From NCBI GenBank assembly GCA_963787835.1, contig CAWBEI010000002.1, positions 352,001-416,000 of the forward strand: a stretch of 64,000 nucleotides of DNA. Direction: 5' to 3'. The notes beneath the pieces are model-generated. The model worked only from the letters and a program-made list of their open reading frames with translations. It had not been told where the DNA came from and did not search any database. Positions within the stretch are counted from its first letter, which is position 1, and every line of letters starts with the position of its first letter. This document shows positions 1 through 64,000 of the stretch, piece by piece. This DNA comes from Ignavibacteriota bacterium. Lineage in GTDB: Bacteria; Bacteroidota; Ignavibacteria; Palsa-1295. A program made the translations under genes and the position numbers.

Positions 1-72
1 GGGCGGGGGATCGAACCCCGCTCCTCTGGATCGAAAGTCCAGTGACCTACTGCCAAGTTAGTCTATCCCGCT
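1..72 (-). tRNA. tRNA-Glu(TTC)-like gene, 3' end cut by the window edge; atypical
   Basis: Reverse complement folds as a cloverleaf: AGCGGGA-TA-GACT..GGTC D arm, anticodon arm CTGGA-CTTTCGA-TCCAG, T arm CGGGG-TTCGATC-CCCCG. Confidence 0.75.
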
Positions 73-332
73 GTTGAACTTAAAGGAATTGACCGAGTAA
101 GCCGCCAAGCTTTTACCCGGTCTTTTTCGTTTAAGTGCACCCAACTAACCTTAACGGGTTCGAAAAGATTCATTAGTTAAATGGAAATAATGTAGTTAAA
201 ATTTTAACGCCTCATTTCAGCAACAACAACTCGAAGCGTAAGACGTAGCTCAATACAGTTTTCAGCGCGTCAGATAAGGACGGAATCGACCCGAACGCGC
301 CTGTATGACAATGAATAATTCCCACCACAGAT

Positions 333-566
333 TCAATCTGTTTTCTTCTTCCACCGGGCTTTAGCCGCTTTTTTAGCAATCTCAGACCGCTTCTCGGCAC
401 TTAGACGGGTCGCCCGAAGCTTTCCGCCCTCAGAACCCTTTTTTACGAATACTTCGCGGGGAATGGCTGTTTCTTCCTCGGTAGGCTCTATTTGACCCGT
501 TGCATATTGCATGATCTTAAAAGCGCGTTGGTTTGGGTCACGGGGTAGTTTTTTGGGTTTTATCAT
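333..566 (-). CDS. Small basic protein (PRDPNQ...GG..RA..L..E.RSEIAKKAA.ARW type), often found beside IS1/IS1595-type transposases
   Basis: 77-aa ORF with recognisable motifs; lies next to a putative IS terminal repeat. Confidence 0.7.
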   Translation of the reverse strand: MIKPKKLPRDPNQRAFKIMQYATGQIEPTEEETAIPREVFVKKGSEGGKLRATRLSAEKRSEIAKKAAKARWKKKTD

Positions 567-631
567 AACCCCTTAACGTTGCTTAGGGGGTAAGCATTGC
601 TATAAAAAGTATAAAACACGAAACAATGGTT

Positions 632-650
632 CCGAAAATGAGCCACTACC
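632..650 (-). mobile_element. Putative IS1-family terminal inverted repeat (GGTAGTGGCTCATTTT); element would extend left of the window
   Basis: Sequence ...aaaatgagccactacc ends at 650 and resembles IS1-family ends; partner IR and transposase not in window. Confidence 0.45.
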
Positions 651-791
651 TGAATTGTCATTTAATGAACTCACCTCTTTCTTTCATGAACTTATGCAAT
701 ATTTGTTCTTCCAGAAATAGGTGCTCTTAATACCACTCTCTAATATACGACACTTTTCCCAGACGCCACGAAATTCGAAATTTTCTTTGAC

Positions 792-1046
792 CTCGGAGGC
801 AGACGGCTCAAGCCATGCGGTGTAGCCTTGACCTTTAGGTCACAGTGTGATTTCTTTGTGCTCCGCGACCGTGGCCTGAAGGTCACGGCTATGCCGCTTC
901 TTTCATTGGGGCGTGATTTGATCTGAGCCAATCATCGAAACCATCACACGAATCACATAAATCATAGTTCAGACTCGGAGGCGGACGACGCAAGCCGAGC
1001 AGTGTAGACGTGACCTACAGGTCACGGTATAAATTCTTTGCGCTCC
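792..1046. repeat. GTAG-type REP cluster: ~75-bp imperfect direct repeat (792-866, 974-1046) containing REP doublet 822-892
   Basis: gtagccttgacctttaggtcac...gtggcctgaaggtcacggcta and gtagacgtgacctacaggtcacgg. Confidence 0.65.
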
Positions 1047-1201
1047 GGTCATAAATCCCCGCACGGACTGCTCCGCTCCCATATCTTCCACCACCGCGCG
1101 TTTAAATGTGGTTCGTCCGAGTGTTAGGATTGCCCTGAGCCTGTCGAACGGGTCTGGGAACCTGGGGCGTTCGGTGCCGTTCTTGAGTCCTCCAGCCTCC
1201 C

Positions 1202-1297
1202 GCTCCGTAGGAGCGCAATATTTGTAGCCCCCGGTTTCAACCGGGGGTTGAGGAGGGCACAGGAATCATAAGCTCCGGAGGAGCGGCATATCACCCC
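1202..1297. repeat. Left compound palindromic inverted repeat of the Y1 transposase element
   Basis: gctccgtaggagc..tgtagcccccggtttcaaccggggg..agctccggaggagc..atatcaccc; imperfect reverse complement of 1760-1858. Confidence 0.8.
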
Positions 1298-1758
1298 AGC
1301 GCGGTAAAATCGAACAAGTATCGTTCATCGTATGGAATACCAAACGCTTCGAGCAGCGCAATATACTCCTCACGGAATGTATGCTTTTTATGATGCGCTT
1401 CCTGATTCTGAATGTACGCGATGACATGGTCTAATTGGGAACGCGAATAGGAGAATGCGCCAAAACCCTCCTGCCAACAAAAATGCCGCGTCATCCACGA
1501 CTGCTCGTTCAGCCAGAGCGTTGAACTCGCCTTGATGTGCTTGACAAGATCCGAGATCGATTGATCGGGCTTCAAGCCAACCAGAATGTGGATATGATCC
1601 GGCTCGTTTTCAATTGCAATGAGTTTATGTTTGTGATTTTGAATGATACCCGTAATGTATTTTTGAAGTTCCTCTTTATGCTCGCGTGGGATGAGGTTTT
1701 CACGACCTTTGACAGCAAAAACAAGATGAATATAAAGTTGTGTGTAGGTATTGGCCAT
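1291..1758 (-). CDS. tnpA: IS200/IS605-family Y1 (HUH) transposase, RAYT-like
   Basis: YIHLVFAVK, DHIHIL (HUH), WQEGFGAFS, YI.NQ..HH (catalytic Tyr); no tnpB. Confidence 0.92.
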   Translation of the reverse strand: MANTYTQLYIHLVFAVKGRENLIPREHKEELQKYITGIIQNHKHKLIAIENEPDHIHILVGLKPDQSISDLVKHIKASSTLWLNEQSWMTRHFCWQEGFGAFSYSRSQLDHVIAYIQNQEAHHKKHTFREEYIALLEAFGIPYDERYLFDFTALG

Positions 1759-1759
1759 T

Positions 1760-1882
1760 TGGGTGATATTACGCTCCTACGGAGCTAAGGGGTATTATTC
1801 GTGCTCCGCAACCCCCGATTAAAATCGGGGGCTACAAAGATTAGGCTCCTAATGGAGCCATGTAATATTCCGCTCCTGGAGC
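1760..1882. repeat. Right compound inverted repeat of the Y1 element plus one extra REP (1865-1882)
   Basis: gggtgatattacgctcctacggagc..aacccccgattaaaatcgggggctaca..gctcctaatggagc. Confidence 0.8.
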
Positions 1883-2009
1883 TTAAAATCGCTCAAATTT
1901 TCTCCTGCACAATTCATAAAAATTTTCCAGTGCCATTTACGGCACCTTTGTGATTTGGTGCGGTGTTCCTGAATTCGGACTTATTTACGAAAACGGGTGT
2001 TCCACCCTG

Positions 2010-2044
2010 ACCACCCCCCAGCCCCCTCCTTGAAAAGGAGGGGG
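2010..2044. repeat. Family A palindrome (CCACCCCCC-CCCCCTCCT-n-AGGAGGGGG), intergenic copy upstream of recA
   Basis: Same element at 10120, 19926, 42682, 52155, 52404. Confidence 0.8.
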
Positions 2045-2079
2045 TAATAAAAATCTTTTAATCGGAAAGCACTTAAACT

Positions 2080-3168
2080 ATGCAAGACACAGCAACGAGA
2101 GACGCGCGTAAGAAAGCACTCACGATCGCGATGGACGCGATCGAGAAAAATCACGGCAAGGGATCGGTCATGCGATTGGGCGATCAGCCGCATGTGAAAG
2201 TGGATGTGATCCCCACCGGCTCGCTTTCCATCGATGCTGCGATCGGCATTGGCGGCGTGCCGCGCGGCCGCGTGATCGAGATCTTCGGACCGGAATCCTC
2301 CGGTAAAACCACGCTGTGCCTGCATATCATCGCGGAAGCGCAAAAGCGCGGCGGAAACGCTGCTTTTATCGATGCCGAGCATGCACTCGATGTGAATTAC
2401 TCGAAGCGTCTCGGCGTGAATGTGGATGAGCTTATTCTCTCGCAGCCTGAATTTGGCGAACAGGCGCTTGATATTCTTGAACAGCTTGTGCGTTCGGCTG
2501 CGCTCGATGTCATTGTTGTCGATTCCGTTGCCGCGCTTACGCCTCGCGCAGAAATTGAAGGCGAAATGGGCGATGCGCAGATGGGATCTCATGCGCGGCT
2601 TATGTCGCAGGCCATGCGGAAAATTACGGCCGTTATCGGCAAATCCGGTACGACGGTTATCTTCACCAATCAATTACGCTCAAAGATCGGCGTGATGTAT
2701 GGCAATCCCGAAACAACGACGGGCGGCAATGCGCTGAAATTTTATGCCTCGGTGCGCCTGGATATTCGCCGCCGCGATGTCATTAAAGAAGGCACGGAAA
2801 TTATTGGCAATCGCGTGCGCGTGAAAGTCGTGAAGAACAAACTTGCGCCGCCATTCCGCGAAGTGGAGTTCGATGTGCTCTACAACGAAGGCATCTCGAA
2901 AATGGGCGATATGATCGATGTTGGCATCGAGAACGACATCATTCAGAAATCAGGCTCGTGGTTCTCCTTCGAAGGCGAGCGCATCGGCCAGGGACGCGAA
3001 TCTGTCAAGGCATTCCTGAAAGAAAATGCGGATTCCTTCGCAAAAGTTGAGAAAGCTGTGAGGAAAAAACTTGGTATCGAGATCGAAGGAATCGCCGGCA
3101 ACCTTGCGACGAATGGTGCCGTCGCAGCGGGCGGGGTGATCGAGGAGAAGAAAAAGAGGGCCACCTGA
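2080..3168 (+). CDS. recA: Recombinase RecA
   Basis: [43 protein letters not shown]. Confidence 0.99.
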
Positions 3169-3207
3169 ACCGGGATTTATGAGATGAATGGGATGTTTGG
3201 GATGGGT

Positions 3208-4182
3208 ATGAAACGATATCTTTTCATAATAGCAATTTTCGCATCATCCTGCTCGTCGAGTTCGACCTCACCAGGATCGGCTCCAAGCTATGGTTCGGGA
3301 GAGTTTGGTTTCACTGTGAACGGCCAGACCGTGGATCGTATCGGGGATGATAAAGGTACGGCCGCTTCGGCGACAATTGCAAGCAATTCTTGGCTAACAA
3401 TATCACTCACATACCCCGGTGAGCTACGAGGTTATGCAATGAATGGTGTAAACATAAGCCTGAAAATGTGGCAATTACGCACGGGCACTCTTGAAGTGAA
3501 AGGCAAATATAATCCTGTAACGCCGCAAGATTCAAATTGCGCAATTCCTTCGCTGCAGTATGTCGGTGTGGACGAATCAGTAGTTAGTACCTACCCGCAA
3601 GGGAGTGTGACTATAACGAAGATAGATACTTTGAATAACCTTGTCAGTGGTAGATTCCAATTCATTATAGACGATGCACCACTTCCTTACGATACCGTTA
3701 CCAATGGTTTCTTCAATGATGTTCCAATCATTACGGGTGGCGGAGGTTTTGCTGGATCTCTGTCTGGAATTCGGAACGATGACAATAATGGGGTATATCG
3801 CGACGACTCATTTCATTCCCCTAAAAATGGGATTGCATCAATAACATGTTACAAAGATGCTGGAACGAAAAATTTAGAAATTCAGGCCAATGTTTATTAT
3901 CCTGACGCAAGCTCTACCTATTTTAACATCACGCTGTACAATGCACAAGACGGATATTTCCCGTTTACCGGATACAGCGGAGGCGCATTCGGACTTTTTT
4001 CAGACAGTAATGGGGCGGATGGTGGCTTTTTCTCTGGTGGCATAACCATCACTAAATTTGATACTGTAAATCACCGATTTTCTGGATCATTTAGCATCAA
4101 TGCATCAGGTGGTGCGGGAGGGGTCACCTTCAATTCAACGTTCCAAGGCACAATCGATAGCGTCCGTTGGTATGATCTTTAG
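3208..4182 (+). CDS. Hypothetical lipoprotein with two repeated beta-rich domains
   Basis: MKRYLF..FASSC lipobox (start moved from 3184); duplicated ITK.DT.N...SG.F motif; AT-richer. Confidence 0.7.
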   Translation: MKRYLFIIAIFASSCSSSSTSPGSAPSYGSGEFGFTVNGQTVDRIGDDKGTAASATIASNSWLTISLTYPGELRGYAMNGVNISLKMWQLRTGTLEVKGKYNPVTPQDSNCAIPSLQYVGVDESVVSTYPQGSVTITKIDTLNNLVSGRFQFIIDDAPLPYDTVTNGFFNDVPIITGGGGFAGSLSGIRNDDNNGVYRDDSFHSPKNGIASITCYKDAGTKNLEIQANVYYPDASSTYFNITLYNAQDGYFPFTGYSGGAFGLFSDSNGADGGFFSGGITITKFDTVNHRFSGSFSINASGGAGGVTFNSTFQGTIDSVRWYDL

Positions 4183-4296
4183 GTTTTCAGACCATTACTC
4201 GACCGATAACCCATCGGCCTACAACGCAAAGTCCATGCTTGCTGTTATGGGATCGACCGTCAATAAGTAAATTTTCAAAAATTGGAGAATATAAAA

Positions 4297-4701
4297 ATGC
4301 TTCGAAGATTACTTCTTATTTCAATTGCATTCACCCTTGTCGCGTGTGCAACGCCTTATGTTAAAAATGCCGGTGGGCTGTTCAGCGGGAGCGGTTATCA
4401 GGATATACCCATCGATTCCACCACCTACCGCATCGTCTTCTACGGAAGCCACGGCGCCACAAGCCTGGAGCAAGTGGATCGGTATGCGTTTTACCGTTCC
4501 GCAGAGCTAACAGAAGAAAAAGGCTACGATTATTTCATCATCCAGCAAAGTGGCGCGGATGAAAAGAATCGCATCGCGTGGAATACCGTACGCATGTTCA
4601 AAGGCCAGCCTCCTGAAAACGATTTTGCCACGTTCGATGCGCGAACGGTCATAAGGGAAATGGCCCCGTACATTCAGCGAGGCGAGGAAGGAGCTAAATA
4701 G
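4297..4701 (+). CDS. Lipoprotein, CC0125/CC1285-like, paralog 1
   Basis: LVAC lipobox; GY.D......Y.I.F.G, YA.YRSAELT..KGYDYF. Confidence 0.75.
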   Translation: MLRRLLLISIAFTLVACATPYVKNAGGLFSGSGYQDIPIDSTTYRIVFYGSHGATSLEQVDRYAFYRSAELTEEKGYDYFIIQQSGADEKNRIAWNTVRMFKGQPPENDFATFDARTVIREMAPYIQRGEEGAK

Positions 4702-4783
4702 TCGGTATCCCATGTTTTGATTTTGTATTTGTGCTTTCTTTTCTTCCATTTTTTATTTCTTCAACCATTGCCGCTTTATCCTT

Positions 4784-5318
4784 ATGAAAAACAAACAGAG
4801 TGTCATCGCCGTGTTAGGGATCGGATTGTTGTTCTTAGCTTCCTGCGCTACAAAGTACGCACCAGCCACTGGCTCGTTTTGGGACGGCCATACCGGTTAT
4901 TCCGAGATCCCGCTCGATAGCACTATCTACCAAGTCACGTTCTGTGGTAATAATAATACCACAGATGAAGTTGTAAACCGGTATGCCCTTTACCGCTGTG
5001 CGGAACTTACCTCGCAGCGCGGGTTCGATTACTTCGAGGTACTCGATAATAACGATGTCGCCGCGATCACCTCGACCGTCAATCATAATAATACGCAGAA
5101 GACGGAAGTGGAGCACAAGGTCGATCCGCAAACCGGCAGAGTTGTCCCGGTGACCGTTACCACCAATAATGGAAGTTCCACCGTAACCACACAAGCTGCG
5201 CACACGGTAACGAAAACCATTCGGATGTTCCAGGGGGACCGTCCGGGCAGAAGACCCTAATGCCTTCGACGCCAAATCCATGGTTACAATGATGGCGCCG
5301 AGCATTCAGCGTCCATAA
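4784..5318 (+). CDS. Lipoprotein paralog 2, frameshifted near 5245-5260
   Basis: ORF stops at 5260; +1 frame continues PNAFDAKSMVTMMAPSIQRP* to 5318, matching the paralog C-termini. Confidence 0.75.
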
Positions 5319-5339
5319 GAACGCAATCCTATCCTTGCC

Positions 5340-5759
5340 ATGAAAGGACTAGCACTTTTTCTATTATTCTGTTGCGGGCTACTGTTTTCTGCATGCTCCT
5401 CGCCCACGAGATACGCTGCCAATCCCGATCCCGCGCTTGGCAATTACGGTTATAGCGAGGTGCAGGAAGACTCCACAAGGTTCCAGGTTACCTTTGCTGC
5501 AAATTACCAGACACCGACGCAAACGGTAGATCAATACGCCCTTTACCGCTGTGCAGAGCTGACGGTACAACGCGGATTCGATTATTTTATCGTACTTCAC
5601 TCAAAGAATTCTACCTATCTGCTGGGCCGTCGCCGCGAACCTTCGACCACCAAGACCATCCGGATGTTCTTGGGCGAAAGTCCAAAAAGAAATCCGAACG
5701 CCTACGATGCAAAGACCCTGTTGGGCGTGATGGGCCCGAGCATCGAACGCGGAGATTGA
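5340..5759 (+). CDS. Lipoprotein paralog 3
   Basis: FSAC lipobox; YALYRCAELTVQRGFDYF; TKTIRMF..PNAYDAK. Confidence 0.75.
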   Translation: MKGLALFLLFCCGLLFSACSSPTRYAANPDPALGNYGYSEVQEDSTRFQVTFAANYQTPTQTVDQYALYRCAELTVQRGFDYFIVLHSKNSTYLLGRRREPSTTKTIRMFLGESPKRNPNAYDAKTLLGVMGPSIERGD

Positions 5760-5762
5760 GGT

Positions 5763-6431
5763 ATGGAAGGCCGCATCACGTCGATCGTCCGGCAAAAGAA
5801 GGATAAAGCTCGCGCCTCGATCTTCTTGGATGAGGAATTTGCATTTGGTGTTTGCGATCAGACCGTCGAACAGTTCCGTCTTCGAAAAGGCGATTACATC
5901 GATCGTGAGATATTCGAAAAGATCACGCAGTTCGATCTTTTTGTGGAATCCAAACGCATTGCCCTCGCCTATTTGAATTACCGCGCCCGCAGCGAGAAAG
6001 AGATCCGTGAGCGGCTTCAAAAAGAAGACATTCCGGAACCCATCCTTTTACAAGTCCTGGAATTCCTGAAGGAACATAACCTGATCGACGATGAAGCGTG
6101 GTCCAAGTCCTTTGTGAACGATAAATTGATTCGGAAGCCGGTGTCTTCAAAACAATTAGCGTATGGCTTAGCCCAAAAGGGAGTATCGAAAGAAGTGATC
6201 GAAGAGACGATCACGGGTCTGAATGCGAACGAAAGCGACGAAAGCCGTGCGATGCGTGCCGCCGAAAAACGCTGGCCTCGCATTCTGAAAACTGAACCCG
6301 ACCCTCGAAAACAAAAGCAGAAACTCTACACTTTTCTCGCCGGACGTGGGTTCTCGTTTGAGACAATCAATGAAGTATATAAAAAAATTGCCATGGACGC
6401 AAAGGATAGCATGGACGATGGAGATGTTTGA
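5763..6431 (+). CDS. recX: Regulatory protein RecX
   Basis: AL.YLNYRARSEKEIRERL, L.QKGV, FLAGRGFS; downstream of recA. Confidence 0.92.
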   Translation: MEGRITSIVRQKKDKARASIFLDEEFAFGVCDQTVEQFRLRKGDYIDREIFEKITQFDLFVESKRIALAYLNYRARSEKEIRERLQKEDIPEPILLQVLEFLKEHNLIDDEAWSKSFVNDKLIRKPVSSKQLAYGLAQKGVSKEVIEETITGLNANESDESRAMRAAEKRWPRILKTEPDPRKQKQKLYTFLAGRGFSFETINEVYKKIAMDAKDSMDDGDV

Positions 6432-6470
6432 TCGCCCCATCATTCATCTTTCATCATTCAACATTGCCCC

Positions 6471-7424
6471 ATGACCCTCGCTCGCGGCATATTTATTTTT
6501 CTCGGGGCGCTGATATTTTCTGCGCTGTTGTGGGCATACGTTCGGCTTTCAGCGGCTTACGAGGCGGATGTCGATCTGCCGATGAAACTCACCGCGCCGA
6601 AAGGATATGCGCTCGCCTCCGGATTACCGGAACGGCTGCACACCCGGGTGCGTGGTGCAGGCTGGCAGATCCTGCTCATGGGTTTTACCAAGAATGCGGA
6701 TTTTCAGCTCGATCTTTCCGAACGCGCCCTTCCGCCGGAAAACATTGTCACGCTGCATTCCGATGAAATTTCGAATGCCGCCGTACTGCCAAGCGAACTG
6801 CGCGTGCTAAAGGTCGAGCCCGATTCACTCGGGCTGCAATTCAGCAAAGCCATCGAAAAACAAGTTCCGATCGAGTCCCGCCTGGAGATCCATCCCGCCA
6901 GAGGTTATACGATCGTGGGTGAACCGGTGATAACCCCCCGAAGTGTTTCGGTACTCGGCGCCATGGAAGTACTCGATTCGCTGAGAACTTTCCCAACGCA
7001 ATCTCTTCGCGTGAACGATGCGAAGGAAGATGTGGATCGTGCGGTACTTCTTTCTGATTCGCTGGATAATTTCATTACGGTAACGAACGCGCCAAAAATT
7101 ACCGTTCATGTTTCCGTGCAAGCCATCGGAGAGCGAAAAGTAAAAGGAGTCCCGGTGACCATCGATGCACTGCCTCCGCAATTCGATCTGCTGCTCATAC
7201 CCGGAACGATAGCTGTCACCGTTCGTGGCGGCGTCTCGGAACTTGCAAAGCTTACTCCCGCTTCCATCCATGCGCGGGTGCTGTATAACCCGATGCTGCT
7301 CGACACCGCAAGCGTGGTAACCCCGCAAATAGACGTTCCCAAAGGACTGACGTATCTCTCCGCAGATCCTCCCAGTGTGAAGTTCATCCTAAGAAGAAAG
7401 AGCGTCGTTCATGCTGCTCCGTGA
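6471..7424 (+). CDS. YbbR/CdaR-like protein
   Basis: N-terminal TM, then repeated P..V.VRG YbbR-like domains. Confidence 0.75.
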   Translation: MTLARGIFIFLGALIFSALLWAYVRLSAAYEADVDLPMKLTAPKGYALASGLPERLHTRVRGAGWQILLMGFTKNADFQLDLSERALPPENIVTLHSDEISNAAVLPSELRVLKVEPDSLGLQFSKAIEKQVPIESRLEIHPARGYTIVGEPVITPRSVSVLGAMEVLDSLRTFPTQSLRVNDAKEDVDRAVLLSDSLDNFITVTNAPKITVHVSVQAIGERKVKGVPVTIDALPPQFDLLLIPGTIAVTVRGGVSELAKLTPASIHARVLYNPMLLDTASVVTPQIDVPKGLTYLSADPPSVKFILRRKSVVHAAP

Positions 7425-9171
7425 CGCTTCCTTCGTGGTCGTCGATGTGGAAACGACGGGATTAAATGCCGCACAGCACCGCATCACCGAGATAGGGCTG
7501 GTACGGATTGAATCGGGTTCCATCACGGAGTCCTTTCAATCGCTAATCAATCCGGAGCAATACATCTCGCCATTCATCACCCAGCACACGGGAATCACGA
7601 ATGCGATGGTCTATGATAAGCCGAAATTTCGGGAGATCGCGCCGGAGATCCTGAATTTTATTGCACGATCGAATGCACCGGTGCTGGTTGGACACAACGT
7701 AAAGTTCGATCACGGATTTCTTCTGGCATCCTTCGAACGCGCGGGAATTCTCTTCGAAACAATCCAAGGCCCCCTCTGCACATGCCGGCTTGCACGGCGT
7801 TTGCTGCCACAACTTGGAAGCAAATCGCTCAAGAGCGTGCAGGATCATTTCGGAATAAAGAATTCCAGGCAGCATCGCGCATTAGGGGACGCCGAGGCTA
7901 CCGCCAAGATCCTTGCGAATTTCATTGGAATGGTGGGTGACTTAGAGATCGAAACGGTCGAGGATCTTCTGCGCCTGCAATTTGCGAAACCAAATTATGC
8001 ACGCCGCAAAACCAAGCGGGAGCTTTCCTTGCGCGAGAAAGTACGTATGTTCCCGGACCGCCCCGGTGTGTATATGATGACGAGCCGAACCGGCGATGTG
8101 CTCTACGTCGGTAAAGCGAAGAGCCTGCACGAACGCGTTGCTTCCTATTTTATGCAATCGCATACGGAAGGAACCAAGCTCACCCGAATGATGCGCGCCG
8201 TGCAGGATATAACCTACGAAGAAACAGGCAGCGAGCTTTCTGCGCTGTTGTTGGAAAGCAAAAAGATAAAGGAGCTGAATCCGCGGTTCAATTCGCTCGA
8301 TAGGCGGTACAAACCGCAAAGTTTTATCCGGCTGGATGTGCAGAACGAATTTCCGGAACTGACGTTCATTCGGGAACCCGCACCCGATGGCGCAGAATAT
8401 TTCGGCCCATTTCGGTCGCGCGAGGCAGCGGAATCCCTGATGGAGATCCTGAACCATGCGTTCAAACTCCGTGAGTGCGGCGATAAATTTAAGATCGGCG
8501 CTGATGTTCGGCCCTGCTTGTACTACGAGATCGACCGGTGCAATGCACCATGCGCGCTTTTGCAAACAAAAGAATCCTATCGCGAGGAAGTAAAACGCCT
8601 GCAAGAATTCCTTGCCGCTGGAGACGAAGGAATTTTAGCGCACATCGAGGCGATGATGCGTGAGGCATCCGATAAGTTGGATTTCGAGGAAGCCCTATTC
8701 TATAAAGATCGGCTTTTTGAACTCCGCCGCGTGCTTGGCAATGGTGATAGACCCTCGGCCAGCCTTAGCGCAAATGATTTTGTCTTGATGAACCCACTCA
8801 ATGCCTCGGAATGCGAGATATATTTTGTCCGTTTCGGGCAATTGATGAAACAAATGGTTCTCGGCGCTGGGCATCTTGCCATTGCGGAGCAATGGTTCTC
8901 GCGTCAGCTTCGCATGTATTACGGTGCAACGTCCTCGTTGCCACCCTCGGCCGGCAAACCCGAGATCGACGAAATGCGCATCCTTTCCCGATGGGTAGAA
9001 TCCAGCAAGAAAAAAGGTAGCCGCGTGGTGTATCTGAGCGAACCATGGGAACATTCCGTCAAGAAATTAGTCGAAGAGTTGAGATCGATCCTTGTGGAAT
9101 CACAGAAAGAATTATCACAATCACGATCGAGTCAGCGTAAGCTTCTGCTTAAGCCCATGAAAACAGCCTAA
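7411..9171 (+). CDS. DEDDh (DnaQ-like) exonuclease fused to a UvrC/Cho-like GIY-YIG nuclease
   Basis: VVDVETTG, HN.KFD, HRALGDA; PGVY..LYVGKAKSL..RV.SYF; Cys cluster; UVR-like helix. Confidence 0.9.
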   Translation: MLLRDASFVVVDVETTGLNAAQHRITEIGLVRIESGSITESFQSLINPEQYISPFITQHTGITNAMVYDKPKFREIAPEILNFIARSNAPVLVGHNVKFDHGFLLASFERAGILFETIQGPLCTCRLARRLLPQLGSKSLKSVQDHFGIKNSRQHRALGDAEATAKILANFIGMVGDLEIETVEDLLRLQFAKPNYARRKTKRELSLREKVRMFPDRPGVYMMTSRTGDVLYVGKAKSLHERVASYFMQSHTEGTKLTRMMRAVQDITYEETGSELSALLLESKKIKELNPRFNSLDRRYKPQSFIRLDVQNEFPELTFIREPAPDGAEYFGPFRSREAAESLMEILNHAFKLRECGDKFKIGADVRPCLYYEIDRCNAPCALLQTKESYREEVKRLQEFLAAGDEGILAHIEAMMREASDKLDFEEALFYKDRLFELRRVLGNGDRPSASLSANDFVLMNPLNASECEIYFVRFGQLMKQMVLGAGHLAIAEQWFSRQLRMYYGATSSLPPSAGKPEIDEMRILSRWVESSKKKGSRVVYLSEPWEHSVKKLVEELRSILVESQKELSQSRSSQRKLLLKPMKTA

Positions 9172-9172
9172 T

Positions 9173-9254
9173 TGTCATTCCCGCGAAAGAGGGAATCCAG
9201 ATCTTGAATGTCATCTCATTTCGGGTCTGGATTCCAGCTTTCGCGGGAATGACA
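9173..9254. repeat. Family C palindrome doublet (TGTCATTCCCGCG..GGGAATCCA / TGGATTCC..GCGGGAATGACA), 82 bp
   Basis: Second 82-bp copy at 55662-55743. Confidence 0.85.
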
Positions 9255-9388
9255 TGATTGGCAAAATTTTCGTGCGACTTTAGGGCTGCTCATGTCTCTT
9301 ATCTCCAAATCCGAAGAATGGTGACCGGTCATTATCCTCGGGCTAACACACACCATAGGTGCTACTTGACCATTGGTGCTAACACAGC

Positions 9389-9997
9389 ATGACACTACAG
9401 GCAGCGAGCATTTCGGCTCGCGATAGCGAGAAGCACACGCGATTCATGGCCCTATTGGAGCCGTGCCTTGCGAAGCTTTCCCGTTACTGCCATGCGATGA
9501 CAAAGGATGTCGAGGATGGACGCGATCTGCTATCGGATGCGATCCTGCTGGCCTACGAGAACTTCGATAAACTTCGAGCGCCGGAAGCTTTCACGAGCTA
9601 TATCTTCACCACGGCGCGCCGGTTATTTTACCGGCGCGAGCGAAGAAAAAAGTTCTGGGGAGTATTCGGAAGCGAAGCGGAAGCCATCGCAGACGAGCGG
9701 GAACCCACGCCCGAGGTGCGTATAGATCTCGAAGCGCTCGACCGCGCACTGACGCAATTACCCGAAAAACAACGCGAGGCCGTGATACTTTTCGAAATTT
9801 CCGGGCTTTCGCTCGCGGAAATTCGGAACGTGCAGGGCGGATCGCTTTCGGGTGTGAAATCGCGCATTGTACGCGGACGCGAAAAGCTGGCTGAACTGCT
9901 CGGCGAGCGACCGCTCAGGCAGACAAGGACGCCTGCTCCACGTGAGACATCTTTTGAAAGATCGCAAGTCGCTTATATGATGAGGGAGAAACTATGA
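9389..9997 (+). CDS. ECF RNA polymerase sigma factor
   Basis: Region 2 (DLLSDAIL.AYENF..L), region 4 (LPEKQREAVIL..ISGLS..EI..VKSRIVRGREKL). Confidence 0.92.
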   Translation: MTLQAASISARDSEKHTRFMALLEPCLAKLSRYCHAMTKDVEDGRDLLSDAILLAYENFDKLRAPEAFTSYIFTTARRLFYRRERRKKFWGVFGSEAEAIADEREPTPEVRIDLEALDRALTQLPEKQREAVILFEISGLSLAEIRNVQGGSLSGVKSRIVRGREKLAELLGERPLRQTRTPAPRETSFERSQVAYMMREKL

Positions 9998-12480
9998 AGA
10001 ACGATACACTTCAACCATCCGAGAACTTAGCGAATCACTTCGCGCCTTACCGCGAGGAAGCGCCGCTGATCTCTCTTCCCGAAGTCGAAAAGCTCCTTAC
10101 CGGTAGTGCCACGCTGAAAAACCACCCCCCAACCCCCTCCTTCTTTAGGAGGGGGAGTTTCTTCAACAATAGGAGAATTCTTATGACACTCAGCGGAATC
10201 GCCGGACTTGCAACTTTCAGCTATTTTGCATTTTTTAGTAACCATTTTAATGGGACAATTGGGACTACTGCTACTAATGGGCCTAACACAACCCAGAGGT
10301 CCTATTTGACCCAGCCGTCCCATGACCTTGCCACTGATACACGTTCGCAGCTTGCAACACCTGCAAGCACTACTGCGAAACACACTTCACAGCTTCTCAA
10401 AACTGGCAACGTACATGGCCCCTGGAGCGCCGGCAACGACCAGTTCTACGCCGATCTCTCGCCGGAGGAATTAGCGAAGCTGGGGATTGTGGTGAATGCG
10501 GATACGGTTATAGCATATAAGTTACCACCAAATAAACCCCTCGAATCCATGCAGCTTACTGCCCATTCCATTGGAGGCGGTAACGCAAAAGCAACATTAC
10601 CTGCGGGTGTCAATCCACCAAGCTTTTTCCCTGTCCTTATGACCCGTAACAACGGACACGGTGCAGCTTTCGTCATCGAAGAAAAAGGCCGAACACAGGA
10701 ATGGGGAATGGTTTCAGATGATGAAGGGCAGAAAATGGTTCGGGATTGGCTACAATCACCCGGTACGCCAGGTTACTCCCCGATATGGTTCAAAACAAGT
10801 TCCTTTAAGATATCAGACACCTCCGTAGAAATCAATAAGTGGACACTCGAAGTTGGGAAAAATTTTGCTAAACCCCCAATGCCGTTCTGTGTGCCGAATA
10901 TAGACGGTCTTTCGGAAAGCACAAAAGCCGCACTCATGCAACTGGCCAATTATTATTCCGGCAAAGCGGAAAAACCTGATTTCACAATGCCCAAAAATCT
11001 TTTTCTCAATGTGGATACTGTTACGCCACAAAATATGCTGGATGAAATCGACAGCGAAGAAAATGATGCTACCATGACGCATCTTCGTTCAACAATGGCG
11101 CGCTTAAATGAACTTGTTCCTGTCATTGTTCGGCCCAAAGGCGGTTCCGGTGCGCCTGACACAAACGATTTCATCTTTTGGTACGAGCCAAGCGAAGCAC
11201 TATTCAATGCACTGCCGCCAGCACAAGCAGTAATATTCCGAGAGAAGTTGAATACACCCCCGCATTGCATGACATCACCAAATGCCGTACTGACGAGCGC
11301 GGAGGTTACCTTTTGCGTAGATCATCCACAAACTGTTCATATCACCGTGCGCGACCTGACCGGAAAGGATCGTATCAGTTGGGACAAAGCCGCAATTACT
11401 GGGGACAACGTCGATACATTCAGCACGGCGACTTTGGCTTCCGGCATGTATCTCGTCACTGTAAAAGATGACGATGGGAACGAACGCACCCGCCGCATGT
11501 GGATAGAGAATACACATCCGAAGGAGCCGGGATGGGAATATGAGAATATGAAACCCGACGCAGAGCATGCAATGGAAACATTCTCTACGTTTGGAGGAGA
11601 TACCACAGATAATATTCAAAAAGCGATTCTTAATATCACCTGCATCGTTATGGATAACGAAAAGCTTGCAAGTATTGGCATCGAAAACAATGATAGCCTT
11701 GCTGCATTCTACCATTCGACTACCAAAGCTGGAACTGTAGATTATGTCGGTGTTCTCCGGAATTCAAAAGTCAAATCATTATCAAAGGACCCAATAATAG
11801 ATGGAGTTAAGCCAAAATTTCTCCAGCTAAATGATATTACATCCGTGACCGTACCAACATTCCATCCATTGTTCGTTACAGATGGCCGTGGAGTTAAAAG
11901 ACTTTTCATGACTGATTTTTCCAACATACCAACATTCGATGCCGCCGAAAATCTTCGAAAGATTCACGAAATGAATAAGAAGTTCGATGAAGCTGACCAA
12001 CTCATCCCCATCCTACTTCGGGCCGATAATTCTTCCGATTCCGTCGGCTCTCGCGACCTCATCTTCTGGTACAAACCTACGCCGGAGTTCCTTGCGGCAC
12101 TTCCGGATTCCGAGCGAGCGGTTGCGCAAATGATGTCAAGCGGTACGAACAATCCTCCGGCTTCGGCAACCGATGTACACGGTGCAATCCAGGAAGCTAT
12201 TGCCTATCCAAATCCCTCGCATGGGAAGTTCAACGTCAACGTGACATTAAACGCCAAGCGCACGATCACGATCACACTTCGGAACTTGCTCGGCCAAGAG
12301 GCTGCCCCACCTGTTCAAACTTATCAAATGGGAATGTCCGCTACACCCAATAGCGTGACATATACCTACTCACCGTGGCCAACGCTCGATTTCAGCTCTG
12401 TACCAGAGGGCGTGTATCTCCTCGATATTTCCTCCGATCAGGGCGAACGATATATCGAGCGGGTGGTGATTGCGCATTGA
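9994..12480 (+). CDS. Putative anti-sigma/sensor: short N-terminus, TM, two copies of [unknown domain + T9SS CTD-like domain]
   Basis: ATGA overlap with sigma; TM at aa ~62-80; duplicated L.P...R..FWY.P....ALP; C-terminal YPNPS..G.YLL.. Confidence 0.7.
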   Translation: MKNDTLQPSENLANHFAPYREEAPLISLPEVEKLLTGSATLKNHPPTPSFFRRGSFFNNRRILMTLSGIAGLATFSYFAFFSNHFNGTIGTTATNGPNTTQRSYLTQPSHDLATDTRSQLATPASTTAKHTSQLLKTGNVHGPWSAGNDQFYADLSPEELAKLGIVVNADTVIAYKLPPNKPLESMQLTAHSIGGGNAKATLPAGVNPPSFFPVLMTRNNGHGAAFVIEEKGRTQEWGMVSDDEGQKMVRDWLQSPGTPGYSPIWFKTSSFKISDTSVEINKWTLEVGKNFAKPPMPFCVPNIDGLSESTKAALMQLANYYSGKAEKPDFTMPKNLFLNVDTVTPQNMLDEIDSEENDATMTHLRSTMARLNELVPVIVRPKGGSGAPDTNDFIFWYEPSEALFNALPPAQAVIFREKLNTPPHCMTSPNAVLTSAEVTFCVDHPQTVHITVRDLTGKDRISWDKAAITGDNVDTFSTATLASGMYLVTVKDDDGNERTRRMWIENTHPKEPGWEYENMKPDAEHAMETFSTFGGDTTDNIQKAILNITCIVMDNEKLASIGIENNDSLAAFYHSTTKAGTVDYVGVLRNSKVKSLSKDPIIDGVKPKFLQLNDITSVTVPTFHPLFVTDGRGVKRLFMTDFSNIPTFDAAENLRKIHEMNKKFDEADQLIPILLRADNSSDSVGSRDLIFWYKPTPEFLAALPDSERAVAQMMSSGTNNPPASATDVHGAIQEAIAYPNPSHGKFNVNVTLNAKRTITITLRNLLGQEAAPPVQTYQMGMSATPNSVTYTYSPWPTLDFSSVPEGVYLLDISSDQGERYIERVVIAH

Positions 12481-12500
12481 GATTATCCGGCGTTTGATTA

Positions 12501-12629
12501 CGTCATTGCGAGGAGAATCAAACGACCGGAGGGAGTTTGATTCGACGAAGCAATCTCAAACTTGCAGCGAAGAGATTGCTTCGTCAGAATCACTCCGCTA
12601 TCGCTGCGTGATTCCTCCTCGCAATGACA
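12501..12629. repeat. Family B palindrome (GTCATTGCGAGGAG..GAAGCAATCTC..GAGATTGCTTC..CTCGCAATGAC), 129 bp
   Basis: Copies at 31782, 38578, 47364, 50786, all 128-129 bp. Confidence 0.9.
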
Positions 12630-12640
12630 TTAAAATAAAC

Positions 12641-12675
12641 AAAAGCGCACCCGCCATTGCGGCGGGTGCGCTTTT
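12641..12675. terminator. Bidirectional intrinsic terminator
   Basis: aaaagcgcacccgcc-attgc-ggcgggtgcgctttt between convergent genes. Confidence 0.85.
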
Positions 12676-12697
12676 TATATCTCAACAACGATGATTG

Positions 12698-13060
12698 TTA
12701 ATGTGCCATCGGTGCGCGGCCACCACGCCCACGGCCGGGTGCTCCCCAATGTCCATCGACGAAGCCGTAACGTCCGCCCCGGCGCGGGTAGCGCGGCCCA
12801 TACCAAACGTATCCGGGATGCGGCGGGCGTTCCCAGCGTCCGGGAACCCAGATATAAGCCCCGGCGGCATAGTCCCACCGGTGATACCCGGCGATCCATA
12901 CCCCATCGGGATAGGGCGCGGCAACAACGACTTCGTGACGCGGCGGCGGCGGGCCGATGTGAATATCGAAACTGACCTGCGCGAACGCAGGCGCAGCGGG
13001 CGTCAACGCTGCCAACGCTAAGAGCCCGCAAAAACTGATGACTTTCATTACATTACGCAT
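12698..13060 (-). CDS. Secreted YXWGXW/WXXGXW-repeat protein
   Basis: Signal peptide; WIAGYH, WVPGRW, FVDGHW; RBS GGAGA upstream. Confidence 0.85.
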   Translation of the reverse strand: MRNVMKVISFCGLLALAALTPAAPAFAQVSFDIHIGPPPPRHEVVVAAPYPDGVWIAGYHRWDYAAGAYIWVPGRWERPPHPGYVWYGPRYPRRGGRYGFVDGHWGAPGRGRGGRAPMAH

Positions 13061-13456
13061 GTGGTGTCTCCTTTTAAATTGTTTGTCTAATGATTAGATG
13101 TCTATTCATACGCAAAACGTTTAAAGAGTTATGCAAAAACGAGGCCGAATTAGATTAATTGTTCTTAAGAAAACCGGGGTGATCTTCTTGACCCAAATTC
13201 CACCAAAAAAAATCATTTTCTCCCGCCGCTAATTAAAGTTCATAGAATTTGGTTTGCATTAATTCTATATTCCGCAGCCTGCTCCGGAAGCTCGCCAAAG
13301 GCAGCTTGCCAAAATGGGCTTCGGGAGATGCCAGGCGGATGTGCCCCAAGCGCACAATGGATTTGGATCATCGATGATAGATCATGGATCATCCTCCGAG
13401 GCCCGCTATTCATACGGCATTATCCCATGCGGAGCACATTAGCACCTTAATACTAC

Positions 13457-15511
13457 ATGCAGGAAGAATTGCAATCAGAAGAACAACCGGTTAGTCCGGA
13501 AGAACAACCGATCACTCGGGAAGAACAACCGGTTACTCCGGAAGAACAGTCGGCCACTCCGGATACCATTCCACCTGGCGACCAAACAGCCGATCCAGCA
13601 GGCACACCATCCGATCCAGCCGCTACGCGAGCGCCAGCGGCTACCGCAAGCAGCTACCGTGATATTATAGCGGAACGTCTGGCCCGGCAAGCATCCTCCG
13701 CGATGCGCGGCGAACCCGAGACATCCCCGCACAGTCCAATGGCACATTCCTCGGACGTCGAGCCGACGCATAGGCCTACCTCAGCTTCGGAAGAAACGAC
13801 GCCCGGGCTCCAGCAGCCTCTTGAACCAAGAGGCGGACAGATGGAGCTTCAAAACAATGAATCCAATGAGAGCGCCGTGAAGGAAGCCGGCGATGCAGGA
13901 CTTTCAGGCCGCGAACGTGCGAGAATTCGGCAGCAGGAACGCGCTGCCCTTCGGAAACAAGGTGGGCGCCCGAGCGCACCACGCGAGGAAGCAACCGAAG
14001 ATCAGGAACCAGTTTTATCGGAAGAAGCGCCTGTTGAATCTGCTGCAGAAGCACAAGCACGAAAAGATATTATCGCGGAACGCATGGCCCGCAGAGGCGG
14101 CGATCGGGAGAACAGGCGCCCAGAACGAAACCGCGAGGATCGTCCAGGTGGAGAGGAACGCCCACGTGAAGAAGGACGAAACCGCCGAGAGGAGCCTCGC
14201 CGGGAACCACAACCTCGTGAAGAAGCCCCACGCGAACGTTCGCGCGATGCCGCTGTAAAGCCCCGAACGGAATCGGTTCCCGAAGGACTTACGCTCCGCT
14301 CTGCACAGTCTGCCCCAAAGACCATAGAAGAACCCCGCCGCCGCGAACAGGGTGGCCCACGTCCCCCGATCGATCGTCCGGCGACCGATCGGCAACCACG
14401 ATCCGAAGCGCCTCGCACCGGTGAAAAGGGCTTGGATGCTGCACATGCGCTGGCAGGAAAATTAGGAATTTCCGTTGTGGTGCCACTCTTTAACGAGCAG
14501 GATTCCCTTCGTGAACTGACCGCTTCGCTCAAGCAACAACTGATGCGTCTGGCCGGACCGAAATACGAGATCCTCTATATCAACGATGGCTCGACCGACC
14601 GGTCGGGCGAGATCCTGCAGGACATCCTTGCTACAAGTTCCCGCATCAGCGTCATTACATTCCGGCGCAATCTCGGAAAATCAGCGGCGCTCGCGGCAGG
14701 ATTTACCGAGGCCCAATATGGTATTGTTATCACGCTGGATGCTGACTTGCAGGACGACCCACAGGAATTCGTCAACTTGGTCGCAAAACTTGCGGAGGGC
14801 TATGACCTCGTCAGTGGCTGGAAGAAACAGCGCCACGACCCGATGTCAAAAACAGGCCCAAGTAAATTCTTCAACTGGGTCACGGGAATTTTTAGCGGCA
14901 TCAAGCTTCACGATTTCAATTGCGGCCTCAAGGCTTACCGCAAAGAAGTGACCGAAAGCCTTCAGGTCTATGGCGAACTGCACCGGTATCTGCCGGCGCT
15001 TGCGTATTGGCAGGGGTTCCGTGTTTCGGAGATCCCGGTCACGCATCATCCACGCAAGTTCGGGAAATCGAAGTTCGGTTCGAGCCGCTTCTTCAAGGGT
15101 TTTCTCGATCTGCTCAGCATCGTGTTCACGAATCGCTACGGCAAACGCCCGCTGCACCTGTTTGGCACCATAGGTACGCTCATGGCCATTGCCGGATTTA
15201 TTATTGACATCTGGCTAACCGTTGAATGGGCGCTTGGGCTTACATCGCTCTCGAATCGTCCGATCCTTCTGCTGGGCTTGCTGCTGATCTTAGTAGGCGT
15301 ACAGCTTATTTCGATCGGGCTATTAGGCGAGATGATCGTAAAGAATGTGGCATCGAAGGCGCCGCTGAACTACCAGAAAGAAAAAGGCAAACCCTCCGCC
15401 GAAGCGCGCGAGCGCCGTGCCTCGCGAATGAATGCTCGCGGCCCAAGACCACCTCGTCCTGATGGACGCCCACCGCGACCGGAACAACGCTCGCCTCAAC
15501 GCCGTCCTTAA
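13457..15511 (+). CDS. GT2 glycosyltransferase (ArnC/DPM1-like) with a ~335-aa low-complexity N-terminus
   Basis: SVVVPLFNE, INDGSTD, RRNLGKSAAL, LDADLQDDP, DFNCGLKAY; two C-terminal TMs. Confidence 0.9.
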   Translation: MQEELQSEEQPVSPEEQPITREEQPVTPEEQSATPDTIPPGDQTADPAGTPSDPAATRAPAATASSYRDIIAERLARQASSAMRGEPETSPHSPMAHSSDVEPTHRPTSASEETTPGLQQPLEPRGGQMELQNNESNESAVKEAGDAGLSGRERARIRQQERAALRKQGGRPSAPREEATEDQEPVLSEEAPVESAAEAQARKDIIAERMARRGGDRENRRPERNREDRPGGEERPREEGRNRREEPRREPQPREEAPRERSRDAAVKPRTESVPEGLTLRSAQSAPKTIEEPRRREQGGPRPPIDRPATDRQPRSEAPRTGEKGLDAAHALAGKLGISVVVPLFNEQDSLRELTASLKQQLMRLAGPKYEILYINDGSTDRSGEILQDILATSSRISVITFRRNLGKSAALAAGFTEAQYGIVITLDADLQDDPQEFVNLVAKLAEGYDLVSGWKKQRHDPMSKTGPSKFFNWVTGIFSGIKLHDFNCGLKAYRKEVTESLQVYGELHRYLPALAYWQGFRVSEIPVTHHPRKFGKSKFGSSRFFKGFLDLLSIVFTNRYGKRPLHLFGTIGTLMAIAGFIIDIWLTVEWALGLTSLSNRPILLLGLLLILVGVQLISIGLLGEMIVKNVASKAPLNYQKEKGKPSAEARERRASRMNARGPRPPRPDGRPPRPEQRSPQRRP
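13478..13550 (+). repeat. 21-bp coding tandem repeat (EEQPV/I.P, ~3.5 copies)
   Basis: gaagaacaaccggttagtccg-like units. Confidence 0.7.
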
Positions 15512-15619
15512 TTAAGAATTAATAAGTAAGAATTAAGAGTTGAGGGAATTGATTACATGCAATAGGCTTTTGGGAACGAGGAGTTTTTTCCTCGTCTAAT
15601 TCTTAATTCTTAATTCTTA
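15508..15619. repeat. Inverted AT-rich heptamer arrays (AAGAATT / AATTCTT); similar array at 29138-29171
   Basis: ttaagaattaataagtaagaattaagag ... aattcttaattcttaattctt. Confidence 0.65.
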
Positions 15620-15620
15620 C

Positions 15621-16757
15621 TTGATCTATAAATCAGATTGTCGTCATTTCAGAGGGGATATTCCCTGCGCGCCGAACAAGCGCGAGGGCGTTCATTGCGA
15701 TGGATGCCCGCATTACGACGCGATTACTGAGAATGTATTAATTATTAAGCTCGGCGCCGCCGGCGATGTGTTGCGTACCACGCCGATCCTTACGCCGCTC
15801 CGCAAGCAGCATCCTCACGCCCGCATCTGGTGGCTGACGCATTCGTCGGAGCTGGTTCCCAGATCGCAGGTCGATCGCATTTTGTCGTGGAAATCGGAAA
15901 ATCTCGAAATTCTTCATGCGCTGCATTTTTCTCGCATTCTGAATCTCGATAAAGATCATTATGCCTGCGCGCTGGCATCCTCGCTCGATGCCGATGTAAA
16001 AGATGGTTTTGTACTCGGCGCATTCGGCGAAGCGGAACCCGCGAACGAACGCGCGAAGGCCAAATTCATTACCGGTATCTTCGATGATGTCAGCCTTCAA
16101 AATCATAAAGATTATCCTACCGAGTTGTTCGAGCTTTGCGGCTATGAATTTCACGGCGAAGAATATATTATCGACGTGCCTGCTCCGGAAGCATTCCCAT
16201 TACTCGACGCATCGCGTCCGGTCGTTGGACTGAATACCGGCGCGGGTGCGCGCTGGACTTCGCGGCTCTGGAGTATCGAGAACTGGGTGGAGTTAGCGGA
16301 GCGCATTCACGCTTCCGGGAAGAACGTGCTTCTGCTTGGCGGGCCGGATGAGGACGCTCGCAATCGGGAAATTCATCGCCGGACCAACGGCAAGGCACAG
16401 TATATCGGCTTTTTTGCGCTTCAGCAGTTCATTGGGCTTATGCAGCATTGCGAGCTTGTCGTGACGGGCGTTACGATGGGAATGCATATTGCCATTGCGC
16501 TGAAAAAGAAGATCGTGCTCATCAACAACATTTTCAATCCCTACGAATTTGGGAATTTGTATGGATTAGGCGAGATCGTCCAGCCGGACGCACAATGCAA
16601 ATGCTTCTTCCGTGGCGAGTGCATCAATCCCGAGTATTTTTGCCTCGACCGTTTGAGTGTCGAGAAAGTATTTGCCTCGCTCGAGCGCGTTTCGGTTACC
16701 CCAAACGGCAAGCACCAGCAAGCTCCGCTTGTGATGCCGGGGATGATAACGATGTAA
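15621..16757 (+). CDS. GT9 glycosyltransferase (heptosyltransferase-like)
   Basis: IIKLGAAGDVLRTTP, VGLNTGAG..W, MHIAIAL. Confidence 0.88.
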   Translation: MIYKSDCRHFRGDIPCAPNKREGVHCDGCPHYDAITENVLIIKLGAAGDVLRTTPILTPLRKQHPHARIWWLTHSSELVPRSQVDRILSWKSENLEILHALHFSRILNLDKDHYACALASSLDADVKDGFVLGAFGEAEPANERAKAKFITGIFDDVSLQNHKDYPTELFELCGYEFHGEEYIIDVPAPEAFPLLDASRPVVGLNTGAGARWTSRLWSIENWVELAERIHASGKNVLLLGGPDEDARNREIHRRTNGKAQYIGFFALQQFIGLMQHCELVVTGVTMGMHIAIALKKKIVLINNIFNPYEFGNLYGLGEIVQPDAQCKCFFRGECINPEYFCLDRLSVEKVFASLERVSVTPNGKHQQAPLVMPGMITM

Positions 16758-16774
16758 AGCCTTAGGGTTTGTTC

Positions 16775-18904
16775 CTATTTCTGTTTAGCTTCTAATGCCT
16801 CAAGGCGTCGCTCCATTTCAGCAATAGTCTTTTCCTGCGCTTCGGATTGCGCATGTTCCTTCTTCAATTCCTCCAGCAACAGCACTGAAAGCATCGGATA
16901 TTTTACGGCATCGGGAATAACTTCCTCAGACTTTGATCCGGGTATCACATCTTTCGATTTTGCATATTCCGCAAGTTCTGGAAGCACTTTCGCCACATCT
17001 TCTGCGACAAGGCCGAAATATTCCTTCCCATCAATCTTAGAAGTATAACTCACGGGACGTAGATCGTACAGTTTGTCGGTATTGATATCCAGATCGTGAA
17101 TATTGGTTTTGTACCGTGCCGAAGAAGTGCTGCGCATGATCTGCCCTGTTGATGTTACCACCATGTTTGGGGAATTAGCCGTTGTGGCTGCATACGCTCC
17201 CTGGCAATAAAGTGATGAGACTGCACTATTCCCAAGCACTACTTGATTGCTCGTCGTTGCCTGTGCTCCGCTGCCAAGCGTAGTAGTGTTATTGAGACTG
17301 GAGGACGTTGGCCCCGAGCTCGAACCAATTGCCGTATTATCATTGCCAGTTGCATTTTGATTCAAGGCAAGATAGCCGAGCGCTGTATTGCGATAACCAA
17401 TAGAATCGGAAAAAAGCACATGATAACCAACGCCTGTATTATACGCACCGGTGGAATTCCAGAATAATGCAGATGATCCTACAGCGGTGTTTGCCGTTGC
17501 GCTATCAAGAATGGCGGGGCTATTCAGTGACCAGGAATACCCATTTCGGTAAAGCGCAGAATCCCCAATCGCGACGAGATATGATCGTTCCCATGAATAG
17601 GAGAGTGCTTCAGAACCAACCGCGACATTGAAGGAGCCTGAATCGACGTTATCCATGCTGTTCACGCCAACTGCGGTATTTTCTGACCCGTATTTAATAT
17701 TATACATAGAGCCAAATCCGACTGCACAATTAAAGGAAGGTGAATTCGTGTTTTCCATCGCTTCTGTACCGAAGGCGCTGTTGCCTGATCCCTGGCAATA
17801 CTTTAGAGTGGATGCTCCAAAAGCTGCATTGCTACTACCGCTCTGACACGTCTCTAAAGCCAAGTCGCCGCAAGCCGTGTTGCCACCTCCACTCGTATCA
17901 GATTGAATCGCATCAAAACCAACCGCGGTGTTTGCAGAACCTCCGGAAATCGAATGAAGAGCGCCAATACCCAAAGCGGTATTTGCAATCAAGCCGTGAT
18001 CGCTTGTGCCCGATCCCGCGCCTAAATAGACACAGGACCCATTATCTCGGCAATCTTGAAGATTCTTTATTGAATCAGGTCCGCTCGATTGGGTAACGGT
18101 CGCCGGTTTCCACGTTTTTCCGTCCCATGTTAATACTTGCCCGGTATCTGCATTCTGCTTTCCGAGCGAGATCGTTGCGATGGGGCCGCTTCCGTTCGTG
18201 ATCGTAATGCTGCTGTCGGAATTTTGAACGGCCTGAATGCCCGTACCTCCCGTGAAGGTTTGGGAATGAATCGTTATCGTAGTTCCGGTATCGGCGATGG
18301 TCGTACCACCCGCACCCACGAGCGTTAGTTTCCCCGCCGCCGAGTTGAGCGAGAGTACGCCGCTATTTCCTATACCGATACTTCCAGAATTGTTCGCGAT
18401 ACTGATGCCACTGCCTCCCGTGATCGTGATCGAGCCATAGGAACCGTTCACGTTACTGACATAAGAACCGGATAGCGCGTTCGCCGTCGTGGCGTGCGTT
18501 GCATAATTCGCCGAATCGGCATTCAACGCCCGAAAGGCATAGGGTGCGAAGCTGACCGTCGAGCGTGGGGTCAGTTCCGGCGCGCCATCGACGGATACTC
18601 CCAGGTAATACTGTTTCGTGAAATCGAGCGTGGGTAGCAGCGGAGTTACCGCGCCAATCGCAAGATTGAAAATGCCGTTCACTACCATGACGGTTTGTGT
18701 TTCCGAATACAGCGGTGATCCGCCTGTCTCGGAGGTATAGAGCCGGATGGTCAGCGTGTCCGTGCCATTGACGGCCACTCCGTTATTCTGGAGTAATCCC
18801 TGATACGAAATGGTCGGTGACGTTTGGCCCGACACATTAGTGTTGAAAAGTGCGAGAACTCCAACGATCCATGCAATGGATAAGCAGACGGTATATTTTT
18901 TCAT
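16775..18904 (-). CDS. Secreted fibre-like protein with NTA.G beta-roll repeats and a C-terminal peptidase S74 (intramolecular chaperone) domain
   Basis: Signal MKKYTV..; ISYQGLL; NTAVG repeats; SSARYKTNI.DL..LRPVSY..GLVAEDV; coiled-coil tail. Confidence 0.82.
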   Translation of the reverse strand: MKKYTVCLSIAWIVGVLALFNTNVSGQTSPTISYQGLLQNNGVAVNGTDTLTIRLYTSETGGSPLYSETQTVMVVNGIFNLAIGAVTPLLPTLDFTKQYYLGVSVDGAPELTPRSTVSFAPYAFRALNADSANYATHATTANALSGSYVSNVNGSYGSITITGGSGISIANNSGSIGIGNSGVLSLNSAAGKLTLVGAGGTTIADTGTTITIHSQTFTGGTGIQAVQNSDSSITITNGSGPIATISLGKQNADTGQVLTWDGKTWKPATVTQSSGPDSIKNLQDCRDNGSCVYLGAGSGTSDHGLIANTALGIGALHSISGGSANTAVGFDAIQSDTSGGGNTACGDLALETCQSGSSNAAFGASTLKYCQGSGNSAFGTEAMENTNSPSFNCAVGFGSMYNIKYGSENTAVGVNSMDNVDSGSFNVAVGSEALSYSWERSYLVAIGDSALYRNGYSWSLNSPAILDSATANTAVGSSALFWNSTGAYNTGVGYHVLFSDSIGYRNTALGYLALNQNATGNDNTAIGSSSGPTSSSLNNTTTLGSGAQATTSNQVVLGNSAVSSLYCQGAYAATTANSPNMVVTSTGQIMRSTSSARYKTNIHDLDINTDKLYDLRPVSYTSKIDGKEYFGLVAEDVAKVLPELAEYAKSKDVIPGSKSEEVIPDAVKYPMLSVLLLEELKKEHAQSEAQEKTIAEMERRLEALEAKQK

Positions 18905-19000
18905 AGAATTCCCGGAAATGGGTACATTACACACAGGAGACGACACGGGGAATCACCCAAAAGTCACAATAGCTTGAAAAAACTGAAGCTCCAAAACTTC

Positions 19001-19051
19001 TCACCCCGAACCCACTTCACCTGAAGAACAGGTGTAGAAGATTCGGGGCGA
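19001..19051. terminator. Stem-loop downstream of hpf
   Basis: ccccgaa..cacctg-aagaa-caggtg..ttcgggg. Confidence 0.45.
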
Positions 19052-19080
19052 GGATCATTCGGTCTCGAAAAGGCTCTCGC

Positions 19081-19437
19081 TCACTCGCGAGAACGATCCC
19101 GCACTGCCTCGTGCCGAATCTGTGCACCGGGCCGAGCGTGGGTTTCTTTGTGCTTCAGGAGAAGTTTTTCGATCACTTTCATCGACATGTCGATCGCTTT
19201 ATGGGTCTCATCGGCGGACTCTTTCACCTTTAGCGTATCTCCGGGAACATGAATGAGCGATTCGAACGTCTTCTTATGTCCGTTAGAGCCCTCCTGATCT
19301 ACAATAAATTCCGCGCTGATTATGTTGGAATGTTCCCCATCGGAAAATTTATTGGCGACATGTTCAAATTCTGTCGTGATATACTTTTGGACTGCCTCTC
19401 GTGCCGCCTCGTGGCGGACTTGAATTCTAATGTTCAT
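19081..19437 (-). CDS. hpf: Ribosome hibernation promoting factor (HPF/RaiA)
   Basis: MNIRIQVRH.., IHVPGDTL.VKE...KAID...K.EK.L; follows xerC. Confidence 0.8.
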   Translation of the reverse strand: MNIRIQVRHEAAREAVQKYITTEFEHVANKFSDGEHSNIISAEFIVDQEGSNGHKKTFESLIHVPGDTLKVKESADETHKAIDMSMKVIEKLLLKHKETHARPGAQIRHEAVRDRSRE

Positions 19438-19626
19438 AATGGTTTCTTTCATTAATATCGGTAAAAATTGTCCGCTCTGGGTACCGCACTGAAAACTTCT
19501 GAAAAATGGCAAATGTATCGGGAAAGGCGTTTGATCTCATAATAGTATCTACAGCAATTATACTGCCAATGTGCTCATATTGTAACACTATCGTAACGAT
19601 TTTATTACATTAAAGAAAACACCATA

Positions 19627-20700
19627 TTAGGGCTCCGTTCCGCTCCGGGGGTGCGCCTGATCATAGACGGATCTCATGCGCTCGATGGTAAGATGCGTGT
19701 ATCGCTGCGTGGTCCGCAGGGATTCGTGACCGAGTATCTCCTTTACCGCCCGAAGATCAGCTCCGTGATCGAGCAGATGAGTAGCCGTCGTATGCCGCAA
19801 CATGTGCGGATGTGCGCGGGACATGTCCGGTTGGCCTGCAAACGCCTTGGATACAATATCATACACCATTCTGGGCGTAAGTCGCTTGCCATTTTTTAGG
19901 AGAAATAGCGCGTGTGTGTCTTCAAAACCACCCCCTGGCCCCCTCCTTCTTAAGGAGGGGGAAATCGAACGGTGTGCCAAATATTCTTTGATGGCAGTCA
20001 CTGCTTTCGCTCCGATGGGAACGATGCGCTGTTTGGATCCTTTGCCGATCACGCGAACGGTGCGCGCCTTCAGGTCAAGCTCTCTGAGATCGATAGAACA
20101 TAGTTCCGACCGGCGAAGCCCGCTGGAATAGAGTAATTCTATAACGGCACGATCGCGGAGCGATAAGGAAGGAATCGCTGGAAGGGATGAAGGATGAGGG
20201 ATGAAGGATGAAGGTGGGAGCGAATTTCCTTCATCCTTCATCCTTCCAGCATCGTCGGCGATGCGTCCCTCATCCTTTTCCCGTGAGAGAACGTCCGCCA
20301 TTGCGCGTTCACTTACGACGTTTGGTAGATTCTTTTCTGCTTTAGGAGTCTTGAGGAGCCGGGCGGCATTGAATTCAAAAATTCCCTGCTTGACAAGGAA
20401 CTTCACGAACGACCGAACGGCCGCAAGCTTTCGGCCGATGGAGCTTGCTTTCATCGTCTTGGTAATTCCCTTTTGTGCCGGGTAAGCGGTCTGTTCGGAA
20501 AGCGTATGGAGATACCGGCGGAGGGCATAGAGATCGTCATGGGTGCCGGCGAGCACGAGGCGCTCCGATTTTAGGATACGGTAGAGATCGACGAGATCGC
20601 CTTCGTAGGCTTCAATGGTTTTGGGACTCGCCTCGCGCTCGTGTTCGAGGTATTCGAGAAAGGAGCGAAGCCATCGGGGGAAATCAGTGTAGAAATCCAT
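19627..20700 (-). CDS. xerC: Tyrosine recombinase XerC carrying two repeat-derived in-frame insertions
   Basis: RDRAVIELLYSSGLRRSE, GKGSKQR, HPHMLRH..ATHLLD.GADLR.V.E.LGH..L.TTQRYTH. Confidence 0.9.
   Translation of the reverse strand: MDFYTDFPRWLRSFLEYLEHEREASPKTIEAYEGDLVDLYRILKSERLVLAGTHDDLYALRRYLHTLSEQTAYPAQKGITKTMKASSIGRKLAAVRSFVKFLVKQGIFEFNAARLLKTPKAEKNLPNVVSERAMADVLSREKDEGRIADDAGRMKDEGNSLPPSSFIPHPSSLPAIPSLSLRDRAVIELLYSSGLRRSELCSIDLRELDLKARTVRVIGKGSKQRIVPIGAKAVTAIKEYLAHRSISPSLRRRGPGGGFEDTHALFLLKNGKRLTPRMVYDIVSKAFAGQPDMSRAHPHMLRHTTATHLLDHGADLRAVKEILGHESLRTTQRYTHLTIERMRSVYDQAHPRSGTEP
19926..19962. repeat. Family A palindrome in frame in xerC
   Basis: aaccaccccctggccccctccttcttaaggaggggga; encodes SPSLRRRGPGGGF. 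Confidence 0.85.
20182..20279. repeat. Inverted GGATGAA/TTCATCC heptamer arrays plus a GCATCGTCGGCGATGC palindrome, in frame in xerC
   Basis: Encodes KDEGRIADDAGRMKDEGNSLPPSSFIPHPSSL. Confidence 0.85.
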
Positions 20701-20760
20701 AGCCACCAGTTCGCCGGATGCATCGGCGACGATGCTGCTTCCGGTTTGTATCGAACGCTC

Positions 20761-21309
20761 TTAATGGACCCGATCGGAGCCGGTTAACATCACGCGCCCT
20801 AATGGAGAATACGGAGCATCGAAATGGAACAACATGCTGGTCACGAAATCCTTGACCTCTTCCAGCGAGGCGCTTTGCGCGCCGGAAAGCATGATGCGGT
20901 CGATCATGAACTCCAGATCGGAATCCGTAAGAATTCCCAGTTCAAGCATTTGCAGCATGAAGCCACGGGCTTCCTTGGAAATAACGGAACTTTCTATTTC
21001 GTGATAGACGCGGAAACTTGCGAGATCCTTCGCGGGGCCAAGCAAGCTCGGCTTTTTTCCGAACGGTACGGCAAGGATAAGCGGGTCGTCCGAGCCTTGC
21101 GAAAATTTATCGATCAGCCAGGAGAACGCGGTCGATATTTCGATCTCGCTAAAACCACGCACCGAAAGCGGTTTGAGGTCGATCTCGGCAAGGGGTTTGT
21201 TCTCTTTGATCTCCGAAAGGAGAAAAAACACGATCTCCATGATGCGCTCCCGCCCAGAGGCATCCGGCGCGCCGGATACATTCTGTTCGAGTGAGTTATT
21301 CGCGTTCAT
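20761..21309 (-). CDS. DUF494/Smg-family protein
   Basis: GFSEIEISTAFSWL, FRVYH..E...I..EARGF...LGIL. Confidence 0.85.
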   Translation of the reverse strand: MNANNSLEQNVSGAPDASGRERIMEIVFFLLSEIKENKPLAEIDLKPLSVRGFSEIEISTAFSWLIDKFSQGSDDPLILAVPFGKKPSLLGPAKDLASFRVYHEIESSVISKEARGFMLQMLELGILTDSDLEFMIDRIMLSGAQSASLEEVKDFVTSMLFHFDAPYSPLGRVMLTGSDRVH

Positions 21310-21360
21310 CGTACTAATTTCTATTAAAAGAGGAGCCGTGACATCAGTCGGCTATATTCA

Positions 21361-21801
21361 TCATTGGAATGTAGCCAAATACCAACGCTCCCGTGTTCTC
21401 ATTTGTTTCCTGGCCGAAGCAGTCTTATCCTTATAGCCCGCGAGGTGCAAAACGCCATGAATAATGAGGTGAACGATCTCCATATCCACTGTTCGCCTAA
21501 ACCGTTTGGCATTCTCCATCGCACGTTCAACGCTGATGTAAATTTCAGATTCCAGCGCGGTTTCTGACCGTTCGATCTCGAAGGTGATAACATCCGTCAG
21601 CCAATCGTGGCCCAATGCCGTGCGATTGATCTCCAGCAGTTCATCATCCGACATCGAAACGACCGACAGATCGAACTTCCCTATTTCAGGCAAGTCGGTC
21701 TCCGCAACGAGCACAGCAGCCTGTTTCATGTTCGCTCGAAGCTCGGCTGGGATGGCAAAAATCTTTCGAGCCTGAGCCGTCTGCGTCAAACTAAATTTCA
21801 A
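21361..21801 (-). CDS. ybeY: rRNA maturation RNase YbeY
   Basis: H...TDVITF, EIYIS, HGVLHLAGY.D. Confidence 0.9.
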   Translation of the reverse strand: MKFSLTQTAQARKIFAIPAELRANMKQAAVLVAETDLPEIGKFDLSVVSMSDDELLEINRTALGHDWLTDVITFEIERSETALESEIYISVERAMENAKRFRRTVDMEIVHLIIHGVLHLAGYKDKTASARKQMRTRERWYLATFQ

Positions 21802-21821
21802 CTGAAAATTGCTTTTGTTAA

Positions 21822-21948
21822 TGTCATCCTGAGCGGAGTTCGTTCGACGAAGGAGAACGAACGGAGTCGAAGGATCTGGTGCATGTCCGGAGATCCTTCG
21901 ACTTCGTCTTCCGCCGCTCCGCTACGGAAGACTACGCTCAGGATGACA
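21822..21948. repeat. Family D palindrome (TGTCATCCTGAGCGGAG..GAAGGATCT/AGATCCTTCG..GCTCAGGATGACA)
   Basis: Second copy at 49578-49715. Confidence 0.85.
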
Positions 21949-21969
21949 TGGAAAATTCTGGCGAGGCCA

Positions 21970-22452
21970 CTATTCCTCGTTACGAAAAACTTCGGTGTGT
22001 TCGGCAAAGATCTTCAACGCAACGGCGGCGCGCAAATCCTCATCGCCAACTTCGGAAAGCTCCATCGGTCCCAGCGATTCAGAGATATTCATATACACCT
22101 GGATCGCCCCGCGTGAGCTTAACGTGAGCATCGAAAGCTTACCCGGCGTGGGACGCGAATAAAATGCCGCTTCTTCCGTTGCAGCAAGCAAACGAATCTC
22201 CTCGATGCCGTGCAATTCCACAATACCAAGCGCAGAGGTAACCACCACGCAGGCGTCGCCATTCTGCTCCATCAAATTAATTTCAAGAAGCGGGCTTTCG
22301 CCAGCAACGGCACCGCCGCCATCGGTTCGGGACGTATGATAAATAAGGATATTCGCCTCACGCGAATCCATTCCTGTATCACGCGCGCTCGACATCGCAA
22401 TACCCTCTAAGGTATCGGCAAGGCGTTCGATCAATTCCGGTCGTAAAAGCAT
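21970..22452 (-). CDS. Hypothetical protein
   Basis: 160-aa ORF, co-directional with the ybeY operon. Confidence 0.6.
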   Translation of the reverse strand: MLLRPELIERLADTLEGIAMSSARDTGMDSREANILIYHTSRTDGGGAVAGESPLLEINLMEQNGDACVVVTSALGIVELHGIEEIRLLAATEEAAFYSRPTPGKLSMLTLSSRGAIQVYMNISESLGPMELSEVGDEDLRAAVALKIFAEHTEVFRNEE

Positions 22453-22563
22453 GTGTTCTGAACGGAGCGTCCGGCACAGAGGGTTCTCTGCCAGCAGTGT
22501 TCCAGTACGAAAATACGGAATAAATTGGGGGGTGGGGTCTGAACCGGGATTTACGTGATTCGC

Positions 22564-22623
22564 GTGTACACCGGGTTTTAACCCGGTGAAGTGTCCTCCA
22601 CCGGGTTAAAACCCGGTGTACAC
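22564..22623. repeat. REP doublet GTGTACACCGGGTTTTAACCCGGTG..CACCGGGTTAAAACCCGGTGTACAC, preceded by a family E half-site (22539)
   Basis: Near-perfect inverted repeat. Confidence 0.8.
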
Positions 22624-22634
22624 AGGAAAGTTAG

Positions 22635-24821
22635 TCACCGCATCAGCACCACCGGCAGCGTCTCCACCTGCCCATTCATGCGAATGAGGCATTCATACAC
22701 ACCTTGTTTAGCGTAGGCATTCTTGCCTGCGTCCCAGGTAAAACTGTGCTCTCCTGCACCCAACTCACCGGAAAACAGCCGCGCAACCTCCACGCCAAGC
22801 ATATTCACAATGGATACCTCCGCATATCCGGCAGCTTGCGACGTGAAGGTGATCTGGGTGGATTGGGAGAAGGGGTTGGGGTAAACAAAAGCTTCAGTTT
22901 GAGGAGGCAGTTTTTCCGATACAGAACTTGCTGCAATCATTTCAGATACAGGCCTGCGCCAAACGCCACTATCCGTGCCAATGAAAATATTCGAATTGGT
23001 CGAAGCAATTGTGTATACATCAGAGTCGTGTAAACCCTGATTGAATTTTGTCCAGAAGTCCCGTTTATATGATGAGAAATAGAATCCATGTGGGCAGCCA
23101 CAGAGGAGAAACGAACCATTATTGTCAAACCATGAAATAGATACTTTATCAAGGGAATCTAATCCCCAATTCAAGGATTGCCAAGTGCCACCTAAATCTG
23201 TTGAAACTACTACTCCACCATATTCGTCGCCATAAGCATCAACATAAAAACGAGTTGTACCAATGCTGTCCGTATCAATCGCCAGTGCATTCACCCCATA
23301 ATCATTGTTCGAGAATTGGTTAAGAATGTCCCAACTACGCCCCTGATCTTTGGAAAGAAAAACGCAACTTTCTAGATTAAAAATTCCCCCGGCAAATAAG
23401 TAGCTGCCGTTAGAGGTCAAATTAAGAAAAAGTGATGTCATAGGCGTACTGAGTATTTTCCAAGTCGTGCCATAGTTGGTGGAACGAACTAAATCGCCAT
23501 ACCACGAGGCAGCATACAAAAACGTATCTATTGTCGCAAATGACAGTACTTCCGGATCATTTGACGGGAAATTTGGAAAACCAGAATCGACTAATGACCA
23601 AGAATCTCCGTAATCCGTAGAGCGAAATGGCCCTGACGCTGTCCCCGCAAATATGATCGGGCCTGCGCTCGAATGAATGACATTGAGAGCGGTTATTCCT
23701 ACATCCGACAAACCACGATTACGCTGAACCCATGAAAATCCGGTATCTGTAGAAAGATAAATCCCAAGAGAGGTTCCAGCAAAAAGGTTTTCGCCATCCT
23801 TCAATAAAACACTCGTTTGAAGAACGGATGTAAGTCCCGTATCAAATTCCACCCAACTTTGGCCTGAATCAATAGAGCAAAAAATTCCGTTGGTCGTCAA
23901 AATAAAGAGGCTTGTGTCTCGGATTATTACATCGCTGACAATCGTATTAAAGAGACCCTTATTACTGGATACCCAACTGTTTCCGTCATCGCTTGATAAG
24001 AAAATTCCTCCATTGGTTGCAGCCACGAGTTTAGCTCCGCAACGAGTGATCTTGTTGACATTACTATCGGTCAAACCGTTATTAGCGGGACGCCAGCTTG
24101 CACCTAAATCTGTAGAAGAAAAAATACCTTCACTTGAAATGGAGGCAAATACTTTTATACCACTATCCCCAAATAGCATAGCTGTCAATGCTTCATAATG
24201 AAATGGAAGGGTTGAGTCAACTTCGGTCCAGCTTACCCCGTTATTGCTTGAGCGGAAAATTTGCCCAAACTCTGTTCCAGCTAATATGTATCCTGGAATA
24301 GTAACAAGACTGATAACGTATTGAAAATCAATATCGGAATCAGCCGGAACCCACGTCGCTCCTGAATCTGATGATCGAAATACTCCGCTCTCATACGTAC
24401 CTGCAAAGACAAACGAATCATTTACTGTAAAACAATTAACGGTATTATCGGTGAGGCCCGTACTTGACCATTCCCAATTCACACCACCATCCGTTGAAGC
24501 ATAAATGCTGTTGCCAACATTGCCAGTATAACCACTATCGAGTCCTACTAAGAGCTTTGAACCAATCGCCGTGATTGCCATTACATAGCGATTGAATGGC
24601 AACGGAAATTTTGTGCTTTTCCATGTTTTGCTACTACCTGTCAACGAGGCAATCGGGTCGAGAGAAGTATTCCCAGCAAAGACCGTTGAATCCGCCACAG
24701 CAAGAAACGTTGACCAAACGCCGTATGGACCATTGGTCTCCACCCATTGCCCACGAACAGTAGATACAGTGGAGAGAGTAAATATAAATATCGAAAAGCT
24801 TAGGACGAGTTTGTGTTTCAT
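22635..24821 (-). CDS. BNR/Asp-box beta-propeller protein with T9SS type A sorting domain
   Basis: Signal peptide; many S.D.G.SW repeats; VYPNPF..G.Y CTD. Confidence 0.88.
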   Translation of the reverse strand: MKHKLVLSFSIFIFTLSTVSTVRGQWVETNGPYGVWSTFLAVADSTVFAGNTSLDPIASLTGSSKTWKSTKFPLPFNRYVMAITAIGSKLLVGLDSGYTGNVGNSIYASTDGGVNWEWSSTGLTDNTVNCFTVNDSFVFAGTYESGVFRSSDSGATWVPADSDIDFQYVISLVTIPGYILAGTEFGQIFRSSNNGVSWTEVDSTLPFHYEALTAMLFGDSGIKVFASISSEGIFSSTDLGASWRPANNGLTDSNVNKITRCGAKLVAATNGGIFLSSDDGNSWVSSNKGLFNTIVSDVIIRDTSLFILTTNGIFCSIDSGQSWVEFDTGLTSVLQTSVLLKDGENLFAGTSLGIYLSTDTGFSWVQRNRGLSDVGITALNVIHSSAGPIIFAGTASGPFRSTDYGDSWSLVDSGFPNFPSNDPEVLSFATIDTFLYAASWYGDLVRSTNYGTTWKILSTPMTSLFLNLTSNGSYLFAGGIFNLESCVFLSKDQGRSWDILNQFSNNDYGVNALAIDTDSIGTTRFYVDAYGDEYGGVVVSTDLGGTWQSLNWGLDSLDKVSISWFDNNGSFLLCGCPHGFYFSSYKRDFWTKFNQGLHDSDVYTIASTNSNIFIGTDSGVWRRPVSEMIAASSVSEKLPPQTEAFVYPNPFSQSTQITFTSQAAGYAEVSIVNMLGVEVARLFSGELGAGEHSFTWDAGKNAYAKQGVYECLIRMNGQVETLPVVLMR

Positions 24822-25109
24822 TTCCTAATAACACATCAGCAAACCATTAGTCGTGGGAGCAGCACACACGTCGGCATCACCGCGAGCGCGGCGAAGAGGG
24901 TGAGTGCGAGAAGCTGTTTCGGGAACATGGTAGTATTTGTATGGAAAACCTTAAGAGAGGTTAAAAGTGCCGATGGTAATGGTCAATTCGGAGCGGCTAT
25001 TTTTTAATTGAGTTGACGGGCAGCTATTTCTCGGAGAAATAATACGGATGAATTATGACCTTGAGGTCTTCAAGATAGCTTTATCTTCATTCATCGGAAT
25101 CAGAAAACT

Positions 25110-25134
25110 GAAACATGGATTTGTTGCTTACGTT
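25110..25134 (+). promoter_or_regulatory. Putative ECF/sigmaE-type promoter of degP
   Basis: GAAAC-N16-CGTT about 70 nt before the likely ATG. Confidence 0.4.
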
Positions 25135-25203
25135 AGAAAACATCGCCTCTTATCTCAGGCAAGCATTTTCTCTACAACAAATTTTAATACAGGAATCAGA
25201 TAT

Positions 25204-26811
25204 ATGTTAAAGAAACGACCATTAGTAGCAGCCATCTTTTTGGTGGTGATCGGTTTGGTATTCGGAGCGACCTTAGTAACCGGCTTTGGCAGTTGGAAAG
25301 GCATGAACATTGCCTTTGGCGCCAGTCAGCCGGAGCTTGGAGGACCTGCCCCCGAGCTACCGAACGATCAGGTACTCGAAAGCTTGAACGGCTCGTTCGT
25401 CGCGATCGCTAAAGCGGTTCAGCCAACGATCGTCCAGATCAATGTCAAGACCGAAGCACCGAAAGTCGCAAAGAACGACAAGAGCGATAACAACAACCCA
25501 TTTCAGCACTTTTTCAATTTCGGCAATGGCGATGATGGAAGTGGCAATGGCGACATCCCGTTCTTCCAAATGCAGCCCCAGCAACGTGGGCCTGAAGAAG
25601 GTATTGGCTCCGGTGTTATCATCACCAGCGATGGATATATTCTTACCAATAACCACGTAGTAAAGGACGCGGCGAAAAAAGGTGGAATTACCGTCCAAAT
25701 GACTGATAAACGAGTGTTCGATGCCCGATTGGTTGGCACCGATCCAACAACAGACCTGGCCGTCATCAAGATCGAAGCTTCGAACCTTCCGGTCGCCGCG
25801 CTCGGCAATTCCGATCAGCTTGCCGTTGGGCAGGTGGTATTGGCGGTCGGTAATCCGCTTGGGCTCGAATCGACGGTAACGGAGGGCATCGTATCCTCGC
25901 TTGGTCGTCCGCTTCAGATCTCGGAGGATAAGAACGTCGGCAATTACGGCATCTCGAATTTCATTCAGACCGATGCCGCGATCAATCCCGGTAATTCCGG
26001 AGGCGGGCTGTTCAATATCAAGGGCGAGGTTATTGGCATTAACTCGGCGATCGAATCGACGACAGGTATGTTCGCCGGTTACGGATTTGCTATCCCGATC
26101 AATATGGCCAAGGGCGTCGCTAACGACCTTATCAAGACCGGCAAAGTAAACCGCGGCTATATTGGGGTGCAGATCGCCAACGTCGATCAAACGATGGCCG
26201 AGGCGCTTGGCCTCGATCGCCCACGCGGGGTTCGCATCGATGAGATCGTCAAAGGTGGCGCCGGTGAAGCAGCAGGGCTCAAGCAGAATGATGTTATCCT
26301 TTCCGTCGATGGGCATGAGACCAATGCCTCGAACCAATTGCAGGGCCTGATCGGCATGCACCACGCCGGAGACCACGTTACACTGCACATCTGGCGCGAT
26401 GGAAAAGAACTGGAGAAGACGGTTACGCTCAAGCCTCGCGAGGAGATCGCCGATAATGACGCAGATGCCGATACCGACAACGGACAAGCTGAGACCCAGG
26501 AAGAATCAGCGAAATCAACAGCTACATTGGATAATGTCGGCTTGACGGTGCGCAATGTAACGGCAGATGACAAAGATACCTATCATGTATCGAATGGCGT
26601 CGTCATCACGAACATTCAGATGGCTTCCGAAGCGCAGCACGAAGGGCTCCGCACCAATTACGTGATCACCGAAGCGGCTCACCAAAAGGTGACCGATGCC
26701 GGAAAGTTCGAAAAGATCATCAAGGATAACCAGGGCAAAGCGGTGGGCCTGAACGTCGTCGATAATAAAGGCGATTCGCACTTCTACGCGATTAAAGTTC
26801 CAACCGAATAA
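25204..26811 (+). CDS. degP: HtrA/DegP (Do) serine protease with two PDZ domains
   Basis: GSGVII..GYILTNNHVV, DLAVIK, IQTDAAINPGNSGG; start moved from 25048. Confidence 0.93.
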   Translation: MLKKRPLVAAIFLVVIGLVFGATLVTGFGSWKGMNIAFGASQPELGGPAPELPNDQVLESLNGSFVAIAKAVQPTIVQINVKTEAPKVAKNDKSDNNNPFQHFFNFGNGDDGSGNGDIPFFQMQPQQRGPEEGIGSGVIITSDGYILTNNHVVKDAAKKGGITVQMTDKRVFDARLVGTDPTTDLAVIKIEASNLPVAALGNSDQLAVGQVVLAVGNPLGLESTVTEGIVSSLGRPLQISEDKNVGNYGISNFIQTDAAINPGNSGGGLFNIKGEVIGINSAIESTTGMFAGYGFAIPINMAKGVANDLIKTGKVNRGYIGVQIANVDQTMAEALGLDRPRGVRIDEIVKGGAGEAAGLKQNDVILSVDGHETNASNQLQGLIGMHHAGDHVTLHIWRDGKELEKTVTLKPREEIADNDADADTDNGQAETQEESAKSTATLDNVGLTVRNVTADDKDTYHVSNGVVITNIQMASEAQHEGLRTNYVITEAAHQKVTDAGKFEKIIKDNQGKAVGLNVVDNKGDSHFYAIKVPTE

Positions 26812-26834
26812 GTAATAGAATAGATCCATAGCGT

Positions 26835-26866
26835 AAGGGGGACAGGCGGTTTAGTCTGTCCCTCTT
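26835..26866 (+). terminator. Intrinsic terminator after degP
   Basis: aagggggacaggc-ggttta-gtctgtccctctt. Confidence 0.7.
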
Positions 26867-27153
26867 GATTTTAAGGGATTGGATTGTTCTTTTCAAGCGC
26901 CGCGTTGATAGATCTGGAATGATCGTTTCCCGGATTCGAAAACTTTTGATGGAAGCAGCCATGCTGCTATTCCTGCTGACGGTCTCGCCGGCCATATATG
27001 CCATGTCGGAAATTGAGTCGCGGAAAACACATCGCGATGCGGTTAAGGTACAGATGGTAACTATCAGGTTGCGACGGCGAGCACTTGACCGAAGAATGAA
27101 TCCCTATATGCTTGTTGGATCTTACGATCCTATCTCTTTACGATATATCAATT

Positions 27154-27423
27154 ATGGAACTTGGAACGATCGCGTTCTCGCCTAACGGAATGACCGAATA
27201 CCGCGCACTGCTCGAAGATGAATTATTTCGCGGCGGCGAATCGAAAGGCCGCTTGCGAACGGCGTTGACCATCCTGACCGATATGCTCATCGAACTGAAC
27301 GCGCTGGAAATTTACTATCAGAAGCCATCGCTGAAATCCATTGTCCCGGCAGAAATAGCGGCGTTGAGGGCTAAGATCGATGCAGTGAAAAATCTCATCC
27401 AGGATTCGATCGGTCTGGAATAA
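27154..27423 (+). CDS. Hypothetical small helical protein
   Basis: Stop overlaps pduO start (TAATG). Confidence 0.55.
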   Translation: MELGTIAFSPNGMTEYRALLEDELFRGGESKGRLRTALTILTDMLIELNALEIYYQKPSLKSIVPAEIAALRAKIDAVKNLIQDSIGLE

Positions 27424-27986
27424 TGGCAACAAAGATCTATACCAAAACAGGTGACGATGGCACGACCGGCCTGTTCGGCGGCGGCAGGGTCAGGAAGGAT
27501 TCCGCTCGGATCGAAGCCTATGGAAATGTTGATGAGCTGGATTCCGTGATCGGACTTTGCAGATCATTAGATGGGAATGATTGGATCGAACCGCTTCTCC
27601 AACAAATTCAGAACAACCTGTTCGTCCTCGGAGCCGATCTTGCCACGCCACTGGAAACCCGCTCAAACTATAACATTCCTCGAATCACCGAGGAAGATTC
27701 GAAACGGTTAGAGCTTGCGATCGATGGGCATACCGCCATACTTCCGGAACTCAAACATTTCATTCATCCGGGAGGATGCGAACTTGCTGCTCGATTACAT
27801 CTTGCACGAACCGTTTGCCGACGCGCTGAGCGCTCGGTGGTTCATCTTGCCGCACAGGAAGAGATCGGAAAATACGATCTAATCTATCTTAATCGGCTTT
27901 CTGATCTGCTTTTTACGCTTGCACGACGAGCAAATCAGCTCGCTGGCGTGAAGGATGTGGAATGGGATGGAAAGTCCGGAGCATAG
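27423..27986 (+). CDS. pduO: PduO-type cob(I)alamin adenosyltransferase
   Basis: KIYTKTGDDGTTGL, EAYG.VDEL, ARTVCRRAER, YLNRLSDLLF. Confidence 0.95.
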   Translation: MATKIYTKTGDDGTTGLFGGGRVRKDSARIEAYGNVDELDSVIGLCRSLDGNDWIEPLLQQIQNNLFVLGADLATPLETRSNYNIPRITEEDSKRLELAIDGHTAILPELKHFIHPGGCELAARLHLARTVCRRAERSVVHLAAQEEIGKYDLIYLNRLSDLLFTLARRANQLAGVKDVEWDGKSGA

Positions 27987-27988
27987 TT

Positions 27989-29134
27989 TTACGCGGTCTT
28001 GACCGTTTCCTTCTTCTCCTGCCAACTCGTCCAATATTCCTTCCATTCAGCAGATTCCCCTGCCGGAGCAATTTTTAGTGGGCGTTTTGCATCCAGCATC
28101 ATGGCATATTCGTTAGTGCGAGTAATATTCGGATTGGCTTTCAGCGCCTTCGGATGCGGGCCATGATGAATGCCTTGTGGATGCAGCGTCATCATTGCCG
28201 GTTTGATATTATCGCGCGAGAAGAAATCACCATCGTGGTAAAATAGCACTTCATCGTAATCGGTGTTGCGATGATAGAATGGCACGCGCAACGTATCGGG
28301 ATCTTCTTCCAACGGACGCGGAAGGAATGAGCAGATCACAAAATTATCTGCAAGAAATGTGGTATGCGCGCTCGGTGGCAGATGCACCCGTGGTGACATC
28401 ACGGGACGAATATCGCGCATGTTGATCTTGTAGGCAGTAAGATCGCCCTTCCAGCCGACAAGATCGATCGGATGATATGGATAAAAGATGGAGGTATATT
28501 CGCCAAGCCGCTTAATGCGAATTTCATATTCCTTCCCATTCGTATCTTGCCTTTTCTCGTACGGAATAAATTCGGGAATCGTAATGGCGGACATATCGTA
28601 AAGCGCATGCATTCCGAGAATCCCTTTTTGCTCGGGCGTTGGCGGCATGATCTCGGAATGCGCTTCGACGCACACGATAAAATTATCTTTGGTCGATGGA
28701 ATGAAGCGGTAGGTCGTCGCACGCGGCATCACGATATAATCGCCAGGTTCATAATCGAGCATCCCGAAATCGGTCTCGATCTTTCCCGTACCCTTATGAA
28801 TAAAGAACAGCTCGTCGCCATCGGCATTACGTGAATAAAATGGCGCAGCTTCGGCTCGGCGGCTGATAGAAAGGATGAGATCGTCATTATAAAGCACTGG
28901 TTCGGATGTGCCGCGCGCGTCAGTCATGTCCGAAGGCTTAACCCTGTCGAGATAGAACGCATGAGGCCGCAAATTCCCCTCGATGCGCGTCCAGCCCGTC
29001 GGAGGATGAACGTGGTACAGATGCGACACGCGGCCAAAAAAGCCTTCGCGCCCATGCTCTTCTTCGAATGATCCTTCCGGCAGCGCAACGTGCGCCTGCC
29101 TGGTTGCTTGTCCTTTAACGATCGGCCAGTTCAT
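27989..29134 (-). CDS. hmgA: Homogentisate 1,2-dioxygenase
   Basis: RNADGDEL.F.H.G.G...T.FG, HLPPSAH, PFYHRN.DYDE, LHPQGIHHGP. Confidence 0.92.
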   Translation of the reverse strand: MNWPIVKGQATRQAHVALPEGSFEEEHGREGFFGRVSHLYHVHPPTGWTRIEGNLRPHAFYLDRVKPSDMTDARGTSEPVLYNDDLILSISRRAEAAPFYSRNADGDELFFIHKGTGKIETDFGMLDYEPGDYIVMPRATTYRFIPSTKDNFIVCVEAHSEIMPPTPEQKGILGMHALYDMSAITIPEFIPYEKRQDTNGKEYEIRIKRLGEYTSIFYPYHPIDLVGWKGDLTAYKINMRDIRPVMSPRVHLPPSAHTTFLADNFVICSFLPRPLEEDPDTLRVPFYHRNTDYDEVLFYHDGDFFSRDNIKPAMMTLHPQGIHHGPHPKALKANPNITRTNEYAMMLDAKRPLKIAPAGESAEWKEYWTSWQEKKETVKTA

Positions 29135-29249
29135 GTCAATTAAGAATTTAAATTTGAGAATTAAGAGTTAAGGAATTTGTCACATACAGATCCTAAACCG
29201 CAATATCACTAAACCCTATCGGGATAACCAGCGTTCGGCATAACATTCC

Positions 29250-29741
29250 ATGAATCATAGCAAAATAAACCTAAGCGCGATTGATTCGCTCATTAGCACC
29301 GGCGAGCCACTCATCACCGCGCTTTCGAATGCAGCGGCGCTGTTGTATAATTCGATCGAACGCATAAATTGGTGCGGATTCTATCTATTCGATGGCGAAA
29401 AGCTCGTGCTGGGCCCCTTCGGAGGAAAACCAGCTTGCACGACAATAGAGCTGGGAAAAGGAGTTTGTGGAATAGCAGCTTCAGAGCGCAAAATTATTCG
29501 CGTAGCGGATGTAAATGAATTTCCAGGCCATATCGCATGCGATCCGGCTTCGCAATCTGAAATAGTTCTTCCGATTATTCTTTCCAATAGTCGGCTTTTC
29601 GGTGTGCTCGATGTTGACGCTCCCATGAAAAACCGATTTACAGACGAGGATGAAAAAATGCTCTCGAACGTAGTAATGATATTGGAGAGTAAGTTCAGCA
29701 CGATCGTCGAGCGTGCGGGTGGAATATCCTTGCTTGCGTAA
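29250..29741 (+). CDS. msrC: GAF-domain free methionine-R-sulfoxide reductase
   Basis: NW.GFY, LVLGPF.G.PAC..I..GKGVCG, FPGHIACD..S.SEIV. Confidence 0.92.
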   Translation: MNHSKINLSAIDSLISTGEPLITALSNAAALLYNSIERINWCGFYLFDGEKLVLGPFGGKPACTTIELGKGVCGIAASERKIIRVADVNEFPGHIACDPASQSEIVLPIILSNSRLFGVLDVDAPMKNRFTDEDEKMLSNVVMILESKFSTIVERAGGISLLA

Positions 29742-29744
29742 ACT

Positions 29745-31934
29745 CTATTTTTGCCCACCGAGAATCGAATCCAGCGGCGTCTCGACTTCTACTTTCACCG
29801 TGCGGCAATAATAGCGTCCTTCGGGAAGATGATTATCATAGAGCAAATTGGATGGGCCGATTCCCTTTGTGCTCGTGATCGATGCGGTTGGTTTATCTGC
29901 AATGATAAGATCGCGGACATTAAATGCGCGCGCTTCGGATAATTTTTGGTTGTGATCGAGTTCCCCTAAATTATCGGTGGAACCTGTGATCGTCGCCGTC
30001 GAAGCCGGATATAATGATTTCGCTACGAACGCGGAGATCATCCGCTGGTTCTGCTCATCGATCGAAGATTGGTCGAAATCGAACACGATGAGCGAGAGCC
30101 GGCTCAACTCGAATGGGTTGATCGTCTTGGAGGCCGAAAGTGCAACCTCCTGAGAAGAATGTGCTCCATTTGTGGAAGTCGCTGCAAGTGTAAGCGAGAG
30201 TGAATCCTTTGTGCTAAGTGTCTTTGCCAGAGATTCCACTTGTCCATCGCTTGGCTTCCAGGGAATTGTACTCGGCGGTGTACCCTCTCCGGACGATTCA
30301 AAGACGGTGTTCCCCTCAGAAGCGATCGTAAGATGCCAATTCCGAACTCCGATGGAACTCGACGCGCTTAATGCAATAGGGATGGTCTTCGGAACTGCCG
30401 ACTCCTCGCGAAATCGCTCATGCACGATCGGCTTGAGAATCTGATCGTTATCCGATGATAACTCCACCCTGCGGTTCTCTTCAAACCCCTCCGGATATTC
30501 TGTGCTTGATGGATTCTTCGGTACATCGGAGGTGGTAATCACAAGCCGTTCGGGATCGATCTTCCAGACACTATTCAAATAATCACGAACAGCAAGCGCG
30601 CGCCGCTGCGCCAGATCCTTTTCAACATCTTCAATCCCTTCGGAACCGGACTTACCCTCGCGGCCGTCCGTGGTACCATTGATCGTGAGCTTCGCACCCG
30701 GATTTGCCTGCATACGGCTACCAACCACATTCAGGATCTGATAATAAGATTCCAGCGAACGATGAGGAAGTTCACTTTCACGAAATTGCATAGCTGCATC
30801 GGGAGCGATCTGCGCATATCGGTCCGGAAGCACCGCACTTGCGCTATCGAAAAAGATGTAAGGAAGAATTGGGAACGTCTCGGTAACCGTCGTTTCTATG
30901 ATGTGGAATGGTTCACTCGCCATGGGCTCCACGGTGACCTTCGGCGCAAATGCGTTTGGATTTTCGTGTTGAACAACGGGTGGAGGAGCTGGCTTTTCCG
31001 GTGGAAGAAGTGGCTCTTCTGTCGCTCCATTCGGCGGACGGTTCCATCTGACTGCCACCCCTACACTAACCGAGGAGACACGCCACGACCTCCCAGACTC
31101 CACGGCATTCAGTGGATAATAATATGATAGTTCCGGTGATGCCGTAAGAATCGGCCCAAAAGGAAGTTCATATCCGACGGTTCCGGTAACCCCAAGCATC
31201 GTATTTACTCCCTGGATCGGCCCCGCGCCATCCGTGAGCGTCGTGGAATTATTCTGCGGATAGACCACGCCTTGTGGCGAAAGGATCGACTCCGTCTGTT
31301 TATAGGTCGCAAGGTGTCCGAGTGGAACTCCCGCGTTAAATTCGGCTAAGCAATAAGCTGCGAAATGCTTTATGGGAGTAAGGCGAAGGCCTCCTGAAAA
31401 ATCAATGTACGGAAGGTTCGCAGAGAACGAATTCTGACGAGTGAGCGGGACATAAACATTGGAATTTGGATTAAGAATAGTGAGTTCATTTGTCACACTT
31501 TGCCCAAAAGCGCCACCACGCTCTGCAAAGCCCAAACCAAACGTAAGATCGAGCCGTCTGTAAAAATTGAACGGTACTTCACCGAAAAAGTCGATCTGAT
31601 AGCCAGCACCGGTCCCGTTCGAAAACGTACCGCATTGCGGGCACCCGGCCACGATCTCGGAATTCGTTTGATGAAAATTTTCAAGATATCCCGCTCGAAC
31701 ACCTGCATGAAACGTTGAAGTAAGCGGATCGGAAGCTTGAGCACATGCCTTAAGTTGAAACCCGATCAAACCAAGAAAAATCGTCATTGCGAGGAGGATC
31801 GAACGACCGAAGGAAGTTCGATCCGACGAAGCAATCCCTCCACCTTGGTGAAGAGATTGCTTCGAAGCGATTGAAATGCTACGCCTTTCAATCGCTTCTC
31901 GCAATGACAGATTCATGATTGCGTTTCCTTCCAT
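29745..31934 (-). CDS. OmpA-family protein: beta-barrel-like N-terminus plus two OmpA-like domains
   Basis: Two OmpA motif sets (IFFD..G.TD..RRA..V..ENRRVE and VFDFD..GSTD..LS.ARA..RTV). Confidence 0.85.
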   Translation of the reverse strand: MEGNAIMNLSLREAIERRSISIASKQSLHQGGGIASSDRTSFGRSILLAMTIFLGLIGFQLKACAQASDPLTSTFHAGVRAGYLENFHQTNSEIVAGCPQCGTFSNGTGAGYQIDFFGEVPFNFYRRLDLTFGLGFAERGGAFGQSVTNELTILNPNSNVYVPLTRQNSFSANLPYIDFSGGLRLTPIKHFAAYCLAEFNAGVPLGHLATYKQTESILSPQGVVYPQNNSTTLTDGAGPIQGVNTMLGVTGTVGYELPFGPILTASPELSYYYPLNAVESGRSWRVSSVSVGVAVRWNRPPNGATEEPLLPPEKPAPPPVVQHENPNAFAPKVTVEPMASEPFHIIETTVTETFPILPYIFFDSASAVLPDRYAQIAPDAAMQFRESELPHRSLESYYQILNVVGSRMQANPGAKLTINGTTDGREGKSGSEGIEDVEKDLAQRRALAVRDYLNSVWKIDPERLVITTSDVPKNPSSTEYPEGFEENRRVELSSDNDQILKPIVHERFREESAVPKTIPIALSASSSIGVRNWHLTIASEGNTVFESSGEGTPPSTIPWKPSDGQVESLAKTLSTKDSLSLTLAATSTNGAHSSQEVALSASKTINPFELSRLSLIVFDFDQSSIDEQNQRMISAFVAKSLYPASTATITGSTDNLGELDHNQKLSEARAFNVRDLIIADKPTASITSTKGIGPSNLLYDNHLPEGRYYCRTVKVEVETPLDSILGGQK
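31782..31909. repeat. Family B palindrome in frame in the N-terminus of the OmpA gene
   Basis: Encodes SLREAIE..KQSL..GIAS..LLAMT. Confidence 0.85.
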
Positions 31935-31936
31935 TA

Positions 31937-34900
31937 TTACCGTATGACGACAAACCTCTCGCTTGCACGGTAATCTCCGGCATGGAAGATGATGGAATAG
32001 GCTCCCGAAGGAAGATTTTGGGTATTGAATGTCACATGATAGCTGCCACCTTTGTAGGCAACAGTACCATCCATTGGCTTTAGAACGGTCACTCCGAGGC
32101 TGTTAATTATATCAAGCTCGGGGTTTGCATCCTCCATAAATGAAAGATCTATTCCAGCGAGGTCCGAAGCGGGATTCGGATGAACAGCGGTGATCGAATT
32201 CGATCCACTGACAAAAACAAGCGTAGTAATATTGCATTGCGGGCCAACATTCACAATGCTTGTATCGCCGGCTGGGCGAGGTTTCACGAATAGAATAGAA
32301 TCGCTCGTGAATTCTCCCGGAGAAAGCATCATCGTTGAAGTGGCGCTGTCGGGCACTGTCATAAGGAATTTGACACGGGCGAACTCGCCGCTATCTACAT
32401 TCAGTGATCCCGGAAAGACTAAGTTAAGCGTGCCGGGAACATCCGTAACGACGGCTTGAGTATATGGTGAAGTTACGCTCAGATATTCCAACGCGCGAGC
32501 ATCATAATTTAGCGTAAACTTGACATCGAGAGGGGTGACCGGTATCGAGCGGTTGATGAATATGGGAACCTCAACGGTATCCATGATCAGCCCGCTGATA
32601 GAGCCGATGGAATCGGCACCGGAAATATCCGGTGCGAGGATCATCCGGAACGGGAACGGTGGTGCATAACCAACGCTCATCAGTGTTCCGGTATCAATAG
32701 CAACGCATGGTGAATCTGAATATGCAGTAATAGTAGTATCGAATACTGAGGAATCTCGCGGACAGAATGAAACGGTTAGCTGAACCGAATCGCCTGGCGG
32801 AAGTGTCACTGGAAGCACGGGAACCGTAACTTTATGCCACTTGGGCAGCGAAAGCGAGTCGAATCTCACCGCGATCTTCCCGGTGTTATAGACCGTAATG
32901 GTTTCATTCTTACAATCCTTCACATCGACCGTATCGAAATTTGTAAGTTTCGTTACCGAGATCATGGGCTGATCGATCTCGACAACGCCGTGATCCACAC
33001 CGGCCACAATTTCGAAAAAGACAAGCGAATCGCTATCGAAATTAATATTACCTAACGTTATTGGAAAAACAGCCGGCCCTCCGATCACCTTAAATTTTAG
33101 TGTGATGATCGCTCCCGCCTTGATATTTACGCCATTATTCATCGCGATATTAGCGCCATCGCTGGTATCCGTTCCGGTCACAGAATCGGTATAGGGCGAG
33201 AAGCCATTCAGCAACTCCAGCTCGGTCGTGTCATATCCTAAATGGAACAATATATCCATGTATTCCTGAGGAATATCGCGGCTGATCATAATTGGAAGAC
33301 TCAGGGTATCGCATGTGGAAAGCTGGAACGTATCCAGCCCGATGCGGGCGGTATCGAAGGCCATTTGCAATCCGAATGCCGGAGCAAAACCTGATCCCAT
33401 GACGAGCACGGTCGTATCTGTGCTGTTGCAGGGATAAATAGTATGGATTAGCATCCGCGCCGTATATACTTTGGGGGCGCGTGGCAAAAAGTTGACTTTG
33501 ATCGAGAAATTTTGGTTCCCATGAATGATCCACGGCAATGGCAGACCTGTCGATGCAACGGCGGTAAACACACCCTGATCCGGTTGGAAGGTCACTTTAT
33601 CGATCTCGACGGAATCCCCATCGGGGTTGGTGGCGACACCGGGAACCGTAATTGTAATAGGTTTCGGCTGGGCGGATGTATCTACTCTGGTCGGGGGAAA
33701 CTGCACGAAGGATACGTTCGGCACGAAATTCATTTCGCGCTCCCCGCTCACGATCGTGGTGAAGGAATCTTTCCAACCGGGTGTATGCGCATCGATGTGA
33801 AGGGTGTCGATCTTCATGAGGTTCGTAGCGATCGCCGGAATATTCGGGCAGAACGTGACTTCGAGTGTATCGAACGTTTGCGGCGGAATAACGATCGGTA
33901 AGGTTTGCATGCCTGTCGATTGAAGATACCAGTAAAACGTCGAGGGAGTAAGCGGCGTAACACCAAGACCATCGATCCATACCGAATCGATGGTGATAGG
34001 AATATTCTGGCTGTAATTTGCGAGTGGAATTGCACGCGTTGCACAATCACACGGGCGAACAAGCCCATAGTTCATAAAAGCGATAGGAACATCGAGCTTG
34101 ACCACTTCACCCGTACCCGTAAGCTCTCCCGAGTAGGAGTTCACGCACGGGGAATCTATAAATACTGTAAACAACGTATCATAGAGCTTAGGCAATGTCG
34201 GCTGGAACTCCACCTGTATCCACATAGAATCGCGCGGGCCAAGGACGGCGGGTAATGGAGGATTTTCGCTTAGCAATATGTAGCCATTGGGCATGCTAAT
34301 GCTATCGAGCCGTTCCGAGACATTGCTTGCATTCTGCAAAAGGATGAGATCCTGTTTCTGCCATCCTACTTCGACGTTACCATAGGTGGTAAGCGGAGTC
34401 ACATAAAGCCTCGGCGCAAGACTCGTACCGCGCAAGATGATCTCATACACCTCACCATCCGAAAGCGTAACATCTATAAATGCCTGATCTGCACGATCTA
34501 CATTTACATCATTCGGAGTGTACGTTACGTTAAAGGTAAAGGTTCTGATCATTTGCAAAAGGTCCGGCAGGAAGCAGATTTGCCATGCTAAATTTTCCGG
34601 TCGCATCGTTGAGCACACAACTCGCTATGGTCAGTGTTTGTCCCGAAATATTTTCCATCGTGATCGGACTTGTTTCCGACGAGCACCCGATCACTCCGGT
34701 AATATCTAAATACGATGGAGTGAACTGAAACGCCTGAAAGATCCCGGTTCCCTGAATGGGGATCGACTTCACTTCATAACAGCCCTCATCGAAGATCGAA
34801 AGGGTGTCATAATACGTGATCGGCTGGCGCGGACGGAACTGGATCGTGATCGGCTCCGTCTGACCGGGCAAAATATTATAGCTGCCTCCGGCAACGATCG

Positions 34901-36953
34901 TAAAAACATCGCCGATCTTCAAATAGGAGTCAATCGCCCGTTTGCCCGTTCCGCTATCGATAATTTCAGCAGATAATTGTGCGGTCTTTCCGATGGTCAC
35001 ATTACCAAAGTTGAGTTGCGGCGTCAGGAAATCAACATCGACCGAATAGCCTGCTCCCGTAAGTGGGATGGTCTTTACTATATCACATCCATGATAACTC
35101 GCCGAAACCGTTAGCGTCCCATTGATCGGGCCTGGTTTGCTGGGCTTGAACAAGGCATACGTGGGCTGATACGCGGTGAAGGGAGCCAAAGCCATCGGAA
35201 GCTGCAAGACCTGACCGAAAAAGTCTGCCGGATTAAATACCACAGAGTTAACGATTACGGAATCCGTTCCGAGATCTCTGTATTCCAAATTGACCGTATT
35301 ACTGACGAAGCCGGGGCAGACCGTCCCGAAATCCATCGAATCGAGTTCTTTGCCATTCGTTTGTAAGATTCCCAAAACATCCTGCACGGTTCCTGAGATC
35401 GGAATGATCCCGCTGCCCGGACACAACTCGTTACTGAAAATGCGCAAAGTATCTAAAAAAGTGTGAGTGGAATCGATCATATTCATACTGACCGTGAGCG
35501 AAACACACGCACCTGCTCCAAGCACATGCGGGAAGGAAAGGCCGGATAAAGCCAATGAAAAGTGGCCGCTATCGAGTGCGATATTTGTCAGCGTGATCGC
35601 TCCGGGCCCCGGATTGCAGATCGTGAGGCTATCTTTAGAAACGGTCGTTGTTTGGCAGCCCACATATAAGGTATCCAGTTTAATACGATCGAGGGAATAC
35701 TGAAGCTGCGTCTCGCGATTCACGTTGAGCGGGACATTAAGCGGGTCGCTGCAGCGGTTTGCATTCGCGATCGCAATGCCGGCCGAAACCTGCCCGATAA
35801 GATCGGTATGAAAATGAACGCTAAAGGTAGCTGGCACACCTTGAGTGAGTGTGATCGTTTTGGTCGAAAGCGTGAACTGCCCTTTATCCGGGCCATAAAG
35901 GCTAAGGGTAACATTATCGCCGCAGATCGAGGTATCGGTGAGAGTAAAAGTGAAATCCGTATCTTCCGTGCATTGCACATTCACATTTATGACTGCAGGC
36001 TGTGCCGAATAATTCAGCGGGATCGTGCGATAACTGGTATCGCATGCGGCGCCGCTGCGCATCAGACCGACATGATCGTTCCCTGTCGCATCGCACAACG
36101 TTTGGATGGACGATGCCTCGTTGCAGCGATAATACAACACAAGCCCCAGCTCGTTCTCCGCCAGCGACTGAAATCGTTGGCACGCGATCTCATTCGCACT
36201 TAGGGATCGATTCCAAAGCCGTACTTCATCAATTTGTCCGAGAAACGTACGATTTGTGTTCGGGTCATCATAGAGTCCGTTACAACTTCCGATTTGCAAC
36301 GGCAAAACATTATCTTCCGGAACATGCAGCTTGTTTAGGGGATACAGTGGGTTCGCTGCCGTTGCCACGAGCACGCCATCGAGGTAAATACGTGCCGCGG
36401 TAGAAACTGCGTCCCACTCAGCAGCCACATGACGCCAGCCGTTGGTGTAAAGATCAGGGACGTTCGCGATCGCGATGGTATTATCGCTATCGCCTTTATA
36501 GGAATTATCTTTGGATAGCGCGAAGACGATCTGGTTATTCTGAAGATAGAGCACCCATTGATCGTTCACGTCCCGATTGGGACCCCATAACCCTGCAATA
36601 TATTGAATTTTCCCTGGCTGCTGTTGCGGCAAGATCCACGCTTCGAACGTCAGGGCATTGCCGACATTATCGAGAATGTACGAGGTATCGACATCCACAT
36701 ATTGGGCGCCCTTGCCGTTCGTAACCGAGATGGTGAGCGCATTACCCACGCATTGCTTTTCACTATCGCAAACGGCCGGGAACTGTGCACAAGCAGAGTG
36801 AGGGGTACACACGATTGCCCCCACGATCAAAACAAAGAGTATCAGTCCCAAAGGGACGTAAGAAAATAGCCGGGGACGGAAGTCCCCGGAAGAGGAACGA
36901 AAAAAAAGAAAGAGTCCCGAAGGGACGAAAGAAGTGGGACGCATTATCAGCAA
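31937..36953 (-). CDS. Large T9SS substrate (LamG, multiple ASH/Ig-like and cohesin-like domains, CTD), split by a frameshift at ~34530-34546 (~1670 aa if joined)
   Basis: ORF 34530-36953 has the signal peptide and LamG; ORF 31937-34618 continues mid-domain (TFTFNVTYTP) and ends with an HPNP..G.Y CTD. Confidence 0.82.
36843..36932. repeat. AGTCCC..GGGACG compound REP in frame in the signal-peptide n-region; related copy at 60706-60778
   Basis: agtcccaaagggacg..atagccggggacggaagtccccgg..agtcccgaagggacg. Confidence 0.75.
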
Positions 36954-38561
36954 TTATCGAATTACTTCTACCATTTTCGCGATGCGCGCACTTCCCGATC
37001 GCATCGAAAGCAAATAAGCGCCTGTGGGCAGGTCGGTCGTGAGCGGAATCGTATAATTTCCTGCCGCAATCGTTCGAGCGAAGATCTGCTGTACGTTCTT
37101 TCCATCCATGGAAGCTATCGCTATTTCGGTATAACCGCCAACCGGCAATTCGAATGTAATATTTCCACTTGAAGCCATCGGATTTGGATACACCGATAAC
37201 GAAATTCCGGGAACCGGAGATTGGCTAACGCCCGCTGCGGGTTTGAAAAGCCCTACAAAGGGATTGGGCAGATCCGGTTGATTTTCAAGCACGGTCTGAG
37301 CATCGGTAAGCGCCATTCCGAACCAATCATGCAGGATCGATAGATACACTTGCCGAAAATCAAAATTGAGCGTAAGATCGCCGTTGGAATCCAAATTCAC
37401 CAGATCGGGTGGATCGCCAAAAACACCGCCATTGATCTGAGTACCAAACGCAAACTGCACCGATGCGGCACCGTGATCGGTTCCAAAACTTCCGTTATCG
37501 TGCGGGCGGCGTCCGAACTCACTGACCGTAAATCCGATAACGCGATCGGATACTTTCGGTCCCACCGTATCGAGTTGGATCATGTCGGATTGAAATTGCG
37601 CGATCGCATCGGCAACGGTGCCAAGCAATCCTGAGTGCGCGCCCGTCGAATGGGTGGGATCGCCGCCATCGACTTCGTTGACATGAAAATCGAAACCGCT
37701 CGTCCCGACGACATACACGCTGGTGTTCAAGCCTCCGGCAATTAGCGCAGCCACCGTTTGCATTTGCTGCGCGAATCCATCTTCGCCGTACGTGCCTTTC
37801 AGGTTCTTTAACCCATTCGAGTATGCGCTCGTAACACGCGTGGCATACGTATTTGACATTTCGGCAACCGATTGCACAAATGCGAATTCCGTCGCATACC
37901 GGGTTCCCGAAGCATTCGCGTCCAGCGAATCGTCGGTGGAGCTAAGTCCAGCGGCCTGGGAACTTGCATCATAGACCACAATTCCCATATTCCCGGAATC
38001 GCCTTCGAGCGCAAGTGAAAATCCACCTAGATTGATCGCAAGTGGATCGGTAGGAAGCTGCGAGGGAAAATTCGGATATTGCTTTTCAAGCATGCGGCCA
38101 AGCCAGCCGGTACTCAGTACATCGTTCGCATTGATATCGTTGATGCCGGAAAGCCAAATATCGGTCGAGCGAAAATGGGATAGATTCGGAGGGTTGTAAC
38201 CGATGCCGCGAATAACGGCAAGCGTGCCATCCTGAAACATCCCGTAAAAACCATCTTTGTTCCCATTCTGAAGTCCGGGATTGAAATACACCCCGCCATA
38301 ATTGAGAAGCGATTTTTGCGCGATGCCAATATTTGGCCGCAGCGTATAATACGTATCGTCATCAGCAGGGACGATGGTATTCAACCCGTCATTGCCGCCA
38401 AAAAGCTGGACGAGAATAAGGATATTATTATTGGCGCTCTGCGGCCCCATCTGTGCGAGCAACTTCAGCGGTGTCGAAGGCCGCGCATATACGTTGCCAA
38501 GCATCACCGGTGTAAGTGCCGCCGAAGCAAGCGAGCTTTGAAGAAATTTTCGTCGTTTCAT
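36954..38561 (-). CDS. DUF1501 protein with Tat signal and T9SS CTD
   Basis: KRRKFL; GGNDGLN, SHFRS.DIW, SEFGRR, GTDHG, DFRQVY; VYPNP CTD. Confidence 0.9.
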   Translation of the reverse strand: MKRRKFLQSSLASAALTPVMLGNVYARPSTPLKLLAQMGPQSANNNILILVQLFGGNDGLNTIVPADDDTYYTLRPNIGIAQKSLLNYGGVYFNPGLQNGNKDGFYGMFQDGTLAVIRGIGYNPPNLSHFRSTDIWLSGINDINANDVLSTGWLGRMLEKQYPNFPSQLPTDPLAINLGGFSLALEGDSGNMGIVVYDASSQAAGLSSTDDSLDANASGTRYATEFAFVQSVAEMSNTYATRVTSAYSNGLKNLKGTYGEDGFAQQMQTVAALIAGGLNTSVYVVGTSGFDFHVNEVDGGDPTHSTGAHSGLLGTVADAIAQFQSDMIQLDTVGPKVSDRVIGFTVSEFGRRPHDNGSFGTDHGAASVQFAFGTQINGGVFGDPPDLVNLDSNGDLTLNFDFRQVYLSILHDWFGMALTDAQTVLENQPDLPNPFVGLFKPAAGVSQSPVPGISLSVYPNPMASSGNITFELPVGGYTEIAIASMDGKNVQQIFARTIAAGNYTIPLTTDLPTGAYLLSMRSGSARIAKMVEVIR

Positions 38562-38577
38562 AACAGTGTGTTTATAC

Positions 38578-38706
38578 CGTCATTGCGAGGAGGAATCGCG
38601 TAGCGCCAGCGGAGCGATTCCGACGAAGCAATCTGTTCGCTGATTGCGAGAGATTGCTTCGTCGAATCGAACTCCCTCCGGTCGTTCAATTCTCCTCGCA
38701 ATGACA
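38578..38706. repeat. Family B palindrome, intergenic
   Basis: cgtcattgcgaggagg..ctcctcgcaatgaca. Confidence 0.9.
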
Positions 38707-38732
38707 GTCTCCAATATCTCATTTCACAAATT

Positions 38733-40358
38733 CTAACATAATTGGAAATCCGGCAACGCAATGATATAATTAAGTAAGTTCCGAATGTTTGCCGCCAACG
38801 ATGCTGTTGGCCCATTCAAAATAGATGGCCATTCATACGTTTCCGGCGTGCCCGCAAGCAGTGTTGCAAAATTCGTTGCGCGGGCAGTCGATAACGGGCG
38901 TGGAATCAGAAGTTGTCCAATCGCCGTCGAGAGCAGGTTCACATCCGAGTATGTTGCCACTGGAAATTGTTTGATGAACGCGATCGCGTTGTCGTCGCTC
39001 ATGGTTTGGATGATCCCGGTTGCTTGCGTTCCATGCAACGGATAGGTATTGGTCGTCAGCCAATCGTGGTAACCCGGCCAACCCGATACGTTCGGCGGCT
39101 GGAAGAATTGCTCGCCATCGTTCGTCATATTTCCATCGATTGCAAAGCCGGGGCTCAACTGCCGCGCAAGGCCGATCACGTATTCCGCCGGTGATTTGAT
39201 CTGGCAGCCGATATTATTATTATCGAAAAAGTGAGCGGATTTCAACAGCGCACTCATGACCGGTTTGATCTCCCAATTATTTTGAATGAAGAGATCGGCC
39301 ATAGCCGAGATCACGCTTTGCTCGGTGCTGTCCGTAGCGGAATCCGGATCGCTATACACGAAGAACTGATAGATCTTCGTGCAAATAAAGTTCGCAATGT
39401 AACTCTGAGTCAGAGGAGATTCAAATAGCGTATTGATAAGCTTATAAACTGAATTCTGCCGGACAAGATCTTCCGTATTTTCTGCTGTAGTAATTGCGGG
39501 AAAATCAGTTTGTAGATAAGTCCAGTCATGTGTAATATCATGTTGTGATGGAACAAAATAGGTTGCGTACATTCCATCCGGGTCTTCATCTTGAAGAAAC
39601 TGCGAAGCTCGCCAACCGGTAAGAATTGCTGCCGCAGCTTGTACATCGCCTTCTGTATAATGTCCAATTCCGCACGTAAACAATTCCATAAGTTCCCTCG
39701 CGTAATTTTCATTCGGCGCCGAAGCGGAATTCAAATTCCCACCGAGATAAACGAGCATTGCGCCATCGAGAGTAACATCTTGTACGAGAGACTGAAAATT
39801 CCCAAGGGCATTCGAGCGAAAAAGCTGATTTTGATTGTAAAGGAGCGGAGCGACCACATACATGTTATTACCGAGATCGAACTGCGTGGTGAAATGTCCG
39901 CTCCAGAACGCAGTCATTTTTTCCTGAATGGAGTTTGATGCGGTTACATGGAGCCCCGCCCACCATGCACGCAATGCACCGGCATCAGAGATCAGTTGAG
40001 CATAAATTTGACCTTGAAGCGTCACATTGTCAAAATTCGCGGGATCTTGCGTTGCATCGGTCGCGGCCGCAGGCGCGGTTGGTGTGCTCGTCGCGTTCAG
40101 CAGCAGATCAACTGCAGGTCCCGGACCTCCGAGCGCAACGAGGGCTTCGATGTCCGGCCATGTCGGGGCCATCATCGTGCGGCGCAGGAGATGGCCGGCA
40201 AGATATTCGTTCCAGGGATTGTTCGAGTCCGGTACGAATGGATCGAGTGGACTGGATAAGGGTGCGAATTGCCGTTTGGGTTTCCCGGGTGCAGAGTTCC
40301 CAGTCGGTGGTGGCAATAACGATGTTAGAAAATTACGGCGGCTTAAAGTTGGGGTCAT
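38733..40358 (-). CDS. DUF1800 protein with Tat-like signal
   Basis: SRRNFL; HLLRR, EKM..FW..HF, PNENYARELMELFT.G, PPNV.GW. Confidence 0.92.
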   Translation of the reverse strand: MTPTLSRRNFLTSLLPPPTGNSAPGKPKRQFAPLSSPLDPFVPDSNNPWNEYLAGHLLRRTMMAPTWPDIEALVALGGPGPAVDLLLNATSTPTAPAAATDATQDPANFDNVTLQGQIYAQLISDAGALRAWWAGLHVTASNSIQEKMTAFWSGHFTTQFDLGNNMYVVAPLLYNQNQLFRSNALGNFQSLVQDVTLDGAMLVYLGGNLNSASAPNENYARELMELFTCGIGHYTEGDVQAAAAILTGWRASQFLQDEDPDGMYATYFVPSQHDITHDWTYLQTDFPAITTAENTEDLVRQNSVYKLINTLFESPLTQSYIANFICTKIYQFFVYSDPDSATDSTEQSVISAMADLFIQNNWEIKPVMSALLKSAHFFDNNNIGCQIKSPAEYVIGLARQLSPGFAIDGNMTNDGEQFFQPPNVSGWPGYHDWLTTNTYPLHGTQATGIIQTMSDDNAIAFIKQFPVATYSDVNLLSTAIGQLLIPRPLSTARATNFATLLAGTPETYEWPSILNGPTASLAANIRNLLNYIIALPDFQLC

Positions 40359-40558
40359 GGCAGCGTCCGAAATCTGATGGGCAAAGTATTCGGAATATTT
40401 AAACGGCTTTCACGCCAATACATTCCAACACCCGCCATCTAACGAACACAGGCTCCTCAACAAAATCACAACTCGCATCACCGCGTACTGCTCCGATGGC
40501 CAAAGGCCGCAGGCAAACCAATCCTTTTTCGACTAATCCGCAGGTCGGCGCACGAGCT

Positions 40559-40765
40559 TCAATCGTACGCGCCAATCGAAGAGCGACCCATCGACGGACG
40601 GTCATCCGCCAGATCGAGGTCGCTCAAATAGACCTCCAGCGTCCGCTCCAGCAAACGGATCTCGTTGAGATCGAGCGCGAGATAGATCGGATCGCGCTCC
40701 TGGGTGCGCTCCGCGTCTCGGAGTTTTTGGCTGAGGGTCATCAAACGATCGAGTGTTGCAATCAT
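40559..40765 (-). CDS. Small hypothetical protein (68 aa)
   Basis: AGGAG RBS before ATG 40765; helical, acidic. Confidence 0.5.
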   Translation of the reverse strand: MIATLDRLMTLSQKLRDAERTQERDPIYLALDLNEIRLLERTLEVYLSDLDLADDRPSMGRSSIGAYD

Positions 40766-41182
40766 TTTCTCTCCTAAAAGTTGCTTCGTACCGATGTTCA
40801 CAAGATGTTCACATTCTTTTGCACGAATTTCAATTGGCAAATATACATTAATTTTAACGAAAAGTCAAGAGGTAAGTTCAATTTTGTATATAAAATCTAA
40901 CTTTTTTCTCCACAATATTTCTTTAAGACGCGAGTTATTAACATTCGCCTGTATTTTGCCCTCAGACACATGTTGATTACGCATCGTGATTACCATGAAA
41001 GATTGCGCTATCCTGAAATGCATTTCTATCCTGAAACCCGGCTAACTCCTTATAAACAAATCGTTAAAAAAATGCCGGAGCAACCGCCGTGAGATAATTA
41101 TGGTTTTGGAGTTTCATTATTAAGGGCGCCTTAGAAAATTCTTCCATCGCCTGACCATCCATCGCCGTTCGCAAACACTTTT

Positions 41183-42670
41183 GTGATGATTCGATCCATT
41201 CGGGATCCTTCGTTAATAATTCCAGCCATTGCGCTCGTTTTTTCATCCCTCTTCTTTTCGGGATGTTTTCTCTCGCATGTCGAAAACCCTATCACGCGAA
41301 CCGAGACCGATTATTATACCATTACCGACCGCGACACCACCTCGCGACAGATCGTACACAATGCGCCGGGAGCCTCGCAGGATAATGGCGTCGTCTTTCC
41401 ATCCTCACGTGAGATCCATCTGGACCGCAATACCCTTTCGCACGACTCCACGCACGACCGGCCCTATCCGAATTTCCTTCGCGCCGGTGGGCTTGAAACA
41501 GCGGGACTGATCGGCACTTCTTCCTTAAATGGACTCGGGCCGGGATTACTCGGTATCTTCGGGCTTTTCAACAGTTCCCAACGGTACTCCGACAGCACGA
41601 TACCCCACGGAACGATGTATGTGCCAACGGACTCCCTGCATCCAAAGAACACGAACGGAAGCCAGCTTTTCAAAGGAGAGCTTATCCGGTTCATGCCTTA
41701 TGAATACCGCCTGCGGTGGTTCAACGATGCCCCGAACTGGACCGTTGGATGGAGCGCGTTTGAACTGCTCGCGCAAGATGAGAACCGAAATCATTGGCTC
41801 ACGAGCTTCGCGACGAACATCTATCTTCGGCGCCGCATTTTCATCAGCGATCAGATCCCCTATCTCATCTTTTCGCCATTTGCTGGCGTGAGTGTTTTCC
41901 CCTCGGCCTATTTCAACGTGGGCGGCGAATTGCAACTCGGCTCGCTGGCGGGAATGAATCTCCGCGCGTATGCCGGATTTGTTACTGGATTCAATCAATG
42001 GAATCCGCCGACCACGAACGTAGCATTCCCGTATATGGGGCTTGGCATTAGCGTGCTCGATTTTACGAATACCGTGGAAGAGACAGAACATGAGTGGAAA
42101 TATTACACCTATACCGGGATCGATGTGAATGTCCTCGAACTAACGATGATGGCAACCTCGCAAAAATACACGAGTGTCCTGCAAGACTCGACCATCCCCT
42201 TCACGGCGGGGCAAATTAAATTCGCAACGGTGGAGATCCCGCTGCCGATCGCGAATTACCACATCTGGGCCGGGACCTCGCTCATAAACTGGATGGGCAT
42301 GGGATTTGGGAACCAGGCGGTCGGCGTGCTTCCACTGCGTGCAGGCTACCGGCAATATCTTTTTGGCGAAGATCTGATGGTCGAGCCATTTATCGAGTAT
42401 AACTATTATCCCTCGAACGTTTTCAATATTGGAGCGCAACTCAAGCTGGATACCTGGACGCATGCGAATGTTGGAATTACGCTAGGCTATGCGACCGGTT
42501 CGCCGGGTGCGTTCTCTTCGCAATTATTCAATACGGCAGGAGCACCGCAAACACTGAATTTCAGTACGGCGTATCTCGGTATCTCCCTGTTCCTCGGCGA
42601 TTGGGATAAATCCCCGGAGACGGTCCGCCAGCAACACGCTTCACGATCCGATCCATGGAGTGGCCAGTGA
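41183..42670 (+). CDS. Hypothetical lipoprotein with outer-membrane beta-strand character
   Basis: FSGC lipobox; amphipathic beta strands. Confidence 0.7.
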   Translation: MMIRSIRDPSLIIPAIALVFSSLFFSGCFLSHVENPITRTETDYYTITDRDTTSRQIVHNAPGASQDNGVVFPSSREIHLDRNTLSHDSTHDRPYPNFLRAGGLETAGLIGTSSLNGLGPGLLGIFGLFNSSQRYSDSTIPHGTMYVPTDSLHPKNTNGSQLFKGELIRFMPYEYRLRWFNDAPNWTVGWSAFELLAQDENRNHWLTSFATNIYLRRRIFISDQIPYLIFSPFAGVSVFPSAYFNVGGELQLGSLAGMNLRAYAGFVTGFNQWNPPTTNVAFPYMGLGISVLDFTNTVEETEHEWKYYTYTGIDVNVLELTMMATSQKYTSVLQDSTIPFTAGQIKFATVEIPLPIANYHIWAGTSLINWMGMGFGNQAVGVLPLRAGYRQYLFGEDLMVEPFIEYNYYPSNVFNIGAQLKLDTWTHANVGITLGYATGSPGAFSSQLFNTAGAPQTLNFSTAYLGISLFLGDWDKSPETVRQQHASRSDPWSGQ

Positions 42671-42672
42671 CT

Positions 42673-43263
42673 ATGTTTTGGAACCACCCCCCAACCCCCT
42701 CCTTCTATAGGAGGGGGCTATTGCTTCTCTCATTCCTTGCGATTGCAGGATGCCATCCCTACGAATTCATTATGGGCGGGCCGCATGTCGTGAGTTGCGA
42801 GATACTTACTTCGCTGCCGGGAGTCGATCACAATGAGGATGTTGCAACCCTGCGTGACACCGCCGCGATCGATCTCAGTTATTTTGGCGCAACGCAGTAT
42901 CATATCAAAATGGGCGTGATGCTCCAGCATGGGGAAGGATTCCGAATTCTTCTTCGCCCTGTCGTGGAATACCGCGATGTAAAAGATTCCGGCATTATCG
43001 TGACGGCAACGCAGTCCGGAATTACGCTGGATTCCGGGCATCACCGGTTCCTGTCGAGGCCGGATGTAACGGTCACGCCCAATCAGATCATCCATGTTGC
43101 GCTGATGTCAGAGAATAACTACATGCAAGTGGTCTTCGATTGCGATACCGTCTATCGCGGCTGGACGAAGCGGAATGAATCCGATGATGTAGTCGTGCAG
43201 GCGCTTCAGGGCAGTGAAGTACAAGTCATTCAGCCCGATTGGGACGATCTGCCAGGGAGGTAA
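42673..43263 (+). CDS. Hypothetical lipoprotein; family A repeat (42682-42717) forms its n-region
   Basis: MFWNHPPTPSFYRRGLLLLSFLAIAGC. Confidence 0.7.
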   Translation: MFWNHPPTPSFYRRGLLLLSFLAIAGCHPYEFIMGGPHVVSCEILTSLPGVDHNEDVATLRDTAAIDLSYFGATQYHIKMGVMLQHGEGFRILLRPVVEYRDVKDSGIIVTATQSGITLDSGHHRFLSRPDVTVTPNQIIHVALMSENNYMQVVFDCDTVYRGWTKRNESDDVVVQALQGSEVQVIQPDWDDLPGR

Positions 43264-43353
43264 ATTTCCACATCGAATGTCCCTGATGAACAGGTAAAAA
43301 TTCGGCAATGTATCGACGGGCACTTGCACAGTAAATGCGTCGTTCTTCATTTT

Positions 43354-43563
43354 ATGCATACATACAGCACGGAAGCCATCATAAATAACGAAGGAAAGAT
43401 CGTGCTCTCTCTTCCGTTCAAAAAAGGTGAAAAGGTTGCTGTTGTCGTAACGCCGTTCACAGAGGCTCAAGAAGTGCTCGATGAGGAAGCCTGGATGCGC
43501 TTAGGCCTCGAACACTTTTTTAAAGACGATGCCGAAGGCGATGCCGCTTATGACCTTCTTTGA
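43354..43563 (+). CDS. Putative type II antitoxin
   Basis: Small ORF with acidic D..YD tail, 4 nt before the toxin. Confidence 0.7.
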   Translation: MHTYSTEAIINNEGKIVLSLPFKKGEKVAVVVTPFTEAQEVLDEEAWMRLGLEHFFKDDAEGDAAYDLL

Positions 43564-43567
43564 TTGA

Positions 43568-43897
43568 ATGGACGCGTACCAATTCGGCGATGTTGTCCTT
43601 GTAGATTTTCCGTTCTCAGACCGAAACGCCGAGAAGAGGCGCCCCGGATTGGTGCTCACGCAGGATTTGCACGGTGATCTGCTTATTGCACGTATCACGA
43701 GCAAAAACCTGGAACTTCCAACAGACATCACACTCGCGGATTGGAAACTCGCCGGCCTCAATATTCCATCAAACGTCAGATTGCTTAAATTGGCGACTAC
43801 TCATACGGCTTATGTATTGCGGAGATTGGGAAAGGCATCCGAAAACGACCGGCAAACGGCAATTAACGCGCTTCGGAAATTTCTCGATTCACTTTAG
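43568..43897 (+). CDS. PemK/MazF-family toxin
   Basis: GDVVLVDFPFSD...KRRP.LVL, ITS, DWK.AGL..PS.VR..KL.T. Confidence 0.92.
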   Translation: MDAYQFGDVVLVDFPFSDRNAEKRRPGLVLTQDLHGDLLIARITSKNLELPTDITLADWKLAGLNIPSNVRLLKLATTHTAYVLRRLGKASENDRQTAINALRKFLDSL

Positions 43898-43966
43898 AAG
43901 CAAATGATCAAGTCATTCAGCCGATTGGGATGATCTGCCGGGGTGGTAATTTATAAGAATGCCATA

Positions 43967-45235
43967 ATGAAGCTATTCTCTCTCTCTATTTTGAAACATG
44001 CAGCACTTATTGGGATGCTTTTTTGCCTCGCACCTAACGCACGGGCACAGCAAACCCAGCAAACCGATAGTATTGTTACTTCGCCGTGGGTTCAGGCCAG
44101 CACACCCAATCCGGGGGCAGCCGGTGCAAATTACCTCTCGCCTGATACCTGTTGGGGAGGCGATAATTTTAGCGCTCTTATTTCCACCGATGGTGGGATG
44201 AATTGGAGGAGTACCCCACATGGCGGCATTATGCGAAATGCACATGAAGGTTACGAATTCACTTCGTCCTGGATATACAAAACGATGGACGCATGGCAAA
44301 CATGGGATAGTGTTCCAACTCCGAATTCACATCTGGGTGCAGTTGTCATCGTTGATTCATTACACGTTTTCGCGAGTGGTCAGTACATTACTCGCACGAC
44401 CGATGGTGGAAAATCCTGGACCGTCTCTAACCCTGTAATCGGCACTGGCTCCATCGGTTTTGCGAATTTGATGGTTGGCTATGCCGTCGGTGGAAAAATT
44501 CAAGGACCCTTGCCAAGTCAAATCGGCATGGGTTGTCTCAAAACAGTCGATGGAGGCAATACTTGGAATCAAATTTATACCGGTATTCCAGGAGACGCCT
44601 ATGGGATAGCCGTGATCGATCCACTAAATGTGATCCTTGTCGGCGATGAGCTAATCTACCGAACAACTGATGGTGGAAATTCTTGGAATCAAATTACGTG
44701 GAACAATCCAACTCCAGGTGAGACCGGCCTTCTGGGAATATGTCTTCAAAATGGAATTGGTTATATTTCGGGCGCAACAGGGGGTGGGAATCCGGTCGGA
44801 CTTATCCTACGAAGCACGGATACTGGAAAAACATGGTCTTCTGAGCCATCCGGTGTGAATACACTATTATATGATCCTGAGATGTATGATGATTCAATAG
44901 CTACAGTTGGCGGGGATAGCGGAATATTCATTCGCAATGGGAATCTGGCCAGTATTTCATCGCCTTTAGTAGATTCCCTATCCATGCTGATTTTCCCAAA
45001 TCCTTCGCAATCGTTGGTGACACTTTCATATAACCTTCCCTCTCCACAAACAGTAACGCTTACAATTTGTGATGTTAATGGGAATATTGTTGGGACCCCG
45101 CTGAATGCGGCACCGCAGAATGCTGGGAGTCAATTATTCTCAATTAGCACTGCAAGGTTTGTTCCTGGAACGTATTATTACCAGCTCACCACAGGATTGC
45201 ATTCGGTTAACGGATCATTCGTCATCATCAAGTAG
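43967..45235 (+). CDS. YCF48/BNR-repeat protein with T9SS CTD
   Basis: Signal peptide; T.DGG..W repeats; IFPNPS..GTYYY CTD; AT-richer. Confidence 0.85.
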   Translation: MKLFSLSILKHAALIGMLFCLAPNARAQQTQQTDSIVTSPWVQASTPNPGAAGANYLSPDTCWGGDNFSALISTDGGMNWRSTPHGGIMRNAHEGYEFTSSWIYKTMDAWQTWDSVPTPNSHLGAVVIVDSLHVFASGQYITRTTDGGKSWTVSNPVIGTGSIGFANLMVGYAVGGKIQGPLPSQIGMGCLKTVDGGNTWNQIYTGIPGDAYGIAVIDPLNVILVGDELIYRTTDGGNSWNQITWNNPTPGETGLLGICLQNGIGYISGATGGGNPVGLILRSTDTGKTWSSEPSGVNTLLYDPEMYDDSIATVGGDSGIFIRNGNLASISSPLVDSLSMLIFPNPSQSLVTLSYNLPSPQTVTLTICDVNGNIVGTPLNAAPQNAGSQLFSISTARFVPGTYYYQLTTGLHSVNGSFVIIK

Positions 45236-45257
45236 GTCCTCAAATCCCCAATAACAA

Positions 45258-47525
45258 TCACATCGTCCCCAACGACGCTGTAACACCCCGCAAAATCCCC
45301 GTCGCCTTCTCCACGGCGCGAATCAGCTCTATGGTTGCGGCATTTGCCTGAGCGGCGTTCTTGGTGCGCAGCGCAATGCTCAGCGCGGGAAGTTCCAGAT
45401 CGGCATAGCCATTATCGGGGTCGGCAAGGACGAGAAGATTGCGTTCCCATTTATCGAAATAGAGTCCCTCGGGCGCCGTGAAGGCAAACCCCACATTTCG
45501 TAACTGCTGATTTACCGCATCTAACTGAGGCGCATTTTCCAGTAATTTCGAACCCTCGGAGAGTCCCTTGTTGTCCCGCGCTTCCGCAAATTGTTTGCTT
45601 GCTGTTATAAAGGTATCGATCGCGTGTTCGAGCGGCGCGAATCCGGAAGAATCGTGTACATGGGTCATCGCGAGAACCCTGGCGTGATGCACGGCGCCCC
45701 GCAGCCACTGCCCCAGCGCAGTGAAATCGAACGGAAGCACATCGGCATTCGCAAGGCGCATGGCCTCGACCGCTGCGAATTGCGAACACGCTGCGTGATA
45801 CCGAAAACTGGAATCGCCATAGTGCATCGTCCAGCCAATGTTATCGTGATTGGAATGATATTGCCCGAAGGGTCCGCCAAAACCATGCTCCAGCGATGGA
45901 ATTCCGAGATGATTGTAGAACGCGGAGAAATCGCTGCCGCCGCCGAGCAATCCGATCTCCGGCGGAACATCCTTCCCGTCCGTTTTTGGAGCATGCTCCA
46001 TCCATTTATCATAGACGGGGTTCCCGCTTCCATCCGGCACGGACTTACTTACCTCATACACCAGCGACCGAAGCGATGGATCGGCTCCCGCCGAGAACGA
46101 TGTTCCTGTCGCGCATTCATCCTGATTGATGTAGGCGATCGCCTTTGCGCCAAGCTCTTTCTCTAATTGCTCGACCCATTCCGTCGAGCCAAGCAAGCCC
46201 CATTCTTCGGCATCCCAGGTAACGAACAGTACCGATCGTTTCGGGCGAATACCCTCCGACTGCAGTTTTGCGAATGCTTCTGCCGCTGCGACTGAACTTG
46301 CACATCCCGAAGCATTATCTTCCGTTCCGTAGCACCATGCGTCGCGATGACCGCCGATGATGACCCACTCATCCGGCCACGTGGAACCCTTGACCATCGC
46401 AACGGTATTCCAGATCGATTTTAACCCCGTATCACACTCGACGTTCAGCTTCACCCGAACTGGCGAGTCATCTGCGGCCTCAACATGGTACCGAAATGCA
46501 AGCCCGCCCTGCCATGCGGCATTCGGAATATCATGTCCGTGCATCTGGCTTAGAATTTCCTGCGCGATACCATAGGAGATCGGGATAACGGGAATTTTCG
46601 GCGTGGGGTACATGGAGTCCGAAGGAACCCGACGCGCACCGGGAACCGAGGCGTAGCCAGGGGTGGTCGGGTCGCCGTGGCCATTATAGATGCTTCCGCG
46701 CTGCACGCCTCCGCTGGAACGCATCGGCCCGACGGGATAGACGTCGCCCTCATCGTAGCCATCGCCGGAGGGATCGGAATAAATGATAAGACCCGCCGCA
46801 CCGTGCAGCTCCGCAAGCTGCGCCTTGATGCCTCGGTAACTTTTTCCATACCGCGCGATCGCGATCTTGCCCTGCACGCTGATATGCAGGCTGTCGAGGA
46901 TATGATAATCCTCATGAAGCCCATAGTTCACATAAACCACATCACCCGACACCGTTCCGGAAGAAGAATAGCCATTGACCCACGGATACTCTTTACTGTT
47001 GGGATCGAATGCCGTTTTATCTTCGCGCAGATCGAAGGTTTTCTTTACCGGAGCTAGCATCTCCAGCGAAGAACTTTTCGCAAGCGGTATATCTACCTCA
47101 TACGGATAGATGTTCGTGGAAAGGCCTGCCTTCTTCCATCGGTCGATCACATAATCGCGCGTGCGGATCTGCGCGGGCGTGCCGGCAACATGCACCTCTT
47201 TGCTGATCGCGGTAACGATTGCACGGAGCGTATCGGGCTTTATCTCATCGATGAGTTTCTTTTCAATAGCACGCTCTTCGCGCGCGTTCGATGGGCTGAA
47301 GCCCGTCATTTGAGCAGCGGAAATTGTGGGGAAAATCGGAGCAACAACCCCAAGAATCACGAATGTCATTGCGAGGAGTCCCGGAGGGACGACGAAGCAA
47401 TCTCGGTTCGTGAGTGAGAGATTGCGTCGTCGAACGAATCCAGCATCGTGGGCGATGCGTCCTCCGGTCGATTCGCTCTCCTCGCAATGACGAAAAGAAA
47501 AATTAGTCCGAATCGATAATATCAC
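45258..47525 (-). CDS. M28B peptidase (glutamate carboxypeptidase II / transferrin-receptor-like); start uncertain
   Basis: PA domain VYVNYG..RYG...RG.K; GGHRDAW, DNASG, WDAEEWGL.GS.EW, GSD, YHS..D. Confidence 0.9.
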   Translation of the reverse strand: MILSIRTNFSFRHCEESESTGGRIAHDAGFVRRRNLSLTNRDCFVVPPGLLAMTFVILGVVAPIFPTISAAQMTGFSPSNAREERAIEKKLIDEIKPDTLRAIVTAISKEVHVAGTPAQIRTRDYVIDRWKKAGLSTNIYPYEVDIPLAKSSSLEMLAPVKKTFDLREDKTAFDPNSKEYPWVNGYSSSGTVSGDVVYVNYGLHEDYHILDSLHISVQGKIAIARYGKSYRGIKAQLAELHGAAGLIIYSDPSGDGYDEGDVYPVGPMRSSGGVQRGSIYNGHGDPTTPGYASVPGARRVPSDSMYPTPKIPVIPISYGIAQEILSQMHGHDIPNAAWQGGLAFRYHVEAADDSPVRVKLNVECDTGLKSIWNTVAMVKGSTWPDEWVIIGGHRDAWCYGTEDNASGCASSVAAAEAFAKLQSEGIRPKRSVLFVTWDAEEWGLLGSTEWVEQLEKELGAKAIAYINQDECATGTSFSAGADPSLRSLVYEVSKSVPDGSGNPVYDKWMEHAPKTDGKDVPPEIGLLGGGSDFSAFYNHLGIPSLEHGFGGPFGQYHSNHDNIGWTMHYGDSSFRYHAACSQFAAVEAMRLANADVLPFDFTALGQWLRGAVHHARVLAMTHVHDSSGFAPLEHAIDTFITASKQFAEARDNKGLSEGSKLLENAPQLDAVNQQLRNVGFAFTAPEGLYFDKWERNLLVLADPDNGYADLELPALSIALRTKNAAQANAATIELIRAVEKATGILRGVTASLGTM
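47364..47492. repeat. Family B palindrome with nested GCATCG..CGATGC palindrome, in frame at the M28 N-terminus
   Basis: Encodes RHCEES..RNL..RDCFV..LLAMT. Confidence 0.85.
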
Positions 47526-47532
47526 TAAAAAA

Positions 47533-48279
47533 CTATTTGATCTTAATAAGCTTCGAGGAATGATATTTGGTATTGGCCTGAAGATCGGTCACTTCAAGGC
47601 GCAGGACATAGCTGCCTTTATCCAATTTTTTTCCGACGTCGGATTTTTCATCGAAGGCCGTCTCGTAATAGCCGGGAGTTTTCATGGCCTCGAACGGGAA
47701 ATTTCGCACCGTTTTGCCCATCATGTTTTCGAGCGTAAGCTTAACGGTCCCGCGCGTCTTGAGGCCGAACTGGAACGTCCATTTGTGCTTCTTATACTTA
47801 ACATCCGTGATGCTCGTCTCTTTCGGGATGGGTACGATCTCGGGCGGAGCCACACCGCGAGCCGAAACCTTGAGCGGAACGGTATCGCCCTGGAAAATGG
47901 CGAGAATTTTAGTCTCGTATGGCCTGACCTCATCGGCCTTGAAGCACAGGTTCAGATAAAAGGTGGTGTTCGAGCCGATGGTAAGCGGCATCATCTCCTT
48001 CGTCGGGGAAGTGACGTAAAAATGCTTGGGATCGAGGGAGCGCAGTTCGGTTAGGAGGCGGGGATGGTCGGTGGTGTTATCGATGGCCACGTTCACGCAA
48101 TTCTCGATGCCCGTGCTTTGCGGTGCAAACGAAAGCTCACTGCGCTCGAACGCCAGCGAGCCGCCATCATGGCCAAGCTCCATAGGCGCCTGAGCGTGCT
48201 CGAACTGAGCAAATGAAGGAACAGAGATAAATGCTAACGAGATAGCGACGAACGTTCGGAACATAGGCTTCAAAATCAT
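47533..48279 (-). CDS. Secreted protein with Ig-like and FlgD/CTD-like domains
   Basis: Signal peptide; L.N.MGK.VR...D.KSD.GKKL..G.Y.LRL. Confidence 0.7.
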   Translation of the reverse strand: MILKPMFRTFVAISLAFISVPSFAQFEHAQAPMELGHDGGSLAFERSELSFAPQSTGIENCVNVAIDNTTDHPRLLTELRSLDPKHFYVTSPTKEMMPLTIGSNTTFYLNLCFKADEVRPYETKILAIFQGDTVPLKVSARGVAPPEIVPIPKETSITDVKYKKHKWTFQFGLKTRGTVKLTLENMMGKTVRNFPFEAMKTPGYYETAFDEKSDVGKKLDKGSYVLRLEVTDLQANTKYHSSKLIKIK

Positions 48280-48325
48280 GCCGAGGTAAACGATGAGGGC
48301 GGGCGCTCGGTTCGGGCACTCTGCC

Positions 48326-49081
48326 TCACTTCTGAATTAGGATTTTGAAGAATTGCCCGGAAAGATTTGCATAGATCACCCCATTCGGCTGGTTCGAGAC
48401 ATCAACGGTTAGCAGCCCATCGGATGATACAATTGGTAACTTAATTCGTCTGCCTAACGGATCGTAAAATGAAATGCTGTCGGATGACGGGACTCCCTGG
48501 ACAAAGAATTCAGAAGTACAAGGTTGAGGCCATGAATCGATAGAGGGACTTGTTAAGTGGGAATTTACACCTTCATAAAAAAGCGGTCGCCCCCCAAAGT
48601 TAGCACCAATAAAACTATTAATTTCGGGTAGGAGAGATAGATAATACTTGCCAGTATCGGTATTCGTATAATTTTCAAAATTTACATACCAGTTTTTTGC
48701 AGTAACAGTGTCGCCTGGTGTGACAAGTTGCATTGTAAACGGCCCCAATCTCTGTTCGATTGAATCAAATCCAGCTCGAATCCCAGCGTAAGCAGTATCG
48801 ATATCCTTCCAAGTCCGCACACTCGAATCGTCCATCGTATCAGGTACAATAAAATAGAGAAAACCAACAACGAATTCATTTTTTGCGAATTCAGCATATT
48901 GTTGGGTACCAGGGCACATATCAACCTTTACGCTATCAGGGTTAAACCAAACCACTCCCTGCGGCTTTAAAGGTGAATCTTGCCAAGGTACAAGGCACGA
49001 GGAATCGACTTGCTGCGCCCCGGCATGATCTGTCATGGCAAGAATCAGTAGAGCTGAGAAAAAAACGATTCGTTTCAGCAT
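48326..49081 (-). CDS. Secreted hypothetical protein with a degenerate T9SS CTD
   Basis: MLKRIVFF signal; WPQP..YDPLGR..G..Y..K.L tail; AT-richer. Confidence 0.7.
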   Translation of the reverse strand: MLKRIVFFSALLILAMTDHAGAQQVDSSCLVPWQDSPLKPQGVVWFNPDSVKVDMCPGTQQYAEFAKNEFVVGFLYFIVPDTMDDSSVRTWKDIDTAYAGIRAGFDSIEQRLGPFTMQLVTPGDTVTAKNWYVNFENYTNTDTGKYYLSLLPEINSFIGANFGGRPLFYEGVNSHLTSPSIDSWPQPCTSEFFVQGVPSSDSISFYDPLGRRIKLPIVSSDGLLTVDVSNQPNGVIYANLSGQFFKILIQK

Positions 49082-49164
49082 TATTTCCCCACATCTGAAA
49101 AATAGCAGAAATCTATGAAATGGGAACACTCAAACAGCGAAATAATGCCATAAAGAGCGTCCGA

Positions 49165-49294
49165 CACGCGGGATGCCCAAGAGGGCGGGCATCCCGCGGC
49201 GGACAAAGCATCGTTGCCGATGCTTTTTAGCATCATTGCCAATGCTTTTAGCATCGCTGCCGATACTTCCAGCATCGTGACCGGCTGTAGCATA
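49165..49294. repeat. GC hairpin followed by degenerate ~21-bp tandem palindromes (AGCATC.TTGCC.ATGCT)
   Basis: cgcgggatgccc..gggcatcccgcg; gcatcgttgccgatgc / gcatcattgccaatgc / gcatcgctgccgatac. Confidence 0.65.
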
Positions 49295-49577
49295 TCGGCC
49301 TCGATGCGCGCTCATTGTGTTGGTTTTTTGCCCGCGCAAGGTCACTCGTCATCTACATCCGGAGGAGAGATGTTTGGAGCATTGCTCGCGAGGCAAACCT
49401 TGCATGATCGCTCATGCTAGATGATTTTCATCTATGATGACGGTTCATCTCTTGCCAGCGGCGTATCGTTTGACCAAAACGTTACGCGCCGGATACATTA
49501 GAAAGAACTTGCCTCGGGGAGTTTTGTTACAGGTCAGCTCGTACATTTTTCGTAAAAAATCTTTACAAAACTACAAT

Positions 49578-49715
49578 TGTCATCCTGAGCGGAGTTTTCC
49601 GTAGCGGAGCGAAGAAAAACGGAGTCCAAGGATCTTTGGTAGGGCACGAGATTCTTCGACTCCGCAAAAGGTTGTCCGCTGGGGCGGACTACCTTTTGCT
49701 CCGCTCAGAATGACA
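49578..49715. repeat. Family D palindrome
   Basis: tgtcatcctgagcggag..ctccgctcagaatgaca. Confidence 0.82.
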
Positions 49716-49728
49716 GGCTAATCTGATA

Positions 49729-50769
49729 ATGAATCCAAAAAAACGAAATAATATCCTTACGGGGCTCTTGGGTGCTATCGCGCTATTGGCTTGCTTTGTT
49801 GGTTGTAATAAAGAAAAGGAACCTGCCCCCGAACCGGAAAAGCCTGCGGCCTCGACGATCCCGGCCATACCACCGCTGCCTGTTCCCGGCTTCAATGCCG
49901 ATCATGCCTTTGCCGATATGAAAACCCAGGTGTCATTTGGCCCGAGGGTTCCGAATACCGCAGCTCACGAAAAAGCGGTGCACTGGCTCTACGACCAGCT
50001 TTCGCAATGCTGTTCTAACGTCGATATCCAGCCCTTCGCGGATTCCGGCTACGGCGAAACGCTGCATCTCACGAACGTTATAGCCTCATTCAATCCTTCG
50101 GCAACGTGGCGCGTGCTCATTCTCACCCATTTCGATTCCCGCCCATGGGCCGATGAGGATCCCGATTCGACCAAGCATGGAAAGCCGGTTCCCGCCGCGA
50201 ACGATGGCGGTTCGGGCGTTGGCGTGATGATGGAACTCGCGCGGCAAATGAAAGACCATCCGCCGCCCATCGGGGTCGATCTGTTCTTCGACGATGGCGA
50301 AGATTACGGCAAAGATAAGATCGATGGCGATGCCCACTTTTTCCTCGGTGTTAAATATTTCCTGAGCGTAAAACAAGCAAATTACGCTCCTCGATTTGCG
50401 ATATTGCTCGATATGGTGGGCGATACGAATGCTTATTTCATTCCCGAATCAACTTCGGAGCAAGCAGCTTCCGTGTATGTCAATGAAATTTGGAGCACGG
50501 CTAACAGACTGGGCCTCAGCCATTTCCATACCGACCGGCAAACCGCGATCGATGACGATCACATCCCGCTCATTAAAGCGGGCATTCCTTCCGTGGATAT
50601 TATTGATGGCGATCTGGTCGGCCATCAATCCTCGGACCCGAACCGGAAATATTGGCACACGGTCGATGATCTTCCGAAACATATTTCCCGCGAGACCATG
50701 GATGAAGTGGGACGACTGCTGCTCACGTTGATCTATCAGCAACTGCCGCAAGACGTTCCCAATCTGTAA
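49729..50769 (+). CDS. M28 peptidase / glutaminyl-cyclase-like lipoprotein
   Basis: FVGC lipobox; FGPRVPN, H.DSRPWAD, ANDGGSGV, DGEDYG, LLDMVG, DDH.P, YWHT. Confidence 0.88.
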   Translation: MNPKKRNNILTGLLGAIALLACFVGCNKEKEPAPEPEKPAASTIPAIPPLPVPGFNADHAFADMKTQVSFGPRVPNTAAHEKAVHWLYDQLSQCCSNVDIQPFADSGYGETLHLTNVIASFNPSATWRVLILTHFDSRPWADEDPDSTKHGKPVPAANDGGSGVGVMMELARQMKDHPPPIGVDLFFDDGEDYGKDKIDGDAHFFLGVKYFLSVKQANYAPRFAILLDMVGDTNAYFIPESTSEQAASVYVNEIWSTANRLGLSHFHTDRQTAIDDDHIPLIKAGIPSVDIIDGDLVGHQSSDPNRKYWHTVDDLPKHISRETMDEVGRLLLTLIYQQLPQDVPNL

Positions 50770-50785
50770 TGCGCTTATCTCTGCA

Positions 50786-50913
50786 TGTCATTGCGAGGAG
50801 AATGAATCGACCGAAGGGAGATTCATTCGACGAAACAATCTCAAACGTGCAGCCGAGAGATTGCTTCGTTGGAATCACTCCGCTTCGCTCCGTGATTCCT
50901 CCTCGCAATGACA
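50786..50913. repeat. Family B palindrome upstream of prmA; terminal ATG is in frame with prmA
   Basis: tgtcattgcgaggag..cctcgcaatgaca. Confidence 0.9.
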
Positions 50914-50931
50914 CAATGGCCGATAAATAGG

Positions 50932-51795
50932 ATGAACGAGAAATACGCATCTCTCCTTTTCAATGTCAGCACGAAGGAGTTGCCATCCCTCGAAGGATTT
51001 TTTCTAACCCACACTTCTTTTGCGGGTTCGCAGGAGAACGATGATGGCTCGATCACTTTTTTCGTTCCTTCGGAAGATTGGAATGCCGAACTTCATTCGC
51101 TGATCAACGAATTCTGCGGCGCACATCCTGAACTGGAGTTTATCGGCGCGGAGATCATCGAAGACCGCGACTGGAATGCCGAATGGGAAGCCACCATCGA
51201 CCCCATGCAGGCAACGCCCGAACTTGTCATCACTCCTTCGTGGAAGATGGATGATGCGAAAGCGTTGGGATCCAAATATATCATCACCATCGATCCTAAA
51301 ATGAGCTTCGGCACCGGTCATCATGAAACGACGCGGCTGTGCCTTGCAGCATCTGAAACGCTTGATATGACTGGCCGCTCGGTGCTCGATATTGGAACGG
51401 GTTCCGGCGTGCTTGCCATCTATGCGCTGCTGCGCGGCGCAACTCATGCGATCGGCATAGATACCGATTCCTGGGCTATCGCTAACACGCTGGAGAATCG
51501 GGAGCTTAATGCACTGTCCGATCAACAATTCGAAGTGCGTCAGGGAACCCTCGATGTTGTGCGTGAAGGCGAGATGTTCGATGTGATCTTCGCTAACATT
51601 CACCGGAATGTGCTCTTAGAGGTCGCGAAGCAGATCCGAAGCCATGCAGCAACCGGCGCGCATGTGATTCTTTCCGGCATTCTTGTTTATGATGCTGCTG
51701 AAATACGCGCGGCATACGAAAAAGCGAATTTTACGATCGTGCGCGAATTGCAGGAAAATGAATGGACGTGCCTCATCTTCCGATCATGCGAGTAG
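50932..51795 (+). CDS. prmA: Ribosomal protein L11 methyltransferase
   Basis: DWN..W, IDPKMSFGTGHHETT, LDIGTGSGVL, ANI, LSGIL. Confidence 0.95.
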   Translation: MNEKYASLLFNVSTKELPSLEGFFLTHTSFAGSQENDDGSITFFVPSEDWNAELHSLINEFCGAHPELEFIGAEIIEDRDWNAEWEATIDPMQATPELVITPSWKMDDAKALGSKYIITIDPKMSFGTGHHETTRLCLAASETLDMTGRSVLDIGTGSGVLAIYALLRGATHAIGIDTDSWAIANTLENRELNALSDQQFEVRQGTLDVVREGEMFDVIFANIHRNVLLEVAKQIRSHAATGAHVILSGILVYDAAEIRAAYEKANFTIVRELQENEWTCLIFRSCE

Positions 51796-52772
51796 CCGCA
51801 TTAGATATTGGCACCAACACGGTCCTACTCCTCATTGCAGATGTGGATGGAGAAAAATTCCGCGTTATTCGTGATGTCCACGCGATAGCCCGGATTGGCG
51901 AAGGCGTCGATCGAACACACCACATTAGTGAGGCCGCATGTGCACGATTTCTCGCTATTCTCCGTGAGCATCAAAAGACGATTGCAGAGTTCCATTGCGA
52001 CCGTATCATTGCCGCAGCAACCAGCGCCATGCGCGATGCCGATAACCGCGAGGATATCATCCGGCGAACAAAAGAAGATACCGGGATCGACATTACGATA
52101 CTGAGCGGCGAGGACGAAGCTCGCCTGACGTATCGTGGTGCGGTCGTTGGAATGACCACCCCCCAACGCATGATCGATCATGCGTTACCCTCTCCTTCTA
52201 TAGGAGGGGGAGCAGTAAGTAATATTACTGTAGTTGACATCGGCGGCGGAAGCACCGAAATTTCCGTCGGGACGGGCGATGCATTCGAGCGCGGGATAAG
52301 TCTCGATATTGGCGCGGTGAGGCTTACGGAACGATTTTTTGCAACGACCCCAATTACATCTGATGCGATTCGTGAAGCACGACAGGCTATTCGCCAATCG
52401 CTTAACCACCCCCCAGCCCCCTCCTATTCCGCTTCGCTGCATAGGAGGGGGAGTATGCTTATAGCCGTCGCTGGTACACCGACTACGTTAGCTGCTCTGC
52501 ATCAGGAACTTCCTGCATTCGATGCAGCGAAAGTGCATGGCTACGTATTGCATCGGCAAGCGATCCAGGAAATGCTGGATATGCTTTTCAGTGTGAGTAC
52601 GGAGGAACTTCTTCAAAGATACCCGGCCGTTAATAAATCCCGTGCCGATATTTTACCGGCGGGCACACTTATCCTTGCAGAAGTGATGGATCACCTCGAA
52701 GCCGAGCAAATTACGGTGAGTACGCAGGGGTTGAGGTATGGGATAATATCAGAACCGGGATTACGCGGATGA
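51786..52772 (+). CDS. ppx: Ppx/GppA-family phosphatase carrying two in-frame family A repeats
   Basis: DIGTNT, ATSAMRDA.N, G.DEA, DIGGGSTE, G.VRLTE, RADI..AG, GLRYG. Confidence 0.92.
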   Translation: MRVAALDIGTNTVLLLIADVDGEKFRVIRDVHAIARIGEGVDRTHHISEAACARFLAILREHQKTIAEFHCDRIIAAATSAMRDADNREDIIRRTKEDTGIDITILSGEDEARLTYRGAVVGMTTPQRMIDHALPSPSIGGGAVSNITVVDIGGGSTEISVGTGDAFERGISLDIGAVRLTERFFATTPITSDAIREARQAIRQSLNHPPAPSYSASLHRRGSMLIAVAGTPTTLAALHQELPAFDAAKVHGYVLHRQAIQEMLDMLFSVSTEELLQRYPAVNKSRADILPAGTLILAEVMDHLEAEQITVSTQGLRYGIISEPGLRG

Positions 52773-52845
52773 CGGGAAAGATTAGGCGGATAGATCGATG
52801 CACCATCCGCGTCATCCTTCCCCATCCGCGTAATCCAGGTTCAGA
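52750..52845. repeat. Family E doublet (GAACCGGGATT..AATCCAGGTTCAGA); half-sites near 960, 3165, 22539
   Basis: Inverted repeat overlapping the ppx stop. Confidence 0.7.
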
Positions 52846-52853
52846 TAATCCCT

Positions 52854-55040
52854 TCAAGGTTCTATCACCATCGCACGCGTGGCGGACTGCCCGCCGCTCT
52901 CCAGACGGTAGAAATACACGCCGCTTGGGGTGTTCCCGCGCTGGAATGGCACCTCATGCTCGCCCGCATCCATAAACCCATTCAAGAGCACAGCCACTTC
53001 GCGGCCCGTGGCATCGTAGAGCGTGAGGGTGATGAAGGATGGTTCCGGAAGCATGAACGAGATGGTGGTGCTTTGGGTGAAAGGGTTGGGGGAGTTTGAC
53101 GCGAGCTCGAAAAGTCGAGCTGATTTGCCATTCTGAACTGAAGCCAAAGATGGCTGAAGACGATAGACCCCTGCTAGCGTGCCTCCGAAGACAAATCCGT
53201 CGGCAGTTGTGGCAAGTACATTAACATAGGCTGGAAGACCAGAATCAATCGCTACCCAGGAACTTCCGTTCTTTGGTAATACCGACACGCTTCCGTTCTG
53301 ATGTACATTCAACCCTGCATAAATATTACCATTCGAATCGGAAGCAAGCGAGATAATAGAAAGATTATTTAATCCCGAATTAGCTGAAGACCAGCTATTG
53401 CCGGAATCGGTAGAGCGATATACGCCTGCATTGGTTGTCCCCACAAAGACTTTCCCCTCGGGAGTGATAGCCATAGATGTTATAAAACTGGAGTCGCCGT
53501 TTACAGCCGTATGTGTGAGGTCCCTGCATACATTCGTCCATGATTGTCCGTCATCTCTGGATCGAAAGATACTTCCATCTCCTACGCCCGGCCACGTTGC
53601 AGCATAAATTTGTCCGTATCGATCAATCCCAAGAGCAGTTACATCAGAATCCGTCATTCCTATACTCATAGACTCCCATGAGATGCCTTCATTGGTCGAG
53701 CGAAGTATACCTCCTTCGCTAGTTCCCGCAAAGATCCAACCCGCTGGATTGATAGCAAATTGGTTTAATGAATAAAGCCTAGTGTTAAAAAAGTATTCCA
53801 GCCCACTATCAATTGACATCCAAGTTTTTCCGCTATCTGTCGAGCGATAGCTACCCTCAATGGTTGAAGCAAAAATGTGCCCGCTGCGATTGATTGCAAT
53901 AGCCCCCGTCGCAGGATTTGCAAAGCCACTGTCAATGCGCGTCCAGTTATCACCATTATCAGACGAATAGCATACACCCCCATAATCGGGCTGTCCCCCT
54001 ACAAACAGTGCGCCGTTTGGACTTGTGGCAAGTGTCCAGATATCCACACTGGTAAGGCCGGTCAATTTGTGCCACGACGCTCCCAGATCGGTTGTTGAGA
54101 ACGCTCCATCTCCATAGGAACCCGCTAAGATTCGTCCGGTTCGGCTAATAAATAGAGAGCTGCCACCATTATGGAGCCTCAGCCCATAATTTATTTGTTG
54201 AAAAGTGTTTCCATAGTTAGTGGAATAGAAAATTACGCCTTGTTCAATCCAAAGCATTGTACTATCATCACCAAATACAATATCGCCAGCTAAACCCTGG
54301 GAAGATGGAACTGTACTCCACGCATTGCCGTCATTGGTGGTAAGATAAATACCTCCCGAACTGCCCACATAGAGATTCCCTTTTTGATTCGTGGCAATGT
54401 CATAAATTTGAAGAACTGAATCACCAGGCTTAACCAATTGCCAGCTTTTGGCAGAGTCGCTTGATCTATAGATGCCATAGCTGCTGCCATCTTGTGCATT
54501 CACAAAAATATGGCCGTCGAGATTAGTTGCTAATGCTTGGACATAGACAAGATTAGTATCAAGGCGTGTCCATACGGAGCCAGAGTTCGTCGAACGCCAA
54601 ATTCCATTATCACCCCCCGCATAAATAACTCCGTTCGCCTCGGCAGCTATCGCCCGAACATCAATAAAATATCCTGGCGTCCCGAGGCCGCTATCTATAG
54701 AAGTCCAAGTATTGCCATCATCAGTGGAACGGAATATACCATTCTCACCAGCGTATATATTGCCGCTCGAATCAGCCGCGAGAACGCCAAATCCATCAAT
54801 GTAATTGGGGTCAGTGTTAACCCTCTGCCAACTCCCCCCGCCATCCGTAGAGCGAAATAGTCCCACCTCAGTACCCGCGAAGATATGGCCATTCGGGGCT
54901 TCGGTAAAAGCAGAGACGGTACCTGCTGGTGCGCCGCTTGCAGGCTCCCAAATATTCTGAGATATACTTACGCAGGGTGCAGAGAGCACCAGCGCTACGA
55001 TAAGGAACAACCTAATTTTATAATTGACACATGTGACCAT
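52854..55040 (-). CDS. BNR/propeller protein with T9SS type A sorting domain
   Basis: Signal peptide; RSTD.G..W repeats; SPNPF..SGVYFYRL CTD. Confidence 0.88.
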   Translation of the reverse strand: MVTCVNYKIRLFLIVALVLSAPCVSISQNIWEPASGAPAGTVSAFTEAPNGHIFAGTEVGLFRSTDGGGSWQRVNTDPNYIDGFGVLAADSSGNIYAGENGIFRSTDDGNTWTSIDSGLGTPGYFIDVRAIAAEANGVIYAGGDNGIWRSTNSGSVWTRLDTNLVYVQALATNLDGHIFVNAQDGSSYGIYRSSDSAKSWQLVKPGDSVLQIYDIATNQKGNLYVGSSGGIYLTTNDGNAWSTVPSSQGLAGDIVFGDDSTMLWIEQGVIFYSTNYGNTFQQINYGLRLHNGGSSLFISRTGRILAGSYGDGAFSTTDLGASWHKLTGLTSVDIWTLATSPNGALFVGGQPDYGGVCYSSDNGDNWTRIDSGFANPATGAIAINRSGHIFASTIEGSYRSTDSGKTWMSIDSGLEYFFNTRLYSLNQFAINPAGWIFAGTSEGGILRSTNEGISWESMSIGMTDSDVTALGIDRYGQIYAATWPGVGDGSIFRSRDDGQSWTNVCRDLTHTAVNGDSSFITSMAITPEGKVFVGTTNAGVYRSTDSGNSWSSANSGLNNLSIISLASDSNGNIYAGLNVHQNGSVSVLPKNGSSWVAIDSGLPAYVNVLATTADGFVFGGTLAGVYRLQPSLASVQNGKSARLFELASNSPNPFTQSTTISFMLPEPSFITLTLYDATGREVAVLLNGFMDAGEHEVPFQRGNTPSGVYFYRLESGGQSATRAMVIEP

Positions 55041-55143
55041 ACTACTTAGAACTCCGTCGGTATGTAGAAAGGTTACACCAAATATGCACTTTTTCCAGGA
55101 AGCAATTCAAGCCCATTTTGAGCCAAATGTCGGGCTGGAAGAA

Positions 55144-55170
55144 GCATCGTCGGCGATGCGTCCGACCTAC
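55144..55170. repeat. GTAG-tagged REP (GTAGGTCGGACGCATCGCCGACGATGC) overlapping the GNAT stop; core also at 20249, 20716, 47443
   Basis: gcatcgtcggcgatgcgtccgacctac. Confidence 0.7.
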
Positions 55171-55667
55171 GCAAGCGGCTTCGACATAATAATGCAGTGA
55201 CATTCTATTCCCGGTTTCAGCGGTCGGGTGGGATGGAATTCTTCAGTACCCGTTTCTACATAGCCAAGCTTGCGATAATAGGGCGGAAGCTCTGCGCGCG
55301 CGGAGAGCACTTTAATGTCCATGTATCTGCATCCCTTCGCACGGACGTGCTGCTCCGCAGCCTCGACCATCCTCGTTCCCAATCCCCGGCCTTGTCGTGA
55401 TGGCTCGACCGCCAGCACCCCGAAGTACCCTCGTTCCCCACGCTGCTCGACGTACACGGAAGCGATGATCTTGCCTGGGGCATCCTCCAACAGCAGGAAC
55501 TCCCCTTTTTGCATGTGATCGGCAACGTTCTTCTCATCCGTGCGCGTCCCGCTTAAGAAGATCTCAACTTGGAACGCAGGATTCACCACCGCAACAATAG
55601 CGGGAATATCGCTGGCAGTAGCAATGCGGATTTTGGGTTTCAAGATCGTAAGTTTCAAGATTGTCAT
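55167..55667 (-). CDS. GNAT acetyltransferase
   Basis: LAVEPSRQGRGLG, YYRKLGY. Confidence 0.9.
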   Translation of the reverse strand: MTILKLTILKPKIRIATASDIPAIVAVVNPAFQVEIFLSGTRTDEKNVADHMQKGEFLLLEDAPGKIIASVYVEQRGERGYFGVLAVEPSRQGRGLGTRMVEAAEQHVRAKGCRYMDIKVLSARAELPPYYRKLGYVETGTEEFHPTRPLKPGIECHCIIMSKPLA

Positions 55668-55743
55668 TCCTGCGAAAGTGGGAATCCAGGCTTGGATTTA
55701 CCGAAAACTTGGGGTCTGGATCCCCGCTTTCGCGGGGATGACA
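55662..55743. repeat. Family C palindrome (82 bp); its terminal ATG is the GNAT ORF start
   Basis: tgtcattcctgcgaaagtgggaatccag..ctggatccccgctttcgcggggatgaca. Confidence 0.85.
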
Positions 55744-55774
55744 ATTATCTGCGTCGTCTTTTTGGTTATATTTT

Positions 55775-56923
55775 TTAATTTCTAAGAATCGTTTGTATCA
55801 CCTCCACCAATCGGTCAATATCTTCCGTTGTATTGTGATGTGAAAAAGATACCCGCACCGATTTGCTCGCAACGTCCTTCGATCTTCCCATGGCGAGCAG
55901 CACATGCGATGGCTGCTGGCTGCCGGAGGTACACGCCGCGCCGTTCGAGACGGCAATTCCTTCCAGATCGAAGCGAATGATGAGGGAATCGGCATCCATG
56001 CGCGAAAGCACCTCCGGTGTAAACGTGAAATTTACGATCGAATCGATGGATGTGTCATCGGTGGCGGAATTTAAAACGATCTCTGGTATTTTCGCAAGTT
56101 TATTAAGAAGATGCTTTCTCAGAAGTCCAACCGAGTCCACTCCGTCCATGTACCCGGAAGCAATTTTTACGGCCTCTGCAAAACCGACAGCAAGTGCAAC
56201 CGCTTCTGTGCCACCGCGCCGATTGCGTTCCTGGGAACCTCCGTGCAGCAGCGGTTCCCAGGGGGTTCCACTTTTAATGTAGAGCGCACCGATGCCTTTC
56301 GGTCCGTGGATCTTGTGCGCGGAAAGTGAGAGCATGTCAACTCCCATTGCCTTCACGTCGATCGGCATTTTGCCAAGCGCCTGCACTGCATCCGTGTGAA
56401 CGAGCGCGCTGGACCCAGCCTTCACAACGCTCACAATCTCCGAGATCGGATTGATAGCACCTGTTTCATTATTAACCATCATTAGCGAAACGAGCGTGGT
56501 ATCGCTGGCTATATTAGCGCCATCCAACAGTGCATGCCCAAAAGGACTTACAGGGACGTAGGTGACCGAAGCGCCAAGTTTCGCAAGCCACTCAGCAGGT
56601 TCGAGCACGGCAAGATGCTCCGTTCGGCTGGTAACGATCTTTATCTCATTCCAGAAAGGCTGTTCGGAATATTTTTTGAAGGCCGCACCCTTGATCGCGG
56701 CATTATCGGATTCAGTTCCGCCAGAAGTAAAGACGATCTCGCGAGGCTCGGCATTGATGGCGCGGGCCACGGTTTCGCGCGCCGATTCAAGCGCTACGCG
56801 CGCATGGGTGCCAAGTTGGTGTACGCTGGAGGCATTGCCGAATTCCCCTTCGAAGTATGGACGCATAGCATCCAAAACTTTGGGGTCGAGCGGGGTTGTG
56901 GCGGCATTATCGAGATAGATCAT
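55775..56923 (-). CDS. iscS: Cysteine desulfurase (IscS/NifS type)
   Basis: YLDNAATT, FTSGGTE, HTDAVQ, SAHKIHGPKG.G, GAACTS. Confidence 0.93.
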   Translation of the reverse strand: MIYLDNAATTPLDPKVLDAMRPYFEGEFGNASSVHQLGTHARVALESARETVARAINAEPREIVFTSGGTESDNAAIKGAAFKKYSEQPFWNEIKIVTSRTEHLAVLEPAEWLAKLGASVTYVPVSPFGHALLDGANIASDTTLVSLMMVNNETGAINPISEIVSVVKAGSSALVHTDAVQALGKMPIDVKAMGVDMLSLSAHKIHGPKGIGALYIKSGTPWEPLLHGGSQERNRRGGTEAVALAVGFAEAVKIASGYMDGVDSVGLLRKHLLNKLAKIPEIVLNSATDDTSIDSIVNFTFTPEVLSRMDADSLIIRFDLEGIAVSNGAACTSGSQQPSHVLLAMGRSKDVASKSVRVSFSHHNTTEDIDRLVEVIQTILRN

Positions 56924-57002
56924 TTCAGAGGCTGCACGTAAGGTATATCGTGCGAAGCCACCACACACACAAACAAACTAAAGTTCACTCCATGCGGATG
57001 GT

Positions 57003-57623
57003 TTACCGGTGCTCAGCCGCCTTTTCGGCGGCTTGTTTCTTTAGAAGCTGATTCTTGATACGCTGTTGGCGCAGCAGAAGGCGTAACTTGCGAAGCTGTG
57101 CGGCAGACGCGCTGCGATTACCCTCGGCAACCTGCTCACGGACGCGTTGGTTGAACTCCTGCTCGAACACCAACAGCTTTGCGCGTTGCAACGGCGTGAG
57201 GAGCGGCATCAGGTCGCTATCCAGTTTTTGCTCGCGGGCTGCGATCTGCTGATTGAGATCCTTGATCTTCTGCGTCATAGCGGCGATGTCTGCCTCGGAT
57301 GCAGAAGTATTGGTTGCCGCGCCGAGCGCTTTAAGCTCGAAATTACGCTCCTTCACCAACGACTGGATTTCCTTTTCGGCGGGTTTATAGACCTCAAAGA
57401 ACTTCTGGGCGGTAATATCGTCAAGCTCAAGATCTTTTTTGATCTTGGCGTACTTCAACTGCTCGATCTTCTGGACAAGCGTTTGCCGGATTGTTTGCTC
57501 CTGAGCATCGCGAAGTTCATCCGATAAGTTCGTCTCGTTCGGCACCTGCGCGCTGGCAATGGGCGCGAGCATAAGCGCGCCGCAAAACCAAAGAAAAAAT
57601 AATACTGTAAATTTCATAACCAT
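57003..57623 (-). CDS. Periplasmic helical Spy/CpxP-like protein
   Basis: Signal peptide; LTPLQ motif; third gene of the ECF operon. Confidence 0.65.
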   Translation of the reverse strand: MVMKFTVLFFLWFCGALMLAPIASAQVPNETNLSDELRDAQEQTIRQTLVQKIEQLKYAKIKKDLELDDITAQKFFEVYKPAEKEIQSLVKERNFELKALGAATNTSASEADIAAMTQKIKDLNQQIAAREQKLDSDLMPLLTPLQRAKLLVFEQEFNQRVREQVAEGNRSASAAQLRKLRLLLRQQRIKNQLLKKQAAEKAAEHR

Positions 57624-57659
57624 GTTGGAGGAGATCGTTACCTCATCCCAAATTTCTAT

Positions 57660-58247
57660 TTATTCGTCGCTTTCCAGATCTTGTACAATGGCCTCGAGTT
57701 CCGGTTTGGACAGGTCGTCAAGGCTGACGGCATTTTCCGCTGGTCCCGAAACCGGTTCCGCAACCATCGCGAGATCGGAGGATGAAAGATCATCCGTGTG
57801 CGGTGCGCGATAGTTCGAATGTGCCCGATCGCTTGAATGGGCCGGAAGCTGTACCGCCGCAACTTCCGGTGAAGCAACAGGCTCCGGTTTCGCAACTTGA
57901 GCAATAGGTGCCGATGGTGCTTGAGGCGCCTGCGCTATCGGAGCCGGAGAAACACCCTGCTTGAAAGGAGAATCCCCCCCGAATGGCTGGAAGATCATGA
58001 CCCCTGCGACAAGCAGGGCAGCAGCCGAGATTGCAATGCTGCTGCTCCAGATGTGTCCCGCAAAAAATAGCTGCATTCGCTTCAGCCATGTAGATCGCTG
58101 CTGCTCGGCGATCCGATCCATAACCCGGACGCGAAATGTTGCCCAATAGAGCGGACCAGGCTCCTCGGAAACATACGGAGTCGCAAGTTTTCGGATGTCC
58201 TCCTCAAACTTACTCGTATTCGCATTATTTTCGCTGTACTTTTCCAT
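57660..58247 (-). CDS. Putative anti-sigma factor
   Basis: Follows the sigma gene; P...YW..F..RVM, single TM, Pro/Ala-rich tail. Confidence 0.7.
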   Translation of the reverse strand: MEKYSENNANTSKFEEDIRKLATPYVSEEPGPLYWATFRVRVMDRIAEQQRSTWLKRMQLFFAGHIWSSSIAISAAALLVAGVMIFQPFGGDSPFKQGVSPAPIAQAPQAPSAPIAQVAKPEPVASPEVAAVQLPAHSSDRAHSNYRAPHTDDLSSSDLAMVAEPVSGPAENAVSLDDLSKPELEAIVQDLESDE

Positions 58248-58303
58248 ATTTTCCCTTATCTAATGGACGCGAAATCGCATCAAAAGTTTAATAACCCCTT
58301 TAC

Positions 58304-58930
58304 TTATTCGCTCCCGGCCAGCTCAGAGCTTCGCAACCCAGAAAACCGCTCCGAATTCTGGAGATATTCCCCGATCTTTTTAACCGCATGAAAATAATTA
58401 GCTTTCAATCCGCCAACGCTCGTCCCTAATATGAATGCGATGTCTTCATACGGAAGTTCATCGTAAAATCGCATCATAAAGACGCGCTGCTGTTTTGGTG
58501 GCAGCGTTTCGATCGCCGCTTCGATCAGGCGGGTCGTTTCCCCTTTCAACAATTGGCTGTCCGGCTCGGCACCTTCTTCGGAAAGCTCGTTGATCTCGTC
58601 AAGAGCAACGAACTGCCTCACCTTATTCTTACGCGAGCGCTGAATGACCGCGTTCATCATAATACGATACAGCCACGTATAAAGCTGTGATTCCCCGCGA
58701 AATTTACCGAGCGCCTCGTAGGCTTTCACGAACGTTTGCTGCGCAATCTCATCGGCCTCGTCATGATCGCCACGGAGCATCTTTCGGGCAGCGAAATAGA
58801 TGCGCTTTTGGTACCGATCGACAAGCTCGGTGAATGCCGCATCGCTATCGCCACGCGAAGACGATCTGGCTTGAAAAAGCCGGATAAGATCGTCATCGGA
58901 TAATGCGTGGTATTCGGGGCGATACGCCAT
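58304..58930 (-). CDS. ECF RNA polymerase sigma factor
   Basis: AF.ELV.RY, F.KAY..L..FRGES...TWLYRI, LPPKQ..VF.MR...EIA-like. Confidence 0.93.
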   Translation of the reverse strand: MAYRPEYHALSDDDLIRLFQARSSSRGDSDAAFTELVDRYQKRIYFAARKMLRGDHDEADEIAQQTFVKAYEALGKFRGESQLYTWLYRIMMNAVIQRSRKNKVRQFVALDEINELSEEGAEPDSQLLKGETTRLIEAAIETLPPKQQRVFMMRFYDELPYEDIAFILGTSVGGLKANYFHAVKKIGEYLQNSERFSGLRSSELAGSE

Positions 58931-59136
58931 TAATCGTAGATCAAAGCTTTCTACACAAACCCGTGTCTGCACAAACGGTTCGTTGCTGAAAAGTTCTTTT
59001 CTATATGAGCATATCAAAAAGGGTTGGTTTAATTTGTGTAAAATTAATCATTGTTTTGGCACCACCTGGTTTTCCTGTATTATTTTTGTACTGAGTAGTT
59101 CGTTTTTTCCATCTCTTTTAATAGATTGACAACGTT

Positions 59137-60702
59137 ATGAACAAATACATCCTTAGCTTTCTGCTGCTATTGGCCCTGAGTACCGTGGGGCTTAACTCCA
59201 TCGCGTTCGGACAAAACGGCCCCGAAGTAACCGGTCACAGCTATTGGGGCTTCGACCTTGGCGTTACCGGGTCATCGTATTGGGGAAATAAAAATTTCCT
59301 CTGGCATTTGTATGACCCGAACGAGATCGATCCAAATACCGGGCTCCAGACCAATGTTAACACATATATGCCTTATAATAGCCTTGGCTCGGGACTCGGA
59401 TTTCTCCTCGGCGGAAAAATTGCTTTTCCTCTGAGCAACTCCCTGGATCTTGAGGGTAAACTTCGCTATTTAACCAACTACACCTCCAGCAACGAATCGC
59501 ATACGGTTACGCTGGCCACGGATCCAACGACGAACCAGGTTACAGATCAATCCAACTCATCAAACAACTACACGCTACTTCTTTCGAATTTAAGCCTTGC
59601 CGCGCTCCTTAACTTTCGGCTCGGCGGTGCATGGTATGCGATCGGTGGGCTCGAGTTCTCCGGCCTTCTGAGCAATTCGCTGGGTGCCAACCAAACCCTG
59701 ACCACACCCGGCGAATCCTATTATTTTGCCGGAACACCGGATAAAACCGGCAGCAATATCCTCAACCGGCCAGCGGCCAGTATTTCGGACCGATTTGTTA
59801 CCACGCGCGCAGCGATCCAGATCGGTGCCGGGACTGGGTTCGACCTCTCGAGTTCATCCATGCTGGATCTGGAGTTGCTCTTCAGCATTCCCCTGACTTC
59901 GTGGCTGAACAGCGATGCTCAGACAGACTTAAATGCTACAGCTGCGGGCTACCTTCAACCAGCTATTACGTACCCCAATCTCTGGTATGCCTCGCTCACC
60001 GTTGGCATCCGGTTCCCCTTCGGTGGAACGAACGGCGCCAGCGCCGCCGAGCAACGTGAAGCGACGGAACCAACGAATCCTCCCTCGGATGGCAAGGTTA
60101 CGCTTACGGGAACCGTTACTGACGCAGGCACCGGCAACCCTGTCGAAGCGAATATGACGGTCGTCGATCTGACGAACAACCAGGTGGTTGCCAACGACCA
60201 TACCGACGGCAACGGCCGGTACAACATCCGCGTAAAAGCTCCGGGTAAATATTCCGTCACTGCGGATGCCAATGGGTACTTGTTTGGCACGGCTTATTTC
60301 GAGGTGGACGATCAGGGTCGCATTCTATCGCGCCATCCGAATATCAAGCTCGGACCGGCCTCCGGCAGAACGCGCTTGCTTGTCTTTTTCGATTTTGGCA
60401 AATCAACGCTTAATTCCTCTTCGTATCCCGAGCTGGATCGCGCGGTTCGGCTTATGAAAGCAGTTCCCACGATGGTCGTCGAGATCGCGGGATATACCGA
60501 TAACATCGGCTCCGACGACGTGAATATGAGGATCTCCCTGCAGCGGGCGAACGCGGTGCGTGACTACCTCATCCAAAATGGTGTGGATGGGAGCCGCGTA
60601 TCCGCCAAAGGCTACGGCAAAGATTCCCCCATCGCCGACAACAGCACCGACGAAGGCCGCTCCGAAAACCGCCGTGTAGAGTTCGTCGTGTTGAGAAAAT
60701 AA
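59137..60702 (+). CDS. OmpA-family protein (beta-barrel, carboxypeptidase-regulatory-like domain, OmpA)
   Basis: FFDFGKS.L, EIAGYTD..G....N..IS..RA..V, GYG...P, NRRVEF. Confidence 0.9.
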   Translation: MNKYILSFLLLLALSTVGLNSIAFGQNGPEVTGHSYWGFDLGVTGSSYWGNKNFLWHLYDPNEIDPNTGLQTNVNTYMPYNSLGSGLGFLLGGKIAFPLSNSLDLEGKLRYLTNYTSSNESHTVTLATDPTTNQVTDQSNSSNNYTLLLSNLSLAALLNFRLGGAWYAIGGLEFSGLLSNSLGANQTLTTPGESYYFAGTPDKTGSNILNRPAASISDRFVTTRAAIQIGAGTGFDLSSSSMLDLELLFSIPLTSWLNSDAQTDLNATAAGYLQPAITYPNLWYASLTVGIRFPFGGTNGASAAEQREATEPTNPPSDGKVTLTGTVTDAGTGNPVEANMTVVDLTNNQVVANDHTDGNGRYNIRVKAPGKYSVTADANGYLFGTAYFEVDDQGRILSRHPNIKLGPASGRTRLLVFFDFGKSTLNSSSYPELDRAVRLMKAVPTMVVEIAGYTDNIGSDDVNMRISLQRANAVRDYLIQNGVDGSRVSAKGYGKDSPIADNSTDEGRSENRRVEFVVLRK

Positions 60703-60889
60703 TCGTAGTCCCGAAGAGCCTGCCCTCAGCTTGACTGGGGGGACGAAAGATAATAGCCGGGGGCGCAAGCCCCTGGTTTGCGTTTAAAACGCCGGGTCGG
60801 GTTCGCGTAGGTCGGTGCTTCCAGCCCGACTCCCCCCTGCCGAATTCACCTCCTCCATCCTGTGTTGCAATAAACCAACCACATCCCGA

Positions 60890-62029
60890 ATGCAATTAGA
60901 AATAAAGCCTTCCCACAAACCGATCAAGCAATACTACGCCGCGCTGGCGGAGTTTGAAAAACTTGGCGCCTCGAAGGAAACATCCGTCCGCGCGGCGTTT
61001 CAGGAAATTCTGACCACCTACGCGCGGAAAAAGAAATGGTCCTTCATTGCGGAGGAGGGAATTACGCTTGCCAATGGCAATGCCGGTTCCGTCGATGGAG
61101 CGATCAAAGATGAGTGGGGCGGCATTATCGGATTTTGGGAAGCAAAAGATGAACAGGACGATCTCCGTAAATGGATCGATAAAAAATTCGCAGCAGGCTA
61201 TCCGAGAAATAACATACTCTTCCAGAAACCCACGCTCGCCATACTCATTCAAGATAGCGGCGAGATCGACGAATACGATCTGACAGACGCCGAACGCCTC
61301 GCAGCATGCATTACGGATTTTATCGGATACCGCGCCGAGGAGCAATCGAACTGGGAACAGATCGTCGCGCAGTTCAAGGATAGAATTCCCGAATCGGCCA
61401 AGAAGGTCATCGAAATGATCGAGGTCGAAAAGAAGGATAACGCTCGTTTCAAAAAGGCATTTCAGGATTTTGCAGAACTCTGCCGCGCCGCCATCAATCC
61501 GAACCTCGCGGATGAAGCCGTCGAAGAAATGCTTGTTCAGCATTTACTGACCTCGCGAATTTTTACAAGCGTATTCGAAAACCCGGAATTCGTGCGAAGG
61601 AATGTAATTGCGAGCGAGATCGAAAAAGTGATCGACGCGCTCACCTCGCGCAGTTTCAACCGGCAGCAATTTTTCGCGCCGCTCGACCATTTTTACCGCG
61701 CACTGGAACTGAAAGCAAAATCCATTACCGACTGGAGCCAGAAGCAGGCGTTCCTGAACACCGTGTATGAAAAGTTCTTTCAGGGGTTTGCCGTCAAGGT
61801 GGCCGATACGCACGGCATCGTCTATACGCCGCAGCCCATCGTGGATTTTATGGTGCGCTCGGTGCAGCATATTCTAAAAACGGAGTTCAAACGCTCGCTG
61901 GCAAGCGAAGGCGTGCATATTCTCGACCCGTTTGTGGGAACCGGGAATTTCATCATGCGCATCATCCGCGAAATTGGCAACAACGCAAAAGAGCTCGAAT
62001 CCGAAAGGAACTGGAGCACCTGTTCTTAA
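60890..62029 (+). pseudogene. N-terminal part of a Type ISP/IIL-like restriction-modification enzyme (N6-adenine MTase), truncated
   Basis: DG...EAK nuclease-like motif, LNT.YE.FF, GIVYTP..IVDFM, ILDPFVGTGNF; ends before an NPPY motif. Confidence 0.75.
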
Positions 62030-62042
62030 GTGTTCATAGAGA

Positions 62043-63239
62043 ATGAAAATGAAGAAGAAAGAAGTCAAAATTCTTGATACATTTGCCGGAGCGGGAGGAT
62101 TCAGCCTTGGCTTTAGTCTTGCCGGTGCATCAGTAATTGGCGCAATAGAGTCCGATGAATGGGCTGCCGAGACATTTGCTTTCAACCATCCTGAAAGTAA
62201 TGTGATCGTTGCCGATATTACAAAGCTTAAAAATGCCAAGGTACTCTCGAACTTCGGTTCAGGACAAGTTGACATTCTTCTTGGGGGTCCGCCTTGCCAA
62301 GGCTTCTCGCATGCCAACCGAAATGCTGGCGACCCACATGATCCTCGAAATTCATTGTTCATGGAATTTCTTAGAGTTGCAAAAGTTATACAACCTCGGT
62401 TAGTTATTATGGAGAATGTTCCAAACATTCAAAAAGCCAAGACGAAGTCTGGAGTTCCGGTCGTTGACATTATTCAAAACGAACTACAGAGGATAGGATA
62501 CCATACTTATAGCAAAGTTCTTGAAGCTGTTGATTATGGTGTTCCACAAATACGTAAGCGGTTTTTGGTAATCGGTTCTGCATCCCCTTTATCAAGACCA
62601 TTTCCAAGCGCTACACATAGAATAAGCACTGGGAGCAACCTTTTTGATGAGTCCCTATTGTCCACACCAACTTTGTGGGATGCGATTTCGGATTTACCTG
62701 AAATCGAAGCAGGGGAGGGAGCGGAGCAAATGGAGTATGCCATTCCACCACAAACTGAGTTCCAGCGATTGTTGCGTGAGAATACATCCCATCTTTATAA
62801 TCATAAAGCAATGTCACATTCGAAGAGGATGGTAGAGCGGTTTAAATCAATGTCATGGGGCGATTCAACTTCTGATGTCCCCGAACATTTGATGCCGTTG
62901 AAAAGAAATGGGAATGGCGAGAAATCTGAAAAAGCCTACGACCAAAACAATCGACGAATGTACGCAGATAGGCCATGCCATACGATCGCCGCTTCATTTT
63001 ATGCTAACTTTGTTCATCCATACATTAATAGAAATTTCACCCCACGAGAGGGTGCAAGAATTCAATCATTTCCGGATTGGTATATTTTCAAGGGGAAGCC
63101 AACTGTTGTAAGTCATAAGCTGTTGCAACGAGAGGGACGATTTACTGAGAAGCACCTATGTCAGTATAACCAAATTGGTAATGCGGTACCCCCATTACTA
63201 GCCAAAACATTAGCCTTAAATTTATTCGCTCAACTTTAA
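62043..63239 (+). CDS. C5-cytosine DNA methyltransferase
   Basis: FAGAGG, GGPPCQGFS, MENV, YGVPQ.R.R, RE.ARIQSFP, QIGNAVPP. Confidence 0.96.
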   Translation: MKMKKKEVKILDTFAGAGGFSLGFSLAGASVIGAIESDEWAAETFAFNHPESNVIVADITKLKNAKVLSNFGSGQVDILLGGPPCQGFSHANRNAGDPHDPRNSLFMEFLRVAKVIQPRLVIMENVPNIQKAKTKSGVPVVDIIQNELQRIGYHTYSKVLEAVDYGVPQIRKRFLVIGSASPLSRPFPSATHRISTGSNLFDESLLSTPTLWDAISDLPEIEAGEGAEQMEYAIPPQTEFQRLLRENTSHLYNHKAMSHSKRMVERFKSMSWGDSTSDVPEHLMPLKRNGNGEKSEKAYDQNNRRMYADRPCHTIAASFYANFVHPYINRNFTPREGARIQSFPDWYIFKGKPTVVSHKLLQREGRFTEKHLCQYNQIGNAVPPLLAKTLALNLFAQL

Positions 63240-64000
63240 TGCATGTCCACGGAGACAATCTTAAACAAAAGGAGATTAGTGCCAAGAAGTATTCTGATGT
63301 TAAATCAAAACAACTTCTTGCTAAAATCAGAAAAAGATATGATGCATGGCGTTCGGCAAATGAAGCACTAGCTGGCCCAGGTATCACATCTTCTCGGATA
63401 GATAGAGCCACAATTGAACAACAAGTCAGGCTTTTTACCGAGTACAAGGACTTTCTTGATCATCAGCACTTCGCGGAACACTTTGATTCGAGATCTAATC
63501 TGCATTCAAGTGTGCTTGAAGAATTTTTGTACTACTTGTTTTATGATCTTGTCCAAGAATTTTCAGATTCGGCTCTGGTTGGGAAAGCACATACTTTCAA
63601 AGACATCTTTTTTGCGGCTCCTAATTTTCGTTCGATGGTAAATAATCCCAGCGCGAGAATCGAGAAGAAGGATCACGATTTCGTCATTGGAGTCACCGTA
63701 AACGCCAATTTAAAATGCGAAGGCTCAGATATCATCGAAAATCACGTCATCCAGATTCCTGCTATTGCCGTTGAATGCAAAACGTATCTTGACAAGACAA
63801 TGCTCGAGGGATCAAGCAGTGCTGCCGAACAGCTCAAATTGAGAAGCCCTAATTCTCTTTACATTGTCGTTGCTGAATGGTTGAAGCTCACGGAATCGAT
63901 CAATCTTAGAAAATTTAAGGTTGATCAGATTTATGTCCTACGAAAGCAAAAAAATACTGACAGAGAATTCAGATATCTTCCGAGTTACGTTAAAAATCCT
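63239..64000 (+). CDS. Bpu10I-family restriction endonuclease, runs off the window (missing from the ORF track)
   Basis: TAATG overlap; MHVHGDNL.., SSVLEEF, KDHDF.IG, AVECKTYLDKTML, LRKQK. Confidence 0.85.
   Translation, partial: MHVHGDNLKQKEISAKKYSDVKSKQLLAKIRKRYDAWRSANEALAGPGITSSRIDRATIEQQVRLFTEYKDFLDHQHFAEHFDSRSNLHSSVLEEFLYYLFYDLVQEFSDSALVGKAHTFKDIFFAAPNFRSMVNNPSARIEKKDHDFVIGVTVNANLKCEGSDIIENHVIQIPAIAVECKTYLDKTMLEGSSSAAEQLKLRSPNSLYIVVAEWLKLTESINLRKFKVDQIYVLRKQKNTDREFRYLPSYVKNP

Follow-up and report, generated by a model that had tools for sequence, protein, structure and literature searches.

How does a short palindrome come to lie in frame within unrelated protein genes, and what spreads it? 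The question is raised by a repeat, here called family A, in a 64-kb stretch of DNA (the window, i.e., the whole stretch that was analysed) from an Ignavibacteriota genome, G000. In-frame palindromes as such are already known, as Rickettsia palindromic elements (RPEs) and as intragenic REPs. Cyanobacterial small dispersed repeats are further palindromic repeats with coding potential, and others are reportedly present in Wolbachia (WPE) and Methanocaldococcus jannaschii.

According to the parts of PMC10969869 and PMC2229807 available to us (after Ogata et al. 2000, 2002), RPEs are in-frame palindromes in unrelated conserved genes, some copies being intergenic; these parts name no proven mobiliser. 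The accessible text of PMC2229807 describes RPEs as 105-146 bp long with terminal inverted repeats, and one in gmk as tolerated by the host enzyme. The preliminary description of the window took RPEs as the main in-frame precedent; they are a precedent, but not the sole one, considering that Di Nocera et al. 2013 (PMC3733652, accessible part) report intragenic GTAG/CGTC REPs in several species.

Results

The window contains six copies of family A, five in frame (in three frames) and one upstream of recA, at the places previously described, although the coordinates had to be shifted by one. The unit was put at about 36 bp, which holds for copies of 36-37 nt; copies of 48-49 nt also exist. An exact match to CCCCCTCCT-N-AGGAGGGG is found in four short copies (at 2022, 10133, 19939 and 42695); 100 shuffles of the sequence gave 0 matches. 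A chance origin was ruled out by shuffle, Markov and reversed-genome controls. The element is one hairpin with an unpaired C-rich leader, which is ACCACCCCCC in full-length copies; it occurs singly, without terminal inverted repeats, and as head-to-head (inverted) doublets. Hairpin folding is predicted for all six window copies (z from -2.3 to -5.3).

The intergenic copy (2010..2045, plus strand) lies 34 nt upstream of recA; it is also present in the relatives G014, G006 and G009, while G002 has just a C-rich stub. The copy at 10121..10157 (plus strand, NHPPTPSFFRRGS) is located near the N terminus of an 828-aa sigma-coupled protein (gene at 9994-12480), whose T9SS C-terminal domain was confirmed by Pfam; this site is empty in G002, G014 and G006 (GACCACCC stub) and filled in G005. 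The copy at 42683..42717 (plus strand, NHPPTPSFYRRG) is located in the N-terminal part of the signal peptide of a predicted lipoprotein (42655-43263, start codon uncertain); the 202-aa protein has no Pfam match, and its label is based on the lipobox-like LAIAGC. This copy is found in G006 and not in G002, G014, G009 or G005. In xerC (19627-20706, minus strand, Pfam XerC-type integrase), the copy at 19927..19962 on the plus strand is read antisense and gives residues about 249-261. The ppx gene (51762-52772, plus strand, Pfam Ppx-GppA) carries two plus-strand copies. At site 1 (52155..52212) the copy is a composite of the leader, a nested 16-nt palindrome (GCATGATCGATCATGC) at 52168 and the hairpin; at site 2 (52405..52453, NHPPAPSYSASLHRRGS) it is of the 48-49 nt type, its loop being longer by 12 nt. 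One sense frame is shared by the copies in the lipoprotein, in the sigma-coupled protein and at ppx site 2; ppx site 1 uses a second sense frame, and xerC an antisense frame. The previously quoted insert peptides were found in the translations.

The statement that the inserts spare the conserved motifs of XerC and Ppx is borne out by orthologs. R198, K222, H301, R304, H327 and Y336 of XerC are all present and invariant across 23 aligned orthologs, and G17-T18-N19, E119 and DIGGGSTE of Ppx are invariant across 29. In AlphaFold models (mapping onto predicted structures had been proposed as a check), the inserts fall between secondary-structure elements with lowered pLDDT: the XerC insert in a low-confidence loop after helix 233-248, the insert of ppx site 1 in a predicted loop from helix 116-127 to strand 155-160, and that of site 2 between helix 200-215 and strand 232-236. 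Family A inserts are predicted to sit in surface loops or linkers. A second in-frame insert in xerC (20182..20276, minus strand), absent from the preliminary description and unrelated to family A, is located in the linker joining the two domains; it is composed of a GGATGAA/TTCATCC heptamer palindrome and a short GCATCG palindrome.

The suggested alignment of XerC and Ppx demonstrated that the inserts are missing from many orthologs. Many relatives within the genus have nothing inserted at the orthologous position, so that the family A copies in genes are true lineage-specific in-frame insertions; peptides shared from an ancestor were ruled out by the ortholog alignments. Of 14 orthologs from the genus, 4 carry the hairpin at ppx site 1 and 5 at site 2, and the Ppx loops are short in 15 proteins from outside the genus. 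Some sites (ppx site 2, coaBC, tsaD) are filled in several species. A Ppx tree built with the insert columns left out gives two changes for site 1 and three for site 2, which does not establish repeated gain, since the starred branches remain compatible with one origin. The expression "peptide-inserting" is only partly apt: the inserts are in frame, but many substitute for native loop residues instead of purely adding to them. C-rich stubs occur at some unfilled sites, and the same protein loops hold different, unrelated repeat families across species, including heptamer arrays. No target-site duplication was seen in 20 filled/empty comparisons with diverged flanks; junctions and target duplications are not exactly readable there, as the relatives' DNA is only about 70-88% identical. 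Four low-depth DNA contig sets from one study contain no joint across any copy between 42000 and 53500 and are uninformative on strain polymorphism.

The whole genome contains 55 copies scoring at least 12 bits; the reversed-genome control reaches at most 11.2. Our gene calls were made with our own Markov model, so that start codons are uncertain; 41 of the 55 copies lie inside these calls, and 42 after review, which places them in 35 genes and in all six frames. Eight of the 13 intergenic copies fall in a 3.3-kb cluster around a DUF559 nuclease gene. Outside this cluster 42 of 47 copies are genic, which is close to the 85% coding share of the genome. Among 13 other motif classes, 12 are only 0-39% genic and one (n=7) is 57% genic. 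On average 4.3 of the six frames are open in family A vs 2.1 and 1.3 in two longer families. Coding copies are less prevalent in G006 (26-28 of the 50 examined, with 22-24 intergenic).

The hosts include the housekeeping genes tsaD, ubiE/menG, nusB, uvrD, rarA, tkt, xerC and ppx, as well as secreted proteins and proteins of unknown function. The proposed colonisation of housekeeping enzymes is therefore correct in that such genes are hit, but targeting of them is unsupported, because the coding share outside the cluster is close to that of the genome and the hosts are mixed. No host reading frame is broken by family A in the window, as was claimed; genome-wide, the present assembly shows 2 of the 35 hosts as broken at the element (mazG, C2:1514065-1514966, and an M1 peptidase, C2:751439-754678, both outside the window), which surfaced on review of non-coding and 5-prime copies. 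Stop avoidance in 39 coding copies comes to 0 observed vs 12.2 expected, a statistic that is partly circular, since gene calls require open frames, and that is not our main evidence. Neither shared peptides lacking the palindrome, nor pseudogene hosts, nor a nearly all-intergenic distribution was found.

The DUF559 (Vsr-like) gene in question is a solo gene outside the window (G000:C2:1483339-1483737), bracketed by inverted family A copies, three on one flank and two on the opposite one. Solo DUF559 proteins have 121-132 aa and are nearly all DUF559 domain; E, Q, D, E-x-D-G and H are conserved in 94-100% of 98 DUF559 proteins. In a phmmer comparison with known structures only 3HRL was matched, 3R3P not. 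A CCCTCCT hairpin occurs within 250 nt of the gene in 50 of 71 GTDB relatives of the G000 gene, and the relatives with the same hairpin span several phyla. The preliminary description spoke of a system of this lineage; the insertions are lineage-specific, whereas the hairpin flanks DUF559 genes in several phyla. A CCC-arm hairpin is found at 93 of 125 flanks of solo DUF559 genes vs 6 of 113 distal windows. One clade of 78 rows (SH-aLRT 95) holds all 55 CCCTCCT-flanked proteins, and outside it the hairpin accompanies 0 of 20; the tree is a quick one (124 columns, rows picked by similarity to the G000 protein), and its kin are not independent. The second DUF559 gene of G000 (C5:324220-324540) is outside the clade and is bracketed by its own, different hairpin, of the CCCTCTC type. 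In the low-copy genomes G016, G023 and G031, several of the few hairpin copies adjoin DUF559 genes.

The cassette itself is absent from the orthologous place in G006, G014 and G002, and 31 of the 71 DUF559 loci are located within long host reading frames. No intein was matched by Pfam in the 17 fused forms scanned, and Rfam matches of the hairpin at the two DUF559 loci were all below threshold. DUF559 was not found in three same-genus genomes (85-99% complete), which still carry 10-14 family A copies. A link between DUF559 and hairpins was not found in the literature searched.

Discussion

We believe, with somewhat more confidence than doubt, that a selfish element consisting of a Vsr-like DUF559 gene between hairpins of this kind has family A as its gene-less miniature. 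The nuclease gene is likely the putative spreader of family A, judging by the genomic association, and the best reading is that the miniature was amplified in this genus and then filtered by selection. The nuclease would nick DNA, and host repair would fill the break with a copy of the hairpin, in many cases at the expense of a few native bases and without a visible target duplication. Landing sites may be provided by C-rich stubs and older repeats; this would account for the repeated use of the same loops, and, considering that these loops accept unrelated repeats, the choice of loop is not specific to the DUF559 nuclease. Selection would purge copies causing a frameshift, introducing a stop or falling in the protein core. 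Family A persists in genes above its neighbour families because it is short, the majority of its frames are open and its variants are mostly multiples of three apart. The predicted insert peptides are likely neutral passengers.

Several known systems share features with this one. Like RPEs, family A is a dispersed palindrome with many copies in frame in unrelated genes; its inserts are missing from many orthologs and spare host active sites; compared with RPEs as described in the available text (105-146 bp, terminal inverted repeats), it is a single 36-49 nt hairpin with a leader, uses six frames, is tied to a DUF559 gene and belongs to another lineage. To judge from the accessible descriptions, the one-sided hairpin with a tail, the head-to-head doublets, the bracketing of an enzyme gene and the partial location in frame resemble REP/REPIN-RAYT systems; unlike REPs, family A lacks the GTAG/CGTC tag and is mostly coding (13 of 55 copies intergenic). 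Where REPtrons contain an HUH tyrosine (Y1) transposase, the bracketed gene here encodes a PD-(D/E)XK Vsr-like DUF559 nuclease and, unlike in REP-RAYT, the cassette is also found in frame within host genes. The EDxHD homing endonuclease I-Bth0305I is a Vsr-related nuclease encoded by a mobile element, with an acidic-plus-histidine motif to which ELDGxxHD of the DUF559 protein is similar; the part of PMC3239194 available describes it as having about 260 aa, with DNA-binding modules at its N terminus, and as residing in a self-splicing intron, whereas DUF559 with its 121-132 aa lacks the N-terminal NUMOD/HTH region. Caulobacter VsrA is also a solitary DUF559 protein without a linked methyltransferase gene. 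It is proposed in PMC12907096 to be a very-short-patch mismatch-repair enzyme, which counts against the nuclease as a mover; the available text of that paper mentions neither flanking repeats nor mobility.

A dedicated enzyme may not be needed: template switching, slippage or gene conversion at C/G runs could spread the hairpins, DUF559 being a passenger that landed on hairpins or was captured between copies. The reuse of loops by unrelated repeats and heptamer arrays is in line with this, recombination fits the replacement-type junctions and the C-rich stubs, and copies are present in three genus members in which no DUF559 was matched. We nevertheless consider it rather improbable, although the strongest of the rivals, since across phyla the hairpin type follows the nuclease clade, within one genome the two DUF559 genes differ in their hairpins, and the few copies in G016, G023 and G031 partly adjoin DUF559 genes. 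That a RAYT/IS200-type Y1 transposase moves family A in trans, as an ordinary REP, is unlikely. Nine Y1 loci do exist in the genome, the recA-proximal copy lying 250 nt from one of them, and the doublets resemble REPINs; however, none of the nine is bracketed by family A, the recA-proximal copy is common to relatives, and family A lacks the tag (GTAG or CGTC) that the accessible part of PMC3733652 describes.

Retention for a host function (a useful peptide, ribosome pausing at an mRNA hairpin, or a ribosome-binding site provided by an internal AGGAGG) seems slightly less plausible still. It would agree with the sites common to several species (ppx site 2, coaBC, tsaD), with the basic residues that the copy supplies before the hydrophobic stretch of the lipoprotein, and with a copy shared among many T9SS-tail paralogues; but the peptides are unrelated, stem from six frames and both orientations, and the sites in close relatives are often empty or occupied by other repeats. 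That the pattern arose from faulty assembly or gene calling is hardly credible: single-base assembly errors exist (an extra base in coaBC is missing from a short-read contig), but the inserts lie inside conserved enzymes, recur in independent genomes, and are found with their flanks on independent contigs. For XerC, Ppx, TsaD and CoaBC an artefact was ruled out by ortholog alignments.

Conclusions

The hairpin-bracketed nuclease may represent something more general. We give about an even chance to a type of selfish DNA that is widespread and has its flanking hairpins copied by its own minimal Vsr-like DUF559 nuclease instead of an HUH transposase, with both the full cassette and its 36-48-nt miniature entering genes in frame without splicing; here the miniature would have been amplified until landing in genes away from the nuclease was close to chance, with several repeat families alternating in the same loops. 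The two DUF559 genes of G000, each with its own type of bracketing hairpin, allow a direct test of specificity, and the filled and empty loops over 15 species chart the insertion tolerance of housekeeping enzymes. Should the nuclease prove not to be the mover, what is left is another lineage with coding palindromes. If it is, REP-like replicators extend beyond HUH transposases, and many DUF559 "domains" within enzymes would be unspliced selfish inserts.

Results

The six family A copies of the window (G000:C2:352001-416000, in the 3.57-Mb, 7-contig source genome G000) are real; all six were found within one base of the places given in the preliminary description, and 100 shuffles gave no match to the exact core. 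Each folds as a hairpin (z -2.3 to -5.3) with a C-rich unpaired leader, a 9-11-bp stem and a loop of variable size, 36-37 or 48-49 nt in all. Translation confirms that five of the six are in frame, using three reading frames; recA begins 34 nt downstream of the sixth. Small palindromes (GCATGATCGATCATGC and GCATCG-type) are nested within copies at window:52168-52183, C4:215699 and C2:1543527. In the predicted lipoprotein (window:42655-42760), the basic residues preceding the hydrophobic stretch of the predicted signal peptide come from the copy; its AGGAGG lies 6 nt upstream of a TTG, and translation may thus begin further downstream.

A profile search (cut-off 12 bits; 7 weaker matches discarded) found 55 copies in G000; the reversed genome reached at most 11.2 bits. 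By our own gene calls (85% coding) 41 of them lie within genes, and 42 after review, since one “intergenic” copy proved to be inside a split peptidase gene. Eight of the 13 remaining copies form one 3.3-kb cluster around a gene for DUF559, a small Vsr-like nuclease; hence 42 of 47 are genic outside it. The 39 scored copies use the six frames 7, 6, 7, 3, 7 and 9 times. Of 13 other motif classes, 12 have 0-39% of their copies in genes and one, with seven copies, has 57%.

Domain scans of 21 + 13 host proteins recognise TsaD, UbiE/MenG, NusB, inositol monophosphatase, a UvrD/PcrA helicase, RarA, transketolase, EgtB and a biotin carboxylase; T9SS-tail, portal-like and unknown proteins are likewise hosts. 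In many paralogues a copy occupies an identical spot of the T9SS C-terminal domain (G000:C2:326434-328392, C4:140183-145031; loci L126, L136, L138, L143, L151, L155, L171-L173 and L175), and was therefore carried along as the domain multiplied, or else copied by conversion.

The statement that no host frame is broken does not extend to the whole genome: in this assembly mazG (C2:1514065-1514966) has a frameshift inside the element, and the M1 peptidase gene (C2:751439-754678) a stop between two head-to-head copies. Both frames are continuous in most relatives; mazG is shifted in relative G014 too. The frameshifts of coaBC (C2:1365791-1366960) and nadA (C4:349721-350876) fall outside the element, and that of coaBC is likely an assembly error, because the extra base is absent from one short-read contig. 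The prfB gene at C4:330820 was called without its N terminus, presumably as a programmed frameshift would give.

Judging from the alignments, the copies are insertions; as the preliminary description expected, the XerC and Ppx inserts are missing from many same-genus and more distant proteins. Of 14 same-genus Ppx orthologs, four have a hairpin at site 1 (in two of them a sister variant) and five at site 2; in 15 out-of-genus proteins the loops at these two sites are short. Among 13 same-genus XerC orthologs, five carry family A or a sister hairpin, two possibly decayed copies and six none; the insert peptide was not seen in nine more distant aligned proteins. For the sigma-coupled protein, G005 has the site filled; it is empty in G002, G014 and G006, each retaining a GACCACCC stub. 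Of five genomes examined for the lipoprotein site, G006 has it filled and four have it empty. In 20 chosen filled/empty comparisons, among which one region appears twice, the filled site had a net 0-51 nt more, in most cases less than the length of the element; a clean 36-nt block is apparent in two, and a target duplication is visible in none.

In the AlphaFold models the Ppx inserts lie between secondary-structure elements: helix 116-127 and strand 155-160 flank the loop of site 1 (pLDDT 54-73), and site 2 falls between helix 200-215 and strand 232-236 (pLDDT 77-90). The XerC insert follows helix 233-248 (pLDDT about 62) in a model with pTM 0.47. The catalytic residues of both enzymes, whose roles we take from established knowledge of the two families, are invariant across the aligned orthologs.

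Every one of the 14 same-genus genomes contains the exact core, with 1-91 occurrences; the counts are 0-11 in 10 same-family genomes and 0-3 in 16 others. Of 50 copies examined in G006, which has 79, 26-28 are coding; the figures are 19 of 21 for G002 (with 23 copies) and 10 of 13 for G014. Loops at the same position hold different repeats in different species. This applies to three XerC loops, to the CoaBC loop, where three genomes have family A, one has another palindrome and two have heptamer-like repeats, and to a TsaD loop (a doublet, a single copy, a sister variant, an unrelated palindrome or nothing). Another insert, a GGATGAA/TTCATCC heptamer palindrome (window:20182-20276), lies in frame in the xerC linker, where relatives have other repeats or nothing. 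Five in-frame family A copies lie in locus L141 of G006 (G006:C7:7500-10100) and two in L164, in genes which we take, by a recognised motif, to be restriction-modification-like.

The solo DUF559 gene (C2:1483339-1483737) has three family A copies to its left and two to its right, with an inverted pair on each side; the second DUF559 gene of G000 is bracketed by a different hairpin. G006, G014 and G002 lack the cassette at the orthologous position. The surrounding C2:1480384-1484700 (L325) looks like a repeat-spaced cassette array, with a run of small accessory genes and hairpin copies between them; gene order and content differ in G006.

In loci from relatives and GTDB, a CCC-arm hairpin occurs in 93 of 125 flanks of solo DUF559 genes vs 6 of 113 distal windows. 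A CCCTCCT hairpin lies within 250 nt of DUF559 in 50 of 71 GTDB loci, which span Bacteroidota, Ignavibacteriota, Zixiibacteriota, Acidobacteriota, Pseudomonadota, Fibrobacterota, Spirochaetota and Nitrospirota. In 31 of the 71, DUF559 is inside a long ORF, and 30 of these have a hairpin to one or both sides; the 17 long ORFs scanned are restriction-modification proteins, methylmalonyl-CoA mutase fusions, methionine synthase, UvrC and an aminotransferase. In G009 a DUF559 reads through a family A copy into sequence that we presume, by its motif, to be RNase H-like. A quick tree of 98 proteins, chosen by similarity to the DUF559 protein of the G000 cluster and with kin counted although not independent, places 55 of 55 CCCTCCT-hairpin proteins in one 78-row clade (SH-aLRT 95), with 0 of 20 outside. 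Among relatives, one with a solved structure was found, 3HRL.

Of the five solo GIY-YIG genes, three have their own GTCAT-starting palindrome family to either side, and a fourth has one to a single side (C2:1473150, C2:1244874, C2:1256678, C2:1221612); a parallel nuclease-repeat system may be at work here. Copies of one such family occur at window 12502, 31783 and 50787.

Discussion

The association of DUF559 with the hairpins is observed, as are the insertions themselves. We lean towards a mechanism in which the nuclease would nick DNA, host repair would copy a hairpin into the nick, often replacing a few bases, and selection would retain in-frame, stop-free copies located in loops. Putative catalytic residues are retained in 94-100% of solo and fused DUF559 forms; DUF559 was not found in three genus members that carry family A copies, and enzyme-free spread with the nuclease as a passenger is conceivable, if rather unlikely.

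A RAYT acting in trans seems improbable: none of nine Y1 transposase loci is bracketed by family A. (A Y1, IS200-like, transposase gene with a non-family-A repeat pair 3' of it lies at window:1291-1758 and 792-1047.) That the copies serve a host function we find slightly less credible still. On average 4.3 of six frames are open in family A (22 full matches), compared with 2.1 and 1.3 in two longer families (about 126 and 144 nt), which makes its success within genes explicable on neutral grounds; we presume that the inserts are neutral. An artefact is hardly believable.

Family A appears to work like the Rickettsia palindromic elements, as portrayed in portions of two reviews (PMC10969869, PMC2229807), and with DUF559 it is laid out like a REPtron; however, size, tag and enzyme type set it apart from these and from REPtrons. 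The Rickettsia elements had been named as the main in-frame precedent, but in-frame REPs were already reported in several species, according to part of PMC3733652. Excerpts of two further papers indicate that a Vsr-like domain is able to drive mobility in EDxHD homing endonucleases (PMC3239194) and, from Caulobacter VsrA, suggest a repair reading of DUF559 (PMC12907096). Titles and abstract openings of the open-access literature, which mostly leaves subscription journals outside, gave no link between DUF559 and flanking palindromes. What the window adds is a genus with an amplified miniature, numerous sites both filled and empty, the reuse of loops by several families of repeats, and a genome that has two pairs of nuclease and hairpin.
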